Source: a virus. From it: a stretch of 64,000 bases of DNA. Below, one piece after another: positions 1 to 64,000 of this stretch. The translations under genes and the position numbers were made by a program. Each line of letters starts with the position of its first letter. The stretch's first letter is position 1. The notes beneath the pieces were generated by a model. The model worked only from the letters and a program-made list of their open reading frames with translations. It had not been told where the DNA came from and made no database searches. Location of the stretch: IMG/VR virus record IMGVR_UViG_3300035564_000075, positions 20,631 to 84,630 of that record. One strand, 5' to 3'.

Positions 1-1
1 A

Positions 2-3000
2 GCCCCATTACTTCAGGCAGAAGTAAGTGAAGGAGAAGAGACTAAGTTTGCCGGTTCTAGCTCTATGCAGATGCTTGCACAGAGAATTTGGACATCCTTC
101 GAGCGCGCCTCAGGACAAGTTGGTGCCACTCCACATTCTGTATTCTGGAGTTCCGTAGTAAGGGGAAACGAGGAAGTTCAGCCTGCTACTGCACTTGGTT
201 GGCATGCCAATGAGTTGGCACAGAACATCACACGTGGTCAGATACGCTTCAATGTCAATGCAATGGGCAAACCTCTATATCCTAGTGATGTAGAGCAAGT
301 CCAGAGAGACCTGATGTCTCAAATCAGGTATGGCAAGAATCAGATTATGGGTCCTGGCAACCAGCATGATCAGGGCGTTGGTGCAACCTTTGGTGAACTG
401 GGACGTGGTGGATATGTGCAGAAGGGCGGGTTCCTAATTCCTATCACACAGATAACCAGAACTACTGCAGAGGGAACTGAATGGTTCCTACCAGGAACTG
501 CAGAAAGTGCCGCAAAGTCTCTTCGTAGAATTGGTACATTGCCTCCAGAAGCACTTCCTTATACTAAGGGAGTGGGTCCAAATAACGTCTATCAGCAAAT
601 GCAAGCAACCCCTGCAACCGGACAGGGAGCAGGCTATGCGCTATTGAATATGATCCATCCTGGTGAAACTCAGGCACGTACTGCGCCTGTAGGCAACCTT
701 TGGGTATCTGGTGTTAGTGGTATCCCTGGTGGTGGACTAGAGCCTTCTAATGCATGGAGACCATCTGCATGGGGAAACACCACGGTTGAGGATCTCGATC
801 TTCCTATTAGGAATATTGGAGAGGCCACTGCTGAAAACTTCCCGTTCAAGTTCCGCAATGTAGTAGGAAAGAACTATGAACCTGGGGAAGGTTCTCCTAT
901 CGTTGGTACATACAATGTTGGCGGAAGTGAAAGGAACCTAACTCTACGTCCAGTAGAGAGTGCTCCACTATCTCCTTTGTCACAAGTTGTGCTTGTTCCA
1001 TCATGGAAGAATCCAGTAACTGGTGAATTCCTTGCAACCAAGAAGAGGGGTGCGGTAGCAGTATCTGATGCAGAGGTACTGGCTGTATCTCAAAGATCTG
1101 GTTTGCCAGCACAGAGAGTAGAGGGTTATACCTCTCTGGCGTTGTCTGTTACCAGTCTATACAGAACTGCACAGAAAACTGGTGGTACTATCAAGGCACT
1201 TGGCGTTCCTACTGGCATGGAACAGTATGTCCATGTAGGTGGACAGAAGGTACCGATCGATTTGGTTACTGGTGAACTGAAGTCATCTCTTGCCATCACG
1301 CAGGACTTTATGGCTTCTCGTTCTCGTTCTCAGGTACTGATGATGCTTGAGGATTACACCAAGAGAACCAGTGTTTCCGGTGGTCAAGAATTGGTAGAGT
1401 ACTACAAGAAAGAGTTTATGTCTGGTAAGAGACCTGCTACTATGGAGGAACTTGCCTCTCAACTTAGCATTTATGGCGAAGGACAGACTGAAGAGATCAG
1501 CAGACTGCAGAGATGGAAGTCATCTCTGACTGACATGAATACTGTCTTCAACATGAGCGAACTAAGCAAGGAAGAGTTGAGGATTCATGGTACAACCAAT
1601 GCATCTAATCTTTCTACCTACATAGACCAAAGAATTTCTACTGTTCGTGACTCTGCATTCTCTGGTAATGGTATGCAACTTGGTAGTGAGATCTTCAAGA
1701 ATACAGTTCTTGCAGAGAGTGATGCAGAGAGAGCTATGAAGCGCTATGGCGGCTTCTTGACACCAGAGGGTAACGAGATAGTCCATGGTGCCATGCATCC
1801 AGAGTCTATCAAGTGGGCAATCCAGGCTGCAATGGCAACTGGAATGACACAATCACAGGCAACAAAAGATGTCAAGAGAAGGTTCACGTTTCAAGATCCT
1901 TCTGGCAATCCTATAACACTTCAGCAAGCTATCAAGCTTGGCGAGAGTGGTAAACTTCCTATTGCCTTTGAGCATCCAGAAAGAAGAAGTGTAGTTCTGA
2001 TGGGACAGCCTCTTCCAAGAATGATGGAATGGGCTTCAAGGCAGACAAGAATTGGTTATGAGACTGGTACATATCTGTCTTCTATGTTTCCAAAATTCAT
2101 GTCAGGTATTGGTGCGAACACACGTGAATCTCACAAAATGAGAGGCATGGAAGGACCCGAGCGTGAAGTAGATGCTTATGTAAAGTGGTCACTCACTCTT
2201 GCAAAGCAGAATGAGCAGTATCCTGATATTACTAAGCTAGGAAAGGGAAGGGAATATACAGGAAAGGAAGAGACTGCTGCGGCTATGACCGTTGCAGAAG
2301 ACTTGCTTGTAAAATCTGCTTCAGATCTTGCCGAAACTAGAAACAATCCCGATGCAACTCCAGAGATGATCAATCAAATGGAGGATGCATATCAATATCG
2401 CAAGTCCAACTTCATGGAAATAAGACAGAAGCTGGATATGCCGCCTGAAATGCCGCTTATGCCAGAGAAGTATCAGGAAGTAAGCGAATCCAATATGAGT
2501 AATATTGGTTCCTGGCTATCTTCCCCAGAGGGACAGCAGGCAAGTGACGAAACCAAGCTAGACTTCATTCGCTCTACTATTGGAGAGGGAGAGGGACCCC
2601 TATTCTATGGTCATATCAAGGATGGCAAACTCGTTTCTGGCCCTGGACATCTAATTCCACGCCCTGAACTTATCAAGGAACTGCAGTACAACGACAAGAT
2701 CACTGGAGAGTCAATTGGTAACATCTCTGCTCTCTATACTGGAATCTTTTCTGGTAAGTCTGGACCCGAGAGACTATTCAACATCCTAAAGGATCGTCTA
2801 GGCGCAAAGAGCGAGGCTTACAAGAATGCATGGGGCTTCAAGACTCCATCTGGTTGGGGTGGTAGATTTGGAAACCTAGAGGCTCTTGCACCAGATGAAA
2901 TCTATCTGCCTCCAAGTGAGCGCAAGAGAATGCTTCGTCAGATGGGATTCAGGGGACAGAAGCTATCCAAGGCCATGCTGCAACTTGAGAAGATGGGTGA

Positions 3001-6000
3001 TGTACAGGGAATCGGATTCCGTATTCCTGTAGGTTCACGCGGCCAGCAGATGATGGCAATGAGACTTGTTACAGAAAGGACTCTGCGCGAGAGACTTGGC
3101 AGTGCTGTAAATCGTGGTGCGTTACTTGGACAATTGAAGCAGACTACTGGTATGTCCTTTGTCAGCAAGCAGTTCGCTGCCGTTGGTAAGGGTGACTTCG
3201 ATGCAGACTTTATGATGTCTTTGTTCGGTTTGGCTAGGGACAAGGATGATAATCTCGTCAAGACCGATACCACCGAACTGGGTGCAATTCAGATAAAGAC
3301 CAGTGAGGATGCTGTAGGGCTTCTTCGTAAGATGGGATTGAATGTAGAGGAAGACATTCCAAAGGAGTCTCTGGATACTATCAAGGAAGTTCTTGATAAA
3401 CCAGGATTCCACTCTGCACAAGAGGTTATGGAAGCCTTCTTCAAGCTAGGCGTTTCAGAGACTGGTCGTGGCACTACCTACAACATCCAGCGTATCTTCA
3501 CGCCTTTCATGCAGATGGCAGGCTTCAAGACAAAGCAAGTTGATGCAGTTACCTCTGCAATGCAGAAGATCTACAGTGCCGCATTGGACAACTGGAATGT
3601 AAAGAACAAGCGTGAGCTATTGGGCGACACGCTTACTTCCGCTATCTCTACTGCAGAGATCCGTATGGGAGATAGTGGTCCATATCTGCACCTGGGAACG
3701 CGTATTCCTAAGAAGGGTTCTCCTGGAAACATTGGTTACAACTTTGCGCCCGAGCAACTTGTTCAGGGTGGCGTAAAGAATCTCATGCTGGAACTTGCAC
3801 GCAGAGCCAACACTCCTCTTGAGGTTGTTGGAAAGAATGGCGAAATTACCAAGGAATATCAGTGGACTGCAGAATCTGTAGCACAGCTATTCACTGGTCC
3901 TGGCAAGAGCTCTAAGGCGCTAAAGGCAAAACTAGAAGCTGCTGGACTTGGCAACTTCTATGGTCCTCTTGCTGAAGAGATCAACTCTAAGTTCGAGGGT
4001 GCAAAAGATCACGAAGATACCATAAGAATCAGCAATGAATTTATGATGACACCGATCGTGGGCTCTACTCTTACTTCTGCATTGGTACGTGCTAATGGAG
4101 ATCCAGATGCAGAGTATGCTGCTGCTGAATTCTTCCGTAAGTCAGGTTACTCTGGCAAGCTGATCAAGGCTTCTGCAACTCTTGCTCGTATTCAATTGGG
4201 CAAGGCAGATGTCTCTGCCGATGAGATCTTCGATGCTCTAAAGGTAATGCCAAAGGGTGTTGATAGAGAGTCACTTGTTCAGGTTGCCATTCAGCGTGGT
4301 ATTAGAGTGCCAAAGTATCAGGGCAAGGAAGGCGCTCCAGATCCTAAGAGACAGGTGGAAGCTGCATTTGAGAGAGCAGTTCCACAACAGGGTGTCCTAG
4401 CCACTGGTGCTGCTGCCAGAAGAGGCAGGGGCGGAATGAGTCCCGTAGAGCGTGCAGTAGTTGAGAGTGCTACTCAAATTGCTCCTGGTGTTGGTAGAAG
4501 GGCGGGACTTATCCCAGATCCTGATGCCATTCTGGAGAGGAATATAGACGATGTATCAATGGGAGAGGCTGACAGACTATTGGGTGCTGCTGTATCAAGT
4601 GCTCCTAGAGTTCTGTCTGCTTTGGGCGGCAAAGATACTGGACTATATAGCAGAATCCAGGCCGCTGTATCTGCTGCTACAGGTGTTGGCGTTGGTGATC
4701 TTGGTTCAAGATTCGGCAATCAACTAGCCGAGCAGATTGGTGGTGCTTCTTCTACTCCCGAGAATCTTGAGAAGTTCGTGCGCGCATTGGGCGCAGGTGA
4801 CTTCGACAAGATCAAGGAAGTTCAGAAGGGTGTATCTGCATCCAGAATTGGTGCCTATGTTGCTCCTAGAGCATCAGCTAAGATGAACATGGCTGCTGTA
4901 ACTGCACTGAACGCCAGTGGTCAGGCTGCACAGATTGCAGGCATTGGTGATATGAATGCAGTTGAAAGAGAAGTGGGTAAGCAAGCGCAGGAAGTAACAA
5001 TATCCCCTGAAGCGCAGAAGGCTGCAAAGCTAGAGACACTGTACAATAACTGGATTGCCATGACTGATAAGCATGGCAAGATTATGGAGAAGTACCAACC
5101 CGCCTTTGATAAGATGGTACATGATTTTGGAGAAGTTGGTAAAGACTTCGAAAAAATGAGCAAGGGCGAAAAGAGGGGCGTGGTTGGTGGCTTCGCTGCA
5201 CAGCGTGAGGAAGATGCCAAGTCTGAACAAGCTGCTGCAAGACAGGCTGCTCAGGGAAGAATCGCTGCTGGTGGCGGAACTGGTACACCAGAAGATATAG
5301 CCCTTGCTGCTAGTGGTGGTGACGAGGGCGGTAGTACTCCTGGAAGAAGAATCGCTTCAACCTTCCGCAAGCTATTAGGCGGTTGGGGCCTAATGTACAT
5401 GAAGGATATTGCTGGCTACGTGACTGGTGGTGTTGGTTGGGGACAGGGCGAAGCAGAGCAGTATCGTGGTGCACAGGCTGGCGTGATTGGCAAGCAAGTT
5501 GGAATGACTTCTCCATACCAGTCATACGCACAACGTACTGCCACCATGATGGGTCTTGCGGGAAGTGATGTAAACGCAAAGCAATATCTGGATAGAATAC
5601 AGGCACAGAACCAAGCAATTCAGCTTGGCTTTGGTGGTCTATCTGCTGGTGTGGCTGGTGCGGCTGGTTACTCATTCATTGCGCAAAGTGGTGCACTTGG
5701 AGCAGGTCTTGCATCAGAAGCAAGTATTGGTGCAGTTGCTCCTATACTTGGATTGGCAATCGGTGCTGGTGCAGTTGCTGCCAATGTTATTGGTAGGGCA
5801 TCCGATACACAAGGTACTGGTTATGGTCTTTCTAAGGCAACTTCCTTTGGTAGCGCACTTGCTAACATAGGATCGATTGCCGCAAACAAGATACAGGACA
5901 AAACTCAAAAGGCTCAAAGTAATCAATCAGCAATTGATTACACAATAGCAAGAGACATTGTTACCAGTGGTGGAAGGGTGGCGCAGTTTGCTGGTGGTTC

Positions 6001-8383
6001 ACCAGATGCTGTAAAGGCTGCTTCTCTTGCTACAATATTCTCTGAGCAATATGGACTTGATGCACAGAGTGCTGCACAGGTGGCCGCATTCTATGTTCAA
6101 AATCCTAATATGACGATGAACGCTACTTCTGTAAAAGCACTTGCTGCTAATTATAGCTATGGCGGAAATATGGAGGCCATATCAGGTGGTGCCGTTGTAA
6201 ATTCCGGTTTCAGTGGTAAGCAAGCACAAGATATAGCGCAGAGGGGTATGCAGACACTGGCCGGTGGACAAAAGATATTCAACGGTGTAACATCCTATGA
6301 TGTTGCAACGGGCAAGCCTATATCTGGTGACAGGTATTCAACGCCAACCGTGTATAAGCAACTAGAGCAAGAGGCAATTGCTGGTGGACAGAAGTTCCTT
6401 GGTCAGGTTCCTGGTGGTCAGTATCTGCAATATGGTGCACAGGGAGCTACACCAGCCAATGGAATGAATATCGTTGCACAGAACCAATATGCACAACAAG
6501 CATTTGGTCTAACTCCATATCAGCAACAGGCTATGATGACATCTGGTACTTTTACTGATCAGTTGAGAAACTATGGCTGGAAGGGTTCACAGCTTGACGT
6601 AAAAGATATGATGGCTGCAGGACAGATCACACAGGCGCAGTCTTATAGGTATGCTCTACAGGCACAGTATGGATCACAACTTCTTGGTGGTATGGCTTCT
6701 GGAAATCCACTAACATGGTCATCCGTAGCCAGGGCCTCTGGACAGGCTGGCATACCATCTTATGGTGGCTTGCAGACTACATGGGGACAGAATGTATCAA
6801 GTCAGTATCTTGGATTCACTGACATCAATCCTACAACGGGTGCCCCTACTGGACAGGCATGGGGAACCAGTTCTCTTGCCATGTATGGTACTCCTGCTCC
6901 AGCAGTAGCGCAACAGATTTGGAATAGGTTGCCACAACCAAACGAAAGAGGGATTGGTGTAAATGCTGGACAAGGATTTACTTTAGGACAGGCACAAGCT
7001 GCTTATGGTAAGTATGGTGGTGGCGCAATCAACGCCATGACGAACGGCTTCAATGTCAATGGTACTACTTACTATGGACAGCAAGGATTGCAGGGTTTCC
7101 AGAATCAGCAATCTTATGACTTCTCTATGGCTTCTGCTGGCTTGGCAATGACAGGCGCAAAGGCAAGTTTGGCATTTGCAACTGGTATTGGTATCAACAA
7201 GTACAACAATATCAATCCTCAGACCGGACAGTACTTCAACATAGGCGCACAGAGCTATGGCTTCGATGCTGGTAAGTATGGATCATACCAATCAGTAGGT
7301 GGTGGTATGTGGGGCATTGAGGATGCACAGCGCTATCTTGGATATGCACAGCAACAGGCTAGCTTTGGCTTCCAGCAGAAAGGAATGAATTTGCAGGCTA
7401 CGCAGTTTGGACAGACGATGGGATTGCAGTGGCAAGGCATGCAACTAAGTAGACAACAGGGTACAGAGGAATATCAGTTCCAGTCTGGTCTAGCTGCACA
7501 TCAGTTTGGTTTTGGACAGACGATGTTCAGAGAGCAGGCAAGATTTACTTCTGGCCGTGAGCGTCGCCTGGAAGAGATGCAGAACAAGGAAAATGTTACC
7601 GTCTATGGAATGGAAAAGAATCAGAGAGACAAGGAATTCGCATTCCAGAAAGAGAGATGGAAGCTAGAAGAGCAACAGCACAAGTTGCAGATCCAGCAGT
7701 TTGCAGAGACTAAGAAACTACAGCAAGAAGAGTTGGATGCCAACCGCAAGTTCTGGGAAGAAGGCAAGAAGCTCTCCGAGGCGGCTGTACAACTACAGCG
7801 TGCTGAGTTCATTGAGAACAACAAACTACAGCAACAGTCTGCTGCACTTCAGGCTGCACAAGCACAAGCAACCAAGCAGATGGCCGATGTTATGATTCCA
7901 TACACCAAGTATAGTGGTGATGTAAGTGGTATGCTGGACAGCATGAACGCAACTACCCTTCCAGACATGATAGCCTATTTGACAAATGTAAACTCTGGAA
8001 TGATAACCTTCATCTCAAATCTAGCTACAGTTCAGGCATTACTAGGTGGTGGCTGGCAAGGACCTCTTCCTGGAGAAGGACAGCATGCTACTGGTGGTTC
8101 TCTTGGCCCTGGTGTTTCTTCCGTTGGTGAGGCTGGTTGGGAGTTCGCCGTTGGTAATCAGATTATCCCACATGCAACATCCGTAGGACTATATAATGCT
8201 GGTATGCGTCCTGGCATGAGTTTTGCACAGGGCACCAATAAGATCAACGAGTATATGGATAGGGCAATGCTTCCATTCAGTGGAGGCGGTGGTTCTAAGC
8301 CGATGCAAGTCAATGTATACGTTGGTAATGAACTGTTGCAGTCCTTTATTATTGACGCAGTTAGCAAGGATCTAAACAACTAA
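2..8383 (+). CDS. Giant tail tape-measure protein with N-terminal two-barrel (DPBB) RNA polymerase-like region; 5' end lies outside the window
   Basis: Frame has no stop from nt 2 to the Met at 65, so the gene is truncated. RNAP-like motifs: GWGGRF..LAPDEIYLP (2852), GFRIP (RIP 3020-3028), GKGDFDADF (DFDAD 3194-3208). The C-terminal half is Gly/Ala/Gln-rich with hydrophobic segments, a coiled coil and the TMP-type end HATGG..VGEAGWE..QVNVYVGNE. It lies directly upstream of Dit/hub genes. Confidence 0.8.
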   Translation, partial: APLLQAEVSEGEETKFAGSSSMQMLAQRIWTSFERASGQVGATPHSVFWSSVVRGNEEVQPATALGWHANELAQNITRGQIRFNVNAMGKPLYPSDVEQVQRDLMSQIRYGKNQIMGPGNQHDQGVGATFGELGRGGYVQKGGFLIPITQITRTTAEGTEWFLPGTAESAAKSLRRIGTLPPEALPYTKGVGPNNVYQQMQATPATGQGAGYALLNMIHPGETQARTAPVGNLWVSGVSGIPGGGLEPSNAWRPSAWGNTTVEDLDLPIRNIGEATAENFPFKFRNVVGKNYEPGEGSPIVGTYNVGGSERNLTLRPVESAPLSPLSQVVLVPSWKNPVTGEFLATKKRGAVAVSDAEVLAVSQRSGLPAQRVEGYTSLALSVTSLYRTAQKTGGTIKALGVPTGMEQYVHVGGQKVPIDLVTGELKSSLAITQDFMASRSRSQVLMMLEDYTKRTSVSGGQELVEYYKKEFMSGKRPATMEELASQLSIYGEGQTEEISRLQRWKSSLTDMNTVFNMSELSKEELRIHGTTNASNLSTYIDQRISTVRDSAFSGNGMQLGSEIFKNTVLAESDAERAMKRYGGFLTPEGNEIVHGAMHPESIKWAIQAAMATGMTQSQATKDVKRRFTFQDPSGNPITLQQAIKLGESGKLPIAFEHPERRSVVLMGQPLPRMMEWASRQTRIGYETGTYLSSMFPKFMSGIGANTRESHKMRGMEGPEREVDAYVKWSLTLAKQNEQYPDITKLGKGREYTGKEETAAAMTVAEDLLVKSASDLAETRNNPDATPEMINQMEDAYQYRKSNFMEIRQKLDMPPEMPLMPEKYQEVSESNMSNIGSWLSSPEGQQASDETKLDFIRSTIGEGEGPLFYGHIKDGKLVSGPGHLIPRPELIKELQYNDKITGESIGNISALYTGIFSGKSGPERLFNILKDRLGAKSEAYKNAWGFKTPSGWGGRFGNLEALAPDEIYLPPSERKRMLRQMGFRGQKLSKAMLQLEKMGDVQGIGFRIPVGSRGQQMMAMRLVTERTLRERLGSAVNRGALLGQLKQTTGMSFVSKQFAAVGKGDFDADFMMSLFGLARDKDDNLVKTDTTELGAIQIKTSEDAVGLLRKMGLNVEEDIPKESLDTIKEVLDKPGFHSAQEVMEAFFKLGVSETGRGTTYNIQRIFTPFMQMAGFKTKQVDAVTSAMQKIYSAALDNWNVKNKRELLGDTLTSAISTAEIRMGDSGPYLHLGTRIPKKGSPGNIGYNFAPEQLVQGGVKNLMLELARRANTPLEVVGKNGEITKEYQWTAESVAQLFTGPGKSSKALKAKLEAAGLGNFYGPLAEEINSKFEGAKDHEDTIRISNEFMMTPIVGSTLTSALVRANGDPDAEYAAAEFFRKSGYSGKLIKASATLARIQLGKADVSADEIFDALKVMPKGVDRESLVQVAIQRGIRVPKYQGKEGAPDPKRQVEAAFERAVPQQGVLATGAAARRGRGGMSPVERAVVESATQIAPGVGRRAGLIPDPDAILERNIDDVSMGEADRLLGAAVSSAPRVLSALGGKDTGLYSRIQAAVSAATGVGVGDLGSRFGNQLAEQIGGASSTPENLEKFVRALGAGDFDKIKEVQKGVSASRIGAYVAPRASAKMNMAAVTALNASGQAAQIAGIGDMNAVEREVGKQAQEVTISPEAQKAAKLETLYNNWIAMTDKHGKIMEKYQPAFDKMVHDFGEVGKDFEKMSKGEKRGVVGGFAAQREEDAKSEQAAARQAAQGRIAAGGGTGTPEDIALAASGGDEGGSTPGRRIASTFRKLLGGWGLMYMKDIAGYVTGGVGWGQGEAEQYRGAQAGVIGKQVGMTSPYQSYAQRTATMMGLAGSDVNAKQYLDRIQAQNQAIQLGFGGLSAGVAGAAGYSFIAQSGALGAGLASEASIGAVAPILGLAIGAGAVAANVIGRASDTQGTGYGLSKATSFGSALANIGSIAANKIQDKTQKAQSNQSAIDYTIARDIVTSGGRVAQFAGGSPDAVKAASLATIFSEQYGLDAQSAAQVAAFYVQNPNMTMNATSVKALAANYSYGGNMEAISGGAVVNSGFSGKQAQDIAQRGMQTLAGGQKIFNGVTSYDVATGKPISGDRYSTPTVYKQLEQEAIAGGQKFLGQVPGGQYLQYGAQGATPANGMNIVAQNQYAQQAFGLTPYQQQAMMTSGTFTDQLRNYGWKGSQLDVKDMMAAGQITQAQSYRYALQAQYGSQLLGGMASGNPLTWSSVARASGQAGIPSYGGLQTTWGQNVSSQYLGFTDINPTTGAPTGQAWGTSSLAMYGTPAPAVAQQIWNRLPQPNERGIGVNAGQGFTLGQAQAAYGKYGGGAINAMTNGFNVNGTTYYGQQGLQGFQNQQSYDFSMASAGLAMTGAKASLAFATGIGINKYNNINPQTGQYFNIGAQSYGFDAGKYGSYQSVGGGMWGIEDAQRYLGYAQQQASFGFQQKGMNLQATQFGQTMGLQWQGMQLSRQQGTEEYQFQSGLAAHQFGFGQTMFREQARFTSGRERRLEEMQNKENVTVYGMEKNQRDKEFAFQKERWKLEEQQHKLQIQQFAETKKLQQEELDANRKFWEEGKKLSEAAVQLQRAEFIENNKLQQQSAALQAAQAQATKQMADVMIPYTKYSGDVSGMLDSMNATTLPDMIAYLTNVNSGMITFISNLATVQALLGGGWQGPLPGEGQHATGGSLGPGVSSVGEAGWEFAVGNQIIPHATSVGLYNAGMRPGMSFAQGTNKINEYMDRAMLPFSGGGGSKPMQVNVYVGNELLQSFIIDAVSKDLNN

Positions 8384-8832
8384 TGACAACATACAGTTAC
8401 TTCACTCTTACTACAATGAACCGTGGTGCATCTGGTCCAACTACTACCAAGAAATTCAGGGTAGTAGATGGTGGCTATGCTCCCTATCTTGAGAAAGCAG
8501 AGAACATGGATGTTACGGTAGAGGGCAAGCTGGATATTTCACAAGGTGCCGTTCATAAAGCCTACGATTTCATTGTCAAGGTTTATCAGGAAGATCCAAG
8601 TGGTGATTCCAGCTATGCAACCTATGCCGACTTAGAGACATTTTTCAGGTATAATAAACCATTGGGCTCTCCTTCAAACATGTTCTACATGACTGACCAC
8701 TATGGTGAACATAGCTATGTCAAGTTTGGTGGGCAATTGAAACAACAACCCGCTACTGTGTTTCTTGAAGGAAAGAATGCAATTTACTTCATTCAAATTT
8801 CTCTGAAAGTACTGGATCAGGTTGACATATGA
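8383..8832 (+). CDS. Putative distal tail (Dit-like) protein
   Basis: 149 aa, beta-rich, immediately after the TMP with overlapping TAATG stop/start; this is the canonical Dit position. Confidence 0.55.
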   Translation: MTTYSYFTLTTMNRGASGPTTTKKFRVVDGGYAPYLEKAENMDVTVEGKLDISQGAVHKAYDFIVKVYQEDPSGDSSYATYADLETFFRYNKPLGSPSNMFYMTDHYGEHSYVKFGGQLKQQPATVFLEGKNAIYFIQISLKVLDQVDI

Positions 8833-11800
8833 GAACAGTTTCTGATGCAATCACCAATGTAATCACCAAAGAAACGATGTACAAGGTGTTGCCTAGAATC
8901 ACTGCTTACAAATCACGTGTATATTTTGAGAATGCAGACCTAGACGACCACGCTCCTTCGTTGCCTTTACACTCTGGACAGATAGTTCTTCCAGAGGCTG
9001 TTACCCTATCTGCTACAGCCCACAAAGCCATAACAGTTGTTGTCAACACTGGAGTTATCAAGTTTCTGATTGAGGGAGACTCTTCTCCACTCACTCCACT
9101 TATTAGCAGTTCTCCGATCGTTGCAGATTACTTGAGCAGACCTGCATGGTATGGCAATAAGCTATATTACAGCAATGGCAGTGGCTGGCTTGAAACCACC
9201 ATTGATACAGATAAGGTAGTCGCAAGGAACACTGCATGCGCAAGTGCACCTTCTGTATGGTTGGATGGTGGTGTTGCCGCTGTACACATGGTAGGAGATG
9301 GACAGGCCATCTATGTGTATATCGAAGATGGAAGAGTCAACTTTGGCTATATTGATTCTAACAAGGATTACCACGATTGCCCAGGACACATCTTCGATCC
9401 AGTATGTGTTTTGGATGCAACCGTAGATGCTGGACTAATACATTATTCTACTGCCGCAAAAGTAGGTAACAAGATCTTTGCATACTTCAGCAGGTACGAT
9501 GGTGCCGTGGTGGGTGTTTACTATCAGACTGAAGACGGTATCAATGGAAGCTGGTCAGACTTCTTCGTTGCAATTCCAGAGGATCTAAGCGCATTCGACC
9601 TAACAAATGCTATAAGCGTCGATGGCAATGTTTTCCTAATAGGAAGATTCTATAGGAAGGATCAGTTTTCTGCCGATGCAGTATACACCTTGCTTCTACA
9701 ATCTCCAGATGGCATGACCTTCAATATGGATAGAAGGTCTCTTGTCACTACCATTGACGATCGCTTTGAAGTATTCTATGATAGCACTACCAAAGAAGTG
9801 GGATTCATTGCCAAGAACAAGTCATATCGTTCAACTGCTCCATTCTGGATGATAGGTGAAGATGCAGAAAGCATAACCATTGACATGGATTCTGTGTCTG
9901 GTTCTGTTACTTCTGGTTGGGCTGTGAAGCTGAAGTCTGGAGAAGAGGAATACTTTGCTAATGAATTGGTAGCAGAGGGAAACTTTGCCGATCTATACCT
10001 TGGTGTCGAGACAGGTGTTGCTGGAGATGAAGACGATCCTGGCTTTGAGTTTGTACACTATCACCAATGCGTTATAGAAAGTGTAGAGAAAGGTTGGGCC
10101 GATGGTGTTAGGGAGATGCAGATAAAATTACTACCTGCGGCTCTCTGGCAAACACAGTCTATGACACATCCCTTCTATATGGAATGGCAGGGCAAGCAGT
10201 ATTTGCAAGCCAAGATCCTGACCCTAGACAATTTGTATGCTGCCAGCGATAGTAATGGACAGCTATGGTCGCTATCACAGGACTTCTGGCAGGCAAGCAA
10301 TCCAAAGGCTTATGCGGTACAGACACATGCTGGACAACAAACAACTGATACATGGGCCGATGATCTCGTAGATTCTGCACTTGCTGTATCTTATCCCGAG
10401 TTCGGTTCTTCTGCAACCTACCAGATGAATATCTATGGCTGGTCTAGGGCTGGTATCCCTTCTTGCAACCCCAATGAGGCCGATTCTACCCCTACTTCCA
10501 CCCCTAATGATAAGTTCTATGGATTATTGCTGGTAGAAGACTTGGATGGTGTTGAACATACGATCGTAACAACGGATGGAGAACTTGCATCTAACCCAGG
10601 CTTCCCTATTGGAGACACATCACACACAAATCCTCCTCAGACATGGTTTGGTGCTGGCGTTAGGGCTGGTTCCTATCCTGTTTCTTATAACCTGAGCCGT
10701 TCAACGCATAGCATCTTGCCAGGATGGAAGATAAAGAAACTAGGAGTAAGGGTTGTCTCAGATCCTGCCAATGCCACGCACAGCACCACCTATTATCTTG
10801 AACGTGTGGATATGCCAAGGATTACCGTTGCATACTCTACAACGAGTAGTGTTGGTTTCGATGCGGTTACAGTTCCTAATACTGTATTCACCACGCAGAA
10901 AGGTGTTGCACAGATCCTGTTCTCTGTATCGCCTTACTCTACTTGGAACTTCGAGTTGAGTGGTAGGTTTACCTACATAGGACCATACTCTTATGTCGGC
11001 TTGATAGGACTGGCTACCGACAAAGACAACTTTGTAGTTGGATATGTGAGATCTGGCTATCTTGGACTTGCCAGAGTCAACCAAGGAATCCGCACTACCA
11101 TTCAGGAAGTGCCTCTTGCAGAACTGATAGAAGCAACCCATGTGGACGGAAGCAATCTCATCCACGATGGATTGACAGTTGATGTTCGCTTCTGGCACAA
11201 AGATGGCAACTTTGGTGTTGAGTACAAACTGCCAAGCACAGTTGATTGGCCTCTAAGGGGTAGTCAGCTTACTCATACATGGGAAACCGCAGATGGCGTT
11301 ATTGCCTATGAAGTTCCAGTTCCTACGCTAGAAGAAACTGGCATGAGTACAGATAGCACTGGTTCTTATGTCTACCATGTAGGAATCTATGCGATCATCG
11401 ATCCACCTAAGTTCCGTACAACCGGATTCCGTTCATCTGGTAGTATTGCACCTACGAAGCCATGCGATATAGATCCTTTCTCTGGATATTCTCAGCTATA
11501 CAGGTTTCCACACACAGGTAAGGTATCCTGCGATGATATAGTTTACAACTTTAGCTCAAAAGATGTCTCACTTTCGGGCGTAAGTGGATCATCTGGTGGC
11601 TATGGCAAGAATCCATACGACTACGATCCCGATACCCTAACAGGACAGTACCTGCCAAAGGCCAGGGGTCCTTATCTCATCTACAATATCCAGGACTGGG
11701 CTTGCTGCAACAAGGATCTTGTTGGTGGCTATCACTTTACTGGTACGCATGCTATTGAGTTCTCTGACTTCGCATGGCTATCCTATGATCCAGGATCTTA

Positions 11801-12266
11801 CATGATGTCATCTGCACAGGTGTACAGATATAGGACTCTGGCAACCTCAGATGGCATAGCGTGGGAAGCTGGTGCCGCATTCTGGATGCCATGGATCACC
11901 ACCAATAACAAGAAAGTGATGCAGATGGAAAGAATAAGAGTCTACACAGAGGGCGATGTCGTCATCAATCAGGATGTTGGCTCTGGAGATGTGAAGAAGG
12001 TGTGGTTGACAGATGCGCTCAAGGGTTTGTCTCTCGAAACTGCCAGAGATGATGAAGTCACACACGATGAAGGTACATTTGTCTATCTGCACAGTGGAGA
12101 CAAGGTTATCATCACAAACTTCATGGGTGTTAGCGGAGATCCGGACAATACCGTAGAAGGACTTCTTGCCAAACTATGTATTATCTCAGGTACACAGGCA
12201 TCCTTCCCTGGAGACACAACGCCTGCAAACATTACCCTTGCAAGTGGTGAAGAGGTAACAGTATGA
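8829..12266 (+). CDS. Large baseplate/tail-tip protein
   Basis: 1145 aa, acidic and beta-rich, starts MRTVSDAI as many tail-tip proteins do; follows the Dit-like gene. Confidence 0.55.
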   Translation: MRTVSDAITNVITKETMYKVLPRITAYKSRVYFENADLDDHAPSLPLHSGQIVLPEAVTLSATAHKAITVVVNTGVIKFLIEGDSSPLTPLISSSPIVADYLSRPAWYGNKLYYSNGSGWLETTIDTDKVVARNTACASAPSVWLDGGVAAVHMVGDGQAIYVYIEDGRVNFGYIDSNKDYHDCPGHIFDPVCVLDATVDAGLIHYSTAAKVGNKIFAYFSRYDGAVVGVYYQTEDGINGSWSDFFVAIPEDLSAFDLTNAISVDGNVFLIGRFYRKDQFSADAVYTLLLQSPDGMTFNMDRRSLVTTIDDRFEVFYDSTTKEVGFIAKNKSYRSTAPFWMIGEDAESITIDMDSVSGSVTSGWAVKLKSGEEEYFANELVAEGNFADLYLGVETGVAGDEDDPGFEFVHYHQCVIESVEKGWADGVREMQIKLLPAALWQTQSMTHPFYMEWQGKQYLQAKILTLDNLYAASDSNGQLWSLSQDFWQASNPKAYAVQTHAGQQTTDTWADDLVDSALAVSYPEFGSSATYQMNIYGWSRAGIPSCNPNEADSTPTSTPNDKFYGLLLVEDLDGVEHTIVTTDGELASNPGFPIGDTSHTNPPQTWFGAGVRAGSYPVSYNLSRSTHSILPGWKIKKLGVRVVSDPANATHSTTYYLERVDMPRITVAYSTTSSVGFDAVTVPNTVFTTQKGVAQILFSVSPYSTWNFELSGRFTYIGPYSYVGLIGLATDKDNFVVGYVRSGYLGLARVNQGIRTTIQEVPLAELIEATHVDGSNLIHDGLTVDVRFWHKDGNFGVEYKLPSTVDWPLRGSQLTHTWETADGVIAYEVPVPTLEETGMSTDSTGSYVYHVGIYAIIDPPKFRTTGFRSSGSIAPTKPCDIDPFSGYSQLYRFPHTGKVSCDDIVYNFSSKDVSLSGVSGSSGGYGKNPYDYDPDTLTGQYLPKARGPYLIYNIQDWACCNKDLVGGYHFTGTHAIEFSDFAWLSYDPGSYMMSSAQVYRYRTLATSDGIAWEAGAAFWMPWITTNNKKVMQMERIRVYTEGDVVINQDVGSGDVKKVWLTDALKGLSLETARDDEVTHDEGTFVYLHSGDKVIITNFMGVSGDPDNTVEGLLAKLCIISGTQASFPGDTTPANITLASGEEVTV

Positions 12267-13234
12267 CCACAAAAAAGGGCGCTGTCTCACTAAGATTTAC
12301 ATATACACCCAGTGATAGTGCTTATCTTCTGGTAAAGACATCCATCATTGGCATACCTGCCTATGAGCTAGATAGTTTTGGCTATCATCTTCTTGACATC
12401 AAGATTGTATCTGATTCAGATGGAAATGACAGGTATTTTTGGATCTCTACACTGCTGAATAGCACACCAGTTGATACAAGCGTTTTCCTGTTCTACAATA
12501 TTCCAACTGCTCAACCGATCGATGTATGGATATATCTATTTGACACCAATGTATCTGTCTACTTCAATGGCAATTGGGTTTATTCTTATGTGATGGCCTT
12601 CTCTGACTATCTATCCTACACACCTACTATTTCAATCAAGGCGGTAGGTGGCAGTATTGCGCTATCCAACATTCGCAGAGAGGAAATACCTGATCAACGT
12701 GATGCAGTGTATGTTGACTACGAATCAACTGGAGACAATGCCATCCAGTCTATCTATCAGCAACGTCCAGTTCTAACATCTCCTGATGTGGAGAATATTA
12801 TGAACTTTACCTATGGCGCTACATTGGATGAAGTGCCTTCGAACTTTGTAAGGCAATACAGCTTGGGAGAAGTAGTGCCAAGTGACCTGTCATCTGATGG
12901 ACTGGTGTACTACTATGACGTTGCTATCTCAGTTTCTGCAGAAGTTGCCAAGGAAGTTGGCTTTATCACCAGACTATACCGCTTGTCTGAATTGAATAGT
13001 GGTGGACAAGAGGCAACCAATAGGATTCAGAAGATTGCATTGGGACACAGACATCCTGTACAACTGGTTCAGCGACTAGATCCAAGGTTGCAACTGTTCG
13101 ATCGCATCATAATAGACCTTGTTGTATCTGGAACTGAAACACACATCACTGATGATATAATTGTTGAAGATATTGACATAAGTACTGTCAATGGAAAATA
13201 CGCCTCAACGATTACAGGAAGAAGGACTACATAA
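12263..13234 (+). CDS. Baseplate hub-like tail protein
   Basis: C-terminus LDPRLQLFDRIII...IVEDIDIS...YASTITG resembles the terminal barrel of gp27/Tal-like hubs; tail-module position. Confidence 0.5.
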   Translation: MTTKKGAVSLRFTYTPSDSAYLLVKTSIIGIPAYELDSFGYHLLDIKIVSDSDGNDRYFWISTLLNSTPVDTSVFLFYNIPTAQPIDVWIYLFDTNVSVYFNGNWVYSYVMAFSDYLSYTPTISIKAVGGSIALSNIRREEIPDQRDAVYVDYESTGDNAIQSIYQQRPVLTSPDVENIMNFTYGATLDEVPSNFVRQYSLGEVVPSDLSSDGLVYYYDVAISVSAEVAKEVGFITRLYRLSELNSGGQEATNRIQKIALGHRHPVQLVQRLDPRLQLFDRIIIDLVVSGTETHITDDIIVEDIDISTVNGKYASTITGRRTT

Positions 13235-16200
13235 TGTCAAAACTTGCTGGAAAGATGGTGAAGTTCGGAAAGCAGAAGCAGATCCCCGCAAAGATTATCG
13301 ATGTGCTGGGACCGCTTTGTTCTGTCAAGCTATCTGGTAATGGAGAGAAGCTGACAGGGCTCTCCTATGTTGGACCTACACCAGTCAAGGGACAGAAAGT
13401 TATTGTAAACTACCAGACAGGCACTCCATTTGTGCAGACTGGTAGCACATATGCTGCTGCCGAATATTCAGCACCTGCTACACCATCACCTTCAACATAT
13501 GCAGATGGCACCGATCGTTCTGTCTTTGGTTCAGTACATCTTGATAAGAACGGTATGGGTGTATGGAATGATGACATTCCAACTGGACAGATCTCTACAG
13601 ATGGAGACTCCTTCTTTGGCTCTAACCTGGACTATGCAGACAACACATCTCTTTCTATCTTCACCAATGCACAGTCTTACAATGGTGAGTCAATGGGTGC
13701 TGGCGACCTCCTAGTAGGAAGCAACTCATCTGGTTTCGCTAACGTATTCTGGGATGCATCTGCAAAACAATTGAAGTTCCGTGGTGGCACTACGGTTCAG
13801 GCATATGTTGCCACCGATGGTACGATCGTAGCTGGTGGTGGAAACGTAGTATTGAGCACCACTGGTATCTCTGCATCTGCAGGAACTATTGGTGGCTGGA
13901 CACTTGGTGCTAACTCTCTCTCTGCAACTGGTGCAGTGATCAGTGCGGCAGTACCATCTATCGCTCTAGGTGGTGCAGGCTATCGTACTGGAACGGGATT
14001 CTGGGTAGGAAAGGATGTAGATTCTGTCTTCAAGTTCTTTATTGGAGATTCTGTCATTGCACATAAGCAGTATATGTACTTTGATGGAGTAAACCTTGTC
14101 ATTACTGGTACATACTCTGGAGAAATGGACATCTCTGGAGTTACTTCAAACACGTTTACTATCAACAGTGATCTTACTGATGCAACTGCTCAACTTATCT
14201 TTGGCAGAACAACAGGCGGAAACGCTTCTATCGGTTATGATGGAAATGTCCTTACATCCGATAAGACTATCAATATTGCTACCCTAAACGAGGGCGTTTA
14301 TTATACCCTACAATTGGGCTCAAGCGATGGGACCTATGTTGTTTCCTATGCTGATGATGCTCTCAATAATCTTTGGGTAGGTGGTAACGTAACAACCGTC
14401 TACGGAGATTCAGAACTAAGCCTTCAGAGTGCTGCACAGATCACTCTGTATGGTACATCGGTTTATGCTGGAGAGGGAACACCCTTCAACCTATGGGATG
14501 ATATTATCGTAGGTGATTATGTGTTTTTTGTGGATGTATCTCAGGGAAATGTTGGCTTCAACACTGAACCAGATCCACAGTTTGTAGTTGATATTGGCGG
14601 TAATGCAAGAGTGCAAGGATACCTATCTGCAAAGATGGCTATGACCGTCAAGGATGTCTTGATGATCTGCCACTTCGATGGTCATGAACCATATGCGATC
14701 GATTTCAGTGGAGATCCTGGTGGTCATCGTGGACAAGTTGCTACCGTAGTTGGTGGAGTGCAGTATCGCCCTGGCAAGTTCTACAAAGCTGTGCAATTGG
14801 CTGAAGCAACTACCAATCTGGTACCAAATCCTAACTTGGGAACTAATACAACTGGTTGGCAATGGCAGGTCAATGCACAGGGTAGTGGTTATGGTCGTAT
14901 CACCAATGAGCAGGTACTATATGGAAATACCTGCGGTAAGGCTGTTTGCTCTGGAACTGGTAGTCGTGCAGTAGGAACTAACGGATACTGGACAAGACCC
15001 GCTGGTGCAGACGTCACTATATCAATCTATGTAAAGCCTCTCACCCACCCAATTCTATATACTATGGTAGCCTTCTCTGATAACTGGGCACAAAATCAGG
15101 GAAGCTCACCTGTAACTGTACCTGTTGGTGAATGGACAAGACTTACTCTTTCTATTTCCAATGCTACGTTGAATACTTGGCATAATGGTGGACTGGATCT
15201 GACCTTCTTCCTGATCGACAATAATGATGGAGTAGCTGAAACATGGCTCTTTGGTGCCGCGCAGATGGAAGCTGGCATGCACGCTACTCCATATCAGCCT
15301 TCAGACCTACTTGAAACTAACCATCGTGATGCCAGTCATCTACAGTACTCTCCTGAAGGCAATATCAATCTGGATGCTGGTTCTTTCGGCATGACCTATT
15401 ACAACTTTGGATACCTAAATGACTATCCTTTGGGCTTGTATGTTGTTATCGATAGCAACAACTATATCGCACAGTATTTCAATGCAGTTTCTGGTGGAAC
15501 TCCCTATGTCTACGTCAATTCTGGAGGATCTGGAGTCGTTGCAGGAGAATATGCCCCTCTAAGTATTGGTTGGCACCAACTTATCGCTACTTGGAAAACT
15601 GGAGAGCTATTACTCTATATAGATGGAGAATTGGTTAGCAATGCAGTTTACACGCGTCCTGTTGGTACTCCATCTATCATGTACCTTGGTTATGGAAATG
15701 CCAATGTCTTAATAGACGACTTCTTTACCGTTGATCGTGTCATGGAACCCGATGAGATTCGTGCAGTATATGACAGCGATGCACCTATCTTTGCAGAAAC
15801 TTCTGTATCTGCTTGGCGTAGTTCTCGCCACTATGTCTGGATGGATGATGAGGGCCTTTGGGCTCAACATCCAGATGGATCAAATGTATTTGCCATTTCA
15901 ACCTCAGATGGTAAAAGCTACTCTGGCGGAACAATGGATTGGGGCGATCTACTAATTGGTACTGAAGTATCCGGTATATACTGGGACTACTCTGAAGCCA
16001 AAATACAGATGTGGGAAGCTCAGCTTTCGCTATCCGGAGAAACGGGTAGCATTTCAATCGGTGACGATCCTCCTGTGTCCTGTGTTGATGGTACAGGTTT
16101 GTGGATAGACAAAGATGGTATCTATGGTCTAAGCAAGACAGGTGCAGTAACAACCCTTGAAGCTAAATTTGACGCTATAACTGGCAAGATCATGGCTGGT

Positions 16201-17334
16201 AGCGGAGTGGTGGTCATGGATAGCAATGGTATAACCATAACACCCGCAATATCCGAGAATGCCTATACCAATGGTTATAAGTTTATAAACACACTTGATT
16301 ATCTGGAGGGATTGTTCTCTTATTCTGCCAGCGACTTGGGCGTAACATGGACATATCTTACTCTTGAGAATTCCTCTCCGTATAGCGATTCGACTTACAC
16401 TTATACAGACGTAGTTGCAGCAGGTGATGCAGCAGGTATTGTTGTTATTGAGGCAAATGATACTGCTGGAGACACACCTGCTAGACTTCCTGGAGCAGGC
16501 ATTGCTAAGATAGTCTTGGTAGGAGATAGAGATAGCGATGGATCATACATTGATTTTCAAATCAGTGTTGCCAATGTGCCAGGAGACTCTATAGCCACAA
16601 TATTTCCAACAGGACCCGTATTCAATGGTGGTAAAATTGGCACAATTGACTTTACGGTTAGCACCCTTAATTATGATGCCATCTTTGTAGATTCCAGTGC
16701 CAATAGTATTGAAATCATGCACAATGCGGCAGGATATATTGGTTTCTTTGCAAAAGATCCAGTAGTCCAGCCTATTGCCACTACCGATCTTGGTACAGTC
16801 CTCTCTGACCTGGGTTTGCGTGCGGCTGGTACGGCATACCCCATTACCACATCTGGTGCCATCAGCATGACCGGATCTACGATCGCACTTTCCAAGATTA
16901 CTACCTATAACACGATTGCTACCGCAAATAATGGTGTCGCTTCTGAAATATACTCAAATACTTGGACTAGTCAAACTGCGGCAATTGGCGCTACTACACT
17001 ATATGCAGTACCTGCCAGTGGTGGTGGTTATTATCGAGTTACGTGGTTTGCTACCGTTACTACTGCCTCTTCTGGTGGTACTCCATCAAGCACTCTAGGT
17101 GGATCAACCGGATTCCAATTGAAATACACCGTAGGTGGAGTAGTCAAAACTACAACTCCTGTAGCAGTTACTTCGATGACCTCTACCACGAACAACACTG
17201 CCACTGCCGCTGTGTCTGGTGTTCAAGCATGTTACTGTGATGCCAGCACCAACCTGCAATTCCTATTCGGATATACTTCTGCTGGTACATCTCCAATGCA
17301 GTATCGGATCAGCGTCATTGTAGAAAAACTGTAA
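13234..17334 (+). CDS. Central tail fibre/receptor-binding protein (N-terminal OB-fold-like, carbohydrate-binding and LamG/ConA-like domains)
   Basis: N-terminus PAKIIDV..SVKL..PVKGQKVIV (spike OB-fold style); GTIGGWT fibre motif; EATTNLVPNP..AQMEAG..TPY CBM-like insert; GWHQLIATW..LLYIDGELV..IDDF LamG signature. Confidence 0.75.
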   Translation: MSKLAGKMVKFGKQKQIPAKIIDVLGPLCSVKLSGNGEKLTGLSYVGPTPVKGQKVIVNYQTGTPFVQTGSTYAAAEYSAPATPSPSTYADGTDRSVFGSVHLDKNGMGVWNDDIPTGQISTDGDSFFGSNLDYADNTSLSIFTNAQSYNGESMGAGDLLVGSNSSGFANVFWDASAKQLKFRGGTTVQAYVATDGTIVAGGGNVVLSTTGISASAGTIGGWTLGANSLSATGAVISAAVPSIALGGAGYRTGTGFWVGKDVDSVFKFFIGDSVIAHKQYMYFDGVNLVITGTYSGEMDISGVTSNTFTINSDLTDATAQLIFGRTTGGNASIGYDGNVLTSDKTINIATLNEGVYYTLQLGSSDGTYVVSYADDALNNLWVGGNVTTVYGDSELSLQSAAQITLYGTSVYAGEGTPFNLWDDIIVGDYVFFVDVSQGNVGFNTEPDPQFVVDIGGNARVQGYLSAKMAMTVKDVLMICHFDGHEPYAIDFSGDPGGHRGQVATVVGGVQYRPGKFYKAVQLAEATTNLVPNPNLGTNTTGWQWQVNAQGSGYGRITNEQVLYGNTCGKAVCSGTGSRAVGTNGYWTRPAGADVTISIYVKPLTHPILYTMVAFSDNWAQNQGSSPVTVPVGEWTRLTLSISNATLNTWHNGGLDLTFFLIDNNDGVAETWLFGAAQMEAGMHATPYQPSDLLETNHRDASHLQYSPEGNINLDAGSFGMTYYNFGYLNDYPLGLYVVIDSNNYIAQYFNAVSGGTPYVYVNSGGSGVVAGEYAPLSIGWHQLIATWKTGELLLYIDGELVSNAVYTRPVGTPSIMYLGYGNANVLIDDFFTVDRVMEPDEIRAVYDSDAPIFAETSVSAWRSSRHYVWMDDEGLWAQHPDGSNVFAISTSDGKSYSGGTMDWGDLLIGTEVSGIYWDYSEAKIQMWEAQLSLSGETGSISIGDDPPVSCVDGTGLWIDKDGIYGLSKTGAVTTLEAKFDAITGKIMAGSGVVVMDSNGITITPAISENAYTNGYKFINTLDYLEGLFSYSASDLGVTWTYLTLENSSPYSDSTYTYTDVVAAGDAAGIVVIEANDTAGDTPARLPGAGIAKIVLVGDRDSDGSYIDFQISVANVPGDSIATIFPTGPVFNGGKIGTIDFTVSTLNYDAIFVDSSANSIEIMHNAAGYIGFFAKDPVVQPIATTDLGTVLSDLGLRAAGTAYPITTSGAISMTGSTIALSKITTYNTIATANNGVASEIYSNTWTSQTAAIGATTLYAVPASGGGYYRVTWFATVTTASSGGTPSSTLGGSTGFQLKYTVGGVVKTTTPVAVTSMTSTTNNTATAAVSGVQACYCDASTNLQFLFGYTSAGTSPMQYRISVIVEKL

Positions 17335-17338
17335 TCAG

Positions 17339-17347
17339 TGTTATAAT
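17339..17347 (+). promoter_or_regulatory. Extended -10 promoter (TGtTATAAT) upstream of lysis-region genes
   Basis: TGTTATAAT in the short intergenic gap, followed by GAGGAG RBS and ATG at 17365. Confidence 0.6.
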
Positions 17348-17364
17348 ATCAACGAGGAGCTAAT

Positions 17365-17763
17365 ATGAAGAATCTCTCAATCTCAATTCCAACACGTTTT
17401 GGCATCGATGGTACTGTTTGGCAGGTTGTGCAGACCAATATTGACTGGAATCGTCGCACAGCGCACGTGGTTGTGTATGGTTGGGCTACCGAAGATACTA
17501 CTGCAAAGCCTATCGATCAACGTGTCTTTTCTTATGGTCCGAAGGACTTCCCGTTTGATGACTATGCAGCCATTATTGACACTTGCAATGCTCTTATCAT
17601 GGCAGAGGCACCAGTAACAGCAAAGCCATCTGAATTCGCAAAGGCAGTTGTTACTGATGCGGTTGTGCCAGAAAAGCCAGTAAAGGCAATTCCCCCAGGT
17701 GGAGAATCTTTTGTATCAGTTGCAGCAGCAGAAGCCATGAAGAAATCTAAGCCTGCTAAATAG
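17365..17763 (+). CDS. Hypothetical protein (possible fibre-associated protein)
   Basis: 132-aa ORF with GAGGAG RBS, directly after the fibre gene. Confidence 0.6.
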   Translation: MKNLSISIPTRFGIDGTVWQVVQTNIDWNRRTAHVVVYGWATEDTTAKPIDQRVFSYGPKDFPFDDYAAIIDTCNALIMAEAPVTAKPSEFAKAVVTDAVVPEKPVKAIPPGGESFVSVAAAEAMKKSKPAK

Positions 17764-17772
17764 GAGAAACAT

Positions 17773-18855
17773 ATGCTAATCAACGATCCCGTACTTGGAT
17801 TTGACGTATCATTGTGGACCCCCGTTATCAAGACGAACGAACTTGAGGACGGTGGTGTGAAAACCGTAGTAGTTGGCATCTATTCTGCCATTGATTCTAC
17901 CGGAAAGAAGGTTCTAGATCCTACCAGTAGAGCACAACTTACAGCAGTTGCTAAGAGTTCCATGGTTCTTCAGGCATATTATTGGGATGACATCACCCTT
18001 ACTGGTGAATCTCAGATGGCATGGCTACAATCTACCCTAAAGGCAGAAGGATTCCCTATTCGCTGGATGTGGTTGGATGATGAGCAGTGGTGGACAAACT
18101 GGGGTTCCTGGATGCTTGCAAAGCAGAACCAGATCCCATGGAGTTCTGTACCCTATGGCTCTTCTTTCAATATCTCCGGTCACTTTGGCAATACTGCAAG
18201 TATACTGTACAAGCTGACCAACCAGATGGGGGTGTATACCAATAATGGCTTTGTCTCATCTTGGGCCTCAGGCATGAATTCATGGCTATCTCTCTATCCA
18301 TCATGGATTCCATACTATGCACACCAGCCTAGTCAGGCAACGATCCTTACTTGGCAACAGGTAAAGGATCAATGGATGCCTACCTATGACCCTGGAAGGG
18401 CACCAGGACAGATCGCCAGCTTTGTCTATGGACACCAGTTCACTGGTGACGTTATGCTTCTCCCAGGTGCCTATGGCAAGTATGGCGCATACTCTCCAGC
18501 AGATGTGAATGTATTCTCTGCGGCATTCCTGAACAAGATCCGCAACAATCCAGCACTCTTTACTGGTGGTGTTACCCCTCCTCCAGTTGTAGTACCTCCA
18601 GTTGTAGTGACTCCAACCATTCCTTCGGTCAAGTACCATACCGTTTACCCAGTGAATGTGCGTGATTCCTTCTTGCAAAGCAGCACATTACTTGGTATAA
18701 TGGAGACAAATACTCATATTCTGGTTGACAAGGATGGTGGCACTGCACCCAATGTGTATCATCACTTCCTTGGTAAGAACCAGGACCCACAGGGAAGTGT
18801 CAAGTTCCCGAATGGTGGTTATGTGTATGCACAGTACTGCCATATAGATTCCTAA
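17773..18855 (+). CDS. Endolysin, GH25 muramidase-like with C-terminal SH3-like domain
   Basis: GFDVSLW start, WLDDEQ (DxE), GVYT, HQFTG and DVNVF motifs of GH25; Pro/Val linker, then VNVRDS..LLG SH3b-like domain. Confidence 0.75.
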   Translation: MLINDPVLGFDVSLWTPVIKTNELEDGGVKTVVVGIYSAIDSTGKKVLDPTSRAQLTAVAKSSMVLQAYYWDDITLTGESQMAWLQSTLKAEGFPIRWMWLDDEQWWTNWGSWMLAKQNQIPWSSVPYGSSFNISGHFGNTASILYKLTNQMGVYTNNGFVSSWASGMNSWLSLYPSWIPYYAHQPSQATILTWQQVKDQWMPTYDPGRAPGQIASFVYGHQFTGDVMLLPGAYGKYGAYSPADVNVFSAAFLNKIRNNPALFTGGVTPPPVVVPPVVVTPTIPSVKYHTVYPVNVRDSFLQSSTLLGIMETNTHILVDKDGGTAPNVYHHFLGKNQDPQGSVKFPNGGYVYAQYCHIDS

Positions 18856-18868
18856 TAGGAGAATACAA

Positions 18869-19318
18869 ATGAAACTCAGAATTTTCGATGCCGCTGCTCT
18901 GTTCACTGCACTTTCTTCCTTTGCTATTGAGAACAAAGTTCCTTTCTGGATGGCACATACACTGAATAGAAACCTAAAAGCACTGGCATCCAATGTCGAT
19001 CTAAAGTCATACGAAGAAGGCCGCATCAAGCTAATTCAGGAAACATTTGGTACTCCAGATGCCAGCGGAAACCTTAGTGTTCCACCTGGAAAAAAGCAAG
19101 CCTTTCAGGAAAAGCTGAAACCAGTCGGAGATAAAGAAGTTGAGTTCGATCTTGAGACAATTCCGATTAGGAATGTACCACCTAGCATAAATATCTCAAT
19201 GGCAGAGTACCTTGCACTTGAGAAGATCTTCACAGAGGATGTTGCTCCCACAACTACTCCGATCGTGCCTAAGAAGCGCCATACGCCAGCAAAGAAACCA
19301 GTTGCAAAGGGAGAATAG
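18869..19318 (+). CDS. Hypothetical helical protein
   Basis: 149-aa ORF with AGGAG RBS. Confidence 0.6.
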   Translation: MKLRIFDAAALFTALSSFAIENKVPFWMAHTLNRNLKALASNVDLKSYEEGRIKLIQETFGTPDASGNLSVPPGKKQAFQEKLKPVGDKEVEFDLETIPIRNVPPSINISMAEYLALEKIFTEDVAPTTTPIVPKKRHTPAKKPVAKGE

Positions 19319-19320
19319 CT

Positions 19321-20430
19321 GTGCGTCTTCATATTATAGGTATGCCACATTCGATAACTACAGAGGCATTCCAGACCTGCGCTTTCACGCAAAAGGTCTG
19401 GAAGTTCTGTAAGATGATGCCCAAGTATGGTTGGGAAATCGTGCACTATGGGGTAGAGGGTGCAGATGTTCCTACTAGGAAAATAGACTTGGCGACTAGA
19501 GCAGAATGGGATGCGGCCTATGGAGATAGAGATCCCTCAGAATTCTATAATAAATCTCCGAACGATTTTGTGGTAGAATTCAATAGGCGCGCAGTAGAAA
19601 GTGTAATGCAGAACTCTGCAGAAGATGATGCAATCTTGTTCCCTTATGGACAACAGGCCATAGCGGAAAGACTGACCAACAGAAGGTTGCAGGTAGAGTC
19701 TGGAATAGGCTATGAGGCTGTATTTGCACGCTACAAGATATTTGAGAGTCGTGCATGGGCAAACAGGATCTATGGAGAACTTGGAGTAGAGGATGTACCT
19801 CACTTCGATGGTATAATACCTAACTACTTCGATCCAGAGAAGTTGCCGCTGGTCACAAAGAAGGATGACTACTTCCTATATATGGGGCGTTTGATACCGA
19901 GAAAGGGAGTGGCGATAGCAGCAGAAGTGTGCAGGATTCTCGGTAAAAAACTGGTTGTAGCTGGACAGGGCTCTTTGAGAACTGCACATATAACAGATGC
20001 TAACGTGGAGTTCCTAGGACCAGTAAATGATCCCATACAGAAAGCAGAACTTATAGGTCGTGCGGCAGCAGTATTCTGCCCAACGCAATACTTCGAACCT
20101 TTTGGTGGTGTTGCGGTTGAAGCTATGATGACTGGTACTCCGGTAATATCATCCGATCATGGTGCCTTTCCCGAGACAATCGTACAGGGAATTACCGGAT
20201 GGAGATGCCAAGTATATGATGATTACATTCAGGCCGCACAAAGATTAGATGTCTTCGACCCAATGAGAATTCATCGCTATGCAGTAAACAATTTCTCCAT
20301 GGATCGTATATCAAAACTATATGACCTTTACTTCAGGCGATTGCAACTTGCAAACCAACCTGATGGATGGCTCAAACCAAATGAAGCTAATACTGAAGAA
20401 GCATATTGGCATGAGACCATACCAGCTTAG
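19321..20430 (+). CDS. Glycosyltransferase, GT-B fold family 4
   Basis: YMGRLIPRKG and EPFGGVAVEAMMTGTPVI (ExF..E) GT4 motifs. Confidence 0.9.
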   Translation: MRLHIIGMPHSITTEAFQTCAFTQKVWKFCKMMPKYGWEIVHYGVEGADVPTRKIDLATRAEWDAAYGDRDPSEFYNKSPNDFVVEFNRRAVESVMQNSAEDDAILFPYGQQAIAERLTNRRLQVESGIGYEAVFARYKIFESRAWANRIYGELGVEDVPHFDGIIPNYFDPEKLPLVTKKDDYFLYMGRLIPRKGVAIAAEVCRILGKKLVVAGQGSLRTAHITDANVEFLGPVNDPIQKAELIGRAAAVFCPTQYFEPFGGVAVEAMMTGTPVISSDHGAFPETIVQGITGWRCQVYDDYIQAAQRLDVFDPMRIHRYAVNNFSMDRISKLYDLYFRRLQLANQPDGWLKPNEANTEEAYWHETIPA

Positions 20431-20446
20431 ATCCAGGAGATAATTT

Positions 20447-20926
20447 ATGGCACCAGCTAAAATTCTAAATAACGCGCTTGAGAAGGCGCAATCAGAAATC
20501 AACCCTTATGTTGCAGCAACCCTTGCCACCATCACAGAACGTCTAAATGAAAGTACCAAGGCTCTTGAGCACGTAAGTCTAACCGTCTTTGGAAATGGAA
20601 AGACAGGTATCAAGGATATAACAGAACAGAATACCAGGGACATCGATCAGATCATCAAGACTCTTCAGCAGATGAACGAACAACGTTCAGAAGAGCTAAA
20701 GGTACGCCAGCACGAGGCCGACTTGCGTGAGCAAGAGAGGCTTACCAGAGAAGATGAAAGGGCGGATCGTCAAAAGGACATTCGTAACTGGTGGATTGGT
20801 GTAGGAATAGCTATTGTGACAGGTTTATTTACTATCATTGCAACAGTAGTTGGGAACATAGACGTTACAAAGTTGATTGATGCAACTCATCACATCGCAA
20901 CACTGACTCCAACAATAATTCACTAA
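20447..20926 (+). CDS. Holin-like/XhlA-like protein (coiled coil plus one C-terminal TM helix)
   Basis: VFGNGKTGI motif, charged coiled coil and TM segment WWIGVGIAIVTGLFTIIATVV; last gene of the late operon. Confidence 0.5.
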   Translation: MAPAKILNNALEKAQSEINPYVAATLATITERLNESTKALEHVSLTVFGNGKTGIKDITEQNTRDIDQIIKTLQQMNEQRSEELKVRQHEADLREQERLTREDERADRQKDIRNWWIGVGIAIVTGLFTIIATVVGNIDVTKLIDATHHIATLTPTIIH

Positions 20927-20960
20927 AAAAGAAGCCCCACGATTTCTCGTGGGGCTCTTC
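20925..20960. terminator. Intrinsic terminator between convergent operons
   Basis: Perfect 10-bp stem AGCCCCACGA/TCGTGGGGCT (20933-20956); the A-run on the left gives a U-tract for the - strand. Confidence 0.85.
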
Positions 20961-20971
20961 ATTACAGTAGG

Positions 20972-21352
20972 TTATTGGTTTCTAGGATCGTCCAGATTGG
21001 TATTCAGCTTACGGTAGCCAGTACCGACGCTTACTGCACCAATTGCAGTGATCAGTTCAATAAGCATATCCTGCGTGATTGGGAAGTTTGGTGCATAAGC
21101 ATGCACGAATACAAATGCCAAGCTCACTAGCAAGATATAGAACCTAGGCGCAGATAGAATGTCTATATAGGACGGAACATTGCCCACGGATGCGCTTGCG
21201 ATAAAGGCAATCAATGCCACAACTGCGGCAATGACATCACCCTGGCTGAATGGCAACACCGGAAAGAATGCTTTGATTCCAATGAATACCATTGCCAGCG
21301 CAAGTGCAATGACACGTGGGGAAGTAAGGATAGCGTACAATTTTTGGTTCAT
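20972..21352 (-). CDS. Four-TM membrane protein with internal duplication (holin/antiholin or exclusion candidate)
   Basis: Two similar halves: ILTSPR..LAMVFI..FPVLPFSQ and ILSAPR..LAFVFV..APNFPITQ. Confidence 0.7.
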   Translation of the reverse strand: MNQKLYAILTSPRVIALALAMVFIGIKAFFPVLPFSQGDVIAAVVALIAFIASASVGNVPSYIDILSAPRFYILLVSLAFVFVHAYAPNFPITQDMLIELITAIGAVSVGTGYRKLNTNLDDPRNQ

Positions 21353-21393
21353 AAGAGTCTCCTAATAGGAATGTTGGAACATCGCGATACTAT

Positions 21394-21423
21394 ATTATAC
21401 TACCTTTCTAGCAGGTGTGTCAA
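21394..21423 (-). promoter_or_regulatory. Consensus sigma70 promoter TTGACA-18-TATAAT
   Basis: + strand tgtcaa at 21418-21423 and attata at 21394-21399, upstream of the 21352 ATG. Confidence 0.75.
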
Positions 21424-21652
21424 AGTGCTCCATGCACTGGACGCAGATTGCAGCAATCTTCCGGATATTCTCCAGTGCTTCCGTGTCGCTATTGGTATTG
21501 GTCCAACGCTCAACGGCTCGGTTGAAGTAAGATTGAATCATAATCATGTACTCACCAACGACATGATTCCTATAATCTGTGCGAGAGGGCGGTAAATGAT
21601 CCTGGTAGTCTCTCTCTCCATCAATCAGTTTATAAACCTCAGTTCGTTCCAT
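21395..21652 (-). CDS. Small all-alpha protein, MazG-like NTP pyrophosphatase candidate
   Basis: IDGERDYQD...ENIRKIAAICVQCME pattern typical of phage MazG-like proteins. Confidence 0.45.
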   Translation of the reverse strand: MERTEVYKLIDGERDYQDHLPPSRTDYRNHVVGEYMIMIQSYFNRAVERWTNTNSDTEALENIRKIAAICVQCMEHFDTPARKVV

Positions 21653-21968
21653 TTTTGCTCTCCTGCGGCTCGTTCAGAGCCGCTCTCAATATGATTAGGT
21701 AGTTGATGGCATCGAGGATGGTATCCTCAATAGTCTCATCTTTTACGTGCACTTCACCAGACTGTATAATCTTTCCAATACGCGCAATCTTGTCTGCCAA
21801 TCTTGTCAATATGCCTACCTCCATAGGAATGCCGAGTTGTTCTACCAATCTGAAGTTGCGTAGTGCATCTTCATCAGCACCATAGTCGGCGTTCTTTGCT
21901 TTGATAATTTCCAGTGCCTTGCTAGTCATAATCCCATGTATCTGAAATAGTTGTTCTGGCTTTATCAT
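21639..21968 (-). CDS. DUF1599-like nucleotide-modification-associated protein
   Basis: KNADYG..NF..RLADKIARI..DETIEDTILDAINY signature. Confidence 0.8.
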   Translation of the reverse strand: MIKPEQLFQIHGIMTSKALEIIKAKNADYGADEDALRNFRLVEQLGIPMEVGILTRLADKIARIGKIIQSGEVHVKDETIEDTILDAINYLIILRAALNEPQESKNGTN

Positions 21969-21970
21969 AT

Positions 21971-22243
21971 CTAATCTCCTACATCCAGCATGGATGCAAA
22001 ATATATCTTGGCTTCGAACCCCAGTCGCCCTAGGGTTTCCGACAGTTCAATTGCCTTTTTCAGATCAAAACGAACTGCCTGTTTGATATTGCTTGTCAAT
22101 TCGGGAGTGTTGTCCTGGATCTCAAGAAGAAACCCAGGACCACTCTCGATAAAGTAAGTAGGAATCTCCACTAGTTCCTCAACAGTACTTCCTTCTTCTC
22201 TTTCTCTAGGTTGCCAACACGTGCTCTGGTGTAGGCACCACAA
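21971..22243 (-). CDS. Hypothetical protein (true start probably near 22183)
   Basis: ORF fills the gap between neighbouring - strand genes. Confidence 0.45.
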   Translation of the reverse strand: MWCLHQSTCWQPREREEGSTVEELVEIPTYFIESGPGFLLEIQDNTPELTSNIKQAVRFDLKKAIELSETLGRLGFEAKIYFASMLDVGD

Positions 22244-23109
22244 TTACCACAATGGTATGAATCGAAACGGTTTGCAGGAGTGTAATAGTATCCATCGGCA
22301 GTGACGTTTGCAGAACCACAGTTATTGCACACTGGAATAATCTCATCAGTGTACAGTCCAAGGTTCGGATGACCTTTCATCCATGGTCGTATGGTCAGAT
22401 AGATCTCTTCCAGCAACGTGACATCATACTTATTGTACTTCAGCATTTCATCTAGTGCAGCTTTGTCACCATTGTCACAGCGTTTCCAAAGATCAAAGTC
22501 GGTTTTGATTTTATGGTCACTCAATAGCATCATGGCAAGGAATTCCTGCTTGTTGCTATCGAAGCCAAAGAGTTTCTTGGCAGTGTCCAGCGTATCTATT
22601 ACCTGCGATGGCTTAGGTGGATTGAAGCCATGCACTAGGAAGCGTGAGTTCATCTTCTTGATGTCAAAGCCATTGATATTGTGCCCAATGACTATATCGG
22701 AACCATTCATAATCTCCCAAAGACTCTGTGATATTCTGCCATCATCTCTTTCGATGGCTTCTTCTGGAGTCATTATATCGCTCTTCATCTTGGAACTAAA
22801 CAGTGTTTTGGCAGACCATGAGAGCATGGCAGTGGGCTCAATGATCTGTCCCACGCTCATGTTTATGTCCCATGGAGTCCAGACATAGCCAATGATGGGC
22901 AATGTTTCAATGTCCAGCAAGGTGATTATGGGGAACCTGCGTTCATCTACAAACTTATCTTGGTGTTTAGCATACTCTCTTCTAAATGCACTTCGTAGTT
23001 CTTCTGGTGTCATGCCGTACTTCTGTGCTAGCTCAGGCCAGAACGGTCTTCCGTCCTGTAGAGCCATCTGCTTTCGTGCTAGGCAATCCTTGAAGATGTT
23101 TGAATTCAT
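22171..23109 (-). CDS. RNase H-like (DEDD) 3'-5' exonuclease with C-terminal zinc ribbon
   Basis: LDIET, GHNINGFD, IDTL and YNKYDV exonuclease motifs; CNNCGS..CGNCG ribbon; start moved to MNSNIF, which has a GGAG RBS. Confidence 0.85.
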   Translation of the reverse strand: MNSNIFKDCLARKQMALQDGRPFWPELAQKYGMTPEELRSAFRREYAKHQDKFVDERRFPIITLLDIETLPIIGYVWTPWDINMSVGQIIEPTAMLSWSAKTLFSSKMKSDIMTPEEAIERDDGRISQSLWEIMNGSDIVIGHNINGFDIKKMNSRFLVHGFNPPKPSQVIDTLDTAKKLFGFDSNKQEFLAMMLLSDHKIKTDFDLWKRCDNGDKAALDEMLKYNKYDVTLLEEIYLTIRPWMKGHPNLGLYTDEIIPVCNNCGSANVTADGYYYTPANRFDSYHCGNCGAYTRARVGNLEKEKKEVLLRN

Positions 23110-23117
23110 GTTTTCTC

Positions 23118-23516
23118 CTAACCAGCTTGTATGTTTAGTAGATAAGCAAAACGGGGATCGTGTACGATAGGATCTTCGTACCACGTGCCCCATACCAAGA
23201 TAGCTGGTTTGCTTGGTAGATGCTCAATAATCTCTAGCTGTGATATACTCTGCAATCTGATTATGTCTTCATCTACCGACTTGTGCAGGGCGCTAGCTAT
23301 CTCTTGGAACTCTTCATATGTACCAGTAACAACAAACAGCATGTCCCTATGCATCCATAGGTTGCCAGGGACCCAACTGAACATACTACCATCCTTCTTA
23401 TTCAGGTCAGCGACCAGTGATTCCCATGCATCACACTTGGGATCTGCACAGTGCCTTACTTGCCTGTCAAACACTGAATAGACCAGTCTCCAGTCATGTT
23501 CATGCATACTCTGCAA
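23118..23516 (-). CDS. Hypothetical protein
   Basis: 132-aa ORF in operon, N-terminal HxH..C..C. Confidence 0.55.
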   Translation of the reverse strand: MQSMHEHDWRLVYSVFDRQVRHCADPKCDAWESLVADLNKKDGSMFSWVPGNLWMHRDMLFVVTGTYEEFQEIASALHKSVDEDIIRLQSISQLEIIEHLPSKPAILVWGTWYEDPIVHDPRFAYLLNIQAG

Positions 23517-23892
23517 GCCTCTCTCTTATTGCCTTGGTATCAGCCTTAGACAATGTTCTCGAAGCTGGATGCGGTGCAGCTATGTATGGATATGGTATTT
23601 GATCTAGCCCCGATTGTGCTACCTTGCCACACGCAAGCACCACACTGGGCTTGTGACTGACGATTTCCTTCAGCATAAACACTGGTTCTGGTGGAAACTT
23701 GTCATTGGGATGTGTGCCTACCTGAGTAGTAGATTCTGTAATGTAGACCTCTGCACCATCTGGTATCATTTCCTTCAGTCGTCTACCAGTTACAGAGCGC
23801 CACAACAGTCTCTCCCACACTCTCCTGTTGGTTATCCTATACGGATCTATCCCATTAGGAATGTAGGCATTTTGTAGGAAGATAAGTATCAT
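23500..23892 (-). CDS. Minimal uracil-DNA-glycosylase-fold protein
   Basis: SVTGRRL, PSVVLACGKVA and PHPAS motifs of the UDG superfamily; only 130 aa. Confidence 0.65.
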   Translation of the reverse strand: MILIFLQNAYIPNGIDPYRITNRRVWERLLWRSVTGRRLKEMIPDGAEVYITESTTQVGTHPNDKFPPEPVFMLKEIVSHKPSVVLACGKVAQSGLDQIPYPYIAAPHPASRTLSKADTKAIRERLAEYA

Positions 23893-24692
23893 CGTTCCAT
23901 CTCTTTTCGTAATGCATCCTTGATATAGAAAAGCTTTGTATCTCCCCTTGCCTGTTTACCATCATCAGGATTCATTATACGGCTGTAACCAAGACCCTCA
24001 AGTTTCTTGATTGCATCATTGCCAAATTTTTTCCAGTCTATGGTTCTTTCTATATCAGGATTGTGATTCAGTTTTCCTACCTTGAAATGATCTACCCATG
24101 GTGCTGTCAGTTCTATCATGTAGAGTGTCTGATTAGGGTCTATGACTGGTTCCATAGATACCCATGTAGGAATACCCTTGTCATGGAATGCTTTGAGTGT
24201 GTCAAAGCGTTCTTGTGGAGAGGCGGCATTGGGTTCCCAACGTTGCGAATCCTTATCAGTAGCGAATACCAGTGTGATTGCATAGGCATCTTTGGGTCCA
24301 AACATATCCAGATCCTTTAGTGCTCTCTTGCCGCCCTTACTTAGGATGGCTACAGAGAAGCCATGCTCATGCAATATCCTGATTGTATCATGTGTGTACT
24401 GGTAAGCATCTTCTAGTGCCTGATAGGGATCGGTGGTGAAGCATAGATGCACCTGTCCTGTCTTACCAACGCTTTGCAAATAGGCAGCTTCTTTCTCCAG
24501 CTTGCCTAGGAAGTCAAAGTTGCGCGGTCCGGCATGGGAGAATGCAGTCTTCCTATCTGGTTGTCCCCTCATTACTACATCGGGTCCAAAACAGTATAGG
24601 CAACCATGCAAACAACCACGGTAGATATTACATGCTAGTGCAGCATATTCTCTTGCAGCCCCCCTGGGCTCATACAGCAACGTCGTTTCCAT
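23889..24692 (-). CDS. Radical SAM protein (SPL/Rv2578c-like DNA-repair type)
   Basis: NIYRGCLHGCLYC (CxxxCxxC), TDPYQ, WEPNAAS..ER and SMEPVID motifs. Confidence 0.9.
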   Translation of the reverse strand: METTLLYEPRGAAREYAALACNIYRGCLHGCLYCFGPDVVMRGQPDRKTAFSHAGPRNFDFLGKLEKEAAYLQSVGKTGQVHLCFTTDPYQALEDAYQYTHDTIRILHEHGFSVAILSKGGKRALKDLDMFGPKDAYAITLVFATDKDSQRWEPNAASPQERFDTLKAFHDKGIPTWVSMEPVIDPNQTLYMIELTAPWVDHFKVGKLNHNPDIERTIDWKKFGNDAIKKLEGLGYSRIMNPDDGKQARGDTKLFYIKDALRKEMER

Positions 24693-24871
24693 CTTGTACT
24701 CCTTGAATTCTAGGTTGGCGGTAAATTACTTCCCACAACCATTCATGCTTCTTTCCATTCAACTGCAGACCATATTTCTCTTTGATATAGTTATCTATAC
24801 CTTCTGCTGTTGTTGATTCTGGAAACCATATAGATGGCATTTCTGCGTGTGTGGTGATCTTTATACGCATA

Positions 24872-25222
24872 TTACCTCGGGAAGGTCTGTAGGGCGCTCC
24901 AGTGGTCGTTCTGCAGCGGATACCAGTCATCTGTGAAGAACATGGTCATAATTATCTCTACTGCACCCTCTCTGGTCAAGTTGACAGCACGATCGATGTC
25001 AGTCTTGCCATCCTGTAAAGCCTTCTGTCTACACTTCAGAATGAAACCATCAGCAATGACATCCATTGTAGCTCTTGTTTCTGGCGTTAGCGTATTATAG
25101 GTATCCATAATCGCCTTTCGCCTCGCTTGCTGATACAGGCTGGAGCTATACTCCATTTCAAGGATTGCATTGTGCGCATGAGTGAATGTCTTGCCACGGT
25201 GAGCAGCATCTTTAGATCCCAT
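24872..25222 (-). CDS. Hypothetical protein
   Basis: 116-aa ORF with GGAG RBS. Confidence 0.55.
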   Translation of the reverse strand: MGSKDAAHRGKTFTHAHNAILEMEYSSSLYQQARRKAIMDTYNTLTPETRATMDVIADGFILKCRQKALQDGKTDIDRAVNLTREGAVEIIMTMFFTDDWYPLQNDHWSALQTFPR

Positions 25223-25269
25223 TTTGTCTCCATAGTAGGGGCTGGCCTTTCGACCAGCCCCATTTTGAA

Positions 25270-26043
25270 TTAGCTTGCACCATCAACAATGTGATACCAG
25301 CCACGGATAAATTTCTTCACTTCCTCATGGTTTTCGAGCATGTACTTGGGAGCAAACTCATCGCCCATGGCGGTCTTGATTTGCTCGGGAGTAAACTCAC
25401 CCTCCAGTTCCTTGACAAGGCGCATCTTACCTTCATGCAAAGAAGGATCTGTAGCAGGTGCCTTAGCTTGAGCAGGCTTCTGTGTAGCTTCTGCTTTCTT
25501 AGCAGGCTCTGCCTTAGTAGCAGGTACAACGGCGGGACCCTCATCGGTTACTTCCTCTCCAGGAGTAGGTTCGTAACCTGCCAGTTGCATAATCCAAGAG
25601 AAACCCAGTCGGAATGCTTTGCCAGTAGCTCGGGTGATTGCCATGGAACGCACTGCATAATCGGCAGCACTTGCCCAATGACTTTCCTTGCGAGTGCAGA
25701 TAGCAGATGAACCACCTATCTTCATGCCATCGCTTGCGCGAATAAGATCCACATAGGCTTCCCAACCACCCTCTATGGGGAGTACACGGTTCTCTACTGG
25801 CAAGATGCCCAACATAGCACCCAGTGTATTCCAGCCTTCCACGAATACATACTTCTTTTCCTTGATTTGCTTGAACAGCTTCTTGGTGTCAATGATCTTA
25901 CCCAACTCGGTTGCTATTGCACTAGCACGTGCTACAATCTCCTGCGGCTTGGTAGGAATAGCACCCAACATAACATCATCATGTACCAAAACAATCTCAC
26001 CCTCAACGTGCTCAACAGGGGTACCAGTCTCAGCAATACTCAT
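25270..26043 (-). CDS. Putative single-strand annealing/recombination protein
   Basis: KKYVFVEGW..SMAITRATGKAFR..YEPTPGEEV core followed by an Ala/Pro/Lys linker, typical of phage annealing proteins; located in the replication cluster. Confidence 0.55.
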   Translation of the reverse strand: MSIAETGTPVEHVEGEIVLVHDDVMLGAIPTKPQEIVARASAIATELGKIIDTKKLFKQIKEKKYVFVEGWNTLGAMLGILPVENRVLPIEGGWEAYVDLIRASDGMKIGGSSAICTRKESHWASAADYAVRSMAITRATGKAFRLGFSWIMQLAGYEPTPGEEVTDEGPAVVPATKAEPAKKAEATQKPAQAKAPATDPSLHEGKMRLVKELEGEFTPEQIKTAMGDEFAPKYMLENHEEVKKFIRGWYHIVDGAS

Positions 26044-26044
26044 T

Positions 26045-26494
26045 TTATATCTCCTTTAGGCCAAGGGCCTCGAATCTCTGAAGTGCTTCTTTGCCAACTG
26101 TAGGCCAGATAGCAGACATCCTTTGCAACCAATTGTGTACAGGTTCATACCTTTCCCATCCGACTAAATATGTTGCGGCTTGCCTAAAGGCTTCATCCCC
26201 ACCAATGCCACCAGTATGTTTGCATGTCAGTGTATTGTGATGCCTTATCACGCAATTATATCTGGAGTTTATCAAGTCACCATCACGTAGCCCTCTTACA
26301 TGCCCCTTACTGATAAGAGCTTCATGCATATCTGCATCAGCCATAAGAACTGGCATTCCACAGAATGGACACAGTGGTGCAAATGCACGCACTTCTGGTT
26401 TATAGACAGAGCGAGTGCCGTATATGTCACTCTTTAAGAGTTGTCGAGAGTTCACGGATAAGCCCATCAGACTTGCCTCCTTGGATCTGGTCAA
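26045..26494 (-). CDS. HNH-like zinc-binding protein
   Basis: CPFCG..DMHE..NCV..HH..CKH pattern. Confidence 0.45.
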   Translation of the reverse strand: MTRSKEASLMGLSVNSRQLLKSDIYGTRSVYKPEVRAFAPLCPFCGMPVLMADADMHEALISKGHVRGLRDGDLINSRYNCVIRHHNTLTCKHTGGIGGDEAFRQAATYLVGWERYEPVHNWLQRMSAIWPTVGKEALQRFEALGLKEI

Positions 26495-26753
26495 TTATCA
26501 CACTAACCTGCTTTTTTGTCAACTGTTTTGAGCTACCAATATCCTTGCCAGATAGCACTCTCAGGATACCTATTCTCAGATAACGCATAGTCTTGGTCTT
26601 GTTCTTCGCAAGCACCAGCATAGGAGCAAGCGCATCACCAATAAGCATGTTCATCAAGAGAAGCTGTTTGTCAGACGGTTCTTGGAATCTGTCATCTCCT
26701 GCTGATAGCCTTCGTATAGCTTCAATCAGTTGCTGAAGTCTCAGGGATCTCAT
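26427..26753 (-). CDS. Hypothetical protein
   Basis: 108-aa ORF with SSKQLTKKQVSVII motif. Confidence 0.5.
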   Translation of the reverse strand: MRSLRLQQLIEAIRRLSAGDDRFQEPSDKQLLLMNMLIGDALAPMLVLAKNKTKTMRYLRIGILRVLSGKDIGSSKQLTKKQVSVIIDQIQGGKSDGLIRELSTTLKE

Positions 26754-26991
26754 AGTCTAGACTCCTTAGTTTGTCTAATCCCTTCTCGGTAAGTCTCCAA
26801 TAACCCTTCTTGTTCTTGGTTATTGGCTCAATAAAACCTTTATTACGCACCAGCACCAGACCTTGCTGGACAGTACCGATAGACTTCCCCAGTCTATCAG
26901 CCATCTGTCTGTAGCTAAGTCCCTCATATAGAGACCACATTAGCTCTTCATCACGCCTTGCATCCTCCTTGATCCTGATTTGAACGGTCAT
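26722..26991 (-). CDS. Winged helix-turn-helix DNA-binding protein
   Basis: LSYRQMADRLGKSIGTVQQGL..KGFIE..WRLTEKG is a wHTH pattern. Confidence 0.85.
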   Translation of the reverse strand: MTVQIRIKEDARRDEELMWSLYEGLSYRQMADRLGKSIGTVQQGLVLVRNKGFIEPITKNKKGYWRLTEKGLDKLRSLDYEIPETSATD

Positions 26992-26999
26992 AGTTTCTC

Positions 27000-27356
27000 C
27001 TACTGCACCTTGCCTCTTCCGAGTAAGGCCAGTTGTTGGATTCTAGTTTCATGGTTGATTACACCTTGCACACGCAGTTCTTCGATCGTGTGCGCCCAGA
27101 CAACTTCTCCAGGCAATACCGATAGCGCAGCACTATACTCGGGGCTATCCAGAGCACCCACTACGCCATACATAGTGAAGAGATTGACACCATTTACCAG
27201 AGTGCGCATCATAACCCAACTGATTTCACTATCTTTAGGAAAGTTTGTTTCTGGCATATGTAGCATTTTACCTGCTTTCTGATGAATCTGCAAGCCCCAG
27301 TCTATGAGCCTGCTGGATATGTTCACAAGTTTCATACCAATAAAAGTCTTGAACAT
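27000..27356 (-). CDS. Hypothetical protein
   Basis: ORF coupled to the upstream gene by TAATG. Confidence 0.5.
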   Translation of the reverse strand: MFKTFIGMKLVNISSRLIDWGLQIHQKAGKMLHMPETNFPKDSEISWVMMRTLVNGVNLFTMYGVVGALDSPEYSAALSVLPGEVVWAHTIEELRVQGVINHETRIQQLALLGRGKVQ

Positions 27357-27925
27357 TATCTGTCCTTGGGAAGGTGCCTAAGCTGTCCCATCGATCGGGC
27401 AATAGCTATCTTTGATTTGAAGAACTCCGTTAGGTTTTCCTCTACGTGTAAGGCTGTTGCAAGTATACCAGCACCATTCACTCTATTGAACTTGAAGTCA
27501 GGATTTACTTGTTTCGCATCTGGATGCTGTGTAGCATTGTAAAGCTGGAATATCTTGGCACGTAGGAATACTTCAGCAGGATCGTTTCTGGTGGAATCTT
27601 CCATCGTGAACATTGGATACACCTGCTGTACATACTGGAACACAGCGCCCATAGGATGGGTTGCAAAGCCAATGGCAGTAATGATTGCCGCCCTTGCATC
27701 ATCCAGATTGTCAGTAGCAGTAAAGGCAAAGGATGCTTTGATTGCACCCTGTGTACCCTTGGGGCGTATCATCCACTTACATGCAAAATTAGGTGGTTGA
27801 GAAAGTTCTACGTGAATCTCAATCTTGTCATACTCCAGCTTGATAAAATCAAGACAGTCCTTTACAACCTGCTCTATCTTATCTTCATAGGGTTTCAAGT
27901 CAATAATCGTTTCACCGTCACTCAT
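27356..27925 (-). CDS. Hypothetical protein
   Basis: 189-aa ORF in operon. Confidence 0.55.
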   Translation of the reverse strand: MSDGETIIDLKPYEDKIEQVVKDCLDFIKLEYDKIEIHVELSQPPNFACKWMIRPKGTQGAIKASFAFTATDNLDDARAAIITAIGFATHPMGAVFQYVQQVYPMFTMEDSTRNDPAEVFLRAKIFQLYNATQHPDAKQVNPDFKFNRVNGAGILATALHVEENLTEFFKSKIAIARSMGQLRHLPKDR

Positions 27926-27926
27926 A

Positions 27927-28319
27927 TTAGCCTCGCTTCATCTTCTTTGTTTGTACTAGATAAATAATCGCTTGTTCAAGTAGTTCAATATCATCATGGA
28001 AATTTCCCAGTCCAACATTGCAGTTGTGACAAAGCAAGCCCCTAATGATTCCATCCTCATGGTTATGATCTACAAATAGATGTTCTCTAGATTCAATTTG
28101 ATGCTCTCCACATATTGCACACCTTCCTTCTTGTTCTTCAAAAAGTCTGTTATATTCTTCTGAAGAAATTCCATATGTACCTTTAAGATACCTTTCTCTA
28201 TTTCTGTCTGGGGTACGAGATTTATTGTTCCATCTCTTGAATCTATCTTTGTTCTCCTTATAATATCTTCTTGCATTTACTCTTCTCTTTGCAAGAACTT
28301 CTTCATGTGTTTGCCTCAT
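27927..28319 (-). CDS. Endonuclease VII-family (His-Me finger) nuclease
   Basis: YGIS.EEY..QEGRCAICG..VDHNH..IRGLLCHNCNVGLG; visibly more AT-rich than its neighbours. Confidence 0.9.
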   Translation of the reverse strand: MRQTHEEVLAKRRVNARRYYKENKDRFKRWNNKSRTPDRNRERYLKGTYGISSEEYNRLFEEQEGRCAICGEHQIESREHLFVDHNHEDGIIRGLLCHNCNVGLGNFHDDIELLEQAIIYLVQTKKMKRG

Positions 28320-28327
28320 AATAACTC

Positions 28328-29227
28328 CTATTGACGCAATTCAGGTTGAGTATTTCTAATTGCTTCGTCTTCTTTAGAGGTTCCAATTAAGCTCAGATCC
28401 AGGATAGGCATGTCTTTGATAAGGGAATGCGCACCATTGAATGCAAGGGTGATTGTCTGTCCACCTACCCATACACGACCAGGAAGAATGTGAATGTCGA
28501 TAGAGCCTTCCACTTCTTCCTTACGAACATGGTCTACTGTAGGTACAATTTCCAATGCACCATCGCAATCTTTATATACAGTTCTACTGCCATGCGCCTT
28601 ACCCTGCTCGTTCATCTGGTAAACCACGATGAATGTGCGCTTCTTACCGGCATTGGCAGCAGCGTTTCTGCCAGCAATAAACTTTCTGGAGATAGACTCC
28701 AGCCTTGTAGATTCATTGATTTGCCTAGAGTTATCAGTCATCAGTTGCAAGTAATCGATGATGGTAAATCTGGCATCGTCTTCATTGGCCTTGGCAATTA
28801 TCTGGTCAGCAGTGTTTACCGCATCTTCAATCCAAAGGTCAGTACTGCGTAGCATCTTCTGGCTTTGTTCCAAGTCCTTGAATTGTGGTTCATATAGTGA
28901 CAAGTCTCTAATCATTGTGCGGTCTGCCAGCTTAGTACCATGCACCAATGCTCTGGTGCCCATGCTAGCCTTGATTTCTTCCAGTTGGAAGTAATCAGTT
29001 CTGCCATGGGTACCCAGTACCATAGCCAAGTGCATAGCAAAGGTGGTCTTAGCAGACTTGTGGGGTCCACCTATTACATAATAGGCATTGTCCAGTATGC
29101 CACCAATGCGACGATCGAGGTCCCGAAGGTTGGTCTTGATAGGACGATATTCTTCAGGGTGCTCCATCTGCCTCTTCCAGAGTTCTATATTCTGTGCAGC
29201 GATTTCGTCTATTCGTTGGATAGTCAT
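28328..29227 (-). CDS. DnaB-like helicase, ATPase domain only
   Basis: LDRRIGG, Walker A-like GGPHKSAKTT, FQLEE, Walker B IIDYLQLM; no N-terminal domain. Confidence 0.8.
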   Translation of the reverse strand: MTIQRIDEIAAQNIELWKRQMEHPEEYRPIKTNLRDLDRRIGGILDNAYYVIGGPHKSAKTTFAMHLAMVLGTHGRTDYFQLEEIKASMGTRALVHGTKLADRTMIRDLSLYEPQFKDLEQSQKMLRSTDLWIEDAVNTADQIIAKANEDDARFTIIDYLQLMTDNSRQINESTRLESISRKFIAGRNAAANAGKKRTFIVVYQMNEQGKAHGSRTVYKDCDGALEIVPTVDHVRKEEVEGSIDIHILPGRVWVGGQTITLAFNGAHSLIKDMPILDLSLIGTSKEDEAIRNTQPELRQ

Positions 29228-30018
29228 ACGTTTAGAGTCCTTTGTGCATCAGGTAGGCGATAGTCAGCACCGTCAACCATAAAGCGTCGGCAGATTGTAC
29301 GATCACCAATTCGGCTTGCAATTCTTCTTATTGCAATGTCGGGGCTATTGAATACCCCAACATCATTACTGGTAATCACAGTAGGGAATTCGGCGCTATT
29401 GAGATAGCGATTGTCTATTACAGCAGCCAATGCATCTGTACTCATACTGGATTGATGTTCCAACCCCCAGTCATCCAGTAGTAAGATAGGCACCTTGGAC
29501 ACGAATTCCACATACTCTTCATAGCTACCGTCTTTCAAGCCACCAAACACTCTGGATTGAAAGTCAGCAACAGATACATAGAAGGCCATCTTAGGCATAG
29601 CAGTTTTGATAGAGCGCAAGATATGTGTCTTGCCAGTACCATTACCACCGAACATAGAGATCCATGTATTAGGTTGCTTCATCCATCTTTCAATGAAGTC
29701 CAACATCTTGGCAAACTCCAACCATTGTGCATCATAGATCTTCTGCCTAGATGGAGTCTTAGATGTGAGTGGTCCGAGATCCTTTAGATAGGCAGGCTTC
29801 AGTGGATATTCATACTGCTTGAAAGATTCTTCTTGCCTATCCATCCATTGTAGAGTAGAGCACAGGCAGTACATTCCATTCTCCAGAATCTTCCAACCCT
29901 GGCAAATAGGACATACATCTTCGGTAGAAGTGTAATCCAGTTCTATGCCTTTGTATTTCTCTGGAGATGCCAATCTTTGTAGCACCCAGTAGTTATAGGA
30001 TAGCATGCGAGATGGCAT
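29224..30018 (-). CDS. DnaC/IstB-like AAA+ helicase loader
   Basis: CPIC..C.C, GGNGTGKTH, LLLDDWG, TVITSN, RIASRI and GADYR motifs. Confidence 0.9.
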   Translation of the reverse strand: MPSRMLSYNYWVLQRLASPEKYKGIELDYTSTEDVCPICQGWKILENGMYCLCSTLQWMDRQEESFKQYEYPLKPAYLKDLGPLTSKTPSRQKIYDAQWLEFAKMLDFIERWMKQPNTWISMFGGNGTGKTHILRSIKTAMPKMAFYVSVADFQSRVFGGLKDGSYEEYVEFVSKVPILLLDDWGLEHQSSMSTDALAAVIDNRYLNSAEFPTVITSNDVGVFNSPDIAIRRIASRIGDRTICRRFMVDGADYRLPDAQRTLNV

Positions 30019-30437
30019 TACTCCTCCGATTCGAATATCTTTTTGAAGTCCATATCAGGTATAGAATTTCTGCGTTCTTCCAGCCATTGCTTGCGCATCC
30101 TGGCAGTAGTATCAATCCTTTTATCGTTGTCCTCAATGAAATGCATCAGGCTTGCAAACCTTACATCTATCTGTCTTGCATTCTTCTTGATGGCCCAATC
30201 AATGCAGAACTGAATCCATCGCTTGAATAAATAGGACTCTTCAGTTGCGCCTATTGCTTTCTGTTCCAGCCTATCCCATTCTTCAAACTCTGAACCAACT
30301 TTGCGCTGTCCTGCAAAGAACTTCTTACCGCAGGCCATAAGACCTTGTTTCGCCAAGTCGGATTTCGGGATAGACCAAGATGGGCGCTTACCCCCAATAA
30401 CAAACTCTTCATCTGGATCGTAAGAGCCAATTCCCAT
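30018..30437 (-). CDS. Hypothetical protein (possible replication initiator partner)
   Basis: Translationally coupled to the DnaC-like gene; AAGGAG RBS. Confidence 0.5.
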   Translation of the reverse strand: MGIGSYDPDEEFVIGGKRPSWSIPKSDLAKQGLMACGKKFFAGQRKVGSEFEEWDRLEQKAIGATEESYLFKRWIQFCIDWAIKKNARQIDVRFASLMHFIEDNDKRIDTTARMRKQWLEERRNSIPDMDFKKIFESEE

Positions 30438-30913
30438 AGGGTTCTCCTTTCTCTAAACTCTTCAAGAGTATAACGCAACTTCAACCCCCTGTCAATGTTT
30501 CTAAGCATAGACTTTATCGCTCTATCAGATGGACGTAGGTCACGCAGTATACCACCTTCATATGGTTCGGGATCTTCCTGCGTGAGCATGACATCGTAGC
30601 TCATCTGGTCTTTAGGAATGTGCCAACGATAGTGTCTCTTTCCTACTAGGAAAGTCATAGAGATTAGGTAGTTGGTGGAGTAGATTCCACTCCAGCCACA
30701 TCTATCACAACCTTCGCCATCGCAACTCCAGCACTCATTCGTCTGCACGTGCTCTACCACATACTTGGAGTAGCCATGCTGGTAGAGATAGCGCATTAGT
30801 TGCTCTTTCAGATCATAGACTTCTTCTTTATCAGGCAGGAAACCAGTACGAACTATGTTGTTCAGCACGAACATGTCTTGTGCCATTGAAGCAAGGGTGA
30901 GTGGTATTCTCAT
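30251..30913 (-). CDS. Protein with DnaJ-type zinc finger
   Basis: CWSCDGEGCDRCGWSG; 3' end overlaps the next ORF by about 190 nt. Confidence 0.55.
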   Translation of the reverse strand: MRIPLTLASMAQDMFVLNNIVRTGFLPDKEEVYDLKEQLMRYLYQHGYSKYVVEHVQTNECWSCDGEGCDRCGWSGIYSTNYLISMTFLVGKRHYRWHIPKDQMSYDVMLTQEDPEPYEGGILRDLRPSDRAIKSMLRNIDRGLKLRYTLEEFRERRTLWELALTIQMKSLLLGVSAHLGLSRNPTWRNKVLWPAVRSSLQDSAKLVQSLKNGIGWNRKQ

Positions 30914-31061
30914 AGTCCTGGCTGGAAAGAGATTGAAAATTCTCTATTCCCTTTGCCGTACTCATCACAGTTCCAGGTTACAAGCCACCAACCCAACCAG
31001 ATAGAACAGATATGGGAACACAGATCAACTTGCCAGATCAATGGATACTTCCAGAATTTCT

Positions 31062-31340
31062 TCATGGTTCCAATCCTAATAGCTTCTGTTGTTTCTGTAC
31101 AAACTCTGCCAGTCTTACCATGAATATCTTTGCCTTTGCTTCTTCCCCTTCAGGAAATGGGAACTCAAGAGATACATACGGCCATGTTCTTGAGCCACCA
31201 AACGCTTCAGGACCACTGCCATTATACTTATTCGATATTACTATCTGTATGGCATTTCCAAATACAGCTTTGCCACATATCCCACGACGAATCAGTTCCT
31301 CTTCGCCTCTGAGATGGTCTAATGTCCACTTCTTATCCAT
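31062..31340 (-). CDS. Hypothetical protein
   Basis: 92-aa ORF in operon. Confidence 0.5.
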   Translation of the reverse strand: MDKKWTLDHLRGEEELIRRGICGKAVFGNAIQIVISNKYNGSGPEAFGGSRTWPYVSLEFPFPEGEEAKAKIFMVRLAEFVQKQQKLLGLEP

Positions 31341-31341
31341 A

Positions 31342-31668
31342 TCAGCAATCCATTGGATCGAAGTCTACGCATTTATCACAACCACCATCACATGGATCGG
31401 GAGGTCTACATTCTTCTGGCTTGATATAACCATTGTCCCTTGCCCATTTATCCAGCGCTTCACGTGGTGCAAGTTCTTCTACGGGAGGATTGCATACTGG
31501 GCAACATTCTACATGACATGGATTGTCACAGTCGCATGCAACGTTATCTATAAAAGGTAATCCCTTCTTCTCTCTAGCATGGTTCGGACAAGTTTTATCG
31601 TGGAAGAAGTGTATTTCATCTGAATCAGTTTCAATGCGCTTGTGGCAAATAACACATTTGGTATACAC
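31342..31668 (-). CDS. Cysteine-rich small protein
   Basis: 14 Cys in 108 aa, including CDCDNPCHVECCPVC and CDGGCDKC. Confidence 0.6.
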   Translation of the reverse strand: MYTKCVICHKRIETDSDEIHFFHDKTCPNHAREKKGLPFIDNVACDCDNPCHVECCPVCNPPVEELAPREALDKWARDNGYIKPEECRPPDPCDGGCDKCVDFDPMDC

Positions 31669-31905
31669 CTTAGACTCCTAACCCAGTATCGATGTAGTAT
31701 AGTATGCCAGTCCATCCATGCTCCCCCTCATCGACTGACATATCATAAGCCTTGATGCCAAAAGTAGACAGGCGTGAAGCTTCATGTCGTAGGCGCGTCA
31801 TGGCTTCATACTGATCTTTGCCAGAGACTTCTTTAGATTTCTCGTTCACATTCTTTGGAACTCTTGTTGTGTCCATATTAGCTCCTTGGGGTATTTAGTA
31901 TACAC

Positions 31906-32472
31906 CTATTCCTTTTCACTGTCAATCCATATCTGTTGTCGTAACCATTCTGTTGCACCGCTGAATCCTACCACTCTGGTTCCGGTTGTGGGATTAGTCC
32001 ATGTTGCTCTATTCCATGGCTGGTCAAAGATAAGGCCAAAGCCTGGAAAGCTGGATATATTGTGCAGGCCATCATCTATCAGTATGTCAGCACGAATCAG
32101 GCTCTTGTCACTTGCCTCTACATAATCGTACTTCGGCTTTTCTATACCAGCAAAGAAGTCATTCCGCATAAGCCATTCATACTTGGCACCAGCTTCTTTA
32201 TAGACACTGGTAACAAACACAACACGGTATCCAGAGGCACGCGCAAAGTCAACGAACTTCTTTGCGCCAATCTCTGGCAATACATGATCGTATAGACTGG
32301 GAATCAGGTACTCAAATATACATGTACCACATTCAGGTTTCATAAACTTCTCGATGTTCCAGGAAGTAATGTCCTCTGTTTTCAGATGATCACCATAGTC
32401 CAGATTGTATAATGCAAGCCATCTATCTATTGTCTTTGCCACTGTACCGTCAACATCCATCGCTATAATCAT
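31906..32472 (-). CDS. 5'(3')-deoxyribonucleotidase (HAD superfamily)
   Basis: IAMDVDGTV, FVTS, K.EWL, ILIDDGLHN and DQPWNR motifs; start moved to MIIAMD. Confidence 0.9.
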   Translation of the reverse strand: MIIAMDVDGTVAKTIDRWLALYNLDYGDHLKTEDITSWNIEKFMKPECGTCIFEYLIPSLYDHVLPEIGAKKFVDFARASGYRVVFVTSVYKEAGAKYEWLMRNDFFAGIEKPKYDYVEASDKSLIRADILIDDGLHNISSFPGFGLIFDQPWNRATWTNPTTGTRVVGFSGATEWLRQQIWIDSEKE

Positions 32473-32482
32473 TATGTATCTC

Positions 32483-33526
32483 CTATTGGTATTCGCTCCA
32501 GAGAATCTTGCCACTCCATCTGGGTAGCTTGAACATTTCTACAATCCATTTCCTGTCTTTGTGCTCTTTGATAATGTAATCATCTATCTTCTCGGGCAGC
32601 TTGATGATGCGCAAATCCCTTTGTGCAAATACAGATACGACGCGGTTGATAGCATACTTCTTGCCATCCTCGAATGCGTCTGGATCTGGGATATACAGGA
32701 TGTGCTTTGCGGTAATGCCACCAAGAAGGTCTAGGCTTGGAGTCATTGGCAGGCCATACACCTGAATGTTCACGTTAGAGGCGGTAATGAAAGTCACCAT
32801 GGCTTTCTTATCACCTTCTGCCAGGATAGCCCAATCGCCTTTGTTCAAGAGTTTACGGTTGGCAATGAACACACCTTCGCCAGTACCACGATACTCTTGA
32901 CGATAGCGAATGCCATCCTCTCCAGGTTGCATAAGACGGTGCTTGATATTGATTACCTTGCCATCTAGGTCACAGATAGGAAAAGTCAGAGTGTTACTCT
33001 TGAAGCTAACATACTGCTCATTGCCATTCTGTCTCCAGAATACATGTCCTAGGCTTGCGCCTAGACGCCAATATGTAAACCATTCTTCCGCCTTTTCTAC
33101 TGGCATTCCCAGAGATTCAGCCCAGACTTTCTTGGCACCACTATGCCACATGAGATACTTGTGATAGTCCTCCCACTTCTTTTCAGTGCGTACCACGTTC
33201 CTTGCGCGCTGAACAGCCTTGGCATGCTCTGCAATGGCTCTAAGCCTTTCAGCTTCCAGCTTTGCAACAAGAGCAGGATCTGGCTTGGACTCCTTTGCAG
33301 GAGTCCATTTCCAGCCGCAATGTCTGCACCAAGCTAATGGTTTGCCTGTCTTGCGTGACTTCGGCCATAGCCGTAGTCGATCAGGCCACTCACCATTCTG
33401 ATGAACCACACCACCACATTGAGGACAAGAGCCTGCCCACTCGAAGCCATGTACAACTTCATGTGCCCAGTGAACTTGGTCAGCAATTCCTTCAAATTCG
33501 ATAGGTAGCAATGCACGTTGTCGCAT
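32483..33526 (-). CDS. DNA primase (Zn finger + TOPRIM)
   Basis: CPQCGG..DR..WCRHCG zinc finger; INIKHR; ILAEGDKKAM; IPDPDA; KIDDY. Confidence 0.8.
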   Translation of the reverse strand: MRQRALLPIEFEGIADQVHWAHEVVHGFEWAGSCPQCGGVVHQNGEWPDRLRLWPKSRKTGKPLAWCRHCGWKWTPAKESKPDPALVAKLEAERLRAIAEHAKAVQRARNVVRTEKKWEDYHKYLMWHSGAKKVWAESLGMPVEKAEEWFTYWRLGASLGHVFWRQNGNEQYVSFKSNTLTFPICDLDGKVINIKHRLMQPGEDGIRYRQEYRGTGEGVFIANRKLLNKGDWAILAEGDKKAMVTFITASNVNIQVYGLPMTPSLDLLGGITAKHILYIPDPDAFEDGKKYAINRVVSVFAQRDLRIIKLPEKIDDYIIKEHKDRKWIVEMFKLPRWSGKILWSEYQ

Positions 33527-33641
33527 TTTTCCTTCTTTCCTAATAGGAGTTTTCGATACTCTTCATCTTCTTGCATCCAGTGAGCCCAACGCCATTGAGT
33601 CTGTTCGGGAGACTCTTCATAACCATCATAGATGGGTTCCA

Positions 33642-33932
33642 TTACTCTTCCTTATACCCTTCTAGGTCTGTCAACCTAAGAACCTCATGTAACAATCTAG
33701 TAAACTCTTCAGACTTATAACGTGATTCCTTTGCACCACCGTCGATTGCATTCAAGTGCTTGCCAGTAGTAGGACCCCAGATATTCTCTCTGACATGCAA
33801 CTTGCCAGCATATCTAAATGCCACAATGGTCTTGTAGGAATAGTACAGGGTTATCCCCTTATCTCCCCAGTCTTCCTGTCGTGCATTGGCATTATCTGAA
33901 CGGTAGTAGTAACATACAGTCGGGAGATTCAT
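33642..33932 (-). CDS. Phage hypothetical protein
   Basis: YSYKTIVAF..WGPTTGKHLNAID motif, recalled from other phage ORFs. Confidence 0.55.
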   Translation of the reverse strand: MNLPTVCYYYRSDNANARQEDWGDKGITLYYSYKTIVAFRYAGKLHVRENIWGPTTGKHLNAIDGGAKESRYKSEEFTRLLHEVLRLTDLEGYKEE

Positions 33933-34082
33933 TTTTGTTCCTCTACGAATATAGTACCATCGTTGAGCCAAACGTAATGTTCATGGTTTGCATCGCATCT
34001 CCAGTAGCCACAGAACCACTTCTCGGGTCCCATGGGCAAAAGCCCATGATCACAGTCTGGACATAGTTTACCATCAAGATAC

Positions 34083-34550
34083 CTACCTGTCAATGGACGC
34101 TGGAAGGTTAGTTCTTTCTTTTGCTTCATCAATGTCCTCCTGCGTAATAAGGATTTCGTCTGCCAGAAAACACGATTGTCCTTTACCATCTGGATGTTTT
34201 GGACGAACATGACCACGCACTTTACAATGGACAACATATCTATTCTCGGTAATCCTGAACATGCGACTGAAGAATGCTTCCGCATCTTCTCTGGTATATA
34301 GAAAGTGCCATCCTGATTGATACTCTTGTCCATGACTGCCATCAGTAACCATCTTTATGTCAGCCTTGTTCCATGTTCCTAATAGGAAACTGCGACTACC
34401 ATCAGTACCATGAAACAAGGATCTCACGTAGCCATACTTGATTTCTACAATCCTATAGCCATCACGTTCTGCATTCCATGGCATCATGGGCACAGTGAAA
34501 TGAGTCTTGTGAATCTTATTCTCATCCCAGGGTTGCGGTTTATCATCCAC
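34083..34550 (-). CDS. Hypothetical protein, distant member of the 41-43 kb paralog family
   Basis: GYRIV..SLF..GWHFL..AEAF..VVHCKV..LADEILI layout. Confidence 0.55.
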   Translation of the reverse strand: MDDKPQPWDENKIHKTHFTVPMMPWNAERDGYRIVEIKYGYVRSLFHGTDGSRSFLLGTWNKADIKMVTDGSHGQEYQSGWHFLYTREDAEAFFSRMFRITENRYVVHCKVRGHVRPKHPDGKGQSCFLADEILITQEDIDEAKERTNLPASIDR

Positions 34551-35050
34551 GTGTCACCTTATATCCAGCAGATTCAAGATACTTTTTCATCTCTTCAATT
34601 GCCACTACCCGATCATTGATTACTATGCCAGCACGCTCTATGACAGTTCCCCTTTTGCCAAGGGCGTCAAAGAACACACTGTTCGATCCCCAAATCCTTA
34701 TACCAGTGATTTCCCAGTCACCATTTCTTCCAGTTGCCAATCCAATAGTTTTTCTAGGTAAGGTTGTCATTGCAAACCCCAATCTATTATGTCATTCTCC
34801 ATAACAGAATCCAGTGCAGGACTAAGCCACCAGTTGCACAGATCTTCCAGATGTTGAGAATGTGCACTGAAGGTTATATCATAACCACCAGTTTTACAAT
34901 GTACAATCTTCAGCTTGGAACGCGGATCATACATATCATAACCATCAAGTTGATCATCGCCAGCACCACACGATAGAATTACTCCATCCCTAAGTTCACC
35001 CATTAGGTCTTCAGTCAATGCTGGTGCATGGAATTTCAAGAATACTCTCT

Positions 35051-35539
35051 TCATTCTTGTTCTCCTTTCTTAGCTTTCTGCTGGTTGATAGGCAGTATAT
35101 CAGGATCTGGCTTGCCAAGGAATTCAGCACCTATGGGTCTTGCCATCAGCACCTGCAAGAATGACTGTGCAAACAGTTCGTCCCAGTGAGTGTATACTAT
35201 GCCCTGCAATTCATTGACATCTGCAATCTTCTGGTTCTTATCCAGATTGAATACTGCACTACGCATGAACATGAACAAGCTGGCAAACTCATAGACACTA
35301 CCACCCTGTAGAGTATTGGGTTTCAGGTCGTTAGCACCACTGACTTTATCTTCACCAGCAGCAACTAGACTCTTCCATACCTGCGGAATGAGAATGCCAA
35401 AGGCATCCTCGATTGACGCATCAGACTTGCTCAATATGTGGGAGGCTACTATCCTCAATCCCTCCGCCATCGATGGGACTAGGTAGTATCCTTTCGCCAA
35501 CAGATATAGATGTCTCAGTGGATTTAGTGTTTCGGACAC
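35051..35539 (-). CDS. Hypothetical protein
   Basis: 162-aa ORF with GGAG RBS. Confidence 0.55.
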   Translation of the reverse strand: MSETLNPLRHLYLLAKGYYLVPSMAEGLRIVASHILSKSDASIEDAFGILIPQVWKSLVAAGEDKVSGANDLKPNTLQGGSVYEFASLFMFMRSAVFNLDKNQKIADVNELQGIVYTHWDELFAQSFLQVLMARPIGAEFLGKPDPDILPINQQKAKKGEQE

Positions 35540-35710
35540 GGTATATCTCCCTTATAACTTCCATTCTGCGTAACACCCAAGGCTTACAGGTGGCACACAG
35601 TTTATCTGCATGCTCTTTCTTTTGAGGGAAAGGAATCTGCAGAAGGTGAGTGCGAATCTTTGCACCTAACTGTTCATTCTCTACAATCAGTTCACTAAGT
35701 TTGCTCATAG

Positions 35711-36076
35711 CTAATCTTCATCCCAATCTTCGTCATCGTCATCTTCATCAATATCACAGCCACAACGCCAATCATCATCGTCCTCTTCCGGATCATCATC
35801 ATCACCAAAGAGAGCTTTCTCTTCATCTTCATCCTGGTCGTCTTCGTCATCCAGGCGTTCCCACTGTAACAATCCCACTGCAACTGCATCAGTCATTACA
35901 GATGGGTCCTTGTGAAGATTCCAGAATGTCTCTACTGCCTCTTCCCAGATTTCTCCCTCGGTATATTCATCCTCACTAGTATCAGGAAGATGGATATGGA
36001 CAGTTTCCTCATCCCAAATCTTATGATCGCCAGCGTGACACACAGCCAAATCGACCTTGTAAAATCGCTCAGTCAT
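35711..36076 (-). CDS. Highly acidic small protein
   Basis: C-terminal third is almost all Asp/Glu with an embedded WRCGC. Confidence 0.65.
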   Translation of the reverse strand: MTERFYKVDLAVCHAGDHKIWDEETVHIHLPDTSEDEYTEGEIWEEAVETFWNLHKDPSVMTDAVAVGLLQWERLDDEDDQDEDEEKALFGDDDDPEEDDDDWRCGCDIDEDDDDEDWDED

Positions 36077-36219
36077 GTTTTTCCTCCGGAGGATATTTCT
36101 CTATGCGTTCCCAATACTTGTCTTCGGGGACATCTAATTCAAAGTTCTCGTCTATACTTTTCAGTTCATAGATTGTTTTGCACTCATCACATTGCCATAC
36201 AGAACCTTCCCCAACAAGG

Positions 36220-36789
36220 TCAATTGAAGGGGGCTGACATTTGTGTGGCAGTGGTACTCGTTTCAGGAACATCTTGTGCCTCTTTCTCAATAAGGGATAG
36301 AAGTGAATGGGCTTCTGGCAGTTTCCATCCACCAGTAATACGAATCAGTTCCCATGGATGATAGTCGTCTGTCAAGCGCTGGATTCCCACTGATTTCTTA
36401 CCAGCCAGTCCAGCAAGTACCTCTAAGGATTTCCAAGTGGCCCAATCAATCAACCATACCTGTCTCTTCATAGTACCCACGGTACCCACGGCAAGATAGC
36501 CTTTCCCCTTGGCTTCCTGCCATGCATTGAGCCATTTCCTCTGCACATCCTTTATCTCTGCGAAGGCAAGAGACTTCTCACGATTGAGATTCACTGCCTT
36601 AGCTTCAATAACAGAACCAGCATGCAGAGGATTCAGATTGATTAGATCCGGCCTGCCTTGTTCGAAGTTCACCACAGGCTTATGACAGTACTGACAAATC
36701 ATGGCATCCCGAGCGTGGATGGGCCATAGCCCATAACGCTTGAGCATTTGGTAGACTTCTCTACGAATATCACTTTCTTCCATTTTCAA
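36220..36789 (-). CDS. RecU-like Holliday junction resolvase (PD-(D/E)xK)
   Basis: GRPDLI..VIEAK..LAFAEIKDVQRKWL..GKGYLAV. Confidence 0.7.
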   Translation of the reverse strand: MKMEESDIRREVYQMLKRYGLWPIHARDAMICQYCHKPVVNFEQGRPDLINLNPLHAGSVIEAKAVNLNREKSLAFAEIKDVQRKWLNAWQEAKGKGYLAVGTVGTMKRQVWLIDWATWKSLEVLAGLAGKKSVGIQRLTDDYHPWELIRITGGWKLPEAHSLLSLIEKEAQDVPETSTTATQMSAPFN

Positions 36790-37111
36790 ACTCCTTCCAA
36801 TATCTTTCTACAGTTTGTTTGTGGTCATAGTCGCTTATAAACACGGATGCCATGCCATATTTATAAGTTCTTTCCAAAAGCAACTTCATCGATGGAGTTG
36901 GATGAGGAGAACCCACAAATGGCACTATGGTTTCTTCCTTATAGTCATCCAGAACCCAACCATTATCAGCCGCTACCAATCTGGGATCAGGATCGAAATG
37001 ATTTAGAGCATATTGTGATGCCTTCCATGCAGTTTTCCAATCAGGTGCATCTACATCTACCCAATGCGTTGCACGATAAACTCGTACAGGAAACAAACGA
37101 TAGATAGGCAT
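36770..37111 (-). CDS. Hypothetical protein
   Basis: ORF in coupled operon. Confidence 0.5.
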   Translation of the reverse strand: MPIYRLFPVRVYRATHWVDVDAPDWKTAWKASQYALNHFDPDPRLVAADNGWVLDDYKEETIVPFVGSPHPTPSMKLLLERTYKYGMASVFISDYDHKQTVERYWKEFENGRK

Positions 37112-37461
37112 TACAGTATCTCCTCTATCTCATGCTTTTTGAGATACTCCATCGTCTTGACCTTCCAGTTATCCACTTCAGTCCAGTGCGGTAAAGTTCC
37201 ACCAATACCAGGATCTAGAATCAGAACCCGCACAACTTCGGGGGAAGTCTTCCAATAGGTGGAGTGTATACCAAAAGGCTTTTTCGCGTGATGAAGCTGT
37301 ACACGGTTGCCATCATTACTTACCCATATCTTGAGTGTTTCAGCAGTATAAACAGGCAAGGAAAGAGTATTCATCCATACACCGTTCTGCTCTTCGATAT
37401 AGTGCTCGATCGTCTGGATTACGTCAACACGTGGTTTCTTATCCATTGTGCTCCTCCACAA
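37111..37461 (-). CDS. Hypothetical protein
   Basis: ORF in coupled operon; start likely MDKKPR. Confidence 0.5.
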   Translation of the reverse strand: MWRSTMDKKPRVDVIQTIEHYIEEQNGVWMNTLSLPVYTAETLKIWVSNDGNRVQLHHAKKPFGIHSTYWKTSPEVVRVLILDPGIGGTLPHWTEVDNWKVKTMEYLKKHEIEEIL

Positions 37462-37663
37462 ACTCTAACCAGCTTTCATGCCAGTTCCAGTTATGAGTAA
37501 AGGCTTCAACATAGTGACTGATATACCAACCAGAGTATCCTTCCAATGGTTCTACTTCAATCTCTCTGCCTATCAGCTTTGCCATGTCTTCAGTGAAGTC
37601 GTCATCAAGACCATCAATATCTGCAGTAGTGCCAATCGGTATGTTCTTGACTATGGCTTTCAT
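37439..37663 (-). CDS. Small SH3-like module protein
   Basis: FTEDMAKLIGREIEV..WY..WNWHESWLEF matches a domain inside the 54800-56089 protein. Confidence 0.55.
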   Translation of the reverse strand: MKAIVKNIPIGTTADIDGLDDDFTEDMAKLIGREIEVEPLEGYSGWYISHYVEAFTHNWNWHESWLEFVEEHNG

Positions 37664-37959
37664 TATTGACCTTTCAGAAAGTCGTTGACATCTGCAATGG
37701 TTGCTTTATCACGCATCTGAATCAACTTGGCTTTGAGAAGAATAATAGTCTCTTCAACACCATCCTCTTGTTTCTTCGCCTCACCCATCATTCGTTCTGT
37801 TGTTGTCTTGAATGAATCCTTATCTTCAGAAGGACCAGACAATACTGCCATCATTACTGAACCAAGCAATGCATCAGAAGTAAACTTGGTCTTATAAGCA
37901 TCCAGAGCAAGCATCAAAGTATCAATATCAGAATTGGTTAGTGGACTTGTCGTTGACAT
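37663..37959 (-). CDS. Hypothetical helical protein
   Basis: 98-aa ORF with AAGGAG RBS. Confidence 0.55.
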   Translation of the reverse strand: MSTTSPLTNSDIDTLMLALDAYKTKFTSDALLGSVMMAVLSGPSEDKDSFKTTTERMMGEAKKQEDGVEETIILLKAKLIQMRDKATIADVNDFLKGQ

Positions 37960-37960
37960 C

Positions 37961-39046
37961 TTATATCTCCTTTACAAAAGGACTCTTCTTAGTGGCTTGT
38001 TCAATTTCTGCAATCATGGCTATCGGATCACTGATACTAAATTGCACCATGTTGGTCAAGGCACTTTGAATTGCACGTTCCAGAGTCTGTGGTACTATCA
38101 TTACAAAGATGTTACCACCTGGGATGGCAGTCATTTGCCCATCATAGATTGTAAACTCGGGTTGTTTTGTCAGAACAGTTCTAACTGTCTTGTCAGCAGG
38201 ATTGCTACTCCATGGCTTGACGGTTTCATCAGGAATTACTGCAAGGATAGCCGCAAAAGTGTCATTGAATTTCTTTTGTGCCTTCTCCTTCTCCCCTGGT
38301 ATCTGATCCTGAAGTTTATCAATTTGATCAACTAAGTCGTCATACTTCTCGGCTACAGTCTCGTAGTCGGGAGTGTCATGCATTCCCATGCCATCAAGTT
38401 TGTCCAGCTTGTCGTTCAGTCCGTCCCGTTCCACCCTTTTCTCCTTCAGTTGCTTGTCTAGACCAGTTGTAGTTGCAACCAGTTCATCAGCAGCATGGCG
38501 AATAAAGGGAATTGCGGCTCTTGTCCTAGACCAGTTATCTTCGATGGCAAGCACATCTTCAACACTCCATCCAACTGCTTTCATTTGGGTAAGCATCGGG
38601 AAGAAGTCTTCCAGCAAGAATTTGATGTCATTGAGTTCCCCGCCTCTATCACGAATTCCAGCATCTACCAGAAATTCGATGACAGTCTCATATTCACCAA
38701 AATGATAGGCACCAGTCTGTTTGACTTTCCACGCTAGAAACGCAAAAGCACGATCGAAGGCTTCACTCTTCTTTCTAGCATGAATCACGGCAGACATCAG
38801 AGACTTTGCCATCTCACGTGTGCGAACAAGCATTTCTGAAGGATCTGGAATTGGACGACCAGCAATTTCTGCTTCCTTTACGGCTTTCAGGTGCTCACTC
38901 CAGAATACAGCAGAGTACAAGTCTTTTGCAATATCTTTCTCCATGCCAGGATAGTCCTCGGTCATCCAGCGTGGTACATCCTTGATAGGCGGCTCTGGAA
39001 TCTCCCACTGCTCCATATCTGCGGTCATTGTGCTTAGATCAAACAT
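37961..39046 (-). CDS. Hypothetical coiled-coil protein
   Basis: 361-aa helical ORF downstream of the ParB-like gene, AAGGAG RBS. Confidence 0.65.
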   Translation of the reverse strand: MFDLSTMTADMEQWEIPEPPIKDVPRWMTEDYPGMEKDIAKDLYSAVFWSEHLKAVKEAEIAGRPIPDPSEMLVRTREMAKSLMSAVIHARKKSEAFDRAFAFLAWKVKQTGAYHFGEYETVIEFLVDAGIRDRGGELNDIKFLLEDFFPMLTQMKAVGWSVEDVLAIEDNWSRTRAAIPFIRHAADELVATTTGLDKQLKEKRVERDGLNDKLDKLDGMGMHDTPDYETVAEKYDDLVDQIDKLQDQIPGEKEKAQKKFNDTFAAILAVIPDETVKPWSSNPADKTVRTVLTKQPEFTIYDGQMTAIPGGNIFVMIVPQTLERAIQSALTNMVQFSISDPIAMIAEIEQATKKSPFVKEI

Positions 39047-39234
39047 ATTGTCTCCTTATAAGTCCAGTTCATCCAGAACATGCAAATCATGTTCCATGGG
39101 AACTGATACCTCATCACCGTCTGGAGTATATCCCACAATCTCACCGTTGTCAATATGATCAACAGTGAATGGAACATTTCCATCAGACTCAATAACTATG
39201 TCACCTTCATTGGGCAATGCGCCATCCAAGTTCA

Positions 39235-40017
39235 TTATTCCTCCTGTGCAAGAAGTTTGTCAATATGAGCCTTGCCTCTCATAACAGCTTGTTCTGGATC
39301 GCTCGTTATTAGAATCTCACGAATTTCCATTAAATCATCTCGTGTGAAGATCCTGCGTGGATTGCCAGGACCCGAGAATGACATAGTTACAGCAGTTGCT
39401 TCTGCCTGTGTCAAGCGATGATGTGCCATAACCATGTCCATGGTCAGTTTCTTCTTGGGGCTCTGCTCCATCTCGATCTTGCATTCTGCCTGAACTGGCG
39501 TAGATAGCTTGCCAACCTCTTTGGCAACATTTACAACCATATTGCCCTGTTGGATAGCAACAAGTGCCCAGTCCGGAACTCTGGCAAAGTCCATATCCAG
39601 CTTTTTCACGTAAGTAACGGAAGTGCCAATAAGTTTCGAAATTACTGTGTAATTCTTTCCCGCTAATAGCAGCTTTTTCACAGCTTGATAGTCAGAGACA
39701 GGATTTGCACTGGATTGAGCATTTTCAACCAGTGTGATCCAACCACCATCCTCTTCATCACCCTTGAGAATGCGAACATCAATATTTCCACTGGAACGAC
39801 CATCTTCTTTCAATTGTCGCACTGCTAGCAATCTCCGTCTGCCAGCTTCCAGATGAAATATCCCAAGATCATCCATCCTGACTATAATTGGGTTCAGTTG
39901 CCGAATTGCCATAGTGTCAACAAAGCCCTTATCAGGTTTTTGCCGATTTATATCACTATTTTTGGGCAAGCGGTTATCATCACAATCCCATACTTGGTCG
40001 TCAACCCATGTAAGCAT
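39235..40017 (-). CDS. ParB/Spo0J/KorB-like protein (ParB N-terminal domain + HTH)
   Basis: QLNPIIV..LEAGRRRLLA (GxxR arginine patch), LVENAQ, and HTH GKNYTVISKLIGTSVTYVKKL. Confidence 0.85.
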   Translation of the reverse strand: MLTWVDDQVWDCDDNRLPKNSDINRQKPDKGFVDTMAIRQLNPIIVRMDDLGIFHLEAGRRRLLAVRQLKEDGRSSGNIDVRILKGDEEDGGWITLVENAQSSANPVSDYQAVKKLLLAGKNYTVISKLIGTSVTYVKKLDMDFARVPDWALVAIQQGNMVVNVAKEVGKLSTPVQAECKIEMEQSPKKKLTMDMVMAHHRLTQAEATAVTMSFSGPGNPRRIFTRDDLMEIREILITSDPEQAVMRGKAHIDKLLAQEE

Positions 40018-40262
40018 ATTAGCCTCCTCTTACGCTATTTTTGAACTCGGATAGCATTTCACCAACCATATTCAGCACACCAGATAATGCTTCTGCTTCT
40101 TCTGCCGAAAACTCATATGAAACTTTAGATTTGCTTCCATCTGCAAAAGCAAGTTCCAGAGTCATATCTGGAGAGGCAAGCAAGTCAAGTTGTTTTTTCA
40201 GCAAGCCAACATCAACGCCATCTATACATAACCGTTGCAGCTTATTTGCCACTTTTGTCTCC

Positions 40263-41057
40263 CTATAGGCTAACAATCTTTACAACTTGCAAACGTTCAT
40301 CCAGTGATTTGAGTGCATCCAGTGCAGCTTTCTCAGTATGCATCTCTTTATCTTCATAAACACGCCAATAAGCCATTCTGCCAATTGGCAGTTTGAAGAA
40401 TGCAGCAGGATAGAATTCGGTACCATCCAGAACCTTTGCACCAGTGTAGGTAAAGGATGGCATAGTTCTCTTTACTGCATCTGTATCCTTGCCAAGAGGT
40501 TCACCATCAACCAGTGCATCATAGAGAATGCGATGGCAAGTGATACCAAAGTCAACATGATTGTCATTATGGTCTGGAATGTCTCTAGGACACTTCCTGG
40601 CACCTACATTACGCCAATATGGAGTAGGATCTACAATGCCAGCACGAGCATGTACTGCATAGTAGTTACTCTCTGGTGTAAGCAGATTGAATTGCAATGT
40701 GCGTTGCACAAGCTGGTGGAATCCCAGTTTCATCACTTCTTCCAGCCAGTCCATAGGATTAGGATAGTTCTCTGCACCAATCCAATCCCACATATCATAA
40801 ACTTGCTTTCCTTCCTTGTTGAAAACAGGAAATATGTCCGTCTTAATAGTTTCAAGATTCAGTGCATGTGTATATCTTGGCCGAAGATCCATACCCTGTC
40901 GTGATATATCAAAATTGTCAGTAAGTGGAATGGTGGGACAAATTGCAAATGCCCATACTGGCATTCCCGCAACTTCACCCTTTTCGTCTACATCAACTAC
41001 GATATAGGCTTTTCCAGGTTGTGGCATTCCACAACCACGTGGCAGGATTCTATTCAC
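40263..41057 (-). CDS. Phage hypothetical protein
   Basis: GTG start after AAGGAAG; RGCG..G.AY N-terminal motif. Confidence 0.6.
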   Translation of the reverse strand: MNRILPRGCGMPQPGKAYIVVDVDEKGEVAGMPVWAFAICPTIPLTDNFDISRQGMDLRPRYTHALNLETIKTDIFPVFNKEGKQVYDMWDWIGAENYPNPMDWLEEVMKLGFHQLVQRTLQFNLLTPESNYYAVHARAGIVDPTPYWRNVGARKCPRDIPDHNDNHVDFGITCHRILYDALVDGEPLGKDTDAVKRTMPSFTYTGAKVLDGTEFYPAAFFKLPIGRMAYWRVYEDKEMHTEKAALDALKSLDERLQVVKIVSL

Positions 41058-41427
41058 GTTGCTTCCTTTCTCTTTTGAAGGGAATCTTCTCAATCAATTT
41101 CACTTTCTTGGCAAGATGAGTTCCTTTTGGAAGTTCTGCTAGAAGCTTGGAGTATGAACGTGGCGTCCATATCTTCACTCCATCACTGGGTACATACTCA
41201 CACATGTATATTGCAACATGGTAAGTTCTGCCCACATAATCCCTCTTGAGAAATACCCTAGCAGCCTCTTTAGACGAGAACACACAAAGAGGACCAAAAT
41301 TATACATTGGCACCGTCCATCTATTGATATGGTATTTATGCAGGCCAATCATTGTGTATGAGGTTTTACTTCCATTCACTTCACTGACAACCTTATATCC
41401 ATATTTAGTCTTTTCTTTTGTGCTCAT
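41050..41427 (-). CDS. Paralog family member A (GYKVV/GPLCVF/CEYVPS)
   Basis: Shares motifs with the three neighbouring ORFs. Confidence 0.75.
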   Translation of the reverse strand: MSTKEKTKYGYKVVSEVNGSKTSYTMIGLHKYHINRWTVPMYNFGPLCVFSSKEAARVFLKRDYVGRTYHVAIYMCEYVPSDGVKIWTPRSYSKLLAELPKGTHLAKKVKLIEKIPFKRERKQRE

Positions 41428-41811
41428 TTACCACTTCCTTACTAGCTCAATGAGTTTTACTTTCTTGGCAAGTTTCGTTGTATACGGCAAAAGAAGCATT
41501 GGCATAGTAGTTGGGTATGGATAGTTTGCCTTTGATGGCGTCCATACAGCTAACTCCGGAGATGGCACATACTCACACAGGTATAGTTCTCCTTCGCCAA
41601 ACTTGAAGCTATCTGCTTGGTTTATCATAAACAGATAGGCTTCTGAAGAATCACTAAAAACGCATAGAGGTCCACATTTTCGTCTGGGATATACCCATTC
41701 ATTTACCTTGTATTCAACAATGCTTCTGGGATACCTACCATAGATAATGATAGACATTCTCTTGTCACCCACAACTCTTACTACCTTGTAACCCTGCAAA
41801 GTCTTAGCCAC
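41428..41811 (-). CDS. Paralog family member B
   Basis: GYKVV..CGPLCVF..CEYVPS..LAKKVKL. Confidence 0.75.
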   Translation of the reverse strand: MAKTLQGYKVVRVVGDKRMSIIIYGRYPRSIVEYKVNEWVYPRRKCGPLCVFSDSSEAYLFMINQADSFKFGEGELYLCEYVPSPELAVWTPSKANYPYPTTMPMLLLPYTTKLAKKVKLIELVRKW

Positions 41812-42181
41812 GAACGCTCAACCTTTCTGGTGTCCCATATATCTTGACACATTCTGCTGTTTTGGTGCCAATGGGTAACATTCCCTTTGAAAACGTAGTA
41901 TCACCATCCCATAAACTGGAATCGCAAGATGGTACATACTCACATTCGAAAACATACATATTTGTTCTCTCGGGATTATATCCAACTTGTTCATACTTCC
42001 AGAATTCATACAGTTCATAAAGACTTTCGAATACACACAATGGTCCAAAAGTTGATCCATGAGTGACAAACTCGTCCGGACGGTACACAACTTCTGCGCC
42101 TTTGCCTATATTCTCCAGCATAGAATAGTATTGTCCATTCCAATAACGTACTATCTTATAACCCTTTTGTGTCTGGGACAT
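41804..42181 (-). CDS. Paralog family member C
   Basis: GYKIV..FGPLCVF..CEYVPS..LPIGT. Confidence 0.75.
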   Translation of the reverse strand: MSQTQKGYKIVRYWNGQYYSMLENIGKGAEVVYRPDEFVTHGSTFGPLCVFESLYELYEFWKYEQVGYNPERTNMYVFECEYVPSCDSSLWDGDTTFSKGMLPIGTKTAECVKIYGTPERLSVRG

Positions 42182-42390
42182 TCTCTATCTTTCCTTCCTC
42201 TGCAAGATATTGAATCTGAAACTTGATTTCATCAATCAAAGCAACATCACCAAGTGCATCCTTTACAGCTTCTGCGATAGTATTGAGATCTTTTTTGGAC
42301 ATGCGCTTATATCCGTAATCAACAACATCGGCAAAGTCTACTGTGAACGTAACCGTCATCTTCTTAGAACTTTGTGCTTGTTTGCTCATA

Positions 42391-42807
42391 CTACCTCATC
42401 ATAGTTATTCTAGCTTCCATTGTGTCCATTCTTTTGTAAAGTTGTGTGATAATCACCACTTTAGCAAGATAGGTGCCATAGGGTAGAATATTCTTTGGCG
42501 TTCTATCATATCCAATTGAAATTCCATCATCAGCAACATAAATAGCTCTTGCATAAGATGGAATAAATCTACACGTATAGATTTCTCCAATCTTATCACC
42601 ATGACTTGTTGACTTTAATTCTCCTAGTAGGAAGTCAAATGCTCTCTTATAGTTGCCAAACACACATATAGGGCCGCAATTCTTCTGTGGAAGAGTGGGT
42701 TCCCACAACTTATACTCAAGCATTCCCTGAGGTCTGTCTTCTATAAAAGACACCCTCTTATCTCCTTTGACAAGAACAACCTTGTAGCCAAACTTGTAAT
42801 CGTTCAT
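42391..42807 (-). CDS. Paralog family member D
   Basis: GYKVV..CGPICVF..CRFIPS..LPYGTYLAK. Confidence 0.75.
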   Translation of the reverse strand: MNDYKFGYKVVLVKGDKRVSFIEDRPQGMLEYKLWEPTLPQKNCGPICVFGNYKRAFDFLLGELKSTSHGDKIGEIYTCRFIPSYARAIYVADDGISIGYDRTPKNILPYGTYLAKVVIITQLYKRMDTMEARITMMR

Positions 42808-43385
42808 TCTTTCCTTTCTGGCTTATAACCTGTGGTGTCCAACCATGTCTTGTCTATCATCATGCTAGCAATATGCTTGGAATAGACAGGTACATTCAAT
42901 ATCTCTGCAGCCACTGCTATGGCAACATCATGGTTGAAAAACCAACTGTCGGTAACTGCATCAGTATTACGTTGCACAATCCCGATTATCTTGGCACCCC
43001 ACGATCGTAGAACAAAGGTATGTCGCAGATCGTGCCAACGCCCAGGCTTGGTATTTCCTTCAGGACCATACCAGATGTCTACTGTACCATAGAGATTGAG
43101 TAGGCAGTATACAGCTTGTGGATGGTCATCATACTCCTTTAGAGCCTCAAAGTTGGGCGAGGAATATAAACCGCAGGTGCAATCCTTACCGATCGTACCA
43201 GTGAAACCAGGATTGCATTTCTCACACTCTGCAATCATCCTACGGTCAGCAGACCAGAGAAACTCTTGTCTACCATATCTCACTACTGGTGAACTGAATG
43301 CTTTCTTGTCAAGATCCAGCACCAGGATCTTCATGCTTAGTAACATATTACTCCATTTCCCAACGGAAACTGGTATTGCACTCAC
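42804..43385 (-). CDS. Phage hypothetical protein (CTCGLY motif)
   Basis: AEC..CTCGLYS..LYGTV..LRS layout. Confidence 0.55.
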   Translation of the reverse strand: MSAIPVSVGKWSNMLLSMKILVLDLDKKAFSSPVVRYGRQEFLWSADRRMIAECEKCNPGFTGTIGKDCTCGLYSSPNFEALKEYDDHPQAVYCLLNLYGTVDIWYGPEGNTKPGRWHDLRHTFVLRSWGAKIIGIVQRNTDAVTDSWFFNHDVAIAVAAEILNVPVYSKHIASMMIDKTWLDTTGYKPERKE

Positions 43386-45025
43386 TACAAGTTACCCAGT
43401 CTCCCGCATGATGTTCATCCTCCACATTGCCACACTTAGGACATTCCCAAGAACAACAAACACTATACAACATTACAATCCTTTTGCTCTTCTTAGGAAC
43501 TATAGGAGCAGGAGGAGGAGCTTCAGTTGTGCTACCCTCATTAGAAGCAGTCATATTAGCATCCTTTCATGGCATCTTGCAACACTTTTACCACGTGATC
43601 TTCGCCTTCGTCTTCTTCATCCCAACGACCGTCCAGAGTAGTGACAGCTTCATCCATTGCTTCTTTATATTTTCTTAGTTTGCTAACAAGAGTCCAAACT
43701 GTGTTTGCTATCATGTTTTTATGGGTATGATTCATGTTTACAAGATCCAGTCCAAGATACTCAATTACATCACCAGTATCACTAAATTTATGATCAGTAA
43801 TGTCATTATTGTCATCGAATATGTTCATTGTGCTCTCCTCTTAGGCTCTGGCAAAGATTCTCGCTTGATAGCAGGAACCTCTTCTGGAGTCTTCCTAGTA
43901 GGAATTGTATACTGAATTCGCACAGGATCTTCCTTAGGCAATTCAATTGTTTCCTTACGTTTGCTTCTTCTCATTTTGTCCTATGGCACCACTCACTATG
44001 CATACCATCCAGCCATCCACAATACTCACACTTGGATAGTTCTTTAGAACGGTATCCTACCAACACACCTGGGCCACAACCAAGATTAGCACTGGCATCA
44101 ACCCAAGGACCAAACTTGCTATTGATCATGTCTGCAATACCACGCGCACGATTCTTGAATCTTGTCTCGATAGAGAAAGTTCCACTGGATAGAACGTAAT
44201 CAGGCAATCGAATTTTGTGCCATGAGTAAGTATTTACATAGTCAACAATCTCTTTGGGAGTAGGTTTCTTCATACATCACCCACTACAGACATCAGTTTC
44301 TATCTCAAGAGTATCAGTCCCTGAATTGTACAGAATGTCTTCAACTTCTCCTTCTGCACCATAGCAACCAATCACAACTATTTCTATATCTCCATATTCC
44401 TCTAGCATATGTCGCAATCTTTTTGCCATCTCTGATAATGTCATAGTTTTTCTCCTTTCAACTCTATGATTTGTTCTTGTGCACGATCGTAGAGATCTTT
44501 CATCATATCATACTTTCGCTGATAGGAACTCAATCTTGCCAGAGCAATATTCAAGGCATCTCTTATATTGCCCTTGCCAACCTTGACAATCCAATCATCA
44601 ATCTCCTGTGATACGGTTTTTGATGTCATCTGGAATACCTACCCATGGAGTTTTCTTTGCCACTGGGAAACGTATAAAGACGTCCTCGTAGCAAGCAGTG
44701 CAACGGGATGAACGTGTTGTGCGCTCAACTTTATTGACCGTACCGCAAATAGGACAGGTGAAGTCCCACAATTCAGGATCATCAGAGGGATTGTTTATGC
44801 TGGCGGATTCCATAGCCACTCCTTATGGTTGCTGGATGAACTGGAATTTCAAGCCAATATCTATCTTGAAGTGTTCTTATATCGAAAACCTGTCTCAAAC
44901 CACGCCACCAGATATAAACTTTATATCCATACCAGTAGCGTGCTTTTACCCAACCACCATCCCATTCCAGTAAAAAGTCATGCTCCTTATCTGGTTCTTG
45001 TTCTGAAATAAGTTTCCATTCCATA

Positions 45026-45385
45026 TTATGCCTGCTTGAACGCAAAACCAGCCATATGATCAGCTTCTGCCATCTCTTTGATTGATAGAAGATACTCTTT
45101 CAATCCAGGAGCATTCTGTAGTTCTCCAGAGAATTTCACTTCAACCAGAAGTGCTTGCTGATGTTCTTTGTAAGTGAGTATTTTAGTGCCATGCCTACGG
45201 TTGTTATGCACACAGATGTCGCAATAGCAACCCTTGCTCTCTGCTTCCTCAATTCTTGGGCCATCTAAATATATACCTTCTCCATCAAGATGGCAAGGTT
45301 TGATCATATAGGGGTGAGGCACACCAATTGTATCAATCACTGCATACATTTCAGTTTTAGGGTACTTCTTCAGCTTCTCATCCAT
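45026..45385 (-). CDS. Hypothetical zinc-binding protein
   Basis: GVPHPY..H..CDIC..H; start moved to MDEKLK, which has a GAGGAG RBS. Confidence 0.55.
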   Translation of the reverse strand: MDEKLKKYPKTEMYAVIDTIGVPHPYMIKPCHLDGEGIYLDGPRIEEAESKGCYCDICVHNNRRHGTKILTYKEHQQALLVEVKFSGELQNAPGLKEYLLSIKEMAEADHMAGFAFKQA

Positions 45386-45389
45386 GTTA

Positions 45390-45737
45390 TCACTCCTCTG
45401 TCTTGGTGAATTTGATTTCACCAGTACGGACAAACAAAGTGCGATCAATCGATATTCTCATTGGAGTACCAGTCAATTTGAAAAATTCATCCCATTCATC
45501 TATAAAATCAAACAGTTTCTTCATATATCTTTTAGTGTATGGTTTTTCTCCATCAAGTAAACCGCCATTCTCATCAGCAAAGAAGGCAGTTCCCATCCCC
45601 ATAACAAACTCTTCCATATTTAGATGCTTTCTTAGTATATGACGAGCCATGTCCTCAACTATTTCCAGGGCAAGTTCGTCAGCTTCGTTGTACTTTTTCT
45701 CTAGAATCAGGGTCTTTCGATAAATATCCTTGTCCAT
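45390..45737 (-). CDS. Hypothetical protein
   Basis: 115-aa ORF with AAGGAG RBS. Confidence 0.55.
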   Translation of the reverse strand: MDKDIYRKTLILEKKYNEADELALEIVEDMARHILRKHLNMEEFVMGMGTAFFADENGGLLDGEKPYTKRYMKKLFDFIDEWDEFFKLTGTPMRISIDRTLFVRTGEIKFTKTEE

Positions 45738-45753
45738 GATGCTCCTTTTTCTG

Positions 45754-45769
45754 GGGTATAATTATACCC
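45754..45769. promoter_or_regulatory. Perfect 16-bp palindrome GGGTATAATTATACCC with a TATAAT on each strand
   Basis: Sits between divergent ATGs at 45737 (-) and 45770 (+). Confidence 0.7.
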
Positions 45770-46252
45770 ATGGACACAGAACTAATCAAAATAAGTCTCA
45801 TGCAAGTATACTACACTATGGCTATTGAAGGAATGTCCAAGAGAGAAGCCTGCGAAAAGCTAGGTATCAATTGGTCAACCTTCATGTATTGGCAATCAGA
45901 GCACCCTGAAGTATACAGAGAATTCTCCGATCGACAAACAGAACTTCTGAAGATAAATGCTGTACAACTGCAAACAGCACATCAGGAAGTTCTAAATAAA
46001 CTAGTCGCACAAGCCAGTGTAGTTACCAATCTATCTGACATTCTCGCCTTGGAGTCTAGATTGCGTGTACTATCCGCTGAAGCTAAACTAAACTCTGGCG
46101 AGGATAGTGCACAGCAAAAGGCTGCTGCCAACTTCTTGACTGGTATACACCAAGTTCCTGGCATATCCAAGATCACTCGAACAACCGAAACAGTTGAATT
46201 TGGTGCTGACGAGAATACCATAGATGGTGAAGTGAAAGAACTTGACAAGTAA
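45770..46252 (+). CDS. HTH protein, terminase small subunit-like
   Basis: GMSKREACEKLGINWSTFMYW HTH, then coiled coil and TIDGEV tail typical of TerS. Confidence 0.55.
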   Translation: MDTELIKISLMQVYYTMAIEGMSKREACEKLGINWSTFMYWQSEHPEVYREFSDRQTELLKINAVQLQTAHQEVLNKLVAQASVVTNLSDILALESRLRVLSAEAKLNSGEDSAQQKAAANFLTGIHQVPGISKITRTTETVEFGADENTIDGEVKELDK

Positions 46253-46990
46253 CTACGGCTTGCCAATTACTTTCTTTTGTGCATCAGAGATCTGGAAATG
46301 CATATCCAGTTGTGTCTTTAGCTCCAAGATGGCACCTTCTGCAGTATCATCATGGCAAGTGACTGAACCAATGTAAGGACCATGCTCATTGCGAAATTCT
46401 GCAGTGGCATCAAATCCTTCGGTATGATCACTTGACTGTAGAATAACCTGAAAGACAGATGGATAGTATTCTTCAGATGCAACAATCTCTCTCATAGTGC
46501 GGGAAATGTCGAACATTAGGATTCTCCTTCCGGATTGTTTGGATAGTTTATCCAAGTAGCCAATTCAGGAAACACAATATATGGAACATGGGACCTACAA
46601 TATTCTTGAACATCAGATGTATTAGACGAAACGATTATGGTAGACCAATTACAAACAGTGTTCTTTTGTTGTAGAATCACTTCTATGTGTCCACTAGGCA
46701 AACGATAGTGCACAAGTCGGTATTCATCAAGTATACCAGTTCCATGGCAATGCGGGCAAATTGTCATATTAGTCTCCTAGATGAGCTAAGCTTATATCTC
46801 TTTGAATCCTGTCACATTCTTTACTTGGTTCATCTTTACAGTGATGACAGAATCCATATCCGCAGACCATACATCTGGGACCATTATGATCACCATGATC
46901 GTATGCAAATATGTCAATTTCTCCATCTTCATTCCTTATCCAAGTATGTCCATGGGTATTTGTTCTATAATCGTATTGCATTCTAACTCC

Positions 46991-47701
46991 TTATTCGTCA
47001 AAAAGGTTGTCAAGGATATGGCTGGAGAATACTTCAATTTCAGTCATAAAGGCATCAAAGCTATACTCTTTTTCTCCATCCTCCATCAACTTATCGGTCA
47101 GTGTCTTCAAAAATAGTATGTCTATTCCCATCAATTGACCACGCAGATCCCTGAAACTGGTCATCTTGAGATTGTTGATTGATAATGCCAACTTGATAAT
47201 CTCAAGACCAGGAATAGTATACCCCTTTTTGATATATTTGCGTAGTCGGAATAGGGATGAGATTGGATACTTTCCAGCAGTATTGTAATACAGTTCTTTC
47301 CTTGCAATATGCTCAACAAAGTTTTCGTGCAGCACAAAGGTCATACCCTCGAAGTCATATGCACCCATGCAGATTGTATAATCAAATTGATCTATAACCT
47401 GCTGTGCACTACCAGATATAAGACTGGTTGATATAACTTGTACCTTGACACCATCTTTGGTGTATGTCTTAGCAGAATCAGATTTATATGACAATTCGTA
47501 ATCCAATTTCTCTATACCAGCAATGAATGTTTCTTCATCGATAGCTTTTCCAAAGAATACATCATAATCAGATATATACTCATTGGCGAAGATAGCTCGT
47601 ACTGCACCACCGGCTATGATGGCATGATTTGCAATAAGTAAGTCATATATTCCAGCCTTCTTCAGGTCTACCAGGAATAGATACTCTTGTTTACTATACA
47701 T
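46991..47701 (-). CDS. Nucleotidyltransferase (Pol-beta superfamily, polyA/CCA-like head)
   Basis: IIAGGAVRAIF..DYDVFF, FDYTICM, RLRKYIKKGY. Confidence 0.85.
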   Translation of the reverse strand: MYSKQEYLFLVDLKKAGIYDLLIANHAIIAGGAVRAIFANEYISDYDVFFGKAIDEETFIAGIEKLDYELSYKSDSAKTYTKDGVKVQVISTSLISGSAQQVIDQFDYTICMGAYDFEGMTFVLHENFVEHIARKELYYNTAGKYPISSLFRLRKYIKKGYTIPGLEIIKLALSINNLKMTSFRDLRGQLMGIDILFLKTLTDKLMEDGEKEYSFDAFMTEIEVFSSHILDNLFDE

Positions 47702-47722
47702 AGAGTTCCTTTCTAAAACACA

Positions 47723-47755
47723 ACTCCCCCAATTCCTATTAGGAAAAGGGGGAGT
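47723..47755 (-). terminator. Hairpin/terminator whose upper stem is the dispersed palindrome
   Basis: ACTCCCCC-AA-TTCCTA-T-TAGGAA-AA-GGGGGAGT, followed by TGTGTTTT on the - strand. Confidence 0.65.
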
Positions 47756-47778
47756 CGGTTTATTTATGAAACGATAGT

Positions 47779-48039
47779 TTATAGACCAAGCAGTGTGGTC
47801 AATGCAGTGACAAGATCTTCTGCAGTGTCCAGATCAAGCTGGATTCCACCATCGCGAGTCACATAGGGCTCGGGACCAGAATCAGCAAGTTTCTGCTTAT
47901 CTTCGCATCCAAAGATGCGAACTGTCTCGACACCACTGGCAACATCTGTCTCTAGCTCTACAGTAACTTCTGATAGAGTATGAAACAGACCATTGGTACC
48001 GAACAGTCGTGCCAAAGTAGTTACAGCAACGTCAGTCAT
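47779..48039 (-). CDS. Hypothetical acidic protein with its own promoter
   Basis: GGAGG RBS and an upstream extended -10. Confidence 0.6.
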   Translation of the reverse strand: MTDVAVTTLARLFGTNGLFHTLSEVTVELETDVASGVETVRIFGCEDKQKLADSGPEPYVTRDGGIQLDLDTAEDLVTALTTLLGL

Positions 48040-48088
48040 TAGAATTTCCTCCGAGGAAAAAGATTAGGTTGTGCGCACCTAGGAAGAA

Positions 48089-48097
48089 ATTATACCA
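48089..48097 (-). promoter_or_regulatory. Extended -10 promoter (TGgTATAAT)
   Basis: + strand attatacca in the intergenic gap. Confidence 0.6.
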
Positions 48098-48101
48098 TAG
48101 T

Positions 48102-48548
48102 TTAGAGGGGAATTTCGTACTGCTCCCGCAAGTCTTTCTGCACCTGTTCATAGATCTTCAGGAACATCTCTTTTACCATTCTATCGGTACCCTCAGTCAT
48201 CTCATCAACTGCAAACTTACCAGCACCAAGCCTGATAGTCTGCATAGTGAGTAAAAGCCATGCTTGAGGCTTGAGGAAGAATCCCAGATTGACTACAGCA
48301 TAAATCGCAATCTCATCTTCGCTGTCATCATCTGGTACTGCCAGAAGACCAGCCAGAGGATAATCCTCACCATAGCCCTCATCCTTTTCAATGAGTTCTG
48401 CAATGGTTTCCTCGCGAGTCAATTCAGGGCGGATCTGACCTGTTGCCAGATATACACATGCAATAGCTTCCTTATCCTTGATGGAAATGCTAATAGTATC
48501 GGGATGTGCATTCTTGACATACTCATTGAAATCAAACTTTTCGCTCAT
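48102..48548 (-). CDS. Hypothetical protein
   Basis: 148-aa ORF with AGGAG RBS. Confidence 0.55.
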   Translation of the reverse strand: MSEKFDFNEYVKNAHPDTISISIKDKEAIACVYLATGQIRPELTREETIAELIEKDEGYGEDYPLAGLLAVPDDDSEDEIAIYAVVNLGFFLKPQAWLLLTMQTIRLGAGKFAVDEMTEGTDRMVKEMFLKIYEQVQKDLREQYEIPL

Positions 48549-48549
48549 G

Positions 48550-48855
48550 TTATGCTCCTATCTCTTGCAATATGGTCTCGACTTTGTTTTGTGGTATAGA
48601 ATTCCAGACATAGAGATTTTCAGGCGCAAGTAATCTATCAGCAGAATGCATTTTGCCATTCCAGCGCTTGGTGGTAGGATCTATAGCAAAGAAACGAACT
48701 GGTATCAAACCAGCTTTATTTGCAGGTCCAGTAACAATACCATAGTGCATGTCGCTGGCATGACTGACAATCTGCGTGATAAGAGCATGGGGTGGCAGTA
48801 ATACCACCTGCCACCCACGCTCTACTTGCCTAGGATCAACCTTACTTAGACTCAT
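48550..48855 (-). CDS. Hypothetical protein (SH3-like)
   Basis: GWQVV..YGIVTG..IPVRFF..PENL pattern. Confidence 0.5.
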   Translation of the reverse strand: MSLSKVDPRQVERGWQVVLLPPHALITQIVSHASDMHYGIVTGPANKAGLIPVRFFAIDPTTKRWNGKMHSADRLLAPENLYVWNSIPQNKVETILQEIGA

Positions 48856-50185
48856 CCAACCATCCTGGTCGATTGACCAAAGTTAGATATTTGGTGAAGA
48901 CTACGGTCAAGCCTTTAGCAAATCCATTCCGATCGCTAGCGACAATCACTGAATCACGATCGTGAAGAGTAAAAGCTTGATCTTGGAAGAACTTATCGTC
49001 CACGGTGAACACAACTGTTGCTTTGTCGCCTGGATTGAATCCTTCCTTGCCTTCAGCAAATGCAATCGTATCGCCATTCTTGAAAGTGTCTACAGGTTTC
49101 CAATCTGTCTGATTAGTCCAGACAAGATTCTTTTCATAACCACGCTCTGGGCCATAAACGATCATCCCCTCTTTTTCTGCCTTGAAGTACTTATCATACT
49201 CAGGTGCACCAGGGAGATATTTGACTTGAGCAATCTCGCCTTCCTGATAATAAGGACCATACTTTTTCATCTGAACCATGTCACCAACCTTGAAAAGGTT
49301 CTTGAAGGGAGGCTTAGCAGGTTCAAGCAAACGGAAACTTTCACGATGTCCCCAATGCCCACTCTCATTTCTTCCATCTGGGCTGTAGATAAGACCAGCA
49401 CTGGCATTTGAGAAATGATATTCATCATACTCCGGATCACCTGGAACGCTTACAACGATGAACTTCTCTGGTGAACCACAGAATGGTTTATCATCTATCT
49501 TCGCAATGACATCACCTTTCTTGAAGGTAGGCACTAATTTCTGCGGCTTAGGTTCTGGTCGAGCAACAAGAACATAATTTTCCATATATTCCCAACCCCT
49601 CTCAACAAGTTCAAAGCCCTTATTAGCATCCCTGAAATCCATTTTGTCATACTCAGGATCACCTGGAACAGACTCTACAGTGTAACGTGTTGGCATACAT
49701 GAACTATCGTTCTTATGCACCACAATGTCACCCTTCCGAAAAATAGGTTCTACAAGAGTGAGAAATGATGCAGGAACCCAGTAAAAACCACGTGAATCAT
49801 CAGTCTTCACAACTGTTACACCCTCTGAGGCAGTGTAAAATCCCTGTTTATCATACTCTTGCATGCCAGGAACTGAATTGATGGTATATTCTTTGCCTTT
49901 TTCCAAACCGAAGAAGTAGTGATTCAGTACAACTTTATCGCCTTTTTTGAACATGGGAGTCTCCTTTTTCTGAACTTTGATGTCGGATGTCTTTTCAGTT
50001 CCAATGCTTGCAAGCACAAAACAATCTTCACGATCGATACTTTTGTGTTCATTGACAACTCGATACCCTAAACCGCCAGCAGTTTCAACCAGCCTGTCTT
50101 CAACTTCGAAAACCTTCCCGATTCGATCTGCATACCAATATGTTTCAAGTTTGGAACCAGTGATTTGCACAAGCGTAGTATCCAT
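48842..50185 (-). CDS. Protein with five tandem SH3/KOW-like repeats
   Basis: Five FKxGD-started units; the first four carry (SV/YL)PG..EYD; start moved to MDTTLV. Confidence 0.75.
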   Translation of the reverse strand: MDTTLVQITGSKLETYWYADRIGKVFEVEDRLVETAGGLGYRVVNEHKSIDREDCFVLASIGTEKTSDIKVQKKETPMFKKGDKVVLNHYFFGLEKGKEYTINSVPGMQEYDKQGFYTASEGVTVVKTDDSRGFYWVPASFLTLVEPIFRKGDIVVHKNDSSCMPTRYTVESVPGDPEYDKMDFRDANKGFELVERGWEYMENYVLVARPEPKPQKLVPTFKKGDVIAKIDDKPFCGSPEKFIVVSVPGDPEYDEYHFSNASAGLIYSPDGRNESGHWGHRESFRLLEPAKPPFKNLFKVGDMVQMKKYGPYYQEGEIAQVKYLPGAPEYDKYFKAEKEGMIVYGPERGYEKNLVWTNQTDWKPVDTFKNGDTIAFAEGKEGFNPGDKATVVFTVDDKFFQDQAFTLHDRDSVIVASDRNGFAKGLTVVFTKYLTLVNRPGWLDESK

Positions 50186-50232
50186 ATAGTCTCCTTTGGG
50201 AGGGAGGCCCCCTTCCTCCCTCAATAGTCTAG

Positions 50233-50712
50233 TTAGAACGGATCTTCACCAGTTCCAGTTGTAGCAGAACCACCACCAGAGTCTTCTTGCGAGTCTCCTA
50301 CTGTTGGCTCATCTTCATCAAATGGGGTAGAATTGACTGCCTTTTCAGGCTTGCCCTCATCTTCATCTTTAGAGTTCAGGAAACGTACTACACCAGCACT
50401 GATTTCGAAAGATGCACGCATTGAACCATCTTGCCCAGTCCATACACGTGGACCACCAGTTGCAGGATCTGCAGTAAGACGACCTTCCACCAGCACTTTC
50501 GAGCCTTTATGCAGATATTGATTGGCAACCTCACCTAATTTGCCCCATGCAGAAACACGGAACCAGACAGTCTCTTTGACAGTTTCACCATTAGCACCAG
50601 TATATTTGCGGTTGGTAGCAACGGTGAAGGATGTCACTGCCTGTCCTGATGGCGTATAGCGCATTTCAGGATCTTTGCCAAGATTACCGACGATCGTAAT
50701 TGATTGGTACAT
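50233..50712 (-). CDS. ssb: Single-stranded DNA-binding protein
   Basis: IVGNLGKDPEMRYTPSG..ETVWFRVSAWGK..KGSKVLVEGRL and acidic tail ending DPF. Confidence 0.97.
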   Translation of the reverse strand: MYQSITIVGNLGKDPEMRYTPSGQAVTSFTVATNRKYTGANGETVKETVWFRVSAWGKLGEVANQYLHKGSKVLVEGRLTADPATGGPRVWTGQDGSMRASFEISAGVVRFLNSKDEDEGKPEKAVNSTPFDEDEPTVGDSQEDSGGGSATTGTGEDPF

Positions 50713-50750
50713 AGTTGTTCTCCTTTAGAATGTTGACGGATAGTGTAACA

Positions 50751-51263
50751 CTAATCAGGAATTAAAGCAAGCAGTTCAGCAATCTCACCACCATAGTTCT
50801 GCAATAGCTTGGTCAAGCGCGCAACCAGCTTGGGCTCGGTGGTAGACAGAAGAACCACTTCCTGTACATGACTTTTCATTTCTTCAATGCGAGCAACCTT
50901 CTCTGCAATACCAGGATACAGATCTTCAGAGACTTCTTGCCTGTAGTACTTGTTTACATGATCAAGAAAGTTACTGTACAGGCCACTATCGTAGGAATAG
51001 AAATTCGAATCTTCCTTTCTCAATGCTCCACGCAGAGTACTATTGAATTCCTCTTTGGCCTTATTGAGATCCCTTTCTTGCTGTTCCAATTTCTGGTGTA
51101 GTGCTAAGATGTTTTTCAGTCCATGCCTTGCCTCAAAATGAGAAATAGCTTCCTTCTCGACTTTCTTATTATCGATGGGTTTCTCAAGTTTGGCAATCTG
51201 TGCATCCAGAACGGCAAAGATCTTGCGGGTGAAGAAATCACGGACTTCCTTATTTACGGACAT
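50751..51263 (-). CDS. Hypothetical coiled-coil protein
   Basis: 170-aa ORF with AAGGAG RBS. Confidence 0.6.
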   Translation of the reverse strand: MSVNKEVRDFFTRKIFAVLDAQIAKLEKPIDNKKVEKEAISHFEARHGLKNILALHQKLEQQERDLNKAKEEFNSTLRGALRKEDSNFYSYDSGLYSNFLDHVNKYYRQEVSEDLYPGIAEKVARIEEMKSHVQEVVLLSTTEPKLVARLTKLLQNYGGEIAELLALIPD

Positions 51264-51274
51264 AGTTAGTCTCC

Positions 51275-51709
51275 TTATGATATGGGGTAGTTCTCTTGAA
51301 TGAATTTGACACGTTCATCATCGATATTCTTGCGTTGTCTTTCAAGTACCCAGTCAATAGCACTGACGACAGTATCCTTGGTGTCAATATAGCTTCCTGG
51401 CTTGTCGCCAACTACCCAAGTGACAAGTTCGGTATTGACCATCCAGAATGCATAAGAGAAGAAAGTCTGTATCTGCAAGCTGGAATTGCTATCTGGAAGG
51501 ACTAGCAAATATACTGTATCATGTGTGCTGAAATTGGGAGAATTAGCCAGCTCATCTAGTTTCTCACGCAGCAACTCAAGCAATGCATACTTGGGTAGCT
51601 TACGTGGATCTACACTGAGTGGTCCTATGATAGTGCGCTGTTCCGCATCAGGAAGATTCTCCTCATAATCATAGGGTTGATTTGTCATATTCAGTATATT
51701 TATTCTCAT
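51275..51709 (-). CDS. Hypothetical protein
   Basis: 144-aa ORF in operon. Confidence 0.5.
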   Translation of the reverse strand: MRINILNMTNQPYDYEENLPDAEQRTIIGPLSVDPRKLPKYALLELLREKLDELANSPNFSTHDTVYLLVLPDSNSSLQIQTFFSYAFWMVNTELVTWVVGDKPGSYIDTKDTVVSAIDWVLERQRKNIDDERVKFIQENYPIS

Positions 51710-51924
51710 ATTAGTCCTTCAGTCCAGAAAAATGGCCCAAAATTTATGTCTCCATCTGAGTTCTTGCCAAATGCCCAGTTGAATGGAGTGAACCAAAGTT
51801 CCTTATTTAACCTTGAAAAACTGATGACGATCCACACTACCATATACCAGTGTATTTTATAATCGCCACCGGATTCATTTATTGCCCTATCAAGCACAGT
51901 ATACGGAAAGAAACTGATCTTCAT
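51706..51924 (-). CDS. Small aromatic-rich protein, PFxWxF..GP family
   Basis: TPFNWAFG..FGPFFW. Confidence 0.6.
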   Translation of the reverse strand: MKISFFPYTVLDRAINESGGDYKIHWYMVVWIVISFSRLNKELWFTPFNWAFGKNSDGDINFGPFFWTEGLI

Positions 51925-52564
51925 GCTATTCCATCCTTTTCTTCATAAGGCGATAGACTTCATCATAGGTAGCACTTGGGAGATTACTAGCCATAAAACC
52001 TTCCAGTGCTTTGGCATCCTGCTCACATCTTTTTTCAAGTGGTACTTCTACCAAATTACCGCATGAATCAGCTTCAGGAAGCTTTTTCACAAACTTGACT
52101 TTGCTATGATAAACCATTTCATTCAATTTGATCTTCATATACACCTCACTTGTAAGAGCATTCTACTACTGGTGAACGTAAACGTCAAGGGTCCAGGGCC
52201 ATGAGGGAAGAAGTGCATGGGAATATGTCTTTCCTGATGATACCAGCGAAAGACAATGTGAGGGCCAGCAAAACTGCCGACCCTCCATTCTTCCCATTCC
52301 AGCTTTACCTTATGCTTCACTTCTTCCCAGACTCGTAATCGTCAAAGTTGAAACAAGAGCCATCGTCTTTATACCAGAAGTATGCATGCCACTTCTCAAA
52401 ATTGCTACGGAATTCATCAAGAACTCCACCAGGAACTGTCTTCATAAGCATTGTAAACATCTTGAAGGCAGCTTTTCTAGCAGGTTCCTTGACAGAATCC
52501 CATATATAACGATTGATATTAGCATGCAATGATCCACCCGAAAAGGGAAATCTCAATGGTTCGC

Positions 52565-53167
52565 TCATGAGTTTGGTCCTCCTGCTGATACACCCTGCGG
52601 AATTACTCCAATTATCACAGTGCCATCAGCCTTAGATTGGATATGGATTACATTGCCATTGACAATACCCTGCTTGTCCTGATTGATATTGGTAGGGAAG
52701 TTGTTGTTTACCCATTCAAGAGTCTCAATACCAAAGATCCGCAATATGACCTTTCCTACTATCTGTCCTTGGATTTGAGCATCATAGTCACCAACCACAT
52801 TATCAATCACAAATGAGCCATTCTTACATACCCCTGCAACAAGACCATCAGTAAGATTGAAATAGACCCTACAGCCTGGAAGTTGACTATCATACTGTGC
52901 TTCACGAGTAAAGCCATTGCTAAGAAGCACATCATCCCTATCCACTACTGGAATTGGAGTAAGAGTAGGAGCAACCTGAGTTGGCACAGGCGTAGGAACG
53001 CTTACAGGAGGTTCGACAAGTGCAGGAACTGGAGGATCTACAGGCAATGGTTCTTGTGATGCTTGCATCTTTGCCATGGTACCTACTATCAATACCACAA
53101 TCACAAGAAAGTCAAGGATAACAAGATTGACGATGGTCAGTATATTGAGTACTTTCTGTCGGTTCAT
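52565..53167 (-). CDS. Membrane-anchored exported protein
   Basis: N-terminal TM helix, Pro/Thr linker (PTPVPTQVAPTLTP), globular C-terminus. Confidence 0.7.
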   Translation of the reverse strand: MNRQKVLNILTIVNLVILDFLVIVVLIVGTMAKMQASQEPLPVDPPVPALVEPPVSVPTPVPTQVAPTLTPIPVVDRDDVLLSNGFTREAQYDSQLPGCRVYFNLTDGLVAGVCKNGSFVIDNVVGDYDAQIQGQIVGKVILRIFGIETLEWVNNNFPTNINQDKQGIVNGNVIHIQSKADGTVIIGVIPQGVSAGGPNS

Positions 53168-53694
53168 AGTCCAGTCTCTTTCTTATTTGAACGATTGAAC
53201 TTGCCGGTCAGTTCATGCGCAAGATGAGTAACCCACTCAATACCTTCGATGGAACGGGTCAAGAACACACCCATGCCAGCCGCACCAAGCACATAGATTT
53301 CCAGTCTGCCAAAACGTGGATCGATGATGTACAGGGCGGTCAGCAATGCAGCAGACCACATTCCAGAGCAGTTAGCACAGGTAATCAAATCAGCAAACAC
53401 TTTGACACATGGATGTAATGTAGCCTTCGGTTGAGGATCTTCACCAGCACCCGAGCTATGCGGAACCATGTCTGTCAATGGAGCACGCAGCCACTCAAAG
53501 ATGGCAAGATAGCCAACGGCACGTGCAACCAGGGATGATGCTGGAATCAAAGCCAGCATAACACTCAATTCCAATCCTTTGAATGGCACATCTGGCAAGC
53601 GTGTGGACGCAAAGAACAAGATTGTTTCAAGTACGGTGAGAAAGACGACCAGGGTTACATAGCGGCAAATGTTAGCGGAAGTGTTTTTGTCCAC
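53164..53694 (-). CDS. DUF1360-like membrane protein
   Basis: IFEWLRAP..DLITCANCSGMW plus TM helices. Confidence 0.75.
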   Translation of the reverse strand: MDKNTSANICRYVTLVVFLTVLETILFFASTRLPDVPFKGLELSVMLALIPASSLVARAVGYLAIFEWLRAPLTDMVPHSSGAGEDPQPKATLHPCVKVFADLITCANCSGMWSAALLTALYIIDPRFGRLEIYVLGAAGMGVFLTRSIEGIEWVTHLAHELTGKFNRSNKKETGL

Positions 53695-53990
53695 GGTAGT
53701 TTTCCTTTCTAATATCCGGCTGGAATAACTTTGCTATCACCAATCACTTCAAAGTCAGCATCTTTAGCGAAATAGGCCGTAGTGACAGTATGAAAACTGC
53801 CATCTTCTCTTGATTCCAAAGTGGTAGTTACTGCCTTAGTGCTATACCCATCTGGGGTAATCATACGGTCTATTTCAAGGTCAAATGGAGTAACATCCAC
53901 TACCACCAGCAAAGCCCCATAGTGGGGCTTGCACTGGTTCGTCATTTGAATGACATCACCAATCAATGCTTTATGATACATGGTATCCTC

Positions 53991-54275
53991 CTATATACCA
54001 CAACCACAACCGCTATCATCATCCTCTTCTTCATCACCATCTTCAACTTCTTTGAAGGATGGAGAATTCTCAATCTCGAATATTTTCTCGACACTGAGCT
54101 CGACTTCGAAGACAGTACCATCTTCTATATTGTCCCATTCTGCATCCTCAAGCTGTTTCAGCAGACCTTCCTGGGTAGAAGCAATGAACAAACCATCAGC
54201 TTCATCCTTGAGCAGATCGATAAGATCAGATTCTTTTGCATTGCTATCATCAGTGTAAATGAACAGTTTAGCCAT
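53991..54275 (-). CDS. Acidic small protein ending GCGCGI
   Basis: Start moved to MAKLFI (AGGAG RBS); roughly one third Asp/Glu. Confidence 0.6.
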   Translation of the reverse strand: MAKLFIYTDDSNAKESDLIDLLKDEADGLFIASTQEGLLKQLEDAEWDNIEDGTVFEVELSVEKIFEIENSPSFKEVEDGDEEEDDDSGCGCGI

Positions 54276-54285
54276 TGTATATCTC

Positions 54286-54480
54286 CTATGAGTGAATGAG
54301 TATTGAGAGAGGACCGACAAAATAAAAGTTCAGGTTCCGCATGGTATTGTCATGTTCGAAAGTCCACCAGAAGGGCTGGATGTCAATATCGATATTCTTG
54401 TGTTGTATTCGCAACAACACAAATTTCCACCACCTGAAATCAGGGTGTTTGACAGGATATGGATTGAATGTTATCTTCAT
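54286..54480 (-). CDS. Small protein, PFxWxF..GP family
   Basis: MKITFNPY..QPFWWTF..VGPL. Confidence 0.55.
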   Translation of the reverse strand: MKITFNPYPVKHPDFRWWKFVLLRIQHKNIDIDIQPFWWTFEHDNTMRNLNFYFVGPLSILIHS

Positions 54481-54799
54481 TCTATTTTCCTATTAGGAAT
54501 TTCTGAAGCCGCTTGTACCAAAAGTGGCGTTTTTGGACCATCGGGCGTTTCCTTTTGGACAAAATCTTCATCTTTCATGGTTGCGGGATCTTGAACCTTA
54601 ACCCCCTCAGGTACAAGGGGGTCAGGTTCCGATGGAATAGCAGAGATGGTTGCATAGAGTTCATCCCAGTCTTTGATGATCTGTGACTTGGGACTGAAAG
54701 GCACAACCAGCCTATTGATACCACCAATGGAAGTAATCTGGTAGTTCAAATGCTTGGCCTTTAGTAAAGCCTCAACATCTCTACGCTGATAGGTATGCA

Positions 54800-56089
54800 T
54801 TAGTTCACGATCCTGGCGTCACGAATCTTCTCGGTGATTTCAGCGTTGGTCATTTCAGCCTTCAGTTTGGCAACTGCAATACCAACACGAATATCCCAGA
54901 TGTCACCAGACTGGAGAGTGGTTGAACTCTTGTCACCATTCTTGTAGACCAAAGTGACGATCTTATTCTGCAGATCCACTTCAACGTCGAAGTCATCACC
55001 CATGTGACTGTGCTGTGTATCCTGCGACTTGGGAGCAAATTCTCTCATATGCATTTCAGCATCAGCGGTGGGTTTCTTTGCTTCAACGTTGAAATCCAGC
55101 CAGTCACGATGCCACTCGAAACTTTCTCCATCCAGATTGTACCACTCAGGAAATTCTGATCTTCGTGTAGCTTCGAATATCTGTCCGGCCATCAATTGCA
55201 TTTTACTGGTATAAATATCAGTGTGGCCTTTAGCGTCTTCAGCACGAGTTGACACTGGCATATAACGAACACGGACCCTTGCTTCTTTGGGATAAACAGG
55301 TGCTGGCTCATTATAAAGTGTAAAATCACCTGCCAGGAAGTAATTACCACCACCAGCGTCACGACGCTCGCTAAGCTGAACAACCCGAGGCCATGCACCT
55401 TCAGACTCATCGGTGGGATCAAAACCACAACCACAACCACCAGTATCTTTAGCTGATCTAGCTTCCATGATGGCGGCAACATACATGAATCCTTGCTTTT
55501 TTCCACCATAATCGTTCCATGCAGATTCATCTGCAAGCGCTTGAATAGGATCTTTCTCTCGACCACCACCATTCCAGCTTTTGCGGAAAGGAACGACCTT
55601 CATACCAATTTTTACGTCTTTGATGTCCATGCCTTTGTTCTCCTCTACTTTGATTTCTTTATCAACCGGAACGACTTTTACGGCAAGGAAAGTATTCAGG
55701 GGTCTGTCACTCTTGTCTCTCAAATAGCCGCCATAGTAACCTTTCTGATACTTTCCATAGGTAACATTCACAAGAATTCCAACTTTGCCTATTACCTTTT
55801 CTTTGGCAGTATACCACGCATCACGATCGCCAACATCAACAACTTTGACTAATTGCCCTTCTGAAATATAAGGCTCAAAGTCCTCAAAATTGAAGAAATC
55901 GCCACCATGTAGCTCGGAATCTTGGCATAACAAAGCATAAGAATCACCATATTCTTTTCCTTTCAGGTACAGATATGGATGATCTGTGTCTTTTACACTG
56001 TTCCATGCATTGGAATGCTCAAGACCACTCCATGCAGTTTTCTGAAAAGGTACTACCTTCATACCACGTACAGCATACTGTTGTTCCAT
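54800..56089 (-). CDS. Multi-module protein with repeated SH3-like domains
   Basis: Two GMKVVPFxK..(S)AWN..G(D/N)(F/Y)F..DF.PY-type repeats plus other modules. Confidence 0.7.
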   Translation of the reverse strand: MEQQYAVRGMKVVPFQKTAWSGLEHSNAWNSVKDTDHPYLYLKGKEYGDSYALLCQDSELHGGDFFNFEDFEPYISEGQLVKVVDVGDRDAWYTAKEKVIGKVGILVNVTYGKYQKGYYGGYLRDKSDRPLNTFLAVKVVPVDKEIKVEENKGMDIKDVKIGMKVVPFRKSWNGGGREKDPIQALADESAWNDYGGKKQGFMYVAAIMEARSAKDTGGCGCGFDPTDESEGAWPRVVQLSERRDAGGGNYFLAGDFTLYNEPAPVYPKEARVRVRYMPVSTRAEDAKGHTDIYTSKMQLMAGQIFEATRRSEFPEWYNLDGESFEWHRDWLDFNVEAKKPTADAEMHMREFAPKSQDTQHSHMGDDFDVEVDLQNKIVTLVYKNGDKSSTTLQSGDIWDIRVGIAVAKLKAEMTNAEITEKIRDARIVN

Positions 56090-56090
56090 A

Positions 56091-57835
56091 TTATCTCCTT
56101 CCTATTCTGCCTAATGCGGATAGGCCATCGAAAATAACAAAGATGGGCCACAAAACAACAACCATGAAACAAACAATCATTCTGGTGGCTCTGAAATTGT
56201 ACTTGGCATTCCTGTTTATGAACAGGTACAACAATGCAATCAAGATACCAATTCCAACATACACCAGAATCAACGCAGTTGCAAGATCCATATTGTCTCC
56301 AATTGGCAGTATACTATAGAACCATGAATCTGTAAAGGTTATTGTGACAAGACCCAAGCTATTACCAGAAGAACGATTATCATCTAATGCCTCACAGCAT
56401 GAATATAAGCACAATTATCCATAATGGGATAGCAAGCCACCAATATAAGCTATTCACCATTATAGCAAATAGTGAAGCTGTAAGTGCTGCCACAAAAACA
56501 CTGCCAAACAGCTTGAACTCAAGTCTGTTGTTCATATTATCTGTTATCCCAGTAGATTACCCATGGACCGATGCAAAGCGTGTGATCAAACATCCCTTTG
56601 CCAAGATCTGTAAATGCCCATGATAATGGATAGAAAGCAACGCCTGCTTTGTTTCCCAGATAGCTAAACAAGGGACCCCTGTTAGCTACAGCTTTTGGAG
56701 ACCATTCAAAAGACTTGCTTGGACGACCATAACATCCCATAGTATCCTCCTATATGCAGAACAGATTGAGTGTCATGCCAATTACCATGACTGCCAAGGC
56801 TACAATCCCAAGTATGATCATGTAGAAGGTAAGAACCTTCAATATCCCTCTTTTGGTCATCAGGTTGGTATAGATGTTGAGTAGCACAAATATAACCGCA
56901 AACAATACAGCAAAGAAGTGATTTGCGTCCACATTATTCTCCCTAGCAATGCTGAATTCGTAACTTGCTATTACACAAACTAAAGGGCGGAGGCGGGGTT
57001 GGATAAGTACCACCATTACTGATTCGACTGGGTATATTCACCACTACCGCAAACACAAATACCATCAGAAGATTCAACAGTTTGTTTTTCATATTATCTC
57101 TCCTAATACCAGACAATTGGCCCAAAGTGATGCACTATATTAGTCTGACCGAACTCCCAATTGAAAGGGGTAATTCGGAAACCGGAGAACTGATATGTAT
57201 TATGTATGCCAAACAACACAAATATTCCAACTCTCCATAACAATCTAAACAGTTCCAATTCTGTATACTTTCCCAGTCTGATTCGCATGTCTCTCCTTAT
57301 AACCAGAATGATAGGATTGCAATCCCCACACACACAATTCCTATTAGGATCATCAGGTAATAACGTAGTTTTTTGTTCATATTATTTCAGTTAGTGCTGA
57401 TATACCCATGCATAGGAACATCACAAATGCAAGATCTATCCAATCAGTGATGATTCCACCCAGTGCAGCACAAACCATCAACACAAAGAATATAGCTATA
57501 AACGCACGCGATAGTACTCTCTTTAGCAGTTCCATGGTTTATCTCCTATTTATCAAAACCATCTCTCTCAACTCTACGATCAGCACGATTGAACAACCAC
57601 CAATACCCCAACATGATTATGATAGGAGCAAAACAACAACAATCAGTCAGTATCTTCGCTGAGAGTGACATGGCTAGAACTTTCCATTGTAGCAAATGCG
57701 TGGAGATGTCTCATTACAGCAGTACATCATGCCATGATACCTACGACAGTAAAGACCACTGTTAGTAGGATTGCCACCTATCCCACCTATGATGAATATA
57801 CTCAATACAGCAACCATGAACAGTCTAAGTTTCAT
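56091..57835 (-). other. Cluster of about 11 tiny membrane/secreted ORFs
   Basis: ORFs starting at 56291, 56535, 56740, 56932, 57092, 57288, 57380, 57535, 57671 and 57835; most have a GGAG-type RBS and a hydrophobic helix. Confidence 0.65.
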
Positions 57836-57846
57836 ATCATCTCTCC

Positions 57847-58158
57847 TTATTCCACTCTAATCCAGCCTGTGTTCGTCAAGGCATCATTCCAGATGCTTCT
57901 AGGCGTCATAAACAGATTCCTGAATGAGTGAAACCTGGGAACACTGTCCCTATCAGACATATAGGTAATCCCATTGGGATGCAATGCAGTAATCATCCAT
58001 GTATCTGGTAAACCATCAAACCTAATCATACTATTCTCCCTAAGCATGATAGTCTTAGCCTTACCAGTTACCTTTATCTCTCTGGGAATACCATGATCCA
58101 GATCTGCCTCTATCAGTATATGACTAATTCCCATGAACTGTCCTATATCTGTCAGCAT
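57847..58158 (-). CDS. Hypothetical protein
   Basis: 103-aa ORF with AAGGA RBS. Confidence 0.5.
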   Translation of the reverse strand: MLTDIGQFMGISHILIEADLDHGIPREIKVTGKAKTIMLRENSMIRFDGLPDTWMITALHPNGITYMSDRDSVPRFHSFRNLFMTPRSIWNDALTNTGWIRVE

Positions 58159-58755
58159 GTTCCTTATCTCCCTAGTGCAATAAATACCTCAATACCATCC
58201 CTAATACTATATAAGGAACCATCCTACATATAGACCTGAACGTAACAATCAATACTCTTCTCATATCTATCCTCATACTACATCTCCTTATAGGAATATA
58301 TACTTTCCTATCCACTATACCCTATAACAATGGCTAGGGGTGTATATGGGACTACTAGCTCTTTCGCTTCACTCTCCAGTACAGTGCTATGATGCCCAGA
58401 TCCACTTGTAATGGCATACCGAAGAATGGTAGTTTGGCAGCAGTACCATCTGCAAACTTGATTGCGCTTGTGATCCACTCTTCTGGGTCCTTACGGATGC
58501 GTATTACGAAGCGCTTGAAGGCAAACAGCCAACTGAAGGGCAGATTCTGGAATACCATGCGAATTCTCCTAATAGGAATTATACACCACGTGCACAATCT
58601 TGACAATGGCTACAGTACCCTTGCGACGCATAGCTGCATCCAATGCCTGTTCAGCAGTAACATGCGGCTTGATGTGCAGCAAGCGTATGATCCAGAAGGG
58701 AATGACCAGATAGCGATCGGGGATCAGTTTCGGTGCCATAGCATGCTCCTATAAA

Positions 58756-58800
58756 AGCGTAGAGGGGAAGTGCAGTGATTTTGCACAACCCCTCCACGCT
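58756..58800 (-). terminator. Long imperfect hairpin (terminator or RNase III site)
   Basis: AGCGT-A-GAGGGG-AA-GTGCA pairs with TGCAC-AA-CCCCTC-C-ACGCT; TTTT follows on the - strand. Confidence 0.6.
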
Positions 58801-58875
58801 CTAAGGCTAAGAATATCATGGAGAACCTGTAGCCACTGGCAAGTGGACAGGTCCCCCATGACGCTCAACTACATT

Positions 58876-59994
58876 CTAGTGAATATCAACCGACATACGG
58901 CGGCGGTTCAGATATTCCACCAGATCAGTGAGGTTGCCCTCAGCAATGAACAGATCAGGGCCAGCGAACGGGATCTGCCCAATCCAGCGGGTCAGGTGCT
59001 TGCCGATATTGGCAGCGAGATCGATCATGCCACCATCGTGGTTCAGCACCAGAGTGCCCTCGGCCTTGGCAGGAGCAACTTCAGCGGCTGTGCGCACACC
59101 ATTGGTGGCTGTAACGACAGTCTTGGCAGGTGCCTGACCTTGCTCATTCAGGGAGGCGCGGAAGCGCGCTTCCTGTTTGTAGACCTGGGCGCTGATAGTG
59201 TGGGAGCGTGCGTCAGCATATGCTTCCTTGACGGTCTTCAGGAACTGACCGATGTACCATGCAGCCACAAAGCCGAACTGATAGCTCCACTTGAACAGGA
59301 TGGGAGTACCATTGGCTTCACTGTCCAGTAGATCACGGACAGCAGCAGACCGCATGATCTGGCGACGCATATGTGTTACTTCATCGCCCTCAGTCTTCTC
59401 AGCAGGCAGATTGACCAGACGTTTGGAGATCTTCAGTTGCCCACCCACAAATCCCATGCGGAACCAGCAGGTCTTGGCTGAGGCGATTTCCAGTTCATTG
59501 GTAGCGCCTTCGATGGCAGCAGCCTTGGCATTCTCAAAGCCCACGATATTGCCAGCAAACTTGCCAGTATAGAGCGCATTGACAGTACCGATGTTCTCGG
59601 TATCACCAACACGTGAGGCGAGTTCGTCAAAGGAGGTCTTGAGTTGGAACAGACCATCCTGGTCAGACACGGCCAGGAAGTCAGCCTTGGTGCGCCAATC
59701 GCACAGGATGTTCAGAGCAGCCTTGATCTTCCCAGGTTCGCTGATGATGCGTGCTTTCTTGCCTTCTGCAAGATTCACACCCATCTGGTTGGACCAGAGA
59801 GTGAGATTGCGAACATGCAGAATTGGATCAGCAACGACCAACTTGAACCCTGCGGGGATCAATTCGCTGGCATGCACACGCAGTGTTTCTTCAGCAGGCG
59901 CTTCGGTCTCGGGAACGAGAGGGGTAGCGGGAGCAGAAACAGGGGCGGCTTCGATAGTTACAACGTCAACGGACACGAGCTTATTATCGGACAT
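58876..59994 (-). CDS. Hypothetical early protein
   Basis: About 372 aa from MSDNKL (GAAAGGA RBS); GC-richer codons than the rest of the window. Confidence 0.7.
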   Translation of the reverse strand: MSDNKLVSVDVVTIEAAPVSAPATPLVPETEAPAEETLRVHASELIPAGFKLVVADPILHVRNLTLWSNQMGVNLAEGKKARIISEPGKIKAALNILCDWRTKADFLAVSDQDGLFQLKTSFDELASRVGDTENIGTVNALYTGKFAGNIVGFENAKAAAIEGATNELEIASAKTCWFRMGFVGGQLKISKRLVNLPAEKTEGDEVTHMRRQIMRSAAVRDLLDSEANGTPILFKWSYQFGFVAAWYIGQFLKTVKEAYADARSHTISAQVYKQEARFRASLNEQGQAPAKTVVTATNGVRTAAEVAPAKAEGTLVLNHDGGMIDLAANIGKHLTRWIGQIPFAGPDLFIAEGNLTDLVEYLNRRRMSVDIH

Positions 59995-60071
59995 AGGTTG
60001 GGTTCCTTTCTGGGAACTGATTGAGGGTTGGTTATGATCGTTCAGGTCAGCAACTAATCCTGCGACTTTGG

Positions 60072-60569
60072 TCACGCAACACCATCCATGGACAATCCAA
60101 TCTGCCCCGCGAGTGCAGCAGCATCGCTTTGGGCCTTCTTCAATTCCGCAGTCAGATCATCACCCTTCTTGATCATGGCTTTGGCTTCAGCTATGAGTTC
60201 CTTGTTCTGCAGGATTGCTTCAGCCTTGTAATACAACTCAACGGCCTTGGCAACCTGAGCACCATAGCTGGACAACGCATGGAAATTGGCACTGCCACCA
60301 GACAGCTTGGCAAGTTCCGGACCCAATTCAAGAGACACCTTGCGTGCATTGCGATACAGCACCACTTTGGGATCTTTCATAACGATGCTGCGTTCGCGTG
60401 CAAGTTCACGCTCAAGGTTCTTGAGTTCGAACACCTTCTCGGTGCTCTTGAGTGCTACCATATCAACCTTGCCTGCGAGGATGTCCTCATCGATCAGGGC
60501 ATCACCTTGTTTGACATGGCTGGTATCGTGCTGGGCCCAAGTGCGTTTCTTGCCGGATTTCTTAGTCAT
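60072..60569 (-). CDS. Hypothetical helical early protein
   Basis: 165 aa, GAAAGGA RBS. Confidence 0.7.
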   Translation of the reverse strand: MTKKSGKKRTWAQHDTSHVKQGDALIDEDILAGKVDMVALKSTEKVFELKNLERELARERSIVMKDPKVVLYRNARKVSLELGPELAKLSGGSANFHALSSYGAQVAKAVELYYKAEAILQNKELIAEAKAMIKKGDDLTAELKKAQSDAAALAGQIGLSMDGVA

Positions 60570-60685
60570 AGCATATTCCTTTCATAGCGTACAGAACAGC
60601 AGAACAGTTACCGTGGCGTACCACACTTACATACGGCAATTCCCCATAGTTATTCAGTTGTTTGCCCCCATTGCTTATTTCCCCC

Positions 60686-60979
60686 TTATTGGTGAACAAG
60701 GAAGGCCGCACGAGAAGTCATCTGGATCTCATGCGTTGGGCCACGTAGCGCCCACAGTAACCGCAACAGCACAAACACGCGGTTTGGATATGATCCGCCA
60801 TATTCAGAAACGATCGCCGTAGCAATGCGATCACGAGTCTCCAAGGAATAGCCGCGACGAACCATAGCGTTGATCACGGCAAGAGACAGATGGACATTGA
60901 ATGTTTCCTTGAGAACCCACAATTGGAAACGGATCTTGTACATCATGCGCTTCATCTCACTCATCAGATTCATTGCCAT
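60686..60979 (-). CDS. Hypothetical protein
   Basis: 97 aa, GAAAGGA RBS. Confidence 0.5.
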   Translation of the reverse strand: MAMNLMSEMKRMMYKIRFQLWVLKETFNVHLSLAVINAMVRRGYSLETRDRIATAIVSEYGGSYPNRVFVLLRLLWALRGPTHEIQMTSRAAFLVHQ

Positions 60980-61275
60980 TTCCTTTCTTCACAAACGATG
61001 AGACCACGGCATCCAGTCCAGCTTCATGGAGACGCTGGCGGTATTGTGGGTCAATCCGATGTGCACGCTGCTTGATCTCATGCTGTCGCTTCGTGCGCTT
61101 CTCGGCTTGTAGGAGGCTGGAATCTACCTCCACGTCTTCGTTCAGCAACCACTTCATACCACGCATTTCGTACTCCTTTCTTCTATGCATGTGAACTCAT
61201 GCATATGCCTGCTCATCAGGCTACCCCCAACCTGATGAGCAAGCGCTATGCAATTGTTCTTCCTAATAGGAAGAG

Positions 61276-61500
61276 TTACCAGGAACCGTATTCGTCAGAA
61301 GCCTGCATCCGACGCTCAGTAGCGGTCATCTGCTGCTTCCGAGAACCAACCTGCCGTTGATTCGGACCCTCGGGCAGTTGGTTGGGCTCGCCATCCATGA
61401 AGGACATCACTGCACCAGTGAAGTCAACGAAGATGGATTTCTTGCCTGCATTGATGGTGTTCTTGGAACCGTTCTTGGGGGTATTCTTATGACCAAACAT
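61276..61500 (-). CDS. Hypothetical protein
   Basis: Start moved to MFGHKN after GAAAGGAG. Confidence 0.55.
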   Translation of the reverse strand: MFGHKNTPKNGSKNTINAGKKSIFVDFTGAVMSFMDGEPNQLPEGPNQRQVGSRKQQMTATERRMQASDEYGSW

Positions 61501-62404
61501 GATATGCTCCTTTCTAAGAGCAACTAACTGAATGATGCGCAGGATTGCGCCTATATATAAGAGCCTAAATGCAAAAGGCCCTTTGCGCCAGTCTTTTACT
61601 TGGCGTGTAAACCCTGGAAGGTTTTTTTCACAATCCAGAACATATGCCAATATGCTCTGAATATCTTGCCCCTTAGTCTGGATGCCCATTGCCAGGGGTT
61701 AGGCATTAGATCATCCCATGTGTACAGATATGTATCTGCATGGCCCACATGAGATATAGATACAGTTGCATATGGTGTATCCATATAGCCACCACTATAG
61801 CCTGATACAATATGCAAATGCCCAATTGTAAGATCATAGTCATAGCTATCGCCTTGATTTCTTTCAGTATAGGTGCCAAAGCGAGAGATAACTTTAATTA
61901 TAGGGCGGATCAGGCCACAGAGCCAATCTATGATACGGTTATGCAGAATAATAAACTTGATGTTCATAGCAATCACCGTACATAGTAATCGAATGTGTGC
62001 TGCCACACCACAATACGCCTGTGCAAGATCCAGGTGATGATAGCCATGTGCGTGTGCCAGCCATCCTTCCCAAAGCAGCGTGATGCATGCAGAGCACCAC
62101 GGTTGTATGCATGCACAATGCCATCGCCATTGTCACGCATAGGGAAGACGTACTTGCGGAAGATCAAGATCATCAGGTACAACATGTTACACATCCTATT
62201 CTCCTGCGTGCAGGAATTAGCTGCATCTGAGCAGGCGTTAGCATGCATGACTATTGCCCCCATGCATGCATGCTATGCCAAATCAGATACTACCTAACTG
62301 CCATAGTGATTAGGCTAGGCAAGGCCATACATGCAAGCATGCCTACTGCTATCACTACTGCGAATACGATCCAACCTACAGGAGAGCACAGTCTCTTATT
62401 CATG

Positions 62405-62632
62405 TTATTTGCAATAGGATAACCACTCAGCAACGAAGTTATCCCATGCCTGTCCAATGCTCTCAGTCTGTACATTGTGCGCTACATCCTGCGCACCATT
62501 GGAGATCTGCGTAGCTGCATTTGCAATATCCCCAGTACCAATGCCCTGGTGTGGTGATGAGAAGTTACCCACCGCTATGACCACTGCGATGATCACCAAA
62601 ACCATAAAGCCAAAGAACAACTTCTTACCCAT
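62405..62632 (-). CDS. Small membrane-anchored protein, first gene of the - strand arm
   Basis: N-terminal TM helix, AAGGAGG RBS, TATAAT upstream. Confidence 0.6.
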   Translation of the reverse strand: MGKKLFFGFMVLVIIAVVIAVGNFSSPHQGIGTGDIANAATQISNGAQDVAHNVQTESIGQAWDNFVAEWLSYCK

Positions 62633-62951
62633 TTTTGCCTCCTTCAGGCACAGAAAATTATACTGATCATCGGGACCAGCACCGTCAGAAATGCCCCCCT
62701 ATGTTCATTTTTTCTCTTTCACTCCCCCCACTAATAGTTGGAAACGCCCGTAGGGGAAAATTGGGGGGGTATTCATATAGTGGAAAAAGGAGGGGGTTCT
62801 GTCTCTATGGGTAAGGGTTGCTCTCTACGTTTCTACACTTCTACACTTGGTAGATCGTCACTTATTATCGTTTAGTGCCGAATTACGAAATAGCTTTCAC
62901 TCTTATTCACACTTTCAGCATTTGTTGAAAGTAGCAGTATTGGTGAAAGTG

Positions 62952-62960
62952 TGGTAAAAT
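62952..62960 (+). promoter_or_regulatory. Extended -10 promoter (TGgTAAAAT)
   Basis: Upstream of GAGGAG and ATG 62985; overlaps an inverted repeat arm. Confidence 0.5.
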
Positions 62961-62984
62961 AGGGGCAAATAGAGGAGATGCGAT

Positions 62985-63221
62985 ATGGCTGATATAGTAG
63001 TAACTAATTCTCTTGAACTGAACATGGATGATGTGGAGTCTATTACCACTGTCAAGGCATCTGAAGCCATTATGAGGAATGGTCTTGAGTTTGGAACGAT
63101 AACTCACGAGTACAAGAAAATTGACATGCACTCGGGAAGAGTTATTATGGTCACAGACAAGAAGGATATTGAGGAGTTGAACTCTGCTCTATTGAGTAGG
63201 TTCTATTCTGGAATAAGATAG
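62985..63221 (+). CDS. Hypothetical protein
   Basis: 78 aa, GAGGAG RBS. Confidence 0.6.
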   Translation: MADIVVTNSLELNMDDVESITTVKASEAIMRNGLEFGTITHEYKKIDMHSGRVIMVTDKKDIEELNSALLSRFYSGIR

Positions 63222-63225
63222 GAGA

Positions 63226-63423
63226 TTGGGTATGGCAGAAGTATACAATAAACCACCACTTGGAATTGTGCCTGAGTTTGTTTGGAGAAAGAGTAGGGCA
63301 CGTGATCTTCTTGGTGCCATTGATAGATATGTCTATGACAATAAATATATCGACTTGCTAAGATCCTGGGAAAAGGAACTTTCCGAACATCTTGAATGGT
63401 TGATTACACATGATCGAGTATAG
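63226..63423 (+). CDS. Small phage protein (KPPLGI.P..W motif)
   Basis: KPPLGIVPEFVW..R..DLLGAIDRY..W..EL. Confidence 0.6.
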   Translation: MGMAEVYNKPPLGIVPEFVWRKSRARDLLGAIDRYVYDNKYIDLLRSWEKELSEHLEWLITHDRV

Positions 63424-63799
63424 AGAACAAAAATCCTGGAGAGGATTAGTCTCCAGGATCAAGGTCAAGCATGGTAAGATTTATGTAGATGCATACCTGT
63501 GGGCTTCACAGGATGCGCTGCAAGAGAACGTGTTGACAGACAACGAGTATCTGGTAGCATGCTATCTGCCAATTCCTATTAGGAATTGTGACGAAGGTAC
63601 TTTTGGTGAATTCAATTTTTGTCTTGATGAATTGGGATTCAAAACTGTTGCGCATGAACTTACTCATTTTATCATAGACCTAAAGAGAATGCAATGCTTC
63701 GAGGATGAGGATACTGCAGAATTCGTAGGAGAATTGGCAGAGAGATTGACTCAGGAATTTCTTTCCAAGACCTTGACAGATCCAGAAGAATATGTATAA
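63410..63799 (+). CDS. Small zincin-like metallopeptidase (HExxH)
   Basis: TVAHELTH followed by DEDTAE. Confidence 0.6.
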   Translation: MIEYREQKSWRGLVSRIKVKHGKIYVDAYLWASQDALQENVLTDNEYLVACYLPIPIRNCDEGTFGEFNFCLDELGFKTVAHELTHFIIDLKRMQCFEDEDTAEFVGELAERLTQEFLSKTLTDPEEYV

Positions 63800-63800
63800 T
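63773..63800 (+). promoter_or_regulatory. Consensus sigma70 promoter TTGACA-16-TATAAT driving the tRNA
   Basis: ttgaca at 63773-63778 and tataat at 63795-63800. Confidence 0.75.
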
Positions 63801-63812
63801 AGGGTTACACAT

Positions 63813-63889
63813 GGAGTTTGTAGCTCAGTGGCCTAGAGCGCCTGTCTGTGGAACAGGGATCGTGAGTCCGAATCTCCCCAATCTCCCCA
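63813..63889 (+). tRNA. tRNA-His (GTG), with structural deviations
   Basis: Cloverleaf with G-1:C73, acceptor GAGTTTG/CAATCTC, anticodon arm CCTGT-CTGTGGA-ACAGG, T arm GTGAG-TCCGAAT-CTCCC, encoded CCA. Confidence 0.85.
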
Positions 63890-64000
63890 TGAAAAATCGT
63901 GATATAATTGTAGTGGTTATGAGCCTGCTCTACTTGCACTTTAACAACTGAAATGCCAACTAGCCTTTGAAGCACATTTGGATGTGCGCCCGTTCCGTAA

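Follow-up and report, generated by a model that had tools for sequence, protein, structure and literature searches.

A giant tape-measure-slot protein that likely joins a single-chain two-barrel RNA polymerase to a phage tail ruler

Does a phage that encodes a giant protein in the place of its tail tape measure also carry, in the same chain, an enzyme to transcribe its own genes? The question is raised by the open reading frame (ORF) at the left end of the window (the 64,000-nt stretch of viral DNA analysed here), which an earlier note had read as a tape measure fused to a two-barrel RNA polymerase (RNAP).

A giant frame in the tape-measure slot

The frame is open at the window edge, and recovery of its missing 5′ end placed the ATG at genome position 20374, 257 nt 5′ of the window start. 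The full frame, designated P0002, covers genome positions 20374-29013 and specifies a protein of 2,879 aa; it lies within the complete 84,630-bp genome, with terminal repeats, of an uncultured long-tailed phage (Table 1). It occupies the tape-measure slot, following a tail tube gene and an overlapping pair of chaperone-like ORFs and preceding distal tail genes, and this order was kept in 27 of 29 related loci. A canonical frameshift heptamer was absent from the chaperone-like pair; the first of these ORFs has a GGGGG run 9 nt ahead of its stop codon. The 149-aa gene that follows the giant ORF, previously called Dit-like, had no family match in family searches.

The C-terminal module bears several further marks: besides the motifs in Table 1 it holds a Gln/Gly-rich stretch and a conserved C-terminal IGNE..FV.D.V tail, and an Ala/Gly-rich linker was recognised by composition at about residues 1540-1860. 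An HMM of the module matched a giant ORF in each of the 29 IMG/VR loci. In the ESM Atlas every named nearest cluster of this module was a tape-measure family (scores 0.88-0.90), which we take as a lead, and the N-terminal 1,001 aa gave no usable match. The description of the C-terminal half as tape-measure-like is supported by gene position and by these language-model look-alikes, and not by the Pfam and PHROGs tape-measure models, which were unmatched.

The family to which the protein belongs comprises 14 protein clusters and at least 29 IMG/VR loci, and includes P0003, a member of 1,340 aa that may be a fragment. Word-index homologue searches returned P0002 itself and P0017 and nothing else, and single-protein IMG/VR scans, queried with the stretch from the window itself, with P0015 and with P0007, gave no match. 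The suggested Chloroflexota host finds a hint in one distant relative, whose contig was binned in an uncultured Leptolinea metagenome-assembled genome; we regard the family as a clade of mesophilic siphoviruses that is widespread and may have Chloroflexota hosts. One DNA run, labelled freshwater metagenome, contained 0.09 of the sampled words, and no RNA run containing them was listed.

Table 1. Positions of the giant ORF, its predicted parts and the genes that follow it
Feature	Residues of P0002	Window position (nt)	Strand	Basis or remark
Giant ORF, window part		1..8383	+	stop codon 8381-8383; residue n of P0002 starts at window nt 3n-259
Beta-rich domain	343-476	770..1171	+	resembles RNAP second-largest subunit flap/wall-to-barrel region (predicted fold)
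Putative DPBB-B lysine strands	477-521	1172..1306	+	QKTGGTIK484ALGV...VPIDLVTGELK513
Connector, mostly helical, ~510 aa	522-1032	1307..2839	+	model 1 secondary structure
Long alpha-hairpin within connector	835-905	2246-2458		
Predicted catalytic barrel, DPBB-A	1033-1197	2840..3334	+	GWGGRF (1037), R1093-I-P1095, D1151-F-D-A-D1155
Candidate bridge-helix/trigger-loop region	1240-1282	3461..3589	+	conserved G-x-G-x-x-Y-N-x-x-R helix, Y1277/D1282
Tape-measure module	1860-2879	5321..8380	+	composition, hydropathy, invariant columns, module HMM
GGWGLMYM motif in tape-measure module		5366-5398	+	
Hydrophobic segment	1988-2019	5705-5800	+	hydropathy
Coiled-coil motif RF(T/M)xGRERRL		7532-7582	+	
149-aa gene		8383..8832	+	homologue directly 3′ of giant ORF in 25/29 related loci
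Distal-tail gene, 1,145 aa		8829..12266	+	homologues in 24/29 related loci; no family match

Invariant residues and predicted folds of the N-terminal half

Translation and motif look-up located GWGGRFGN at nt 2852, RIP at nt 3020-3028 and DFDAD at nt 3194-3208, as had been described; the span assigned to these motifs (aa 930-1048) is corrected to 951-1072 in window-frame numbering. The putative lysine-strand sequence QKTGGTIKALGV was likewise found at nt 1172, where it had been placed. According to the motif look-up, DFDAD is the sole DxDxD across the protein. Because a lone DxDxD in 2,879 aa could be due to chance (about 1 in 8 by our estimate), the weight of the argument rests on conservation. 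The three Asp residues, whose conservation the earlier note had set as a check, were invariant in 15 of 15 sequences, and R1093, P1095 and D1151-x-D-x-D1155 were invariant in all 26 aligned members despite identities of 14-30%. GDxDxD was present at 28 of the 29 IMG/VR loci, and DxDxD in 41 of 42 aligned sequences, with A, Y, R, L, F, W, K, M, I, S or D as its fourth residue and G once. The Gly-to-Ala loop, put forward as possibly new, is not special, since that position varies freely in the family. A beta-prime-like barrel bearing a putative metal-binding DxDxD loop, a mark of the two-barrel RNAP superfamily, is predicted here.

In comparisons of predicted structures, residues 1033-1197 aligned to beta-prime 346-492 and residues 343-476 to beta 830-1059. 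Only RNAP second-largest subunits appeared for residues 343-476 among the matches listed (Z ≤5.2). Chains of 8H2M/8H2N, 8F72, 8F5M and 6VR4 were absent from the 50 fold matches listed. The putative lysine strands adjoin the region that structurally matches beta 830-1059 and are themselves modelled at pLDDT <50; K484 and K513 did not vary among the 11 full-length members (11/11), and of 42 sequences 36 had K484 and 37 had K513. The connector hairpin, which dominated the unbiased fold search, may act as a clamp. Downstream of the predicted catalytic barrel, D1282 was invariant (11/11) and present in 39 of 42 sequences, and N1247 was present in 31 of 42. Some fold alignments extended to beta-prime 921-932 and to Rpb1 ~1061-1103, where model residues 821-887 have pLDDT <50.

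Profile and sequence searches did not recover this relationship. PF00623 (RNA_pol_Rpb1_2) and PF00562 (RNA_pol_Rpb2_6) had no match in the protein or the six-frame genome (E ≤10 and ≤1), and both searches found matches in 14 of 14 control genomes. Pfam and PHROGs gave no RNAP match for the giant protein and, for 15 family members, only Hint domains (2), an exonuclease family (1) and phrog_1706 (1). A phmmer search of aa 1-1466 against PDB sequences showed no RNAP link, the family profiles A1 and A5 gave solely low-complexity or chance matches against the same sequences, and tblastn with the giant protein against 50,697 phage records returned zero matches.

The absence of a second RNAP, first noted for the window, extended to the complete genome: the largest ORF beyond the structural block has 461 aa, and the family HMMs matched the giant ORF alone genome-wide. 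PF00940 had no match in the genome, nor did it match the control genomes, so that its absence carries no information, and no sigma factor region 2 (PF04542) was found. A direct-repeat scan of window positions 20000-64000 yielded no clear phage promoter motif, and the count of sigma-70-like sites in positions 44001-64000 (54 versus 42.3 ± 6.5 expected) was not significant overall.

Alternative readings and known systems

Because the catalytic-type residues are invariant, the two predicted folds match RNAP subunits in the expected sequence and the tape-measure synteny is conserved, we conclude that the front half of the tape-measure-slot protein very probably carries a cell-type two-barrel RNAP, in agreement with the fusion originally proposed. 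The fuller reading, in which a single-chain two-barrel polymerase, likely a DNA-dependent RNAP, is fused to the tail tape measure and would be delivered by the virion, is also one that we favor with good confidence. Cell-wall-degrading domains are common in tape measures and lytic transglycosylases also have double-psi barrels; together with the uniformly negative RNAP-family sequence searches, this could mean that the N-terminal half is no polymerase at all and is instead a diverged tape-measure accessory that uses its DxDxD otherwise, for instance a muralytic barrel of barwin-like type or a structural domain that binds metal. However, neither muralytic nor other barrel proteins were among the matches listed in any fold search. 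Both domains matched solely RNAP subunits among the matches listed, in the order B then A, and R-x-P, DxDxD and the two lysines are invariant, which makes an accessory of this kind very improbable.

If the N-terminal half is a polymerase, it might still be a two-barrel enzyme other than a DNA-dependent RNAP, namely a QDE-1-like RNA-dependent or primer-making polymerase, or else a DNA polymerase resembling PolD that enters together with the genome. This appears improbable to us, given that the majority of the fold matches listed were DNA-dependent RNAPs, with no PolD chain among them, and that Thermus phage P23-45 gp96, the one analogue from this gene slot that has been studied, is a DNA-dependent RNAP according to PMC10770324; a DNA-dependent RNA polymerase is the most likely identity. 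It is also conceivable that the polymerase is real and not injected, being cleaved off, or made late as a non-virion RNAP that works solely within the infected cell, so that the C-terminal part alone enters the tail. Packaging is something that we infer, the large N-terminal half with its 510-aa connector is unlike the flat, clampless gp96 portrayed in the same text (PMC10770324), and the Ala/Gly-rich linker could serve as a processing site. Nevertheless, the fusion is an unbroken open frame in all 29 related loci (29/29) as well as in 11 cluster representatives at very low identity, which argues for a need for physical linkage, and a late structural gene is poorly suited to an early enzyme unless the product is carried in the virion. 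We therefore give separate fates for the two halves little credence and retain delivery of the intact fusion by the virion.

As had been anticipated, the architecture has a precedent in gp96, a tape-measure-fused virion RNAP; PMC10770324 places such fusions in P23-45 and in P74-26, G20c and TSP4 (PDB 8H2M, 8H2N). On that account, P23-45 and the phage studied here have in common an N-terminal polymerase (predicted, in our case) in the tape-measure-slot protein, a DxDxD loop, a C-terminal hydrophobic segment and a genome of ~84 kb. At the sequence level, in contrast, BLASTP against gp96 gave a best E of 0.39, hhalign of A1 and A5 against gp96 1-1200 gave a probability <1%, and tblastn of the structural genes found nothing significant (best E 0.009 over 42 aa). 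The proteins also differ in length (2,879 versus 5,002 aa), in the position and form of the loop (DFDAD at 1151 versus DFDGD at 779) and in the barrel connector, which has ~510 aa here and corresponds to a disordered segment (613-679) in gp96 as described there (PMC10770324). Pfam found no metallopeptidase domain in the giant protein, a further difference from gp96, and P23-45 is described as having a non-virion RNAP, gp64, whereas the genome studied here has no second RNAP. In our reading, the family is a new variant of the gp96 design that is unrelated to it in sequence.

R-x-P, DxDxD and the lysine pair lie at places corresponding to those of cellular RNAP (E. coli RpoB/RpoC; Rpb2/Rpb1), but here in one chain, with the beta-like part ahead of the beta-prime-like part, with Gly rather than Ala preceding the first Asp and with a free fourth DxDxD residue. 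YonO of SPbeta is a single-chain two-barrel RNAP. Neurospora QDE-1 and gp66 from phi14:2, a crAss-like phage, are also single-chain two-barrel RNAPs, but without a tape-measure fusion, and no sequence similarity to them was found. The beta-prime-like subunits of phiKZ/AR9 non-virion RNAPs (7ogp_A, 8que_A, 7s00_d) differ in belonging to split multisubunit enzymes of jumbo myoviruses with no tail-protein fusion. The phi14:2 gp66 protein is packaged in the capsid, and its phage is short-tailed (cited in PMC10770324). Our literature search found no tape-measure RNAP beyond P23-45 and its close Thermus relatives; the supplements of PMC10770324, which cover 23 RNAP families and a survey of two-barrel RNAPs from viruses, may list the family.

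A proposed route for the polymerase and its implications

We propose that the polymerase would occupy residues ~340-1330, inside an N-terminal half of ~1,550 aa, and would consist of a lysine-bearing beta-like barrel, the ~510-aa helical connector and a beta-prime-like barrel whose DxDxD loop binds metal; residues ~1860-2879 would be the tail tape measure. The fusion protein would be placed in the tail lumen at tail assembly, aided by the chaperone pair encoded upstream. Infection would expel it, with the hydrophobic segment contributing to a conduit across the envelope, and the polymerase module would transcribe the first phage genes off the DNA as it enters, independently of the host enzyme. 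Later genes would probably be read by the host polymerase, because the genome lacks a second phage RNAP. The data establish conserved sequence, predicted folds and gene order; catalytic activity, packaging, injection and the use of promoters are predictions for a phage that likely injects its own transcription enzyme. More tentatively, the fusion may have arisen independently and convergently, with the phage's only own polymerase retaining a clamp-like connector and staying on the tape-measure pore, where transcription would help draw the genome in; this is possible, and we would not call it probable.

The gp96-like architecture is now seen in a family whose sequences show no detectable relationship to gp96, found on at least 29 IMG/VR contigs and in 14 clusters, with one contig binned to Chloroflexota. 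The different connector and the lack of a partner RNAP suggest that an injected, tail-tethered transcriptase either has very deep roots or was invented repeatedly. The family offers a second, mesophilic system for the passage of a large enzyme through a tail tube and for the coupling of transcription to DNA entry, and its ~40 sequences define residues indispensable to the polymerase. If the convergent-fusion reading is true, transcription-coupled DNA entry would be no curiosity of Thermus phages but a strategy general to phages with long tails.

Extent, motifs and relatives of the giant ORF

The phage record is complete (84,630 bp with 123-bp direct terminal repeats), with the window corresponding to its bases 20631-84630, and the missing 5′ end of the giant ORF was recovered from it. 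The ORF starts at an ATG at genome position 20374, 257 nt 5′ of window base 1, and ends at window position 8383, encoding a protein of 2,879 aa (P0002) in which residue n begins at window nucleotide 3n-259. All motifs that the earlier note had named were found where it had placed them, and DxDxD occurs only once in P0002, as DFDAD. No known family matched P0002 in Pfam or PHROGs, and neither a phmmer comparison of residues 1-1466 with all PDB sequences nor a tblastn search of 50,697 phage records with P0002 found anything. Pfam models of two RNAP catalytic domains also had no match in the six frames of the phage genome; the controls matched in 14 of 14 genomes.

Features of the giant ORF (P0002) and its gene neighbourhood
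Feature	Position or order	Strand	Basis
GWGGRFGN	nt 2852, residue 1037	+	translation, motif look-up
R-I-P	nt 3020-3028, residues 1093-1095	+	translation, motif look-up
DFDAD	nt 3194-3208, residues 1151-1155	+	translation, motif look-up
QKTGGTIKALGV	nt 1172, residue 477	+	translation, motif look-up
C-terminal module	residues ~1860 to 2879		composition, hydropathy, invariant columns
GGWGLMYM motif	C-terminal module		invariant
Hydrophobic segment	residues 1988-2019		
Gln/Gly-rich stretch	C-terminal module		
Charged coiled-coil stretch with RFxxGRERRL	C-terminal module		
C-terminal tail	end of module		conserved
Large terminase	first in upstream gene order		phrog_2
Portal	after large terminase		PF05133, phrog_64
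Coiled-coil ORF, then 475-aa ORF in capsid position	after portal		
SU10-type adaptor	after 475-aa ORF		PF24175
179-aa ORF	after SU10-type adaptor		
Tail tube protein	after 179-aa ORF		PF18906, 33.7 bits (cut-off 27)
143-aa ORF, its end overlapped by 126-aa ORF in -1 frame	between tail tube and giant ORF		
149-aa, 1,145-aa, 323-aa and 1,366-aa genes	in order downstream of giant ORF		

An HMMER search with residues 300-1450, run exhaustively over 1.84 billion cluster representatives, identified 14 relatives at 24-29% identity, 11 of which are full-length (2,734-3,466 aa). When the resulting alignment of 15 sequences was used for a pattern scan of IMG/VR, 107 stretches matched, and the 32 confirmed by tblastn represent 29 distinct loci. 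Each of these loci has a stop-to-stop ORF of 2,392-4,042 aa matching the C-terminal-module HMM; the polymerase-region HMM matched 12 of the 29 at first pass and 23 after iteration, and 28 contain D-x-D-x-D within ORF residues 967-1484 with [RK]xP 25-100 residues upstream. The only related giant ORF without DxDxD in its N-terminal part is L032:3806-10981 (2,392 aa), whose polymerase may have been lost or replaced. The polymerase module is also found without the tape-measure module, in the homologues P0015 (1,304 aa) and P0016 (1,868 aa); one of them has a match to a DNA polymerase exonuclease family, the other to a CRISPR/Cas-associated (Cas4-like) family.

Conservation of the three Asp residues, which the earlier note had proposed to check by aligning homologues, was borne out. 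They are invariant, as is the Pro of RxP, in all 15 sequences of the initial alignment, and the 11 full-length members share K484, K513, R1093, P1095, D1151, D1153, D1155 and D1282 as well as a set of C-terminal positions. In a motif-region alignment of 25 loci plus the window (leaving out L032 and the duplicates L011, L021 and L029), none of the 26 sequences deviates at the R, the P or the three Asp, with identities to P0002 of 14-30%. A 42-sequence alignment retains the Asp triad in 41 sequences, K484 in 36 and K513 in 37. The Gly-to-Ala change in the catalytic loop had been put forward in the earlier note as possibly new, but because at least eleven different residues occur at the fourth motif position in the 42-sequence alignment, Gly only once, we conclude that it is no peculiarity of the phage.

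Predicted structure of the putative barrels

A model of residues 361-1540, folded with the 15-sequence alignment, had a mean pLDDT of 65.5 and a pTM of 0.43; across the putative catalytic barrel, residues 1033-1197, the pLDDT blocks reach 69-86. The Foldseek comparison suggested in the earlier note pointed to RNA polymerase in that all 50 PDB matches listed were chains of RNAP entries (bacterial RNAPs, the phiKZ and AR9 non-virion RNAPs and plant Pol IV, with probabilities up to 0.99), although the best E was 1.8e-3 and none reached E ≤ 0.001. In a Foldseek-independent search of 48,161 chains, 45 of the 50 matches listed cover only the long helical hairpin (model 475-545), and the other five are RNAP chains on the barrel. 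A viral structure library gave one match at E 1.2e-4, to an unnamed entry; its weaker matches included crAss-like proteins, a myovirus 'DNA-directed RNA polymerase', LEF-9, the cowpox 147-kDa subunit and also several tape-measure proteins. When positions are followed along the alignment with E. coli, D791-795 of the model come to lie beside beta-prime 460-464, the NADFDGD loop.

For the putative lysine barrel, residues 320-600 were folded alone, giving pLDDT 88-98 over 344-474 and below 50 over the lysine-bearing 476-521. Foldseek of this model returned weak matches only (best E 0.045), 41 of the 49 listed being RNAP entries. The E. coli match ends at beta 1056-1059, just before the start of the GDK..GRHGNKG lysine motif, and at residue 476 of P0002. 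Since QKTGGTIK484ALG follows directly in P0002, the lysine motif guessed in the earlier note is colinear with the structural match, although its strands lie in the low-pLDDT part. The predicted lysine-bearing second barrel is supportive only in combination with the other features.

The tape-measure slot

The 143-aa and 126-aa ORFs preceding the giant ORF have the usual layout of tail-chaperone genes ahead of a tape measure, with a putative frameshift; a GGGGG run lies 9 nt before the stop of the first ORF, and no canonical slippery heptamer is present in the overlap. For the four downstream genes, Pfam and PHROGs gave no match besides a laminin-G-like domain in the 1,366-aa gene; the label 'Dit-like', which the earlier note had given to the gene after the giant ORF, thus found no support in these searches. 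A group-1 glycosyltransferase gene (PF00534, phrog_3408) at window 19321-20430 closes the tail gene block. When neighbouring genes were sought by phmmer in the 29 related loci, several of which are cut by contig ends, the tail tube was found in 20, the chaperone-like ORF and the overlapping -1-frame ORF in 27 each, and homologues of the 149-aa and 1,145-aa genes in 25 and 24, respectively. From this synteny we conclude that the giant fused ORF sits in the tape-measure slot across the whole clade, the longest contigs of which are 82-89 kb.

No tape-measure family model (Pfam, PHROGs) matched P0002 or the 15 members. A language-model look-alike search provided a lead, the named neighbours listed being tape-measure clusters only (TMP_2, Tape_meas_lam_C, TMP_3, PhageMin_Tail and TMP_4; scores 0.88-0.90). 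The case for a tape measure is therefore built on gene position and architecture. In some members (P0004, P0007 and P0009) the conserved C-terminal tail is immediately preceded by a Hint/intein-like domain, which P0002 does not have; the Pfam families PT-HINT, Hint and Hom_end_hint were each found in 2 of 15 members, and a CF(L/V/I)xGT...HN pattern is visible by eye.

Transcription, host and comparison with P23-45 gp96

The lack of a second RNAP, noted earlier for the window, extends to the complete genome, in which the largest ORF outside the structural block is 461 aa and the family HMMs match the giant ORF only. Pfam identified an exonuclease, a radical-SAM protein, a DnaB-like helicase and a DnaC/IstB-like loader among ten early-region ORFs, and no polymerase; sigma-70 region 2 was not found in the phage genome. 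A perfect sigma-70 consensus (TTGACA-16-TATAAT) is present at window 63773-63800, with near-perfect sites at 63121-63148 and 63533-63560, all on the + strand; the overall count of sigma-70-like sites is not significant. It is thus plausible that the host polymerase carries out part of the transcription programme.

The sites at 63121-63800 are near the right end of the genome, oriented towards the terminal repeat and an array of tRNA genes. This array, 29 genes on the + strand, occupies the left end of the genome (genome 86-6155, 5′ of the window; locus L002). Seventeen copies of an 11-base palindrome, TCCTANTAGGA, are spread over the window (802 to 63584; 0.03 expected from shuffles), many of them inside genes, among these one in the giant ORF (802-812). 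At window 49191-49870, a 23-nt element recurs in four diverged copies, 204-231 nt apart, within a 460-aa ORF (48842-50224, - strand) without a family match; their spacing suggests an internal protein repeat of ~74 aa.

Among 185,579 species genomes scanned, only one relative was found; it is 29% identical in the C-terminal module and has GDNDAD in its N-terminal part. Its 66,957-bp contig is binned as uncultured Leptolinea sp. (Anaerolineae, Chloroflexota), which is weak evidence for a Chloroflexota host.

The precedent for such a fusion is gp96 of Thermus phage P23-45. According to PMC10770324, gp96 is 5,002 aa long, with an active RNAP in the first 1,050-1,200 residues and DFDGD at 779-783; the RNAP structure is flat and clampless with a disordered barrel connector (613-679), P23-45 further encodes gp64, a non-virion RNAP paralogous to it, and RNAP families have little common sequence beyond the DxDxD region. 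P0002 resembles gp96 in architecture and gene slot, but it is much shorter and has no detectable sequence similarity to it (BLASTP and hhalign). P0002 further differs in its connector of ~510 aa, mostly helical with a long hairpin, and in the lack of a partner RNAP; unlike gp96, it has no metallopeptidase domain. Compared by tblastn with positions 40000-84201 of P23-45, the neighbouring structural proteins had no significant match (best E 0.009 over 42 aa), and literature searches for further tape-measure RNAPs found PMC10770324 as the only relevant paper.

We conclude that the observation of the earlier note is real and far beyond chance. Most likely, P0002 belongs to a new, widespread and sequence-unrelated family of two-barrel RNA polymerases fused to a tape measure, for which catalytic activity and delivery in the virion are predicted.

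Follow-up and report, generated by a model that had tools for sequence, protein, structure and literature searches.

The window, i.e., the whole 64-kb stretch of DNA analyzed here, is part of the complete genome (84,630 bp) of an uncultured tailed phage of 85 kb, labeled G000. Its genes include those for a tape-measure protein, a glycosyltransferase, a ParB/Noc-family protein, a MarR/TrmB-like winged-helix protein and an HTH protein, and copies of a palindrome with the core TCCTANTAGGA lie inside genes as well as at gene junctions (Table 1). The initial annotation had reported 17 exact copies in the window, and all were recovered at the places where it had put them; the core starts used here equal its 13-bp starts plus one. 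The complete genome holds 22 exact copies, i.e., about one per 4 kb, intragenic copies included. As also described earlier, all four bases are found at the center (genome-wide A 10, T 6, C 3 and G 3), and two copies extend to longer palindromes.

Table 1. Palindrome copies and candidate genes in the window. Positions of palindromes are those of the 11-bp core.
Feature	Position	Strand	Context
Palindrome, center T	802-812		in tape-measure ORF 2-8383 (+), read LPIRN
Palindrome, center A	9634-9644		in ORF 8829-12266 (+), read FLIGR
Palindrome, center G	13709-13719		in ORF 13234-17334 (+), read LLVGS
Palindrome, center A	18850-18860		gene junction; TAGGAG half 8 nt before ATG at 18869
Palindrome, center C	19470-19480		in glycosyltransferase ORF 19321-20430 (+), read VPTRK
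Palindrome, center A	21360-21370		7 nt before start (21352) of ORF 20972-21352 (-)
Palindrome, center C	30641-30651		in ORF 30251-30913 (-), read FLVGK
Palindrome, center A	33538-33548		11 nt before start (33526) of ORF 32483-33526 (-)
Palindrome, center A	34377-34387		in ORF 34083-34550 (-), read FLLGT
Palindrome, center G	42622-42632		in ORF 42391-42807 (-), read FLLGE
Palindrome, center G	43893-43903		64 nt upstream of ORF 43556-43828 (-); within doubtful plus-strand ORF
Palindrome, center T	47734-47744		intergenic; tip of long G+C-rich hairpin 47719-47759 (-26.3 kcal/mol, z -6.6)
Palindrome, center T	54488-54498		last codons of ORF 54477-54800 (-); 7 nt before start of ORF 54286-54480 (-)
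Palindrome, center T	57339-57349		5 nt before start (57333) of ORF 57103-57333 (-)
Palindrome, center A	58567-58577		among small doubtful ORFs
Palindrome, center A	61261-61271		17 bp (61258-61274); just past stop of ORF 61276-61689 (-)
Palindrome, center T	63574-63584		19 bp (63570-63588); doubtful ORF near right end of genome
Cys/His-rich protein, 149 aa	26045-26494		in G000, G005, G006, G008 and G009
MarR/TrmB-like winged-helix protein, 89 aa	26722-26991	-	clearly in 4/10 genomes
Protein, 361 aa	37961-39046	-	adjoins ParB gene; in 7/7 relatives holding the region, including two without ParB
ParB/Noc-family protein, 260 aa	39235-40017	-	GRRRL arginine patch and HTH; candidate reader
HTH protein, small-terminase-subunit-like	45770-46252	+	in 9/10 genomes

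That this genome-wide palindrome is real was confirmed by comparison with randomized sequences. In 100 dinucleotide shuffles of the window the core occurred on average 0.03 times and never more than once, and in 12 second-order Markov surrogates the most frequent palindrome of any kind reached a count of only 2-4. With one mismatch allowed, the window yields just 6 further copies, where 1.9 matches in all are expected; over the whole genome, 22 exact and 9 one-mismatch copies compare with 0.09 and 2.8 predicted from independent bases. Ten of the 17 window copies match the full 13-mer TTCCTANTAGGAA exactly. Among the 22 genome copies, the position before the core is T or C and that after it A or G, each in 21 cases, and no similarity among the copies was found past this one base on each side.

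Over half of the copies are intragenic, on either strand. When the protein sequence and the codon usage of each gene were kept fixed, 200 synonymous-codon shuffles had on average 0.25 and at most 2 copies lying fully within an ORF, compared to 13 in the actual sequence, i.e., the enrichment persists under a codon-aware null; the ORF calls behind these counts are crude and part of the small ORFs are doubtful. The peptides that had been assigned to intragenic copies (LPIRN, FLIGR, LLVGS, VPTRK, FLVGK and FLLGT) are correct. Only two reading frames are used on each strand, because the third would place TAG or TAA in frame. On the sense strand the central base of 12 in-ORF copies is A 3, T 4, G 3 and C 2, i.e., the copies are not oriented with transcription. 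A direct view of codon choice is offered by the conserved terminase motif YFLLGDPGTG, where the FLLG codons form a site in G000 and in its close relative L007 and include TTA, which accounts for 5% of Leu codons; G006 and G013 have identical FLLG residues at this motif, encoded by other codons, and no site. The synonymous shuffles and this comparison support the earlier proposal that the selection maintaining the palindrome acts on the DNA rather than on the protein. Sites are also gained or lost between close relatives: over a 4.6-kb region common to G000 and L007, one site is present in both, one occurs in G000 but not in L007, and at a third place L007 has a site where G000 has a copy with one mismatch.

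Another group of copies is found close to gene starts: for 7 of the 22 genome copies, a called start codon follows 5-11 nt after the end of the palindrome. The overlap with ribosome-binding sites noted in the initial annotation holds at 18850 and 21360, but could not be demonstrated at 58567. The small ORFs at the site-dense right end of the genome gave no match in Pfam.

The palindrome is present in G000 as a unit. Isolated half-sites (108 and 114 copies) are not enriched, and half-sites at any other spacing were not found in this genome; a Chi-type signal consisting of the half-site alone was discarded on account of these background-level counts. The related phage G009 has about 11 sites with a variant in one half and none with variants in both, and the single-half variants have no consistent orientation relative to genes. 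Because such variants are never compensated, they fit a dimer that reads double-stranded DNA and not a hairpin. These data support a reading of the site as a pair of half-sites in double-stranded DNA.

Ten related genomes were compared (G000, G005, G006, G007, G008, G009, G010, G011, G012 and G013). An iterated palindrome is found in nine of these, in each case with the top palindrome above all surrogates, while the tenth has an asymmetric 10-mer instead. Each genome has its own version: sequence and spacer are particular to it, and the half-sites (TTCCTA, YTCCAA, CCTCCAA, TTCGYA, CTCCAC, TTCAGA and CTCAGA) start with YTC. Spacers range from 0 to 5, with variable spacers of 2/3 and 3/4 in relatives. 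The most copies of all are found in G008 (25-27) and G009 (28-33), which are both complete with terminal repeats. One half-site is common to G005, G006 and G008, and the core of G008 is that of G005 and G007, with a central base that is always G or C in these three genomes, even though the G008 portal protein is only 27% identical to that of G000. A portal tree shows motif classes that are only partly clade-bound. For distant relatives most site flanks are too diverged for alignment; one of six sites in L123 maps to a site in G005.

In four of the six genomes tested, the gaps between copies are more even than expected by chance. The fraction of random placements at least as even was 0.050 in G000, 0.028 in G009, <0.001 in G006 and 0.001 in G007; in G008 (0.17) and G005 (0.21) the gaps were not significantly even against random placement. 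From this fairly even distribution it seems that the function of the palindrome needs coverage along the whole genome.

Outside this group, a search of a phage collection with 20 kb of sequence (megablast) or with the portal protein (tblastn) gave no match, and an alignment-based portal search of metagenome contigs returned 300 pattern matches, none of which was confirmed. The 15-mer ATTCCTANTAGGAAT was found in at least 113 stretches of viral contigs, nearly all of them lone chance matches, and the three records with two copies at the fetched locus have just these two in the whole record; since the matches are mostly single chance hits, the motif is not widespread beyond this lineage. In a freshwater-metagenome sequencing run, a small share (0.06) of the words was present as contigs, and no RNA data set with them was listed.

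The gene at 39235-40017, described earlier as ParB-like, encodes a true ParB/Noc-family protein. Its profile matches solved ParB/Spo0J/Noc chains with E values from 3e-18 to 1e-13 over query positions 34-203, which cover the arginine-patch N-domain and the HTH, and ParB-like PHROG families match at E 3e-9; Pfam ParB_N alone stayed below cut-off. A tblastn search of 50,697 phage records revealed no homologue, so that there is no characterized relative to lean on, and a scan of viral contigs with the ParB alignment returned G005 and G006 again and nothing more. An AAA_31 family search gave no match to a ParA-type ATPase in G000, and no tyrosine integrase was found in this genome. The partner-less ParB/Noc protein is the best candidate for a reader of the palindrome in G000.

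Across the ten relatives, sites and ParB gene do not travel together. The gene is found in six genomes (G000, G005, G006, G010, G011 and, as a partial copy at a contig end, G013), including three of the five records rated at least 90% complete. It is absent from the complete genomes G008 and G009 according to four different models, nor was it observed in G007 and G012, whose records are partial. Because the two complete relatives with the most copies lack a detectable ParB, a role of this protein, a candidate in the initial annotation, as the general reader is not supported. G005 and G006 have a half-site in common and almost identical ParB recognition helices; in G000, G010 and G011 the helix is different. 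This agreement with the motif involves five sequences and is inseparable from shared ancestry. None of the five genomes with a whole ParB gene has a palindrome in or beside it.

Of the non-structural genes only three are widespread, i.e., an SSB-like gene and those for the 361-aa and HTH proteins. The 361-aa protein gave no sequence match in the PDB and nothing usable in Pfam or the Atlas; of its copies, that of G008 has diverged furthest. For the HTH protein the nearest Atlas families are small terminases, with scores of 0.91-0.93 that serve as leads only. The motif lies within or touches the HTH gene in four of nine genomes (G005, G008, G009 and G011). The recognition helix of this protein differs among G005, G006 and G008, whose half-site is the same, and is near-identical in G010 and G013, whose half-sites differ; that of the winged-helix protein is conserved across genomes with different motifs, by which this protein was rejected as a reader. 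Both proteins had been named as candidates earlier, and in neither does the helix track the motif. The 149-aa protein, which to judge by its sequence may resemble an HNH nuclease, had no Pfam match even at E 0.1, and no family was found for this protein or a 347-aa protein, both shared with G008 and G009. A DNA methyltransferase was also rejected as a reader in G000, where neither PF00145 nor PF01555 is matched and the sole methyltransferase-like ORF (genome positions 6369-7088), which adjoins a glycosyltransferase-like gene, matches the general small-molecule-type families Methyltransf_23/11.

The preferred explanation of these data is that the copies are docking sites on duplex DNA for a sequence-specific dimeric protein, with the ParB/Noc protein as the best candidate reader in G000; we would give this proposal about an even chance of being correct. 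One subunit of the dimer would contact each half-site (YTCCTA). Selection would hold about one site per 3-4 kb throughout the genome, wherever the cost is lowest, e.g., at ribosome-binding sites, where AGGA(G) provides half a site, at gene junctions, and in coding stretches where (F/L)-L-x-G or P-x-R can be spelled by synonymous codons. Since it is coverage that matters rather than promoter position, the protein would most likely load at the sites and act at a distance by spreading, sliding or bridging, as does KorB from the RK2 OB sites, and binding would then organize, silence or mark the phage genome. The initial annotation had already suggested a dimeric protein that coats, silences or organizes the genome. 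Selection at the DNA level and the half-site logic agree with this suggestion, but ParB as a general reader is not supported, and the likeness to stoperators discussed below does not fit.

A possible but unlikely variant is that the docking sites are read by another phage protein, either one that every relative has or a small and rapidly evolving one overlooked by homology searches, with ParB as an accessory. The YTC half-sites in every genome suggest one homologous reader, the genomes without ParB hold most copies, and the 361-aa and HTH proteins have the wide distribution expected of such a factor; an unrecognized small protein is a further candidate. Against these stand an HTH helix that does not follow the motif and a 361-aa protein without a detectable DNA-binding family or fold. 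There is a smaller chance, which we consider slight, that the reader belongs to the host, e.g., a nucleoid-organizing or division-control protein or a global regulator, with each phage imitating the site that this protein reads in its host. Consistent with this idea, the very distant G008 has the G005/G007 core without any unusually similar protein in common (shared matches were structural genes or antisense frames thereof), and motif classes cross clades. On the other hand, the G+C content of 53% in G008 and 48% in G005/G007 suggests different hosts, and no host-wide enrichment was seen in five candidate MAGs, chosen because their bins hold related phage contigs, which may not include the host of G000: the motif class was rarer than its reversed control in each (7, 9, 1, 5 and 4 against 18, 21, 4, 14 and 21). 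A host protein with few sites would escape such counts.

The strictness of the motif, with 22 exact and only 9 near copies, resembles enzyme specificity, which raises the question of whether the sites are substrates of a DNA methyltransferase, another modifying enzyme or a site-specific nickase. DNA methyltransferase genes are indeed found in some relatives (C5 type in G006, G008 and G011; N6/N4 type in G009), and the 149-aa Cys/His-rich protein is shared by five genomes. We nevertheless regard this as very unlikely, given that G000 matches neither of the two DNA methyltransferase families searched and its 149-aa protein no Pfam family, the much greater length of targets with 11-15 specified bases than that of usual modification sites, and the accumulation and spacing of sites, which a substrate role leaves unexplained. 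Still less probable is a hairpin in RNA or single-stranded DNA, i.e., a translational operator, a priming signal or an N4-type virion RNA polymerase promoter. A loop could tolerate the variable spacers of the relatives, extended arms bring the folding energy of a copy to -6 to -8 kcal/mol, and ribosome-binding sites are covered by 7 of the 22 copies. Yet the core by itself reaches just -2.4 kcal/mol, which 116 of 200 shuffles match, the G009 variants are uncompensated and unoriented, the intragenic copies occur on either strand without a bias of the central base, and the motifs of G009 and G011 are unlike any ribosome-binding site; as a general explanation the hairpin was therefore rejected. 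The turnover of sites between G000 and L007 would also be expected if the copies were a functionless by-product of repair or mutation bias, or a tiny mobile sequence. This is the least credible of the explanations, because the flanks are dissimilar, the spacing is evener than random, the copies are exact and recruit rare codons, and candidate host genomes have no such bias.

Beyond the docking-site explanation with ParB as candidate, a bolder reading, to which we attach a low probability, is that the palindromes constitute a family-wide, fast-evolving address code read by an unrecognized factor other than ParB. The large copy numbers in relatives without ParB and the core shared by very distant lineages point in this direction. 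If true, the code could mark the phage DNA as self, evenly along its length, for example to shield it from a phage nuclease aimed at host or rival DNA, or to restrict loading of the replication, recombination or packaging machinery to the phage's own genome. The ten genomes constitute a natural experiment, since the versions of the site vary in half-site letters, spacer and symmetry and the genomes in the presence of ParB, which makes the reader findable by covariation or DNA-affinity capture; with the same set, the purpose of an even coverage of the genome can be tested. Should the reader be the orphan ParB, KorB-style action at a distance would extend from plasmids to lytic-looking phages, and should it be another protein, an unfamiliar way of marking a viral genome would be in play. 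In practical terms, the palindromes provide strong markers of lineage when metagenomic phage contigs are sorted.

Among known systems, the stoperators of Cluster A mycobacteriophages resemble the present sites in that many short sequences, bound by a phage protein, are scattered inside and between genes. According to PMC4351075, stoperators are asymmetric, oriented with transcription and found in temperate phages. The G000 sites are perfectly palindromic and unoriented, in a genome without a tyrosine integrase, and because of this symmetry and lack of orientation the stoperator comparison made in the initial annotation does not fit. Chromosomal ParB-parS and Noc systems are related through the candidate reader, which belongs to the same family (N-domain and HTH); proteins of this family are dimers on compact palindromes. 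Where the solved ParB/Spo0J/Noc proteins have their DNA-contacting helix, the aligned residues of the candidate are different. Unlike in ParABS there is no ParA (AAA_31) match, and the sites, instead of lying at one locus, are far more numerous and scattered than those of a centromere.

Two published systems come closest to the present one, i.e., the dyad-symmetric 17-bp repeats in mycobacteriophages of Cluster O and, on plasmid RK2, the OB operators bound by KorB. According to the Cluster O report (PMC4351075), these phages (Corndog etc.) have >30 copies of the repeat in a genome of ~70 kb, located in intergenic regions, close to gene starts and well within genes, independent of promoters and without orientation; the authors predict a dimeric DNA-binding protein with a role other than transcription initiation, and left the function open in 2015. 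A literature search found no later paper settling this function, so that the parallel gives the phenomenon a name but no explanation. The likeness lies in tens of palindrome copies in a tailed-phage genome, inter- and intragenic and not oriented with transcription, and the Cluster O motif TGTTCGGNNNCCGAACA shares with G009 the outer GTTCG..CGAAC at equal spacing. The Cluster O repeat is described there as identical in all five phages, whereas the motif and spacing change by lineage in the present group. Kinship with Cluster O phages was not detectable, the portal and ParB tblastn searches of the 50,697 phage records being empty.

RK2 has a dozen OB sites, some of them inside genes. Its KorB is a CTP-dependent clamp of the ParB family that loads at a 13-bp odd palindrome with a G/C center and acts from OB on targets up to 1.5 kb away, as described in the KorB study (PMC11790492). 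The phage system differs from that of the plasmid in that no KorA-like partner was identified and ParB is missing in G008 and G009. The likeness to KorB-OB consists of an odd palindrome of 11-15 bp, with a G/C center in G005, G007 and G008, a site every few kb, no ParA, and a ParB/Noc gene with an arginine patch.

The initial annotation had described a 13-bp palindrome at 17 places in the window and proposed it as a docking site for a dimeric protein. The sequence TCCTANTAGGA is exact at every one of these places, where 0.03 copies are expected from shuffles, and is found in 22 copies across the whole genome of the phage under study (G000). No other word is repeated nearly as often; the runner-up among odd palindromes has 3 copies, and in second-order Markov surrogates (n=12) no palindrome exceeds 4. 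The flanks lengthen the motif to YTCCTANTAGGAR in 20 of the 22 copies. Only 9 one-mismatch copies of the core are found in G000, isolated half-sites occur at the background level, and half-site pairs at any other spacing are absent from this genome. The palindrome is a real, strongly selected, genome-wide candidate site for protein docking.

Selection acts on the DNA, as had also been proposed. The enrichment persists under a codon-aware null, i.e., 200 synonymous shuffles in which protein sequences and per-gene codon usage were fixed gave a mean of 0.25 and a maximum of 2 in-ORF copies, compared to 13 in the genome, and the outcome is the same in four related phage genomes (G005, G006, G008 and G009). 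Within genes, the copies fall in two of the three frames on each strand, with peptides (F/L)-L-x-G or x-P-x-R-x, while the third frame is unused because a stop would fall in frame. In the conserved terminase motif YFLLGDPGTG, the FLLG codons form a site both in G000 and in a close relative (locus L007), where the sole difference is the free center base; in G006 and G013 the same four residues are encoded by different codons, without the site. The codon TTA, used in the terminase site, accounts for 5% of the Leu codons in G000. Copies are concentrated at low-cost places: 9 of 22 are not fully within a called ORF, in a genome with a non-coding share of ~8%, and 7 of 22 end 5-11 nt upstream of a start codon, where TAGGA(G) serves also as a ribosome-binding site.

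A hairpin reading of the palindrome can draw on the copies that fold well, which are only those with extended arms and the copy on a long, G+C-rich stem (window 47719-47759). The fold of the bare core, at -2.4 kcal/mol, is matched by 116 of 200 shuffles. In G009, a TTCGTA variant is found in one half at ~11 sites, in either orientation relative to the gene, and in both halves at none; such one-half variants are predicted if a dimer reads each half-site independently, not if base pairing is selected. With a core fold no better than that of shuffles and one-half variants that are uncompensated, the duplex is favored over the hairpin. The center bases display no bias on the sense strand. The stem itself is not a textbook terminator because the U-run is missing.

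A DNA methyltransferase of the phage was also considered as the reader in G000 and rejected, as there was no match to the two families searched. The methyltransferase-like gene of this genome, whose ribosome-binding site is covered by a palindrome copy, has matches to general families of the small-molecule type. An N6/N4 DNA methyltransferase frame was seen in G009 (see the table of features). In five MAGs binned with related phage contigs, the reversed control outnumbers the motif class and there is thus no sign of a host-wide word in these MAGs, from which the phage's actual host may differ.

The virus record is complete (84,630 bp, 123-bp terminal repeats, 45% G+C; the window is bases 20631-84630) and belongs to a tailed phage. 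A large terminase subunit and a portal are encoded, and a plus-strand block of virion genes converges on a long minus-strand block that contains a DnaB-like helicase and a DnaC-like loader. Most of the proteins are without a family match, neither a ParA-type ATPase nor a tyrosine integrase was found in G000, and a search for relatives among 50,697 phage records returned nothing similar. The left 6.2 kb of the genome, outside the window, contains 29 tRNA genes; those for CTA, TTA, ATA, AGG and GGA, i.e., codons used by in-gene palindromes, are among them. Related contigs (loci L239-L244) are found in MAG bins assigned to Leptolinea (two), Anaerolineae, Magnetococcales (two contigs) and Geobacteraceae. 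This hints weakly at hosts of the family among bacteria of freshwater or sediment, perhaps Anaerolineae.

Features of the phage genome and of related records
Feature	Record	Coordinates	Remarks
ORF at tape-measure position	window	2-8383	2,879 aa; homologues of at least 2,793 aa in 9/9 relatives
Cys/His-rich protein	window	26045-26494	149 aa
MarR-like winged helix	window	26722-26991	
Conserved neighborhood	window	37961-40017	ParB-like gene, tiny ORF and 361-aa gene
ParB-like protein	window	39235-40017	
HTH protein (TerS-like)	window	45770-46252	
Stem around a palindrome copy	window	47719-47759	minus strand; 10-bp G+C-rich stem; -26.3 kcal/mol, z -6.6; between two minus-strand ORFs; no U-run after
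tRNA genes	L005 (left end of the genome)	86-6155	29 genes
Palindrome copy	genome	3691	tRNA-Arg/tRNA-Leu spacer; extends to 21 bp
Methyltransferase-like gene	genome	6369-7088	
N6/N4 DNA methyltransferase frame	G009	70438-71388	397 aa; one in-frame TGA
Cys/His-rich ORF	L007	1296-1700	134 aa; inserted between terminase and portal; absent from G000

A large protein collection holds 214 homologues of the portal (E <= 0.001); about ten contigs of 74-90 kb are among the 120 entries listed. Viral contigs were scanned with an alignment of 29 portal homologues, which gave 79 loci, and nine longer records (G005-G013) were fetched whole. The top palindromes of the individual genomes are listed below; over all ten genomes the surrogate maxima are 2-6. 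All half-sites open with YTC, while the spacer and the inner letters vary, and the center is C or G in 47/47 copies of G005, G007 and G008. No palindrome rises above the surrogates in G012 (loci L229-L232), where an asymmetric word, TTTGATCGAA, one base off a perfect palindrome, is found in 8 copies in both orientations. Of the 77 related loci on the tree that are shorter (4-21 kb each), 18 contain one palindrome at least 3 times, as a raw count. Across a large family of uncultured phages, the site has diversified from one lineage to the next. Spacers are mixed within two of the genomes, i.e., G010 (loci L219-L223) contains CTCCAC-TA-GTGGAG four times and CTCCAC-NNN-GTGGAG six times, and G013 combines spacers of 3 and 4; this mixture could reflect two readers with a common half-site or one flexible dimer.

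Top palindromes of the related genomes and evenness of their spacing (CV of gaps, and share of 5,000 random placements that were as even or more so)
Genome	Palindrome	Copies	CV	Share as even
G000	TCCTA-N-TAGGA	22	0.69	0.050
G005	TCCAA-S-TTGGA	9	0.66	0.21
G006	TTCCAATTGGAA	13	0.38	<0.001
G007	TCCAA-S-TTGGA	13	0.40	0.001
G008	CCTCCAA-S-TTGGAGG	25-27	0.79	0.17
G009	TTCGYA-N-TRCGAA	28	0.68	0.028
G010	CTCCAC-N2/3-GTGGAG	10		
G011	TTCAGA-N5-TCTGAA	8		
G013	CTCAGA-N3/4-TCTGAG	9		

Gaps between copies tend to be more even than under random placement, and individual sites turn over between relatives. L007 and G000 have 4.6 kb in common (portal 83% identical, DNA 74-79%), in which one site is retained in place, one is present in G000 but missing from L007, and one site of L007 has a single mismatch in G000; L007 has a second near-copy to which nothing in G000 corresponds. 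Similarly, 1/6 sites of another related locus (L123) maps onto a G005 site. Because of this turnover, selection seems to keep the number and spread of the sites more than particular positions. The ORF found in L007 between terminase and portal looks like a homing-endonuclease insertion.

The protein annotated as ParB-like is a genuine member of the ParB/Noc family: a profile built from this protein together with four orthologues hits solved chains of ParB, Spo0J and Noc with E values from 3e-18 to 1e-13, over both the N-domain with the arginine patch and the HTH domain. The family binds compact palindromes, which are read by a dimer. Among the five orthologues of full length, G005 and G006, both with the half-site TCCAA, have almost the same presumed recognition helix; the helix differs in G000, G010 and G011. 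ParB is the best candidate for the reader in G000. The link is not obligatory. No ParB was found in G008 and G009 (both complete, with terminal repeats) by Pfam ParB_N, PHROG 1033 or a search with the alignment, nor by a full-length profile (called ORFs and six frames) or a profile of the DNA-binding half; these two genomes are the richest in sites, and G008 has its core motif in common with the ParB-bearing G005. The possibilities to keep in view are a second reader, a host factor and, in some lineages, a replaced reader.

Two other readers put forward in the initial annotation fared less well, i.e., the helix of the TerS-like HTH protein does not track the motif across genomes, and the helix of the MarR-like winged-helix protein stays the same where the motifs differ. 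The HTH protein is found in 9/10 genomes, with the motif within or touching its gene in 4/9, and the Atlas places it nearest to small terminase subunits, which is a lead only. The only other widespread non-structural genes are an SSB-like gene, so named from reading its sequence, and the 361-aa neighbor of ParB. Between G008 and G005/G007, no protein stands out by its similarity. The neighborhood around ParB is conserved in G000, G005, G006, G010 and G011; G008 and G009 keep the 361-aa gene without ParB, and in G008 an ORF that reads as nuclease-like, from its sequence only, lies two genes upstream of it. The 149-aa Cys/His-rich protein, with no Pfam or PDB match, is common to G000, G005, G006, G008 and G009, exactly the genomes with palindrome spacers of 0 or 1, and is absent from G010-G013.

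Literature searches, judged from listings and abstracts, turned up no paper that gives a function to such phage repeats. The nearest published case (PMC4351075) is the repeat of Cluster O mycobacteriophages, a 17-bp dyad sequence in >30 copies, of which 14/34 are between genes and the others within genes. As described there, the repeat is unoriented and without a promoter link, its function is left open, and the phages show no sign of lysogeny and have a protein with a ParB-like domain. The palindrome of G000 belongs to this type of phenomenon. Its nearest mechanistic model (PMC11790492) is KorB, a CTP clamp of the ParB family; KorB is loaded at an odd palindrome of 13 bp and can reach promoters at distances of up to 1.5 kb.
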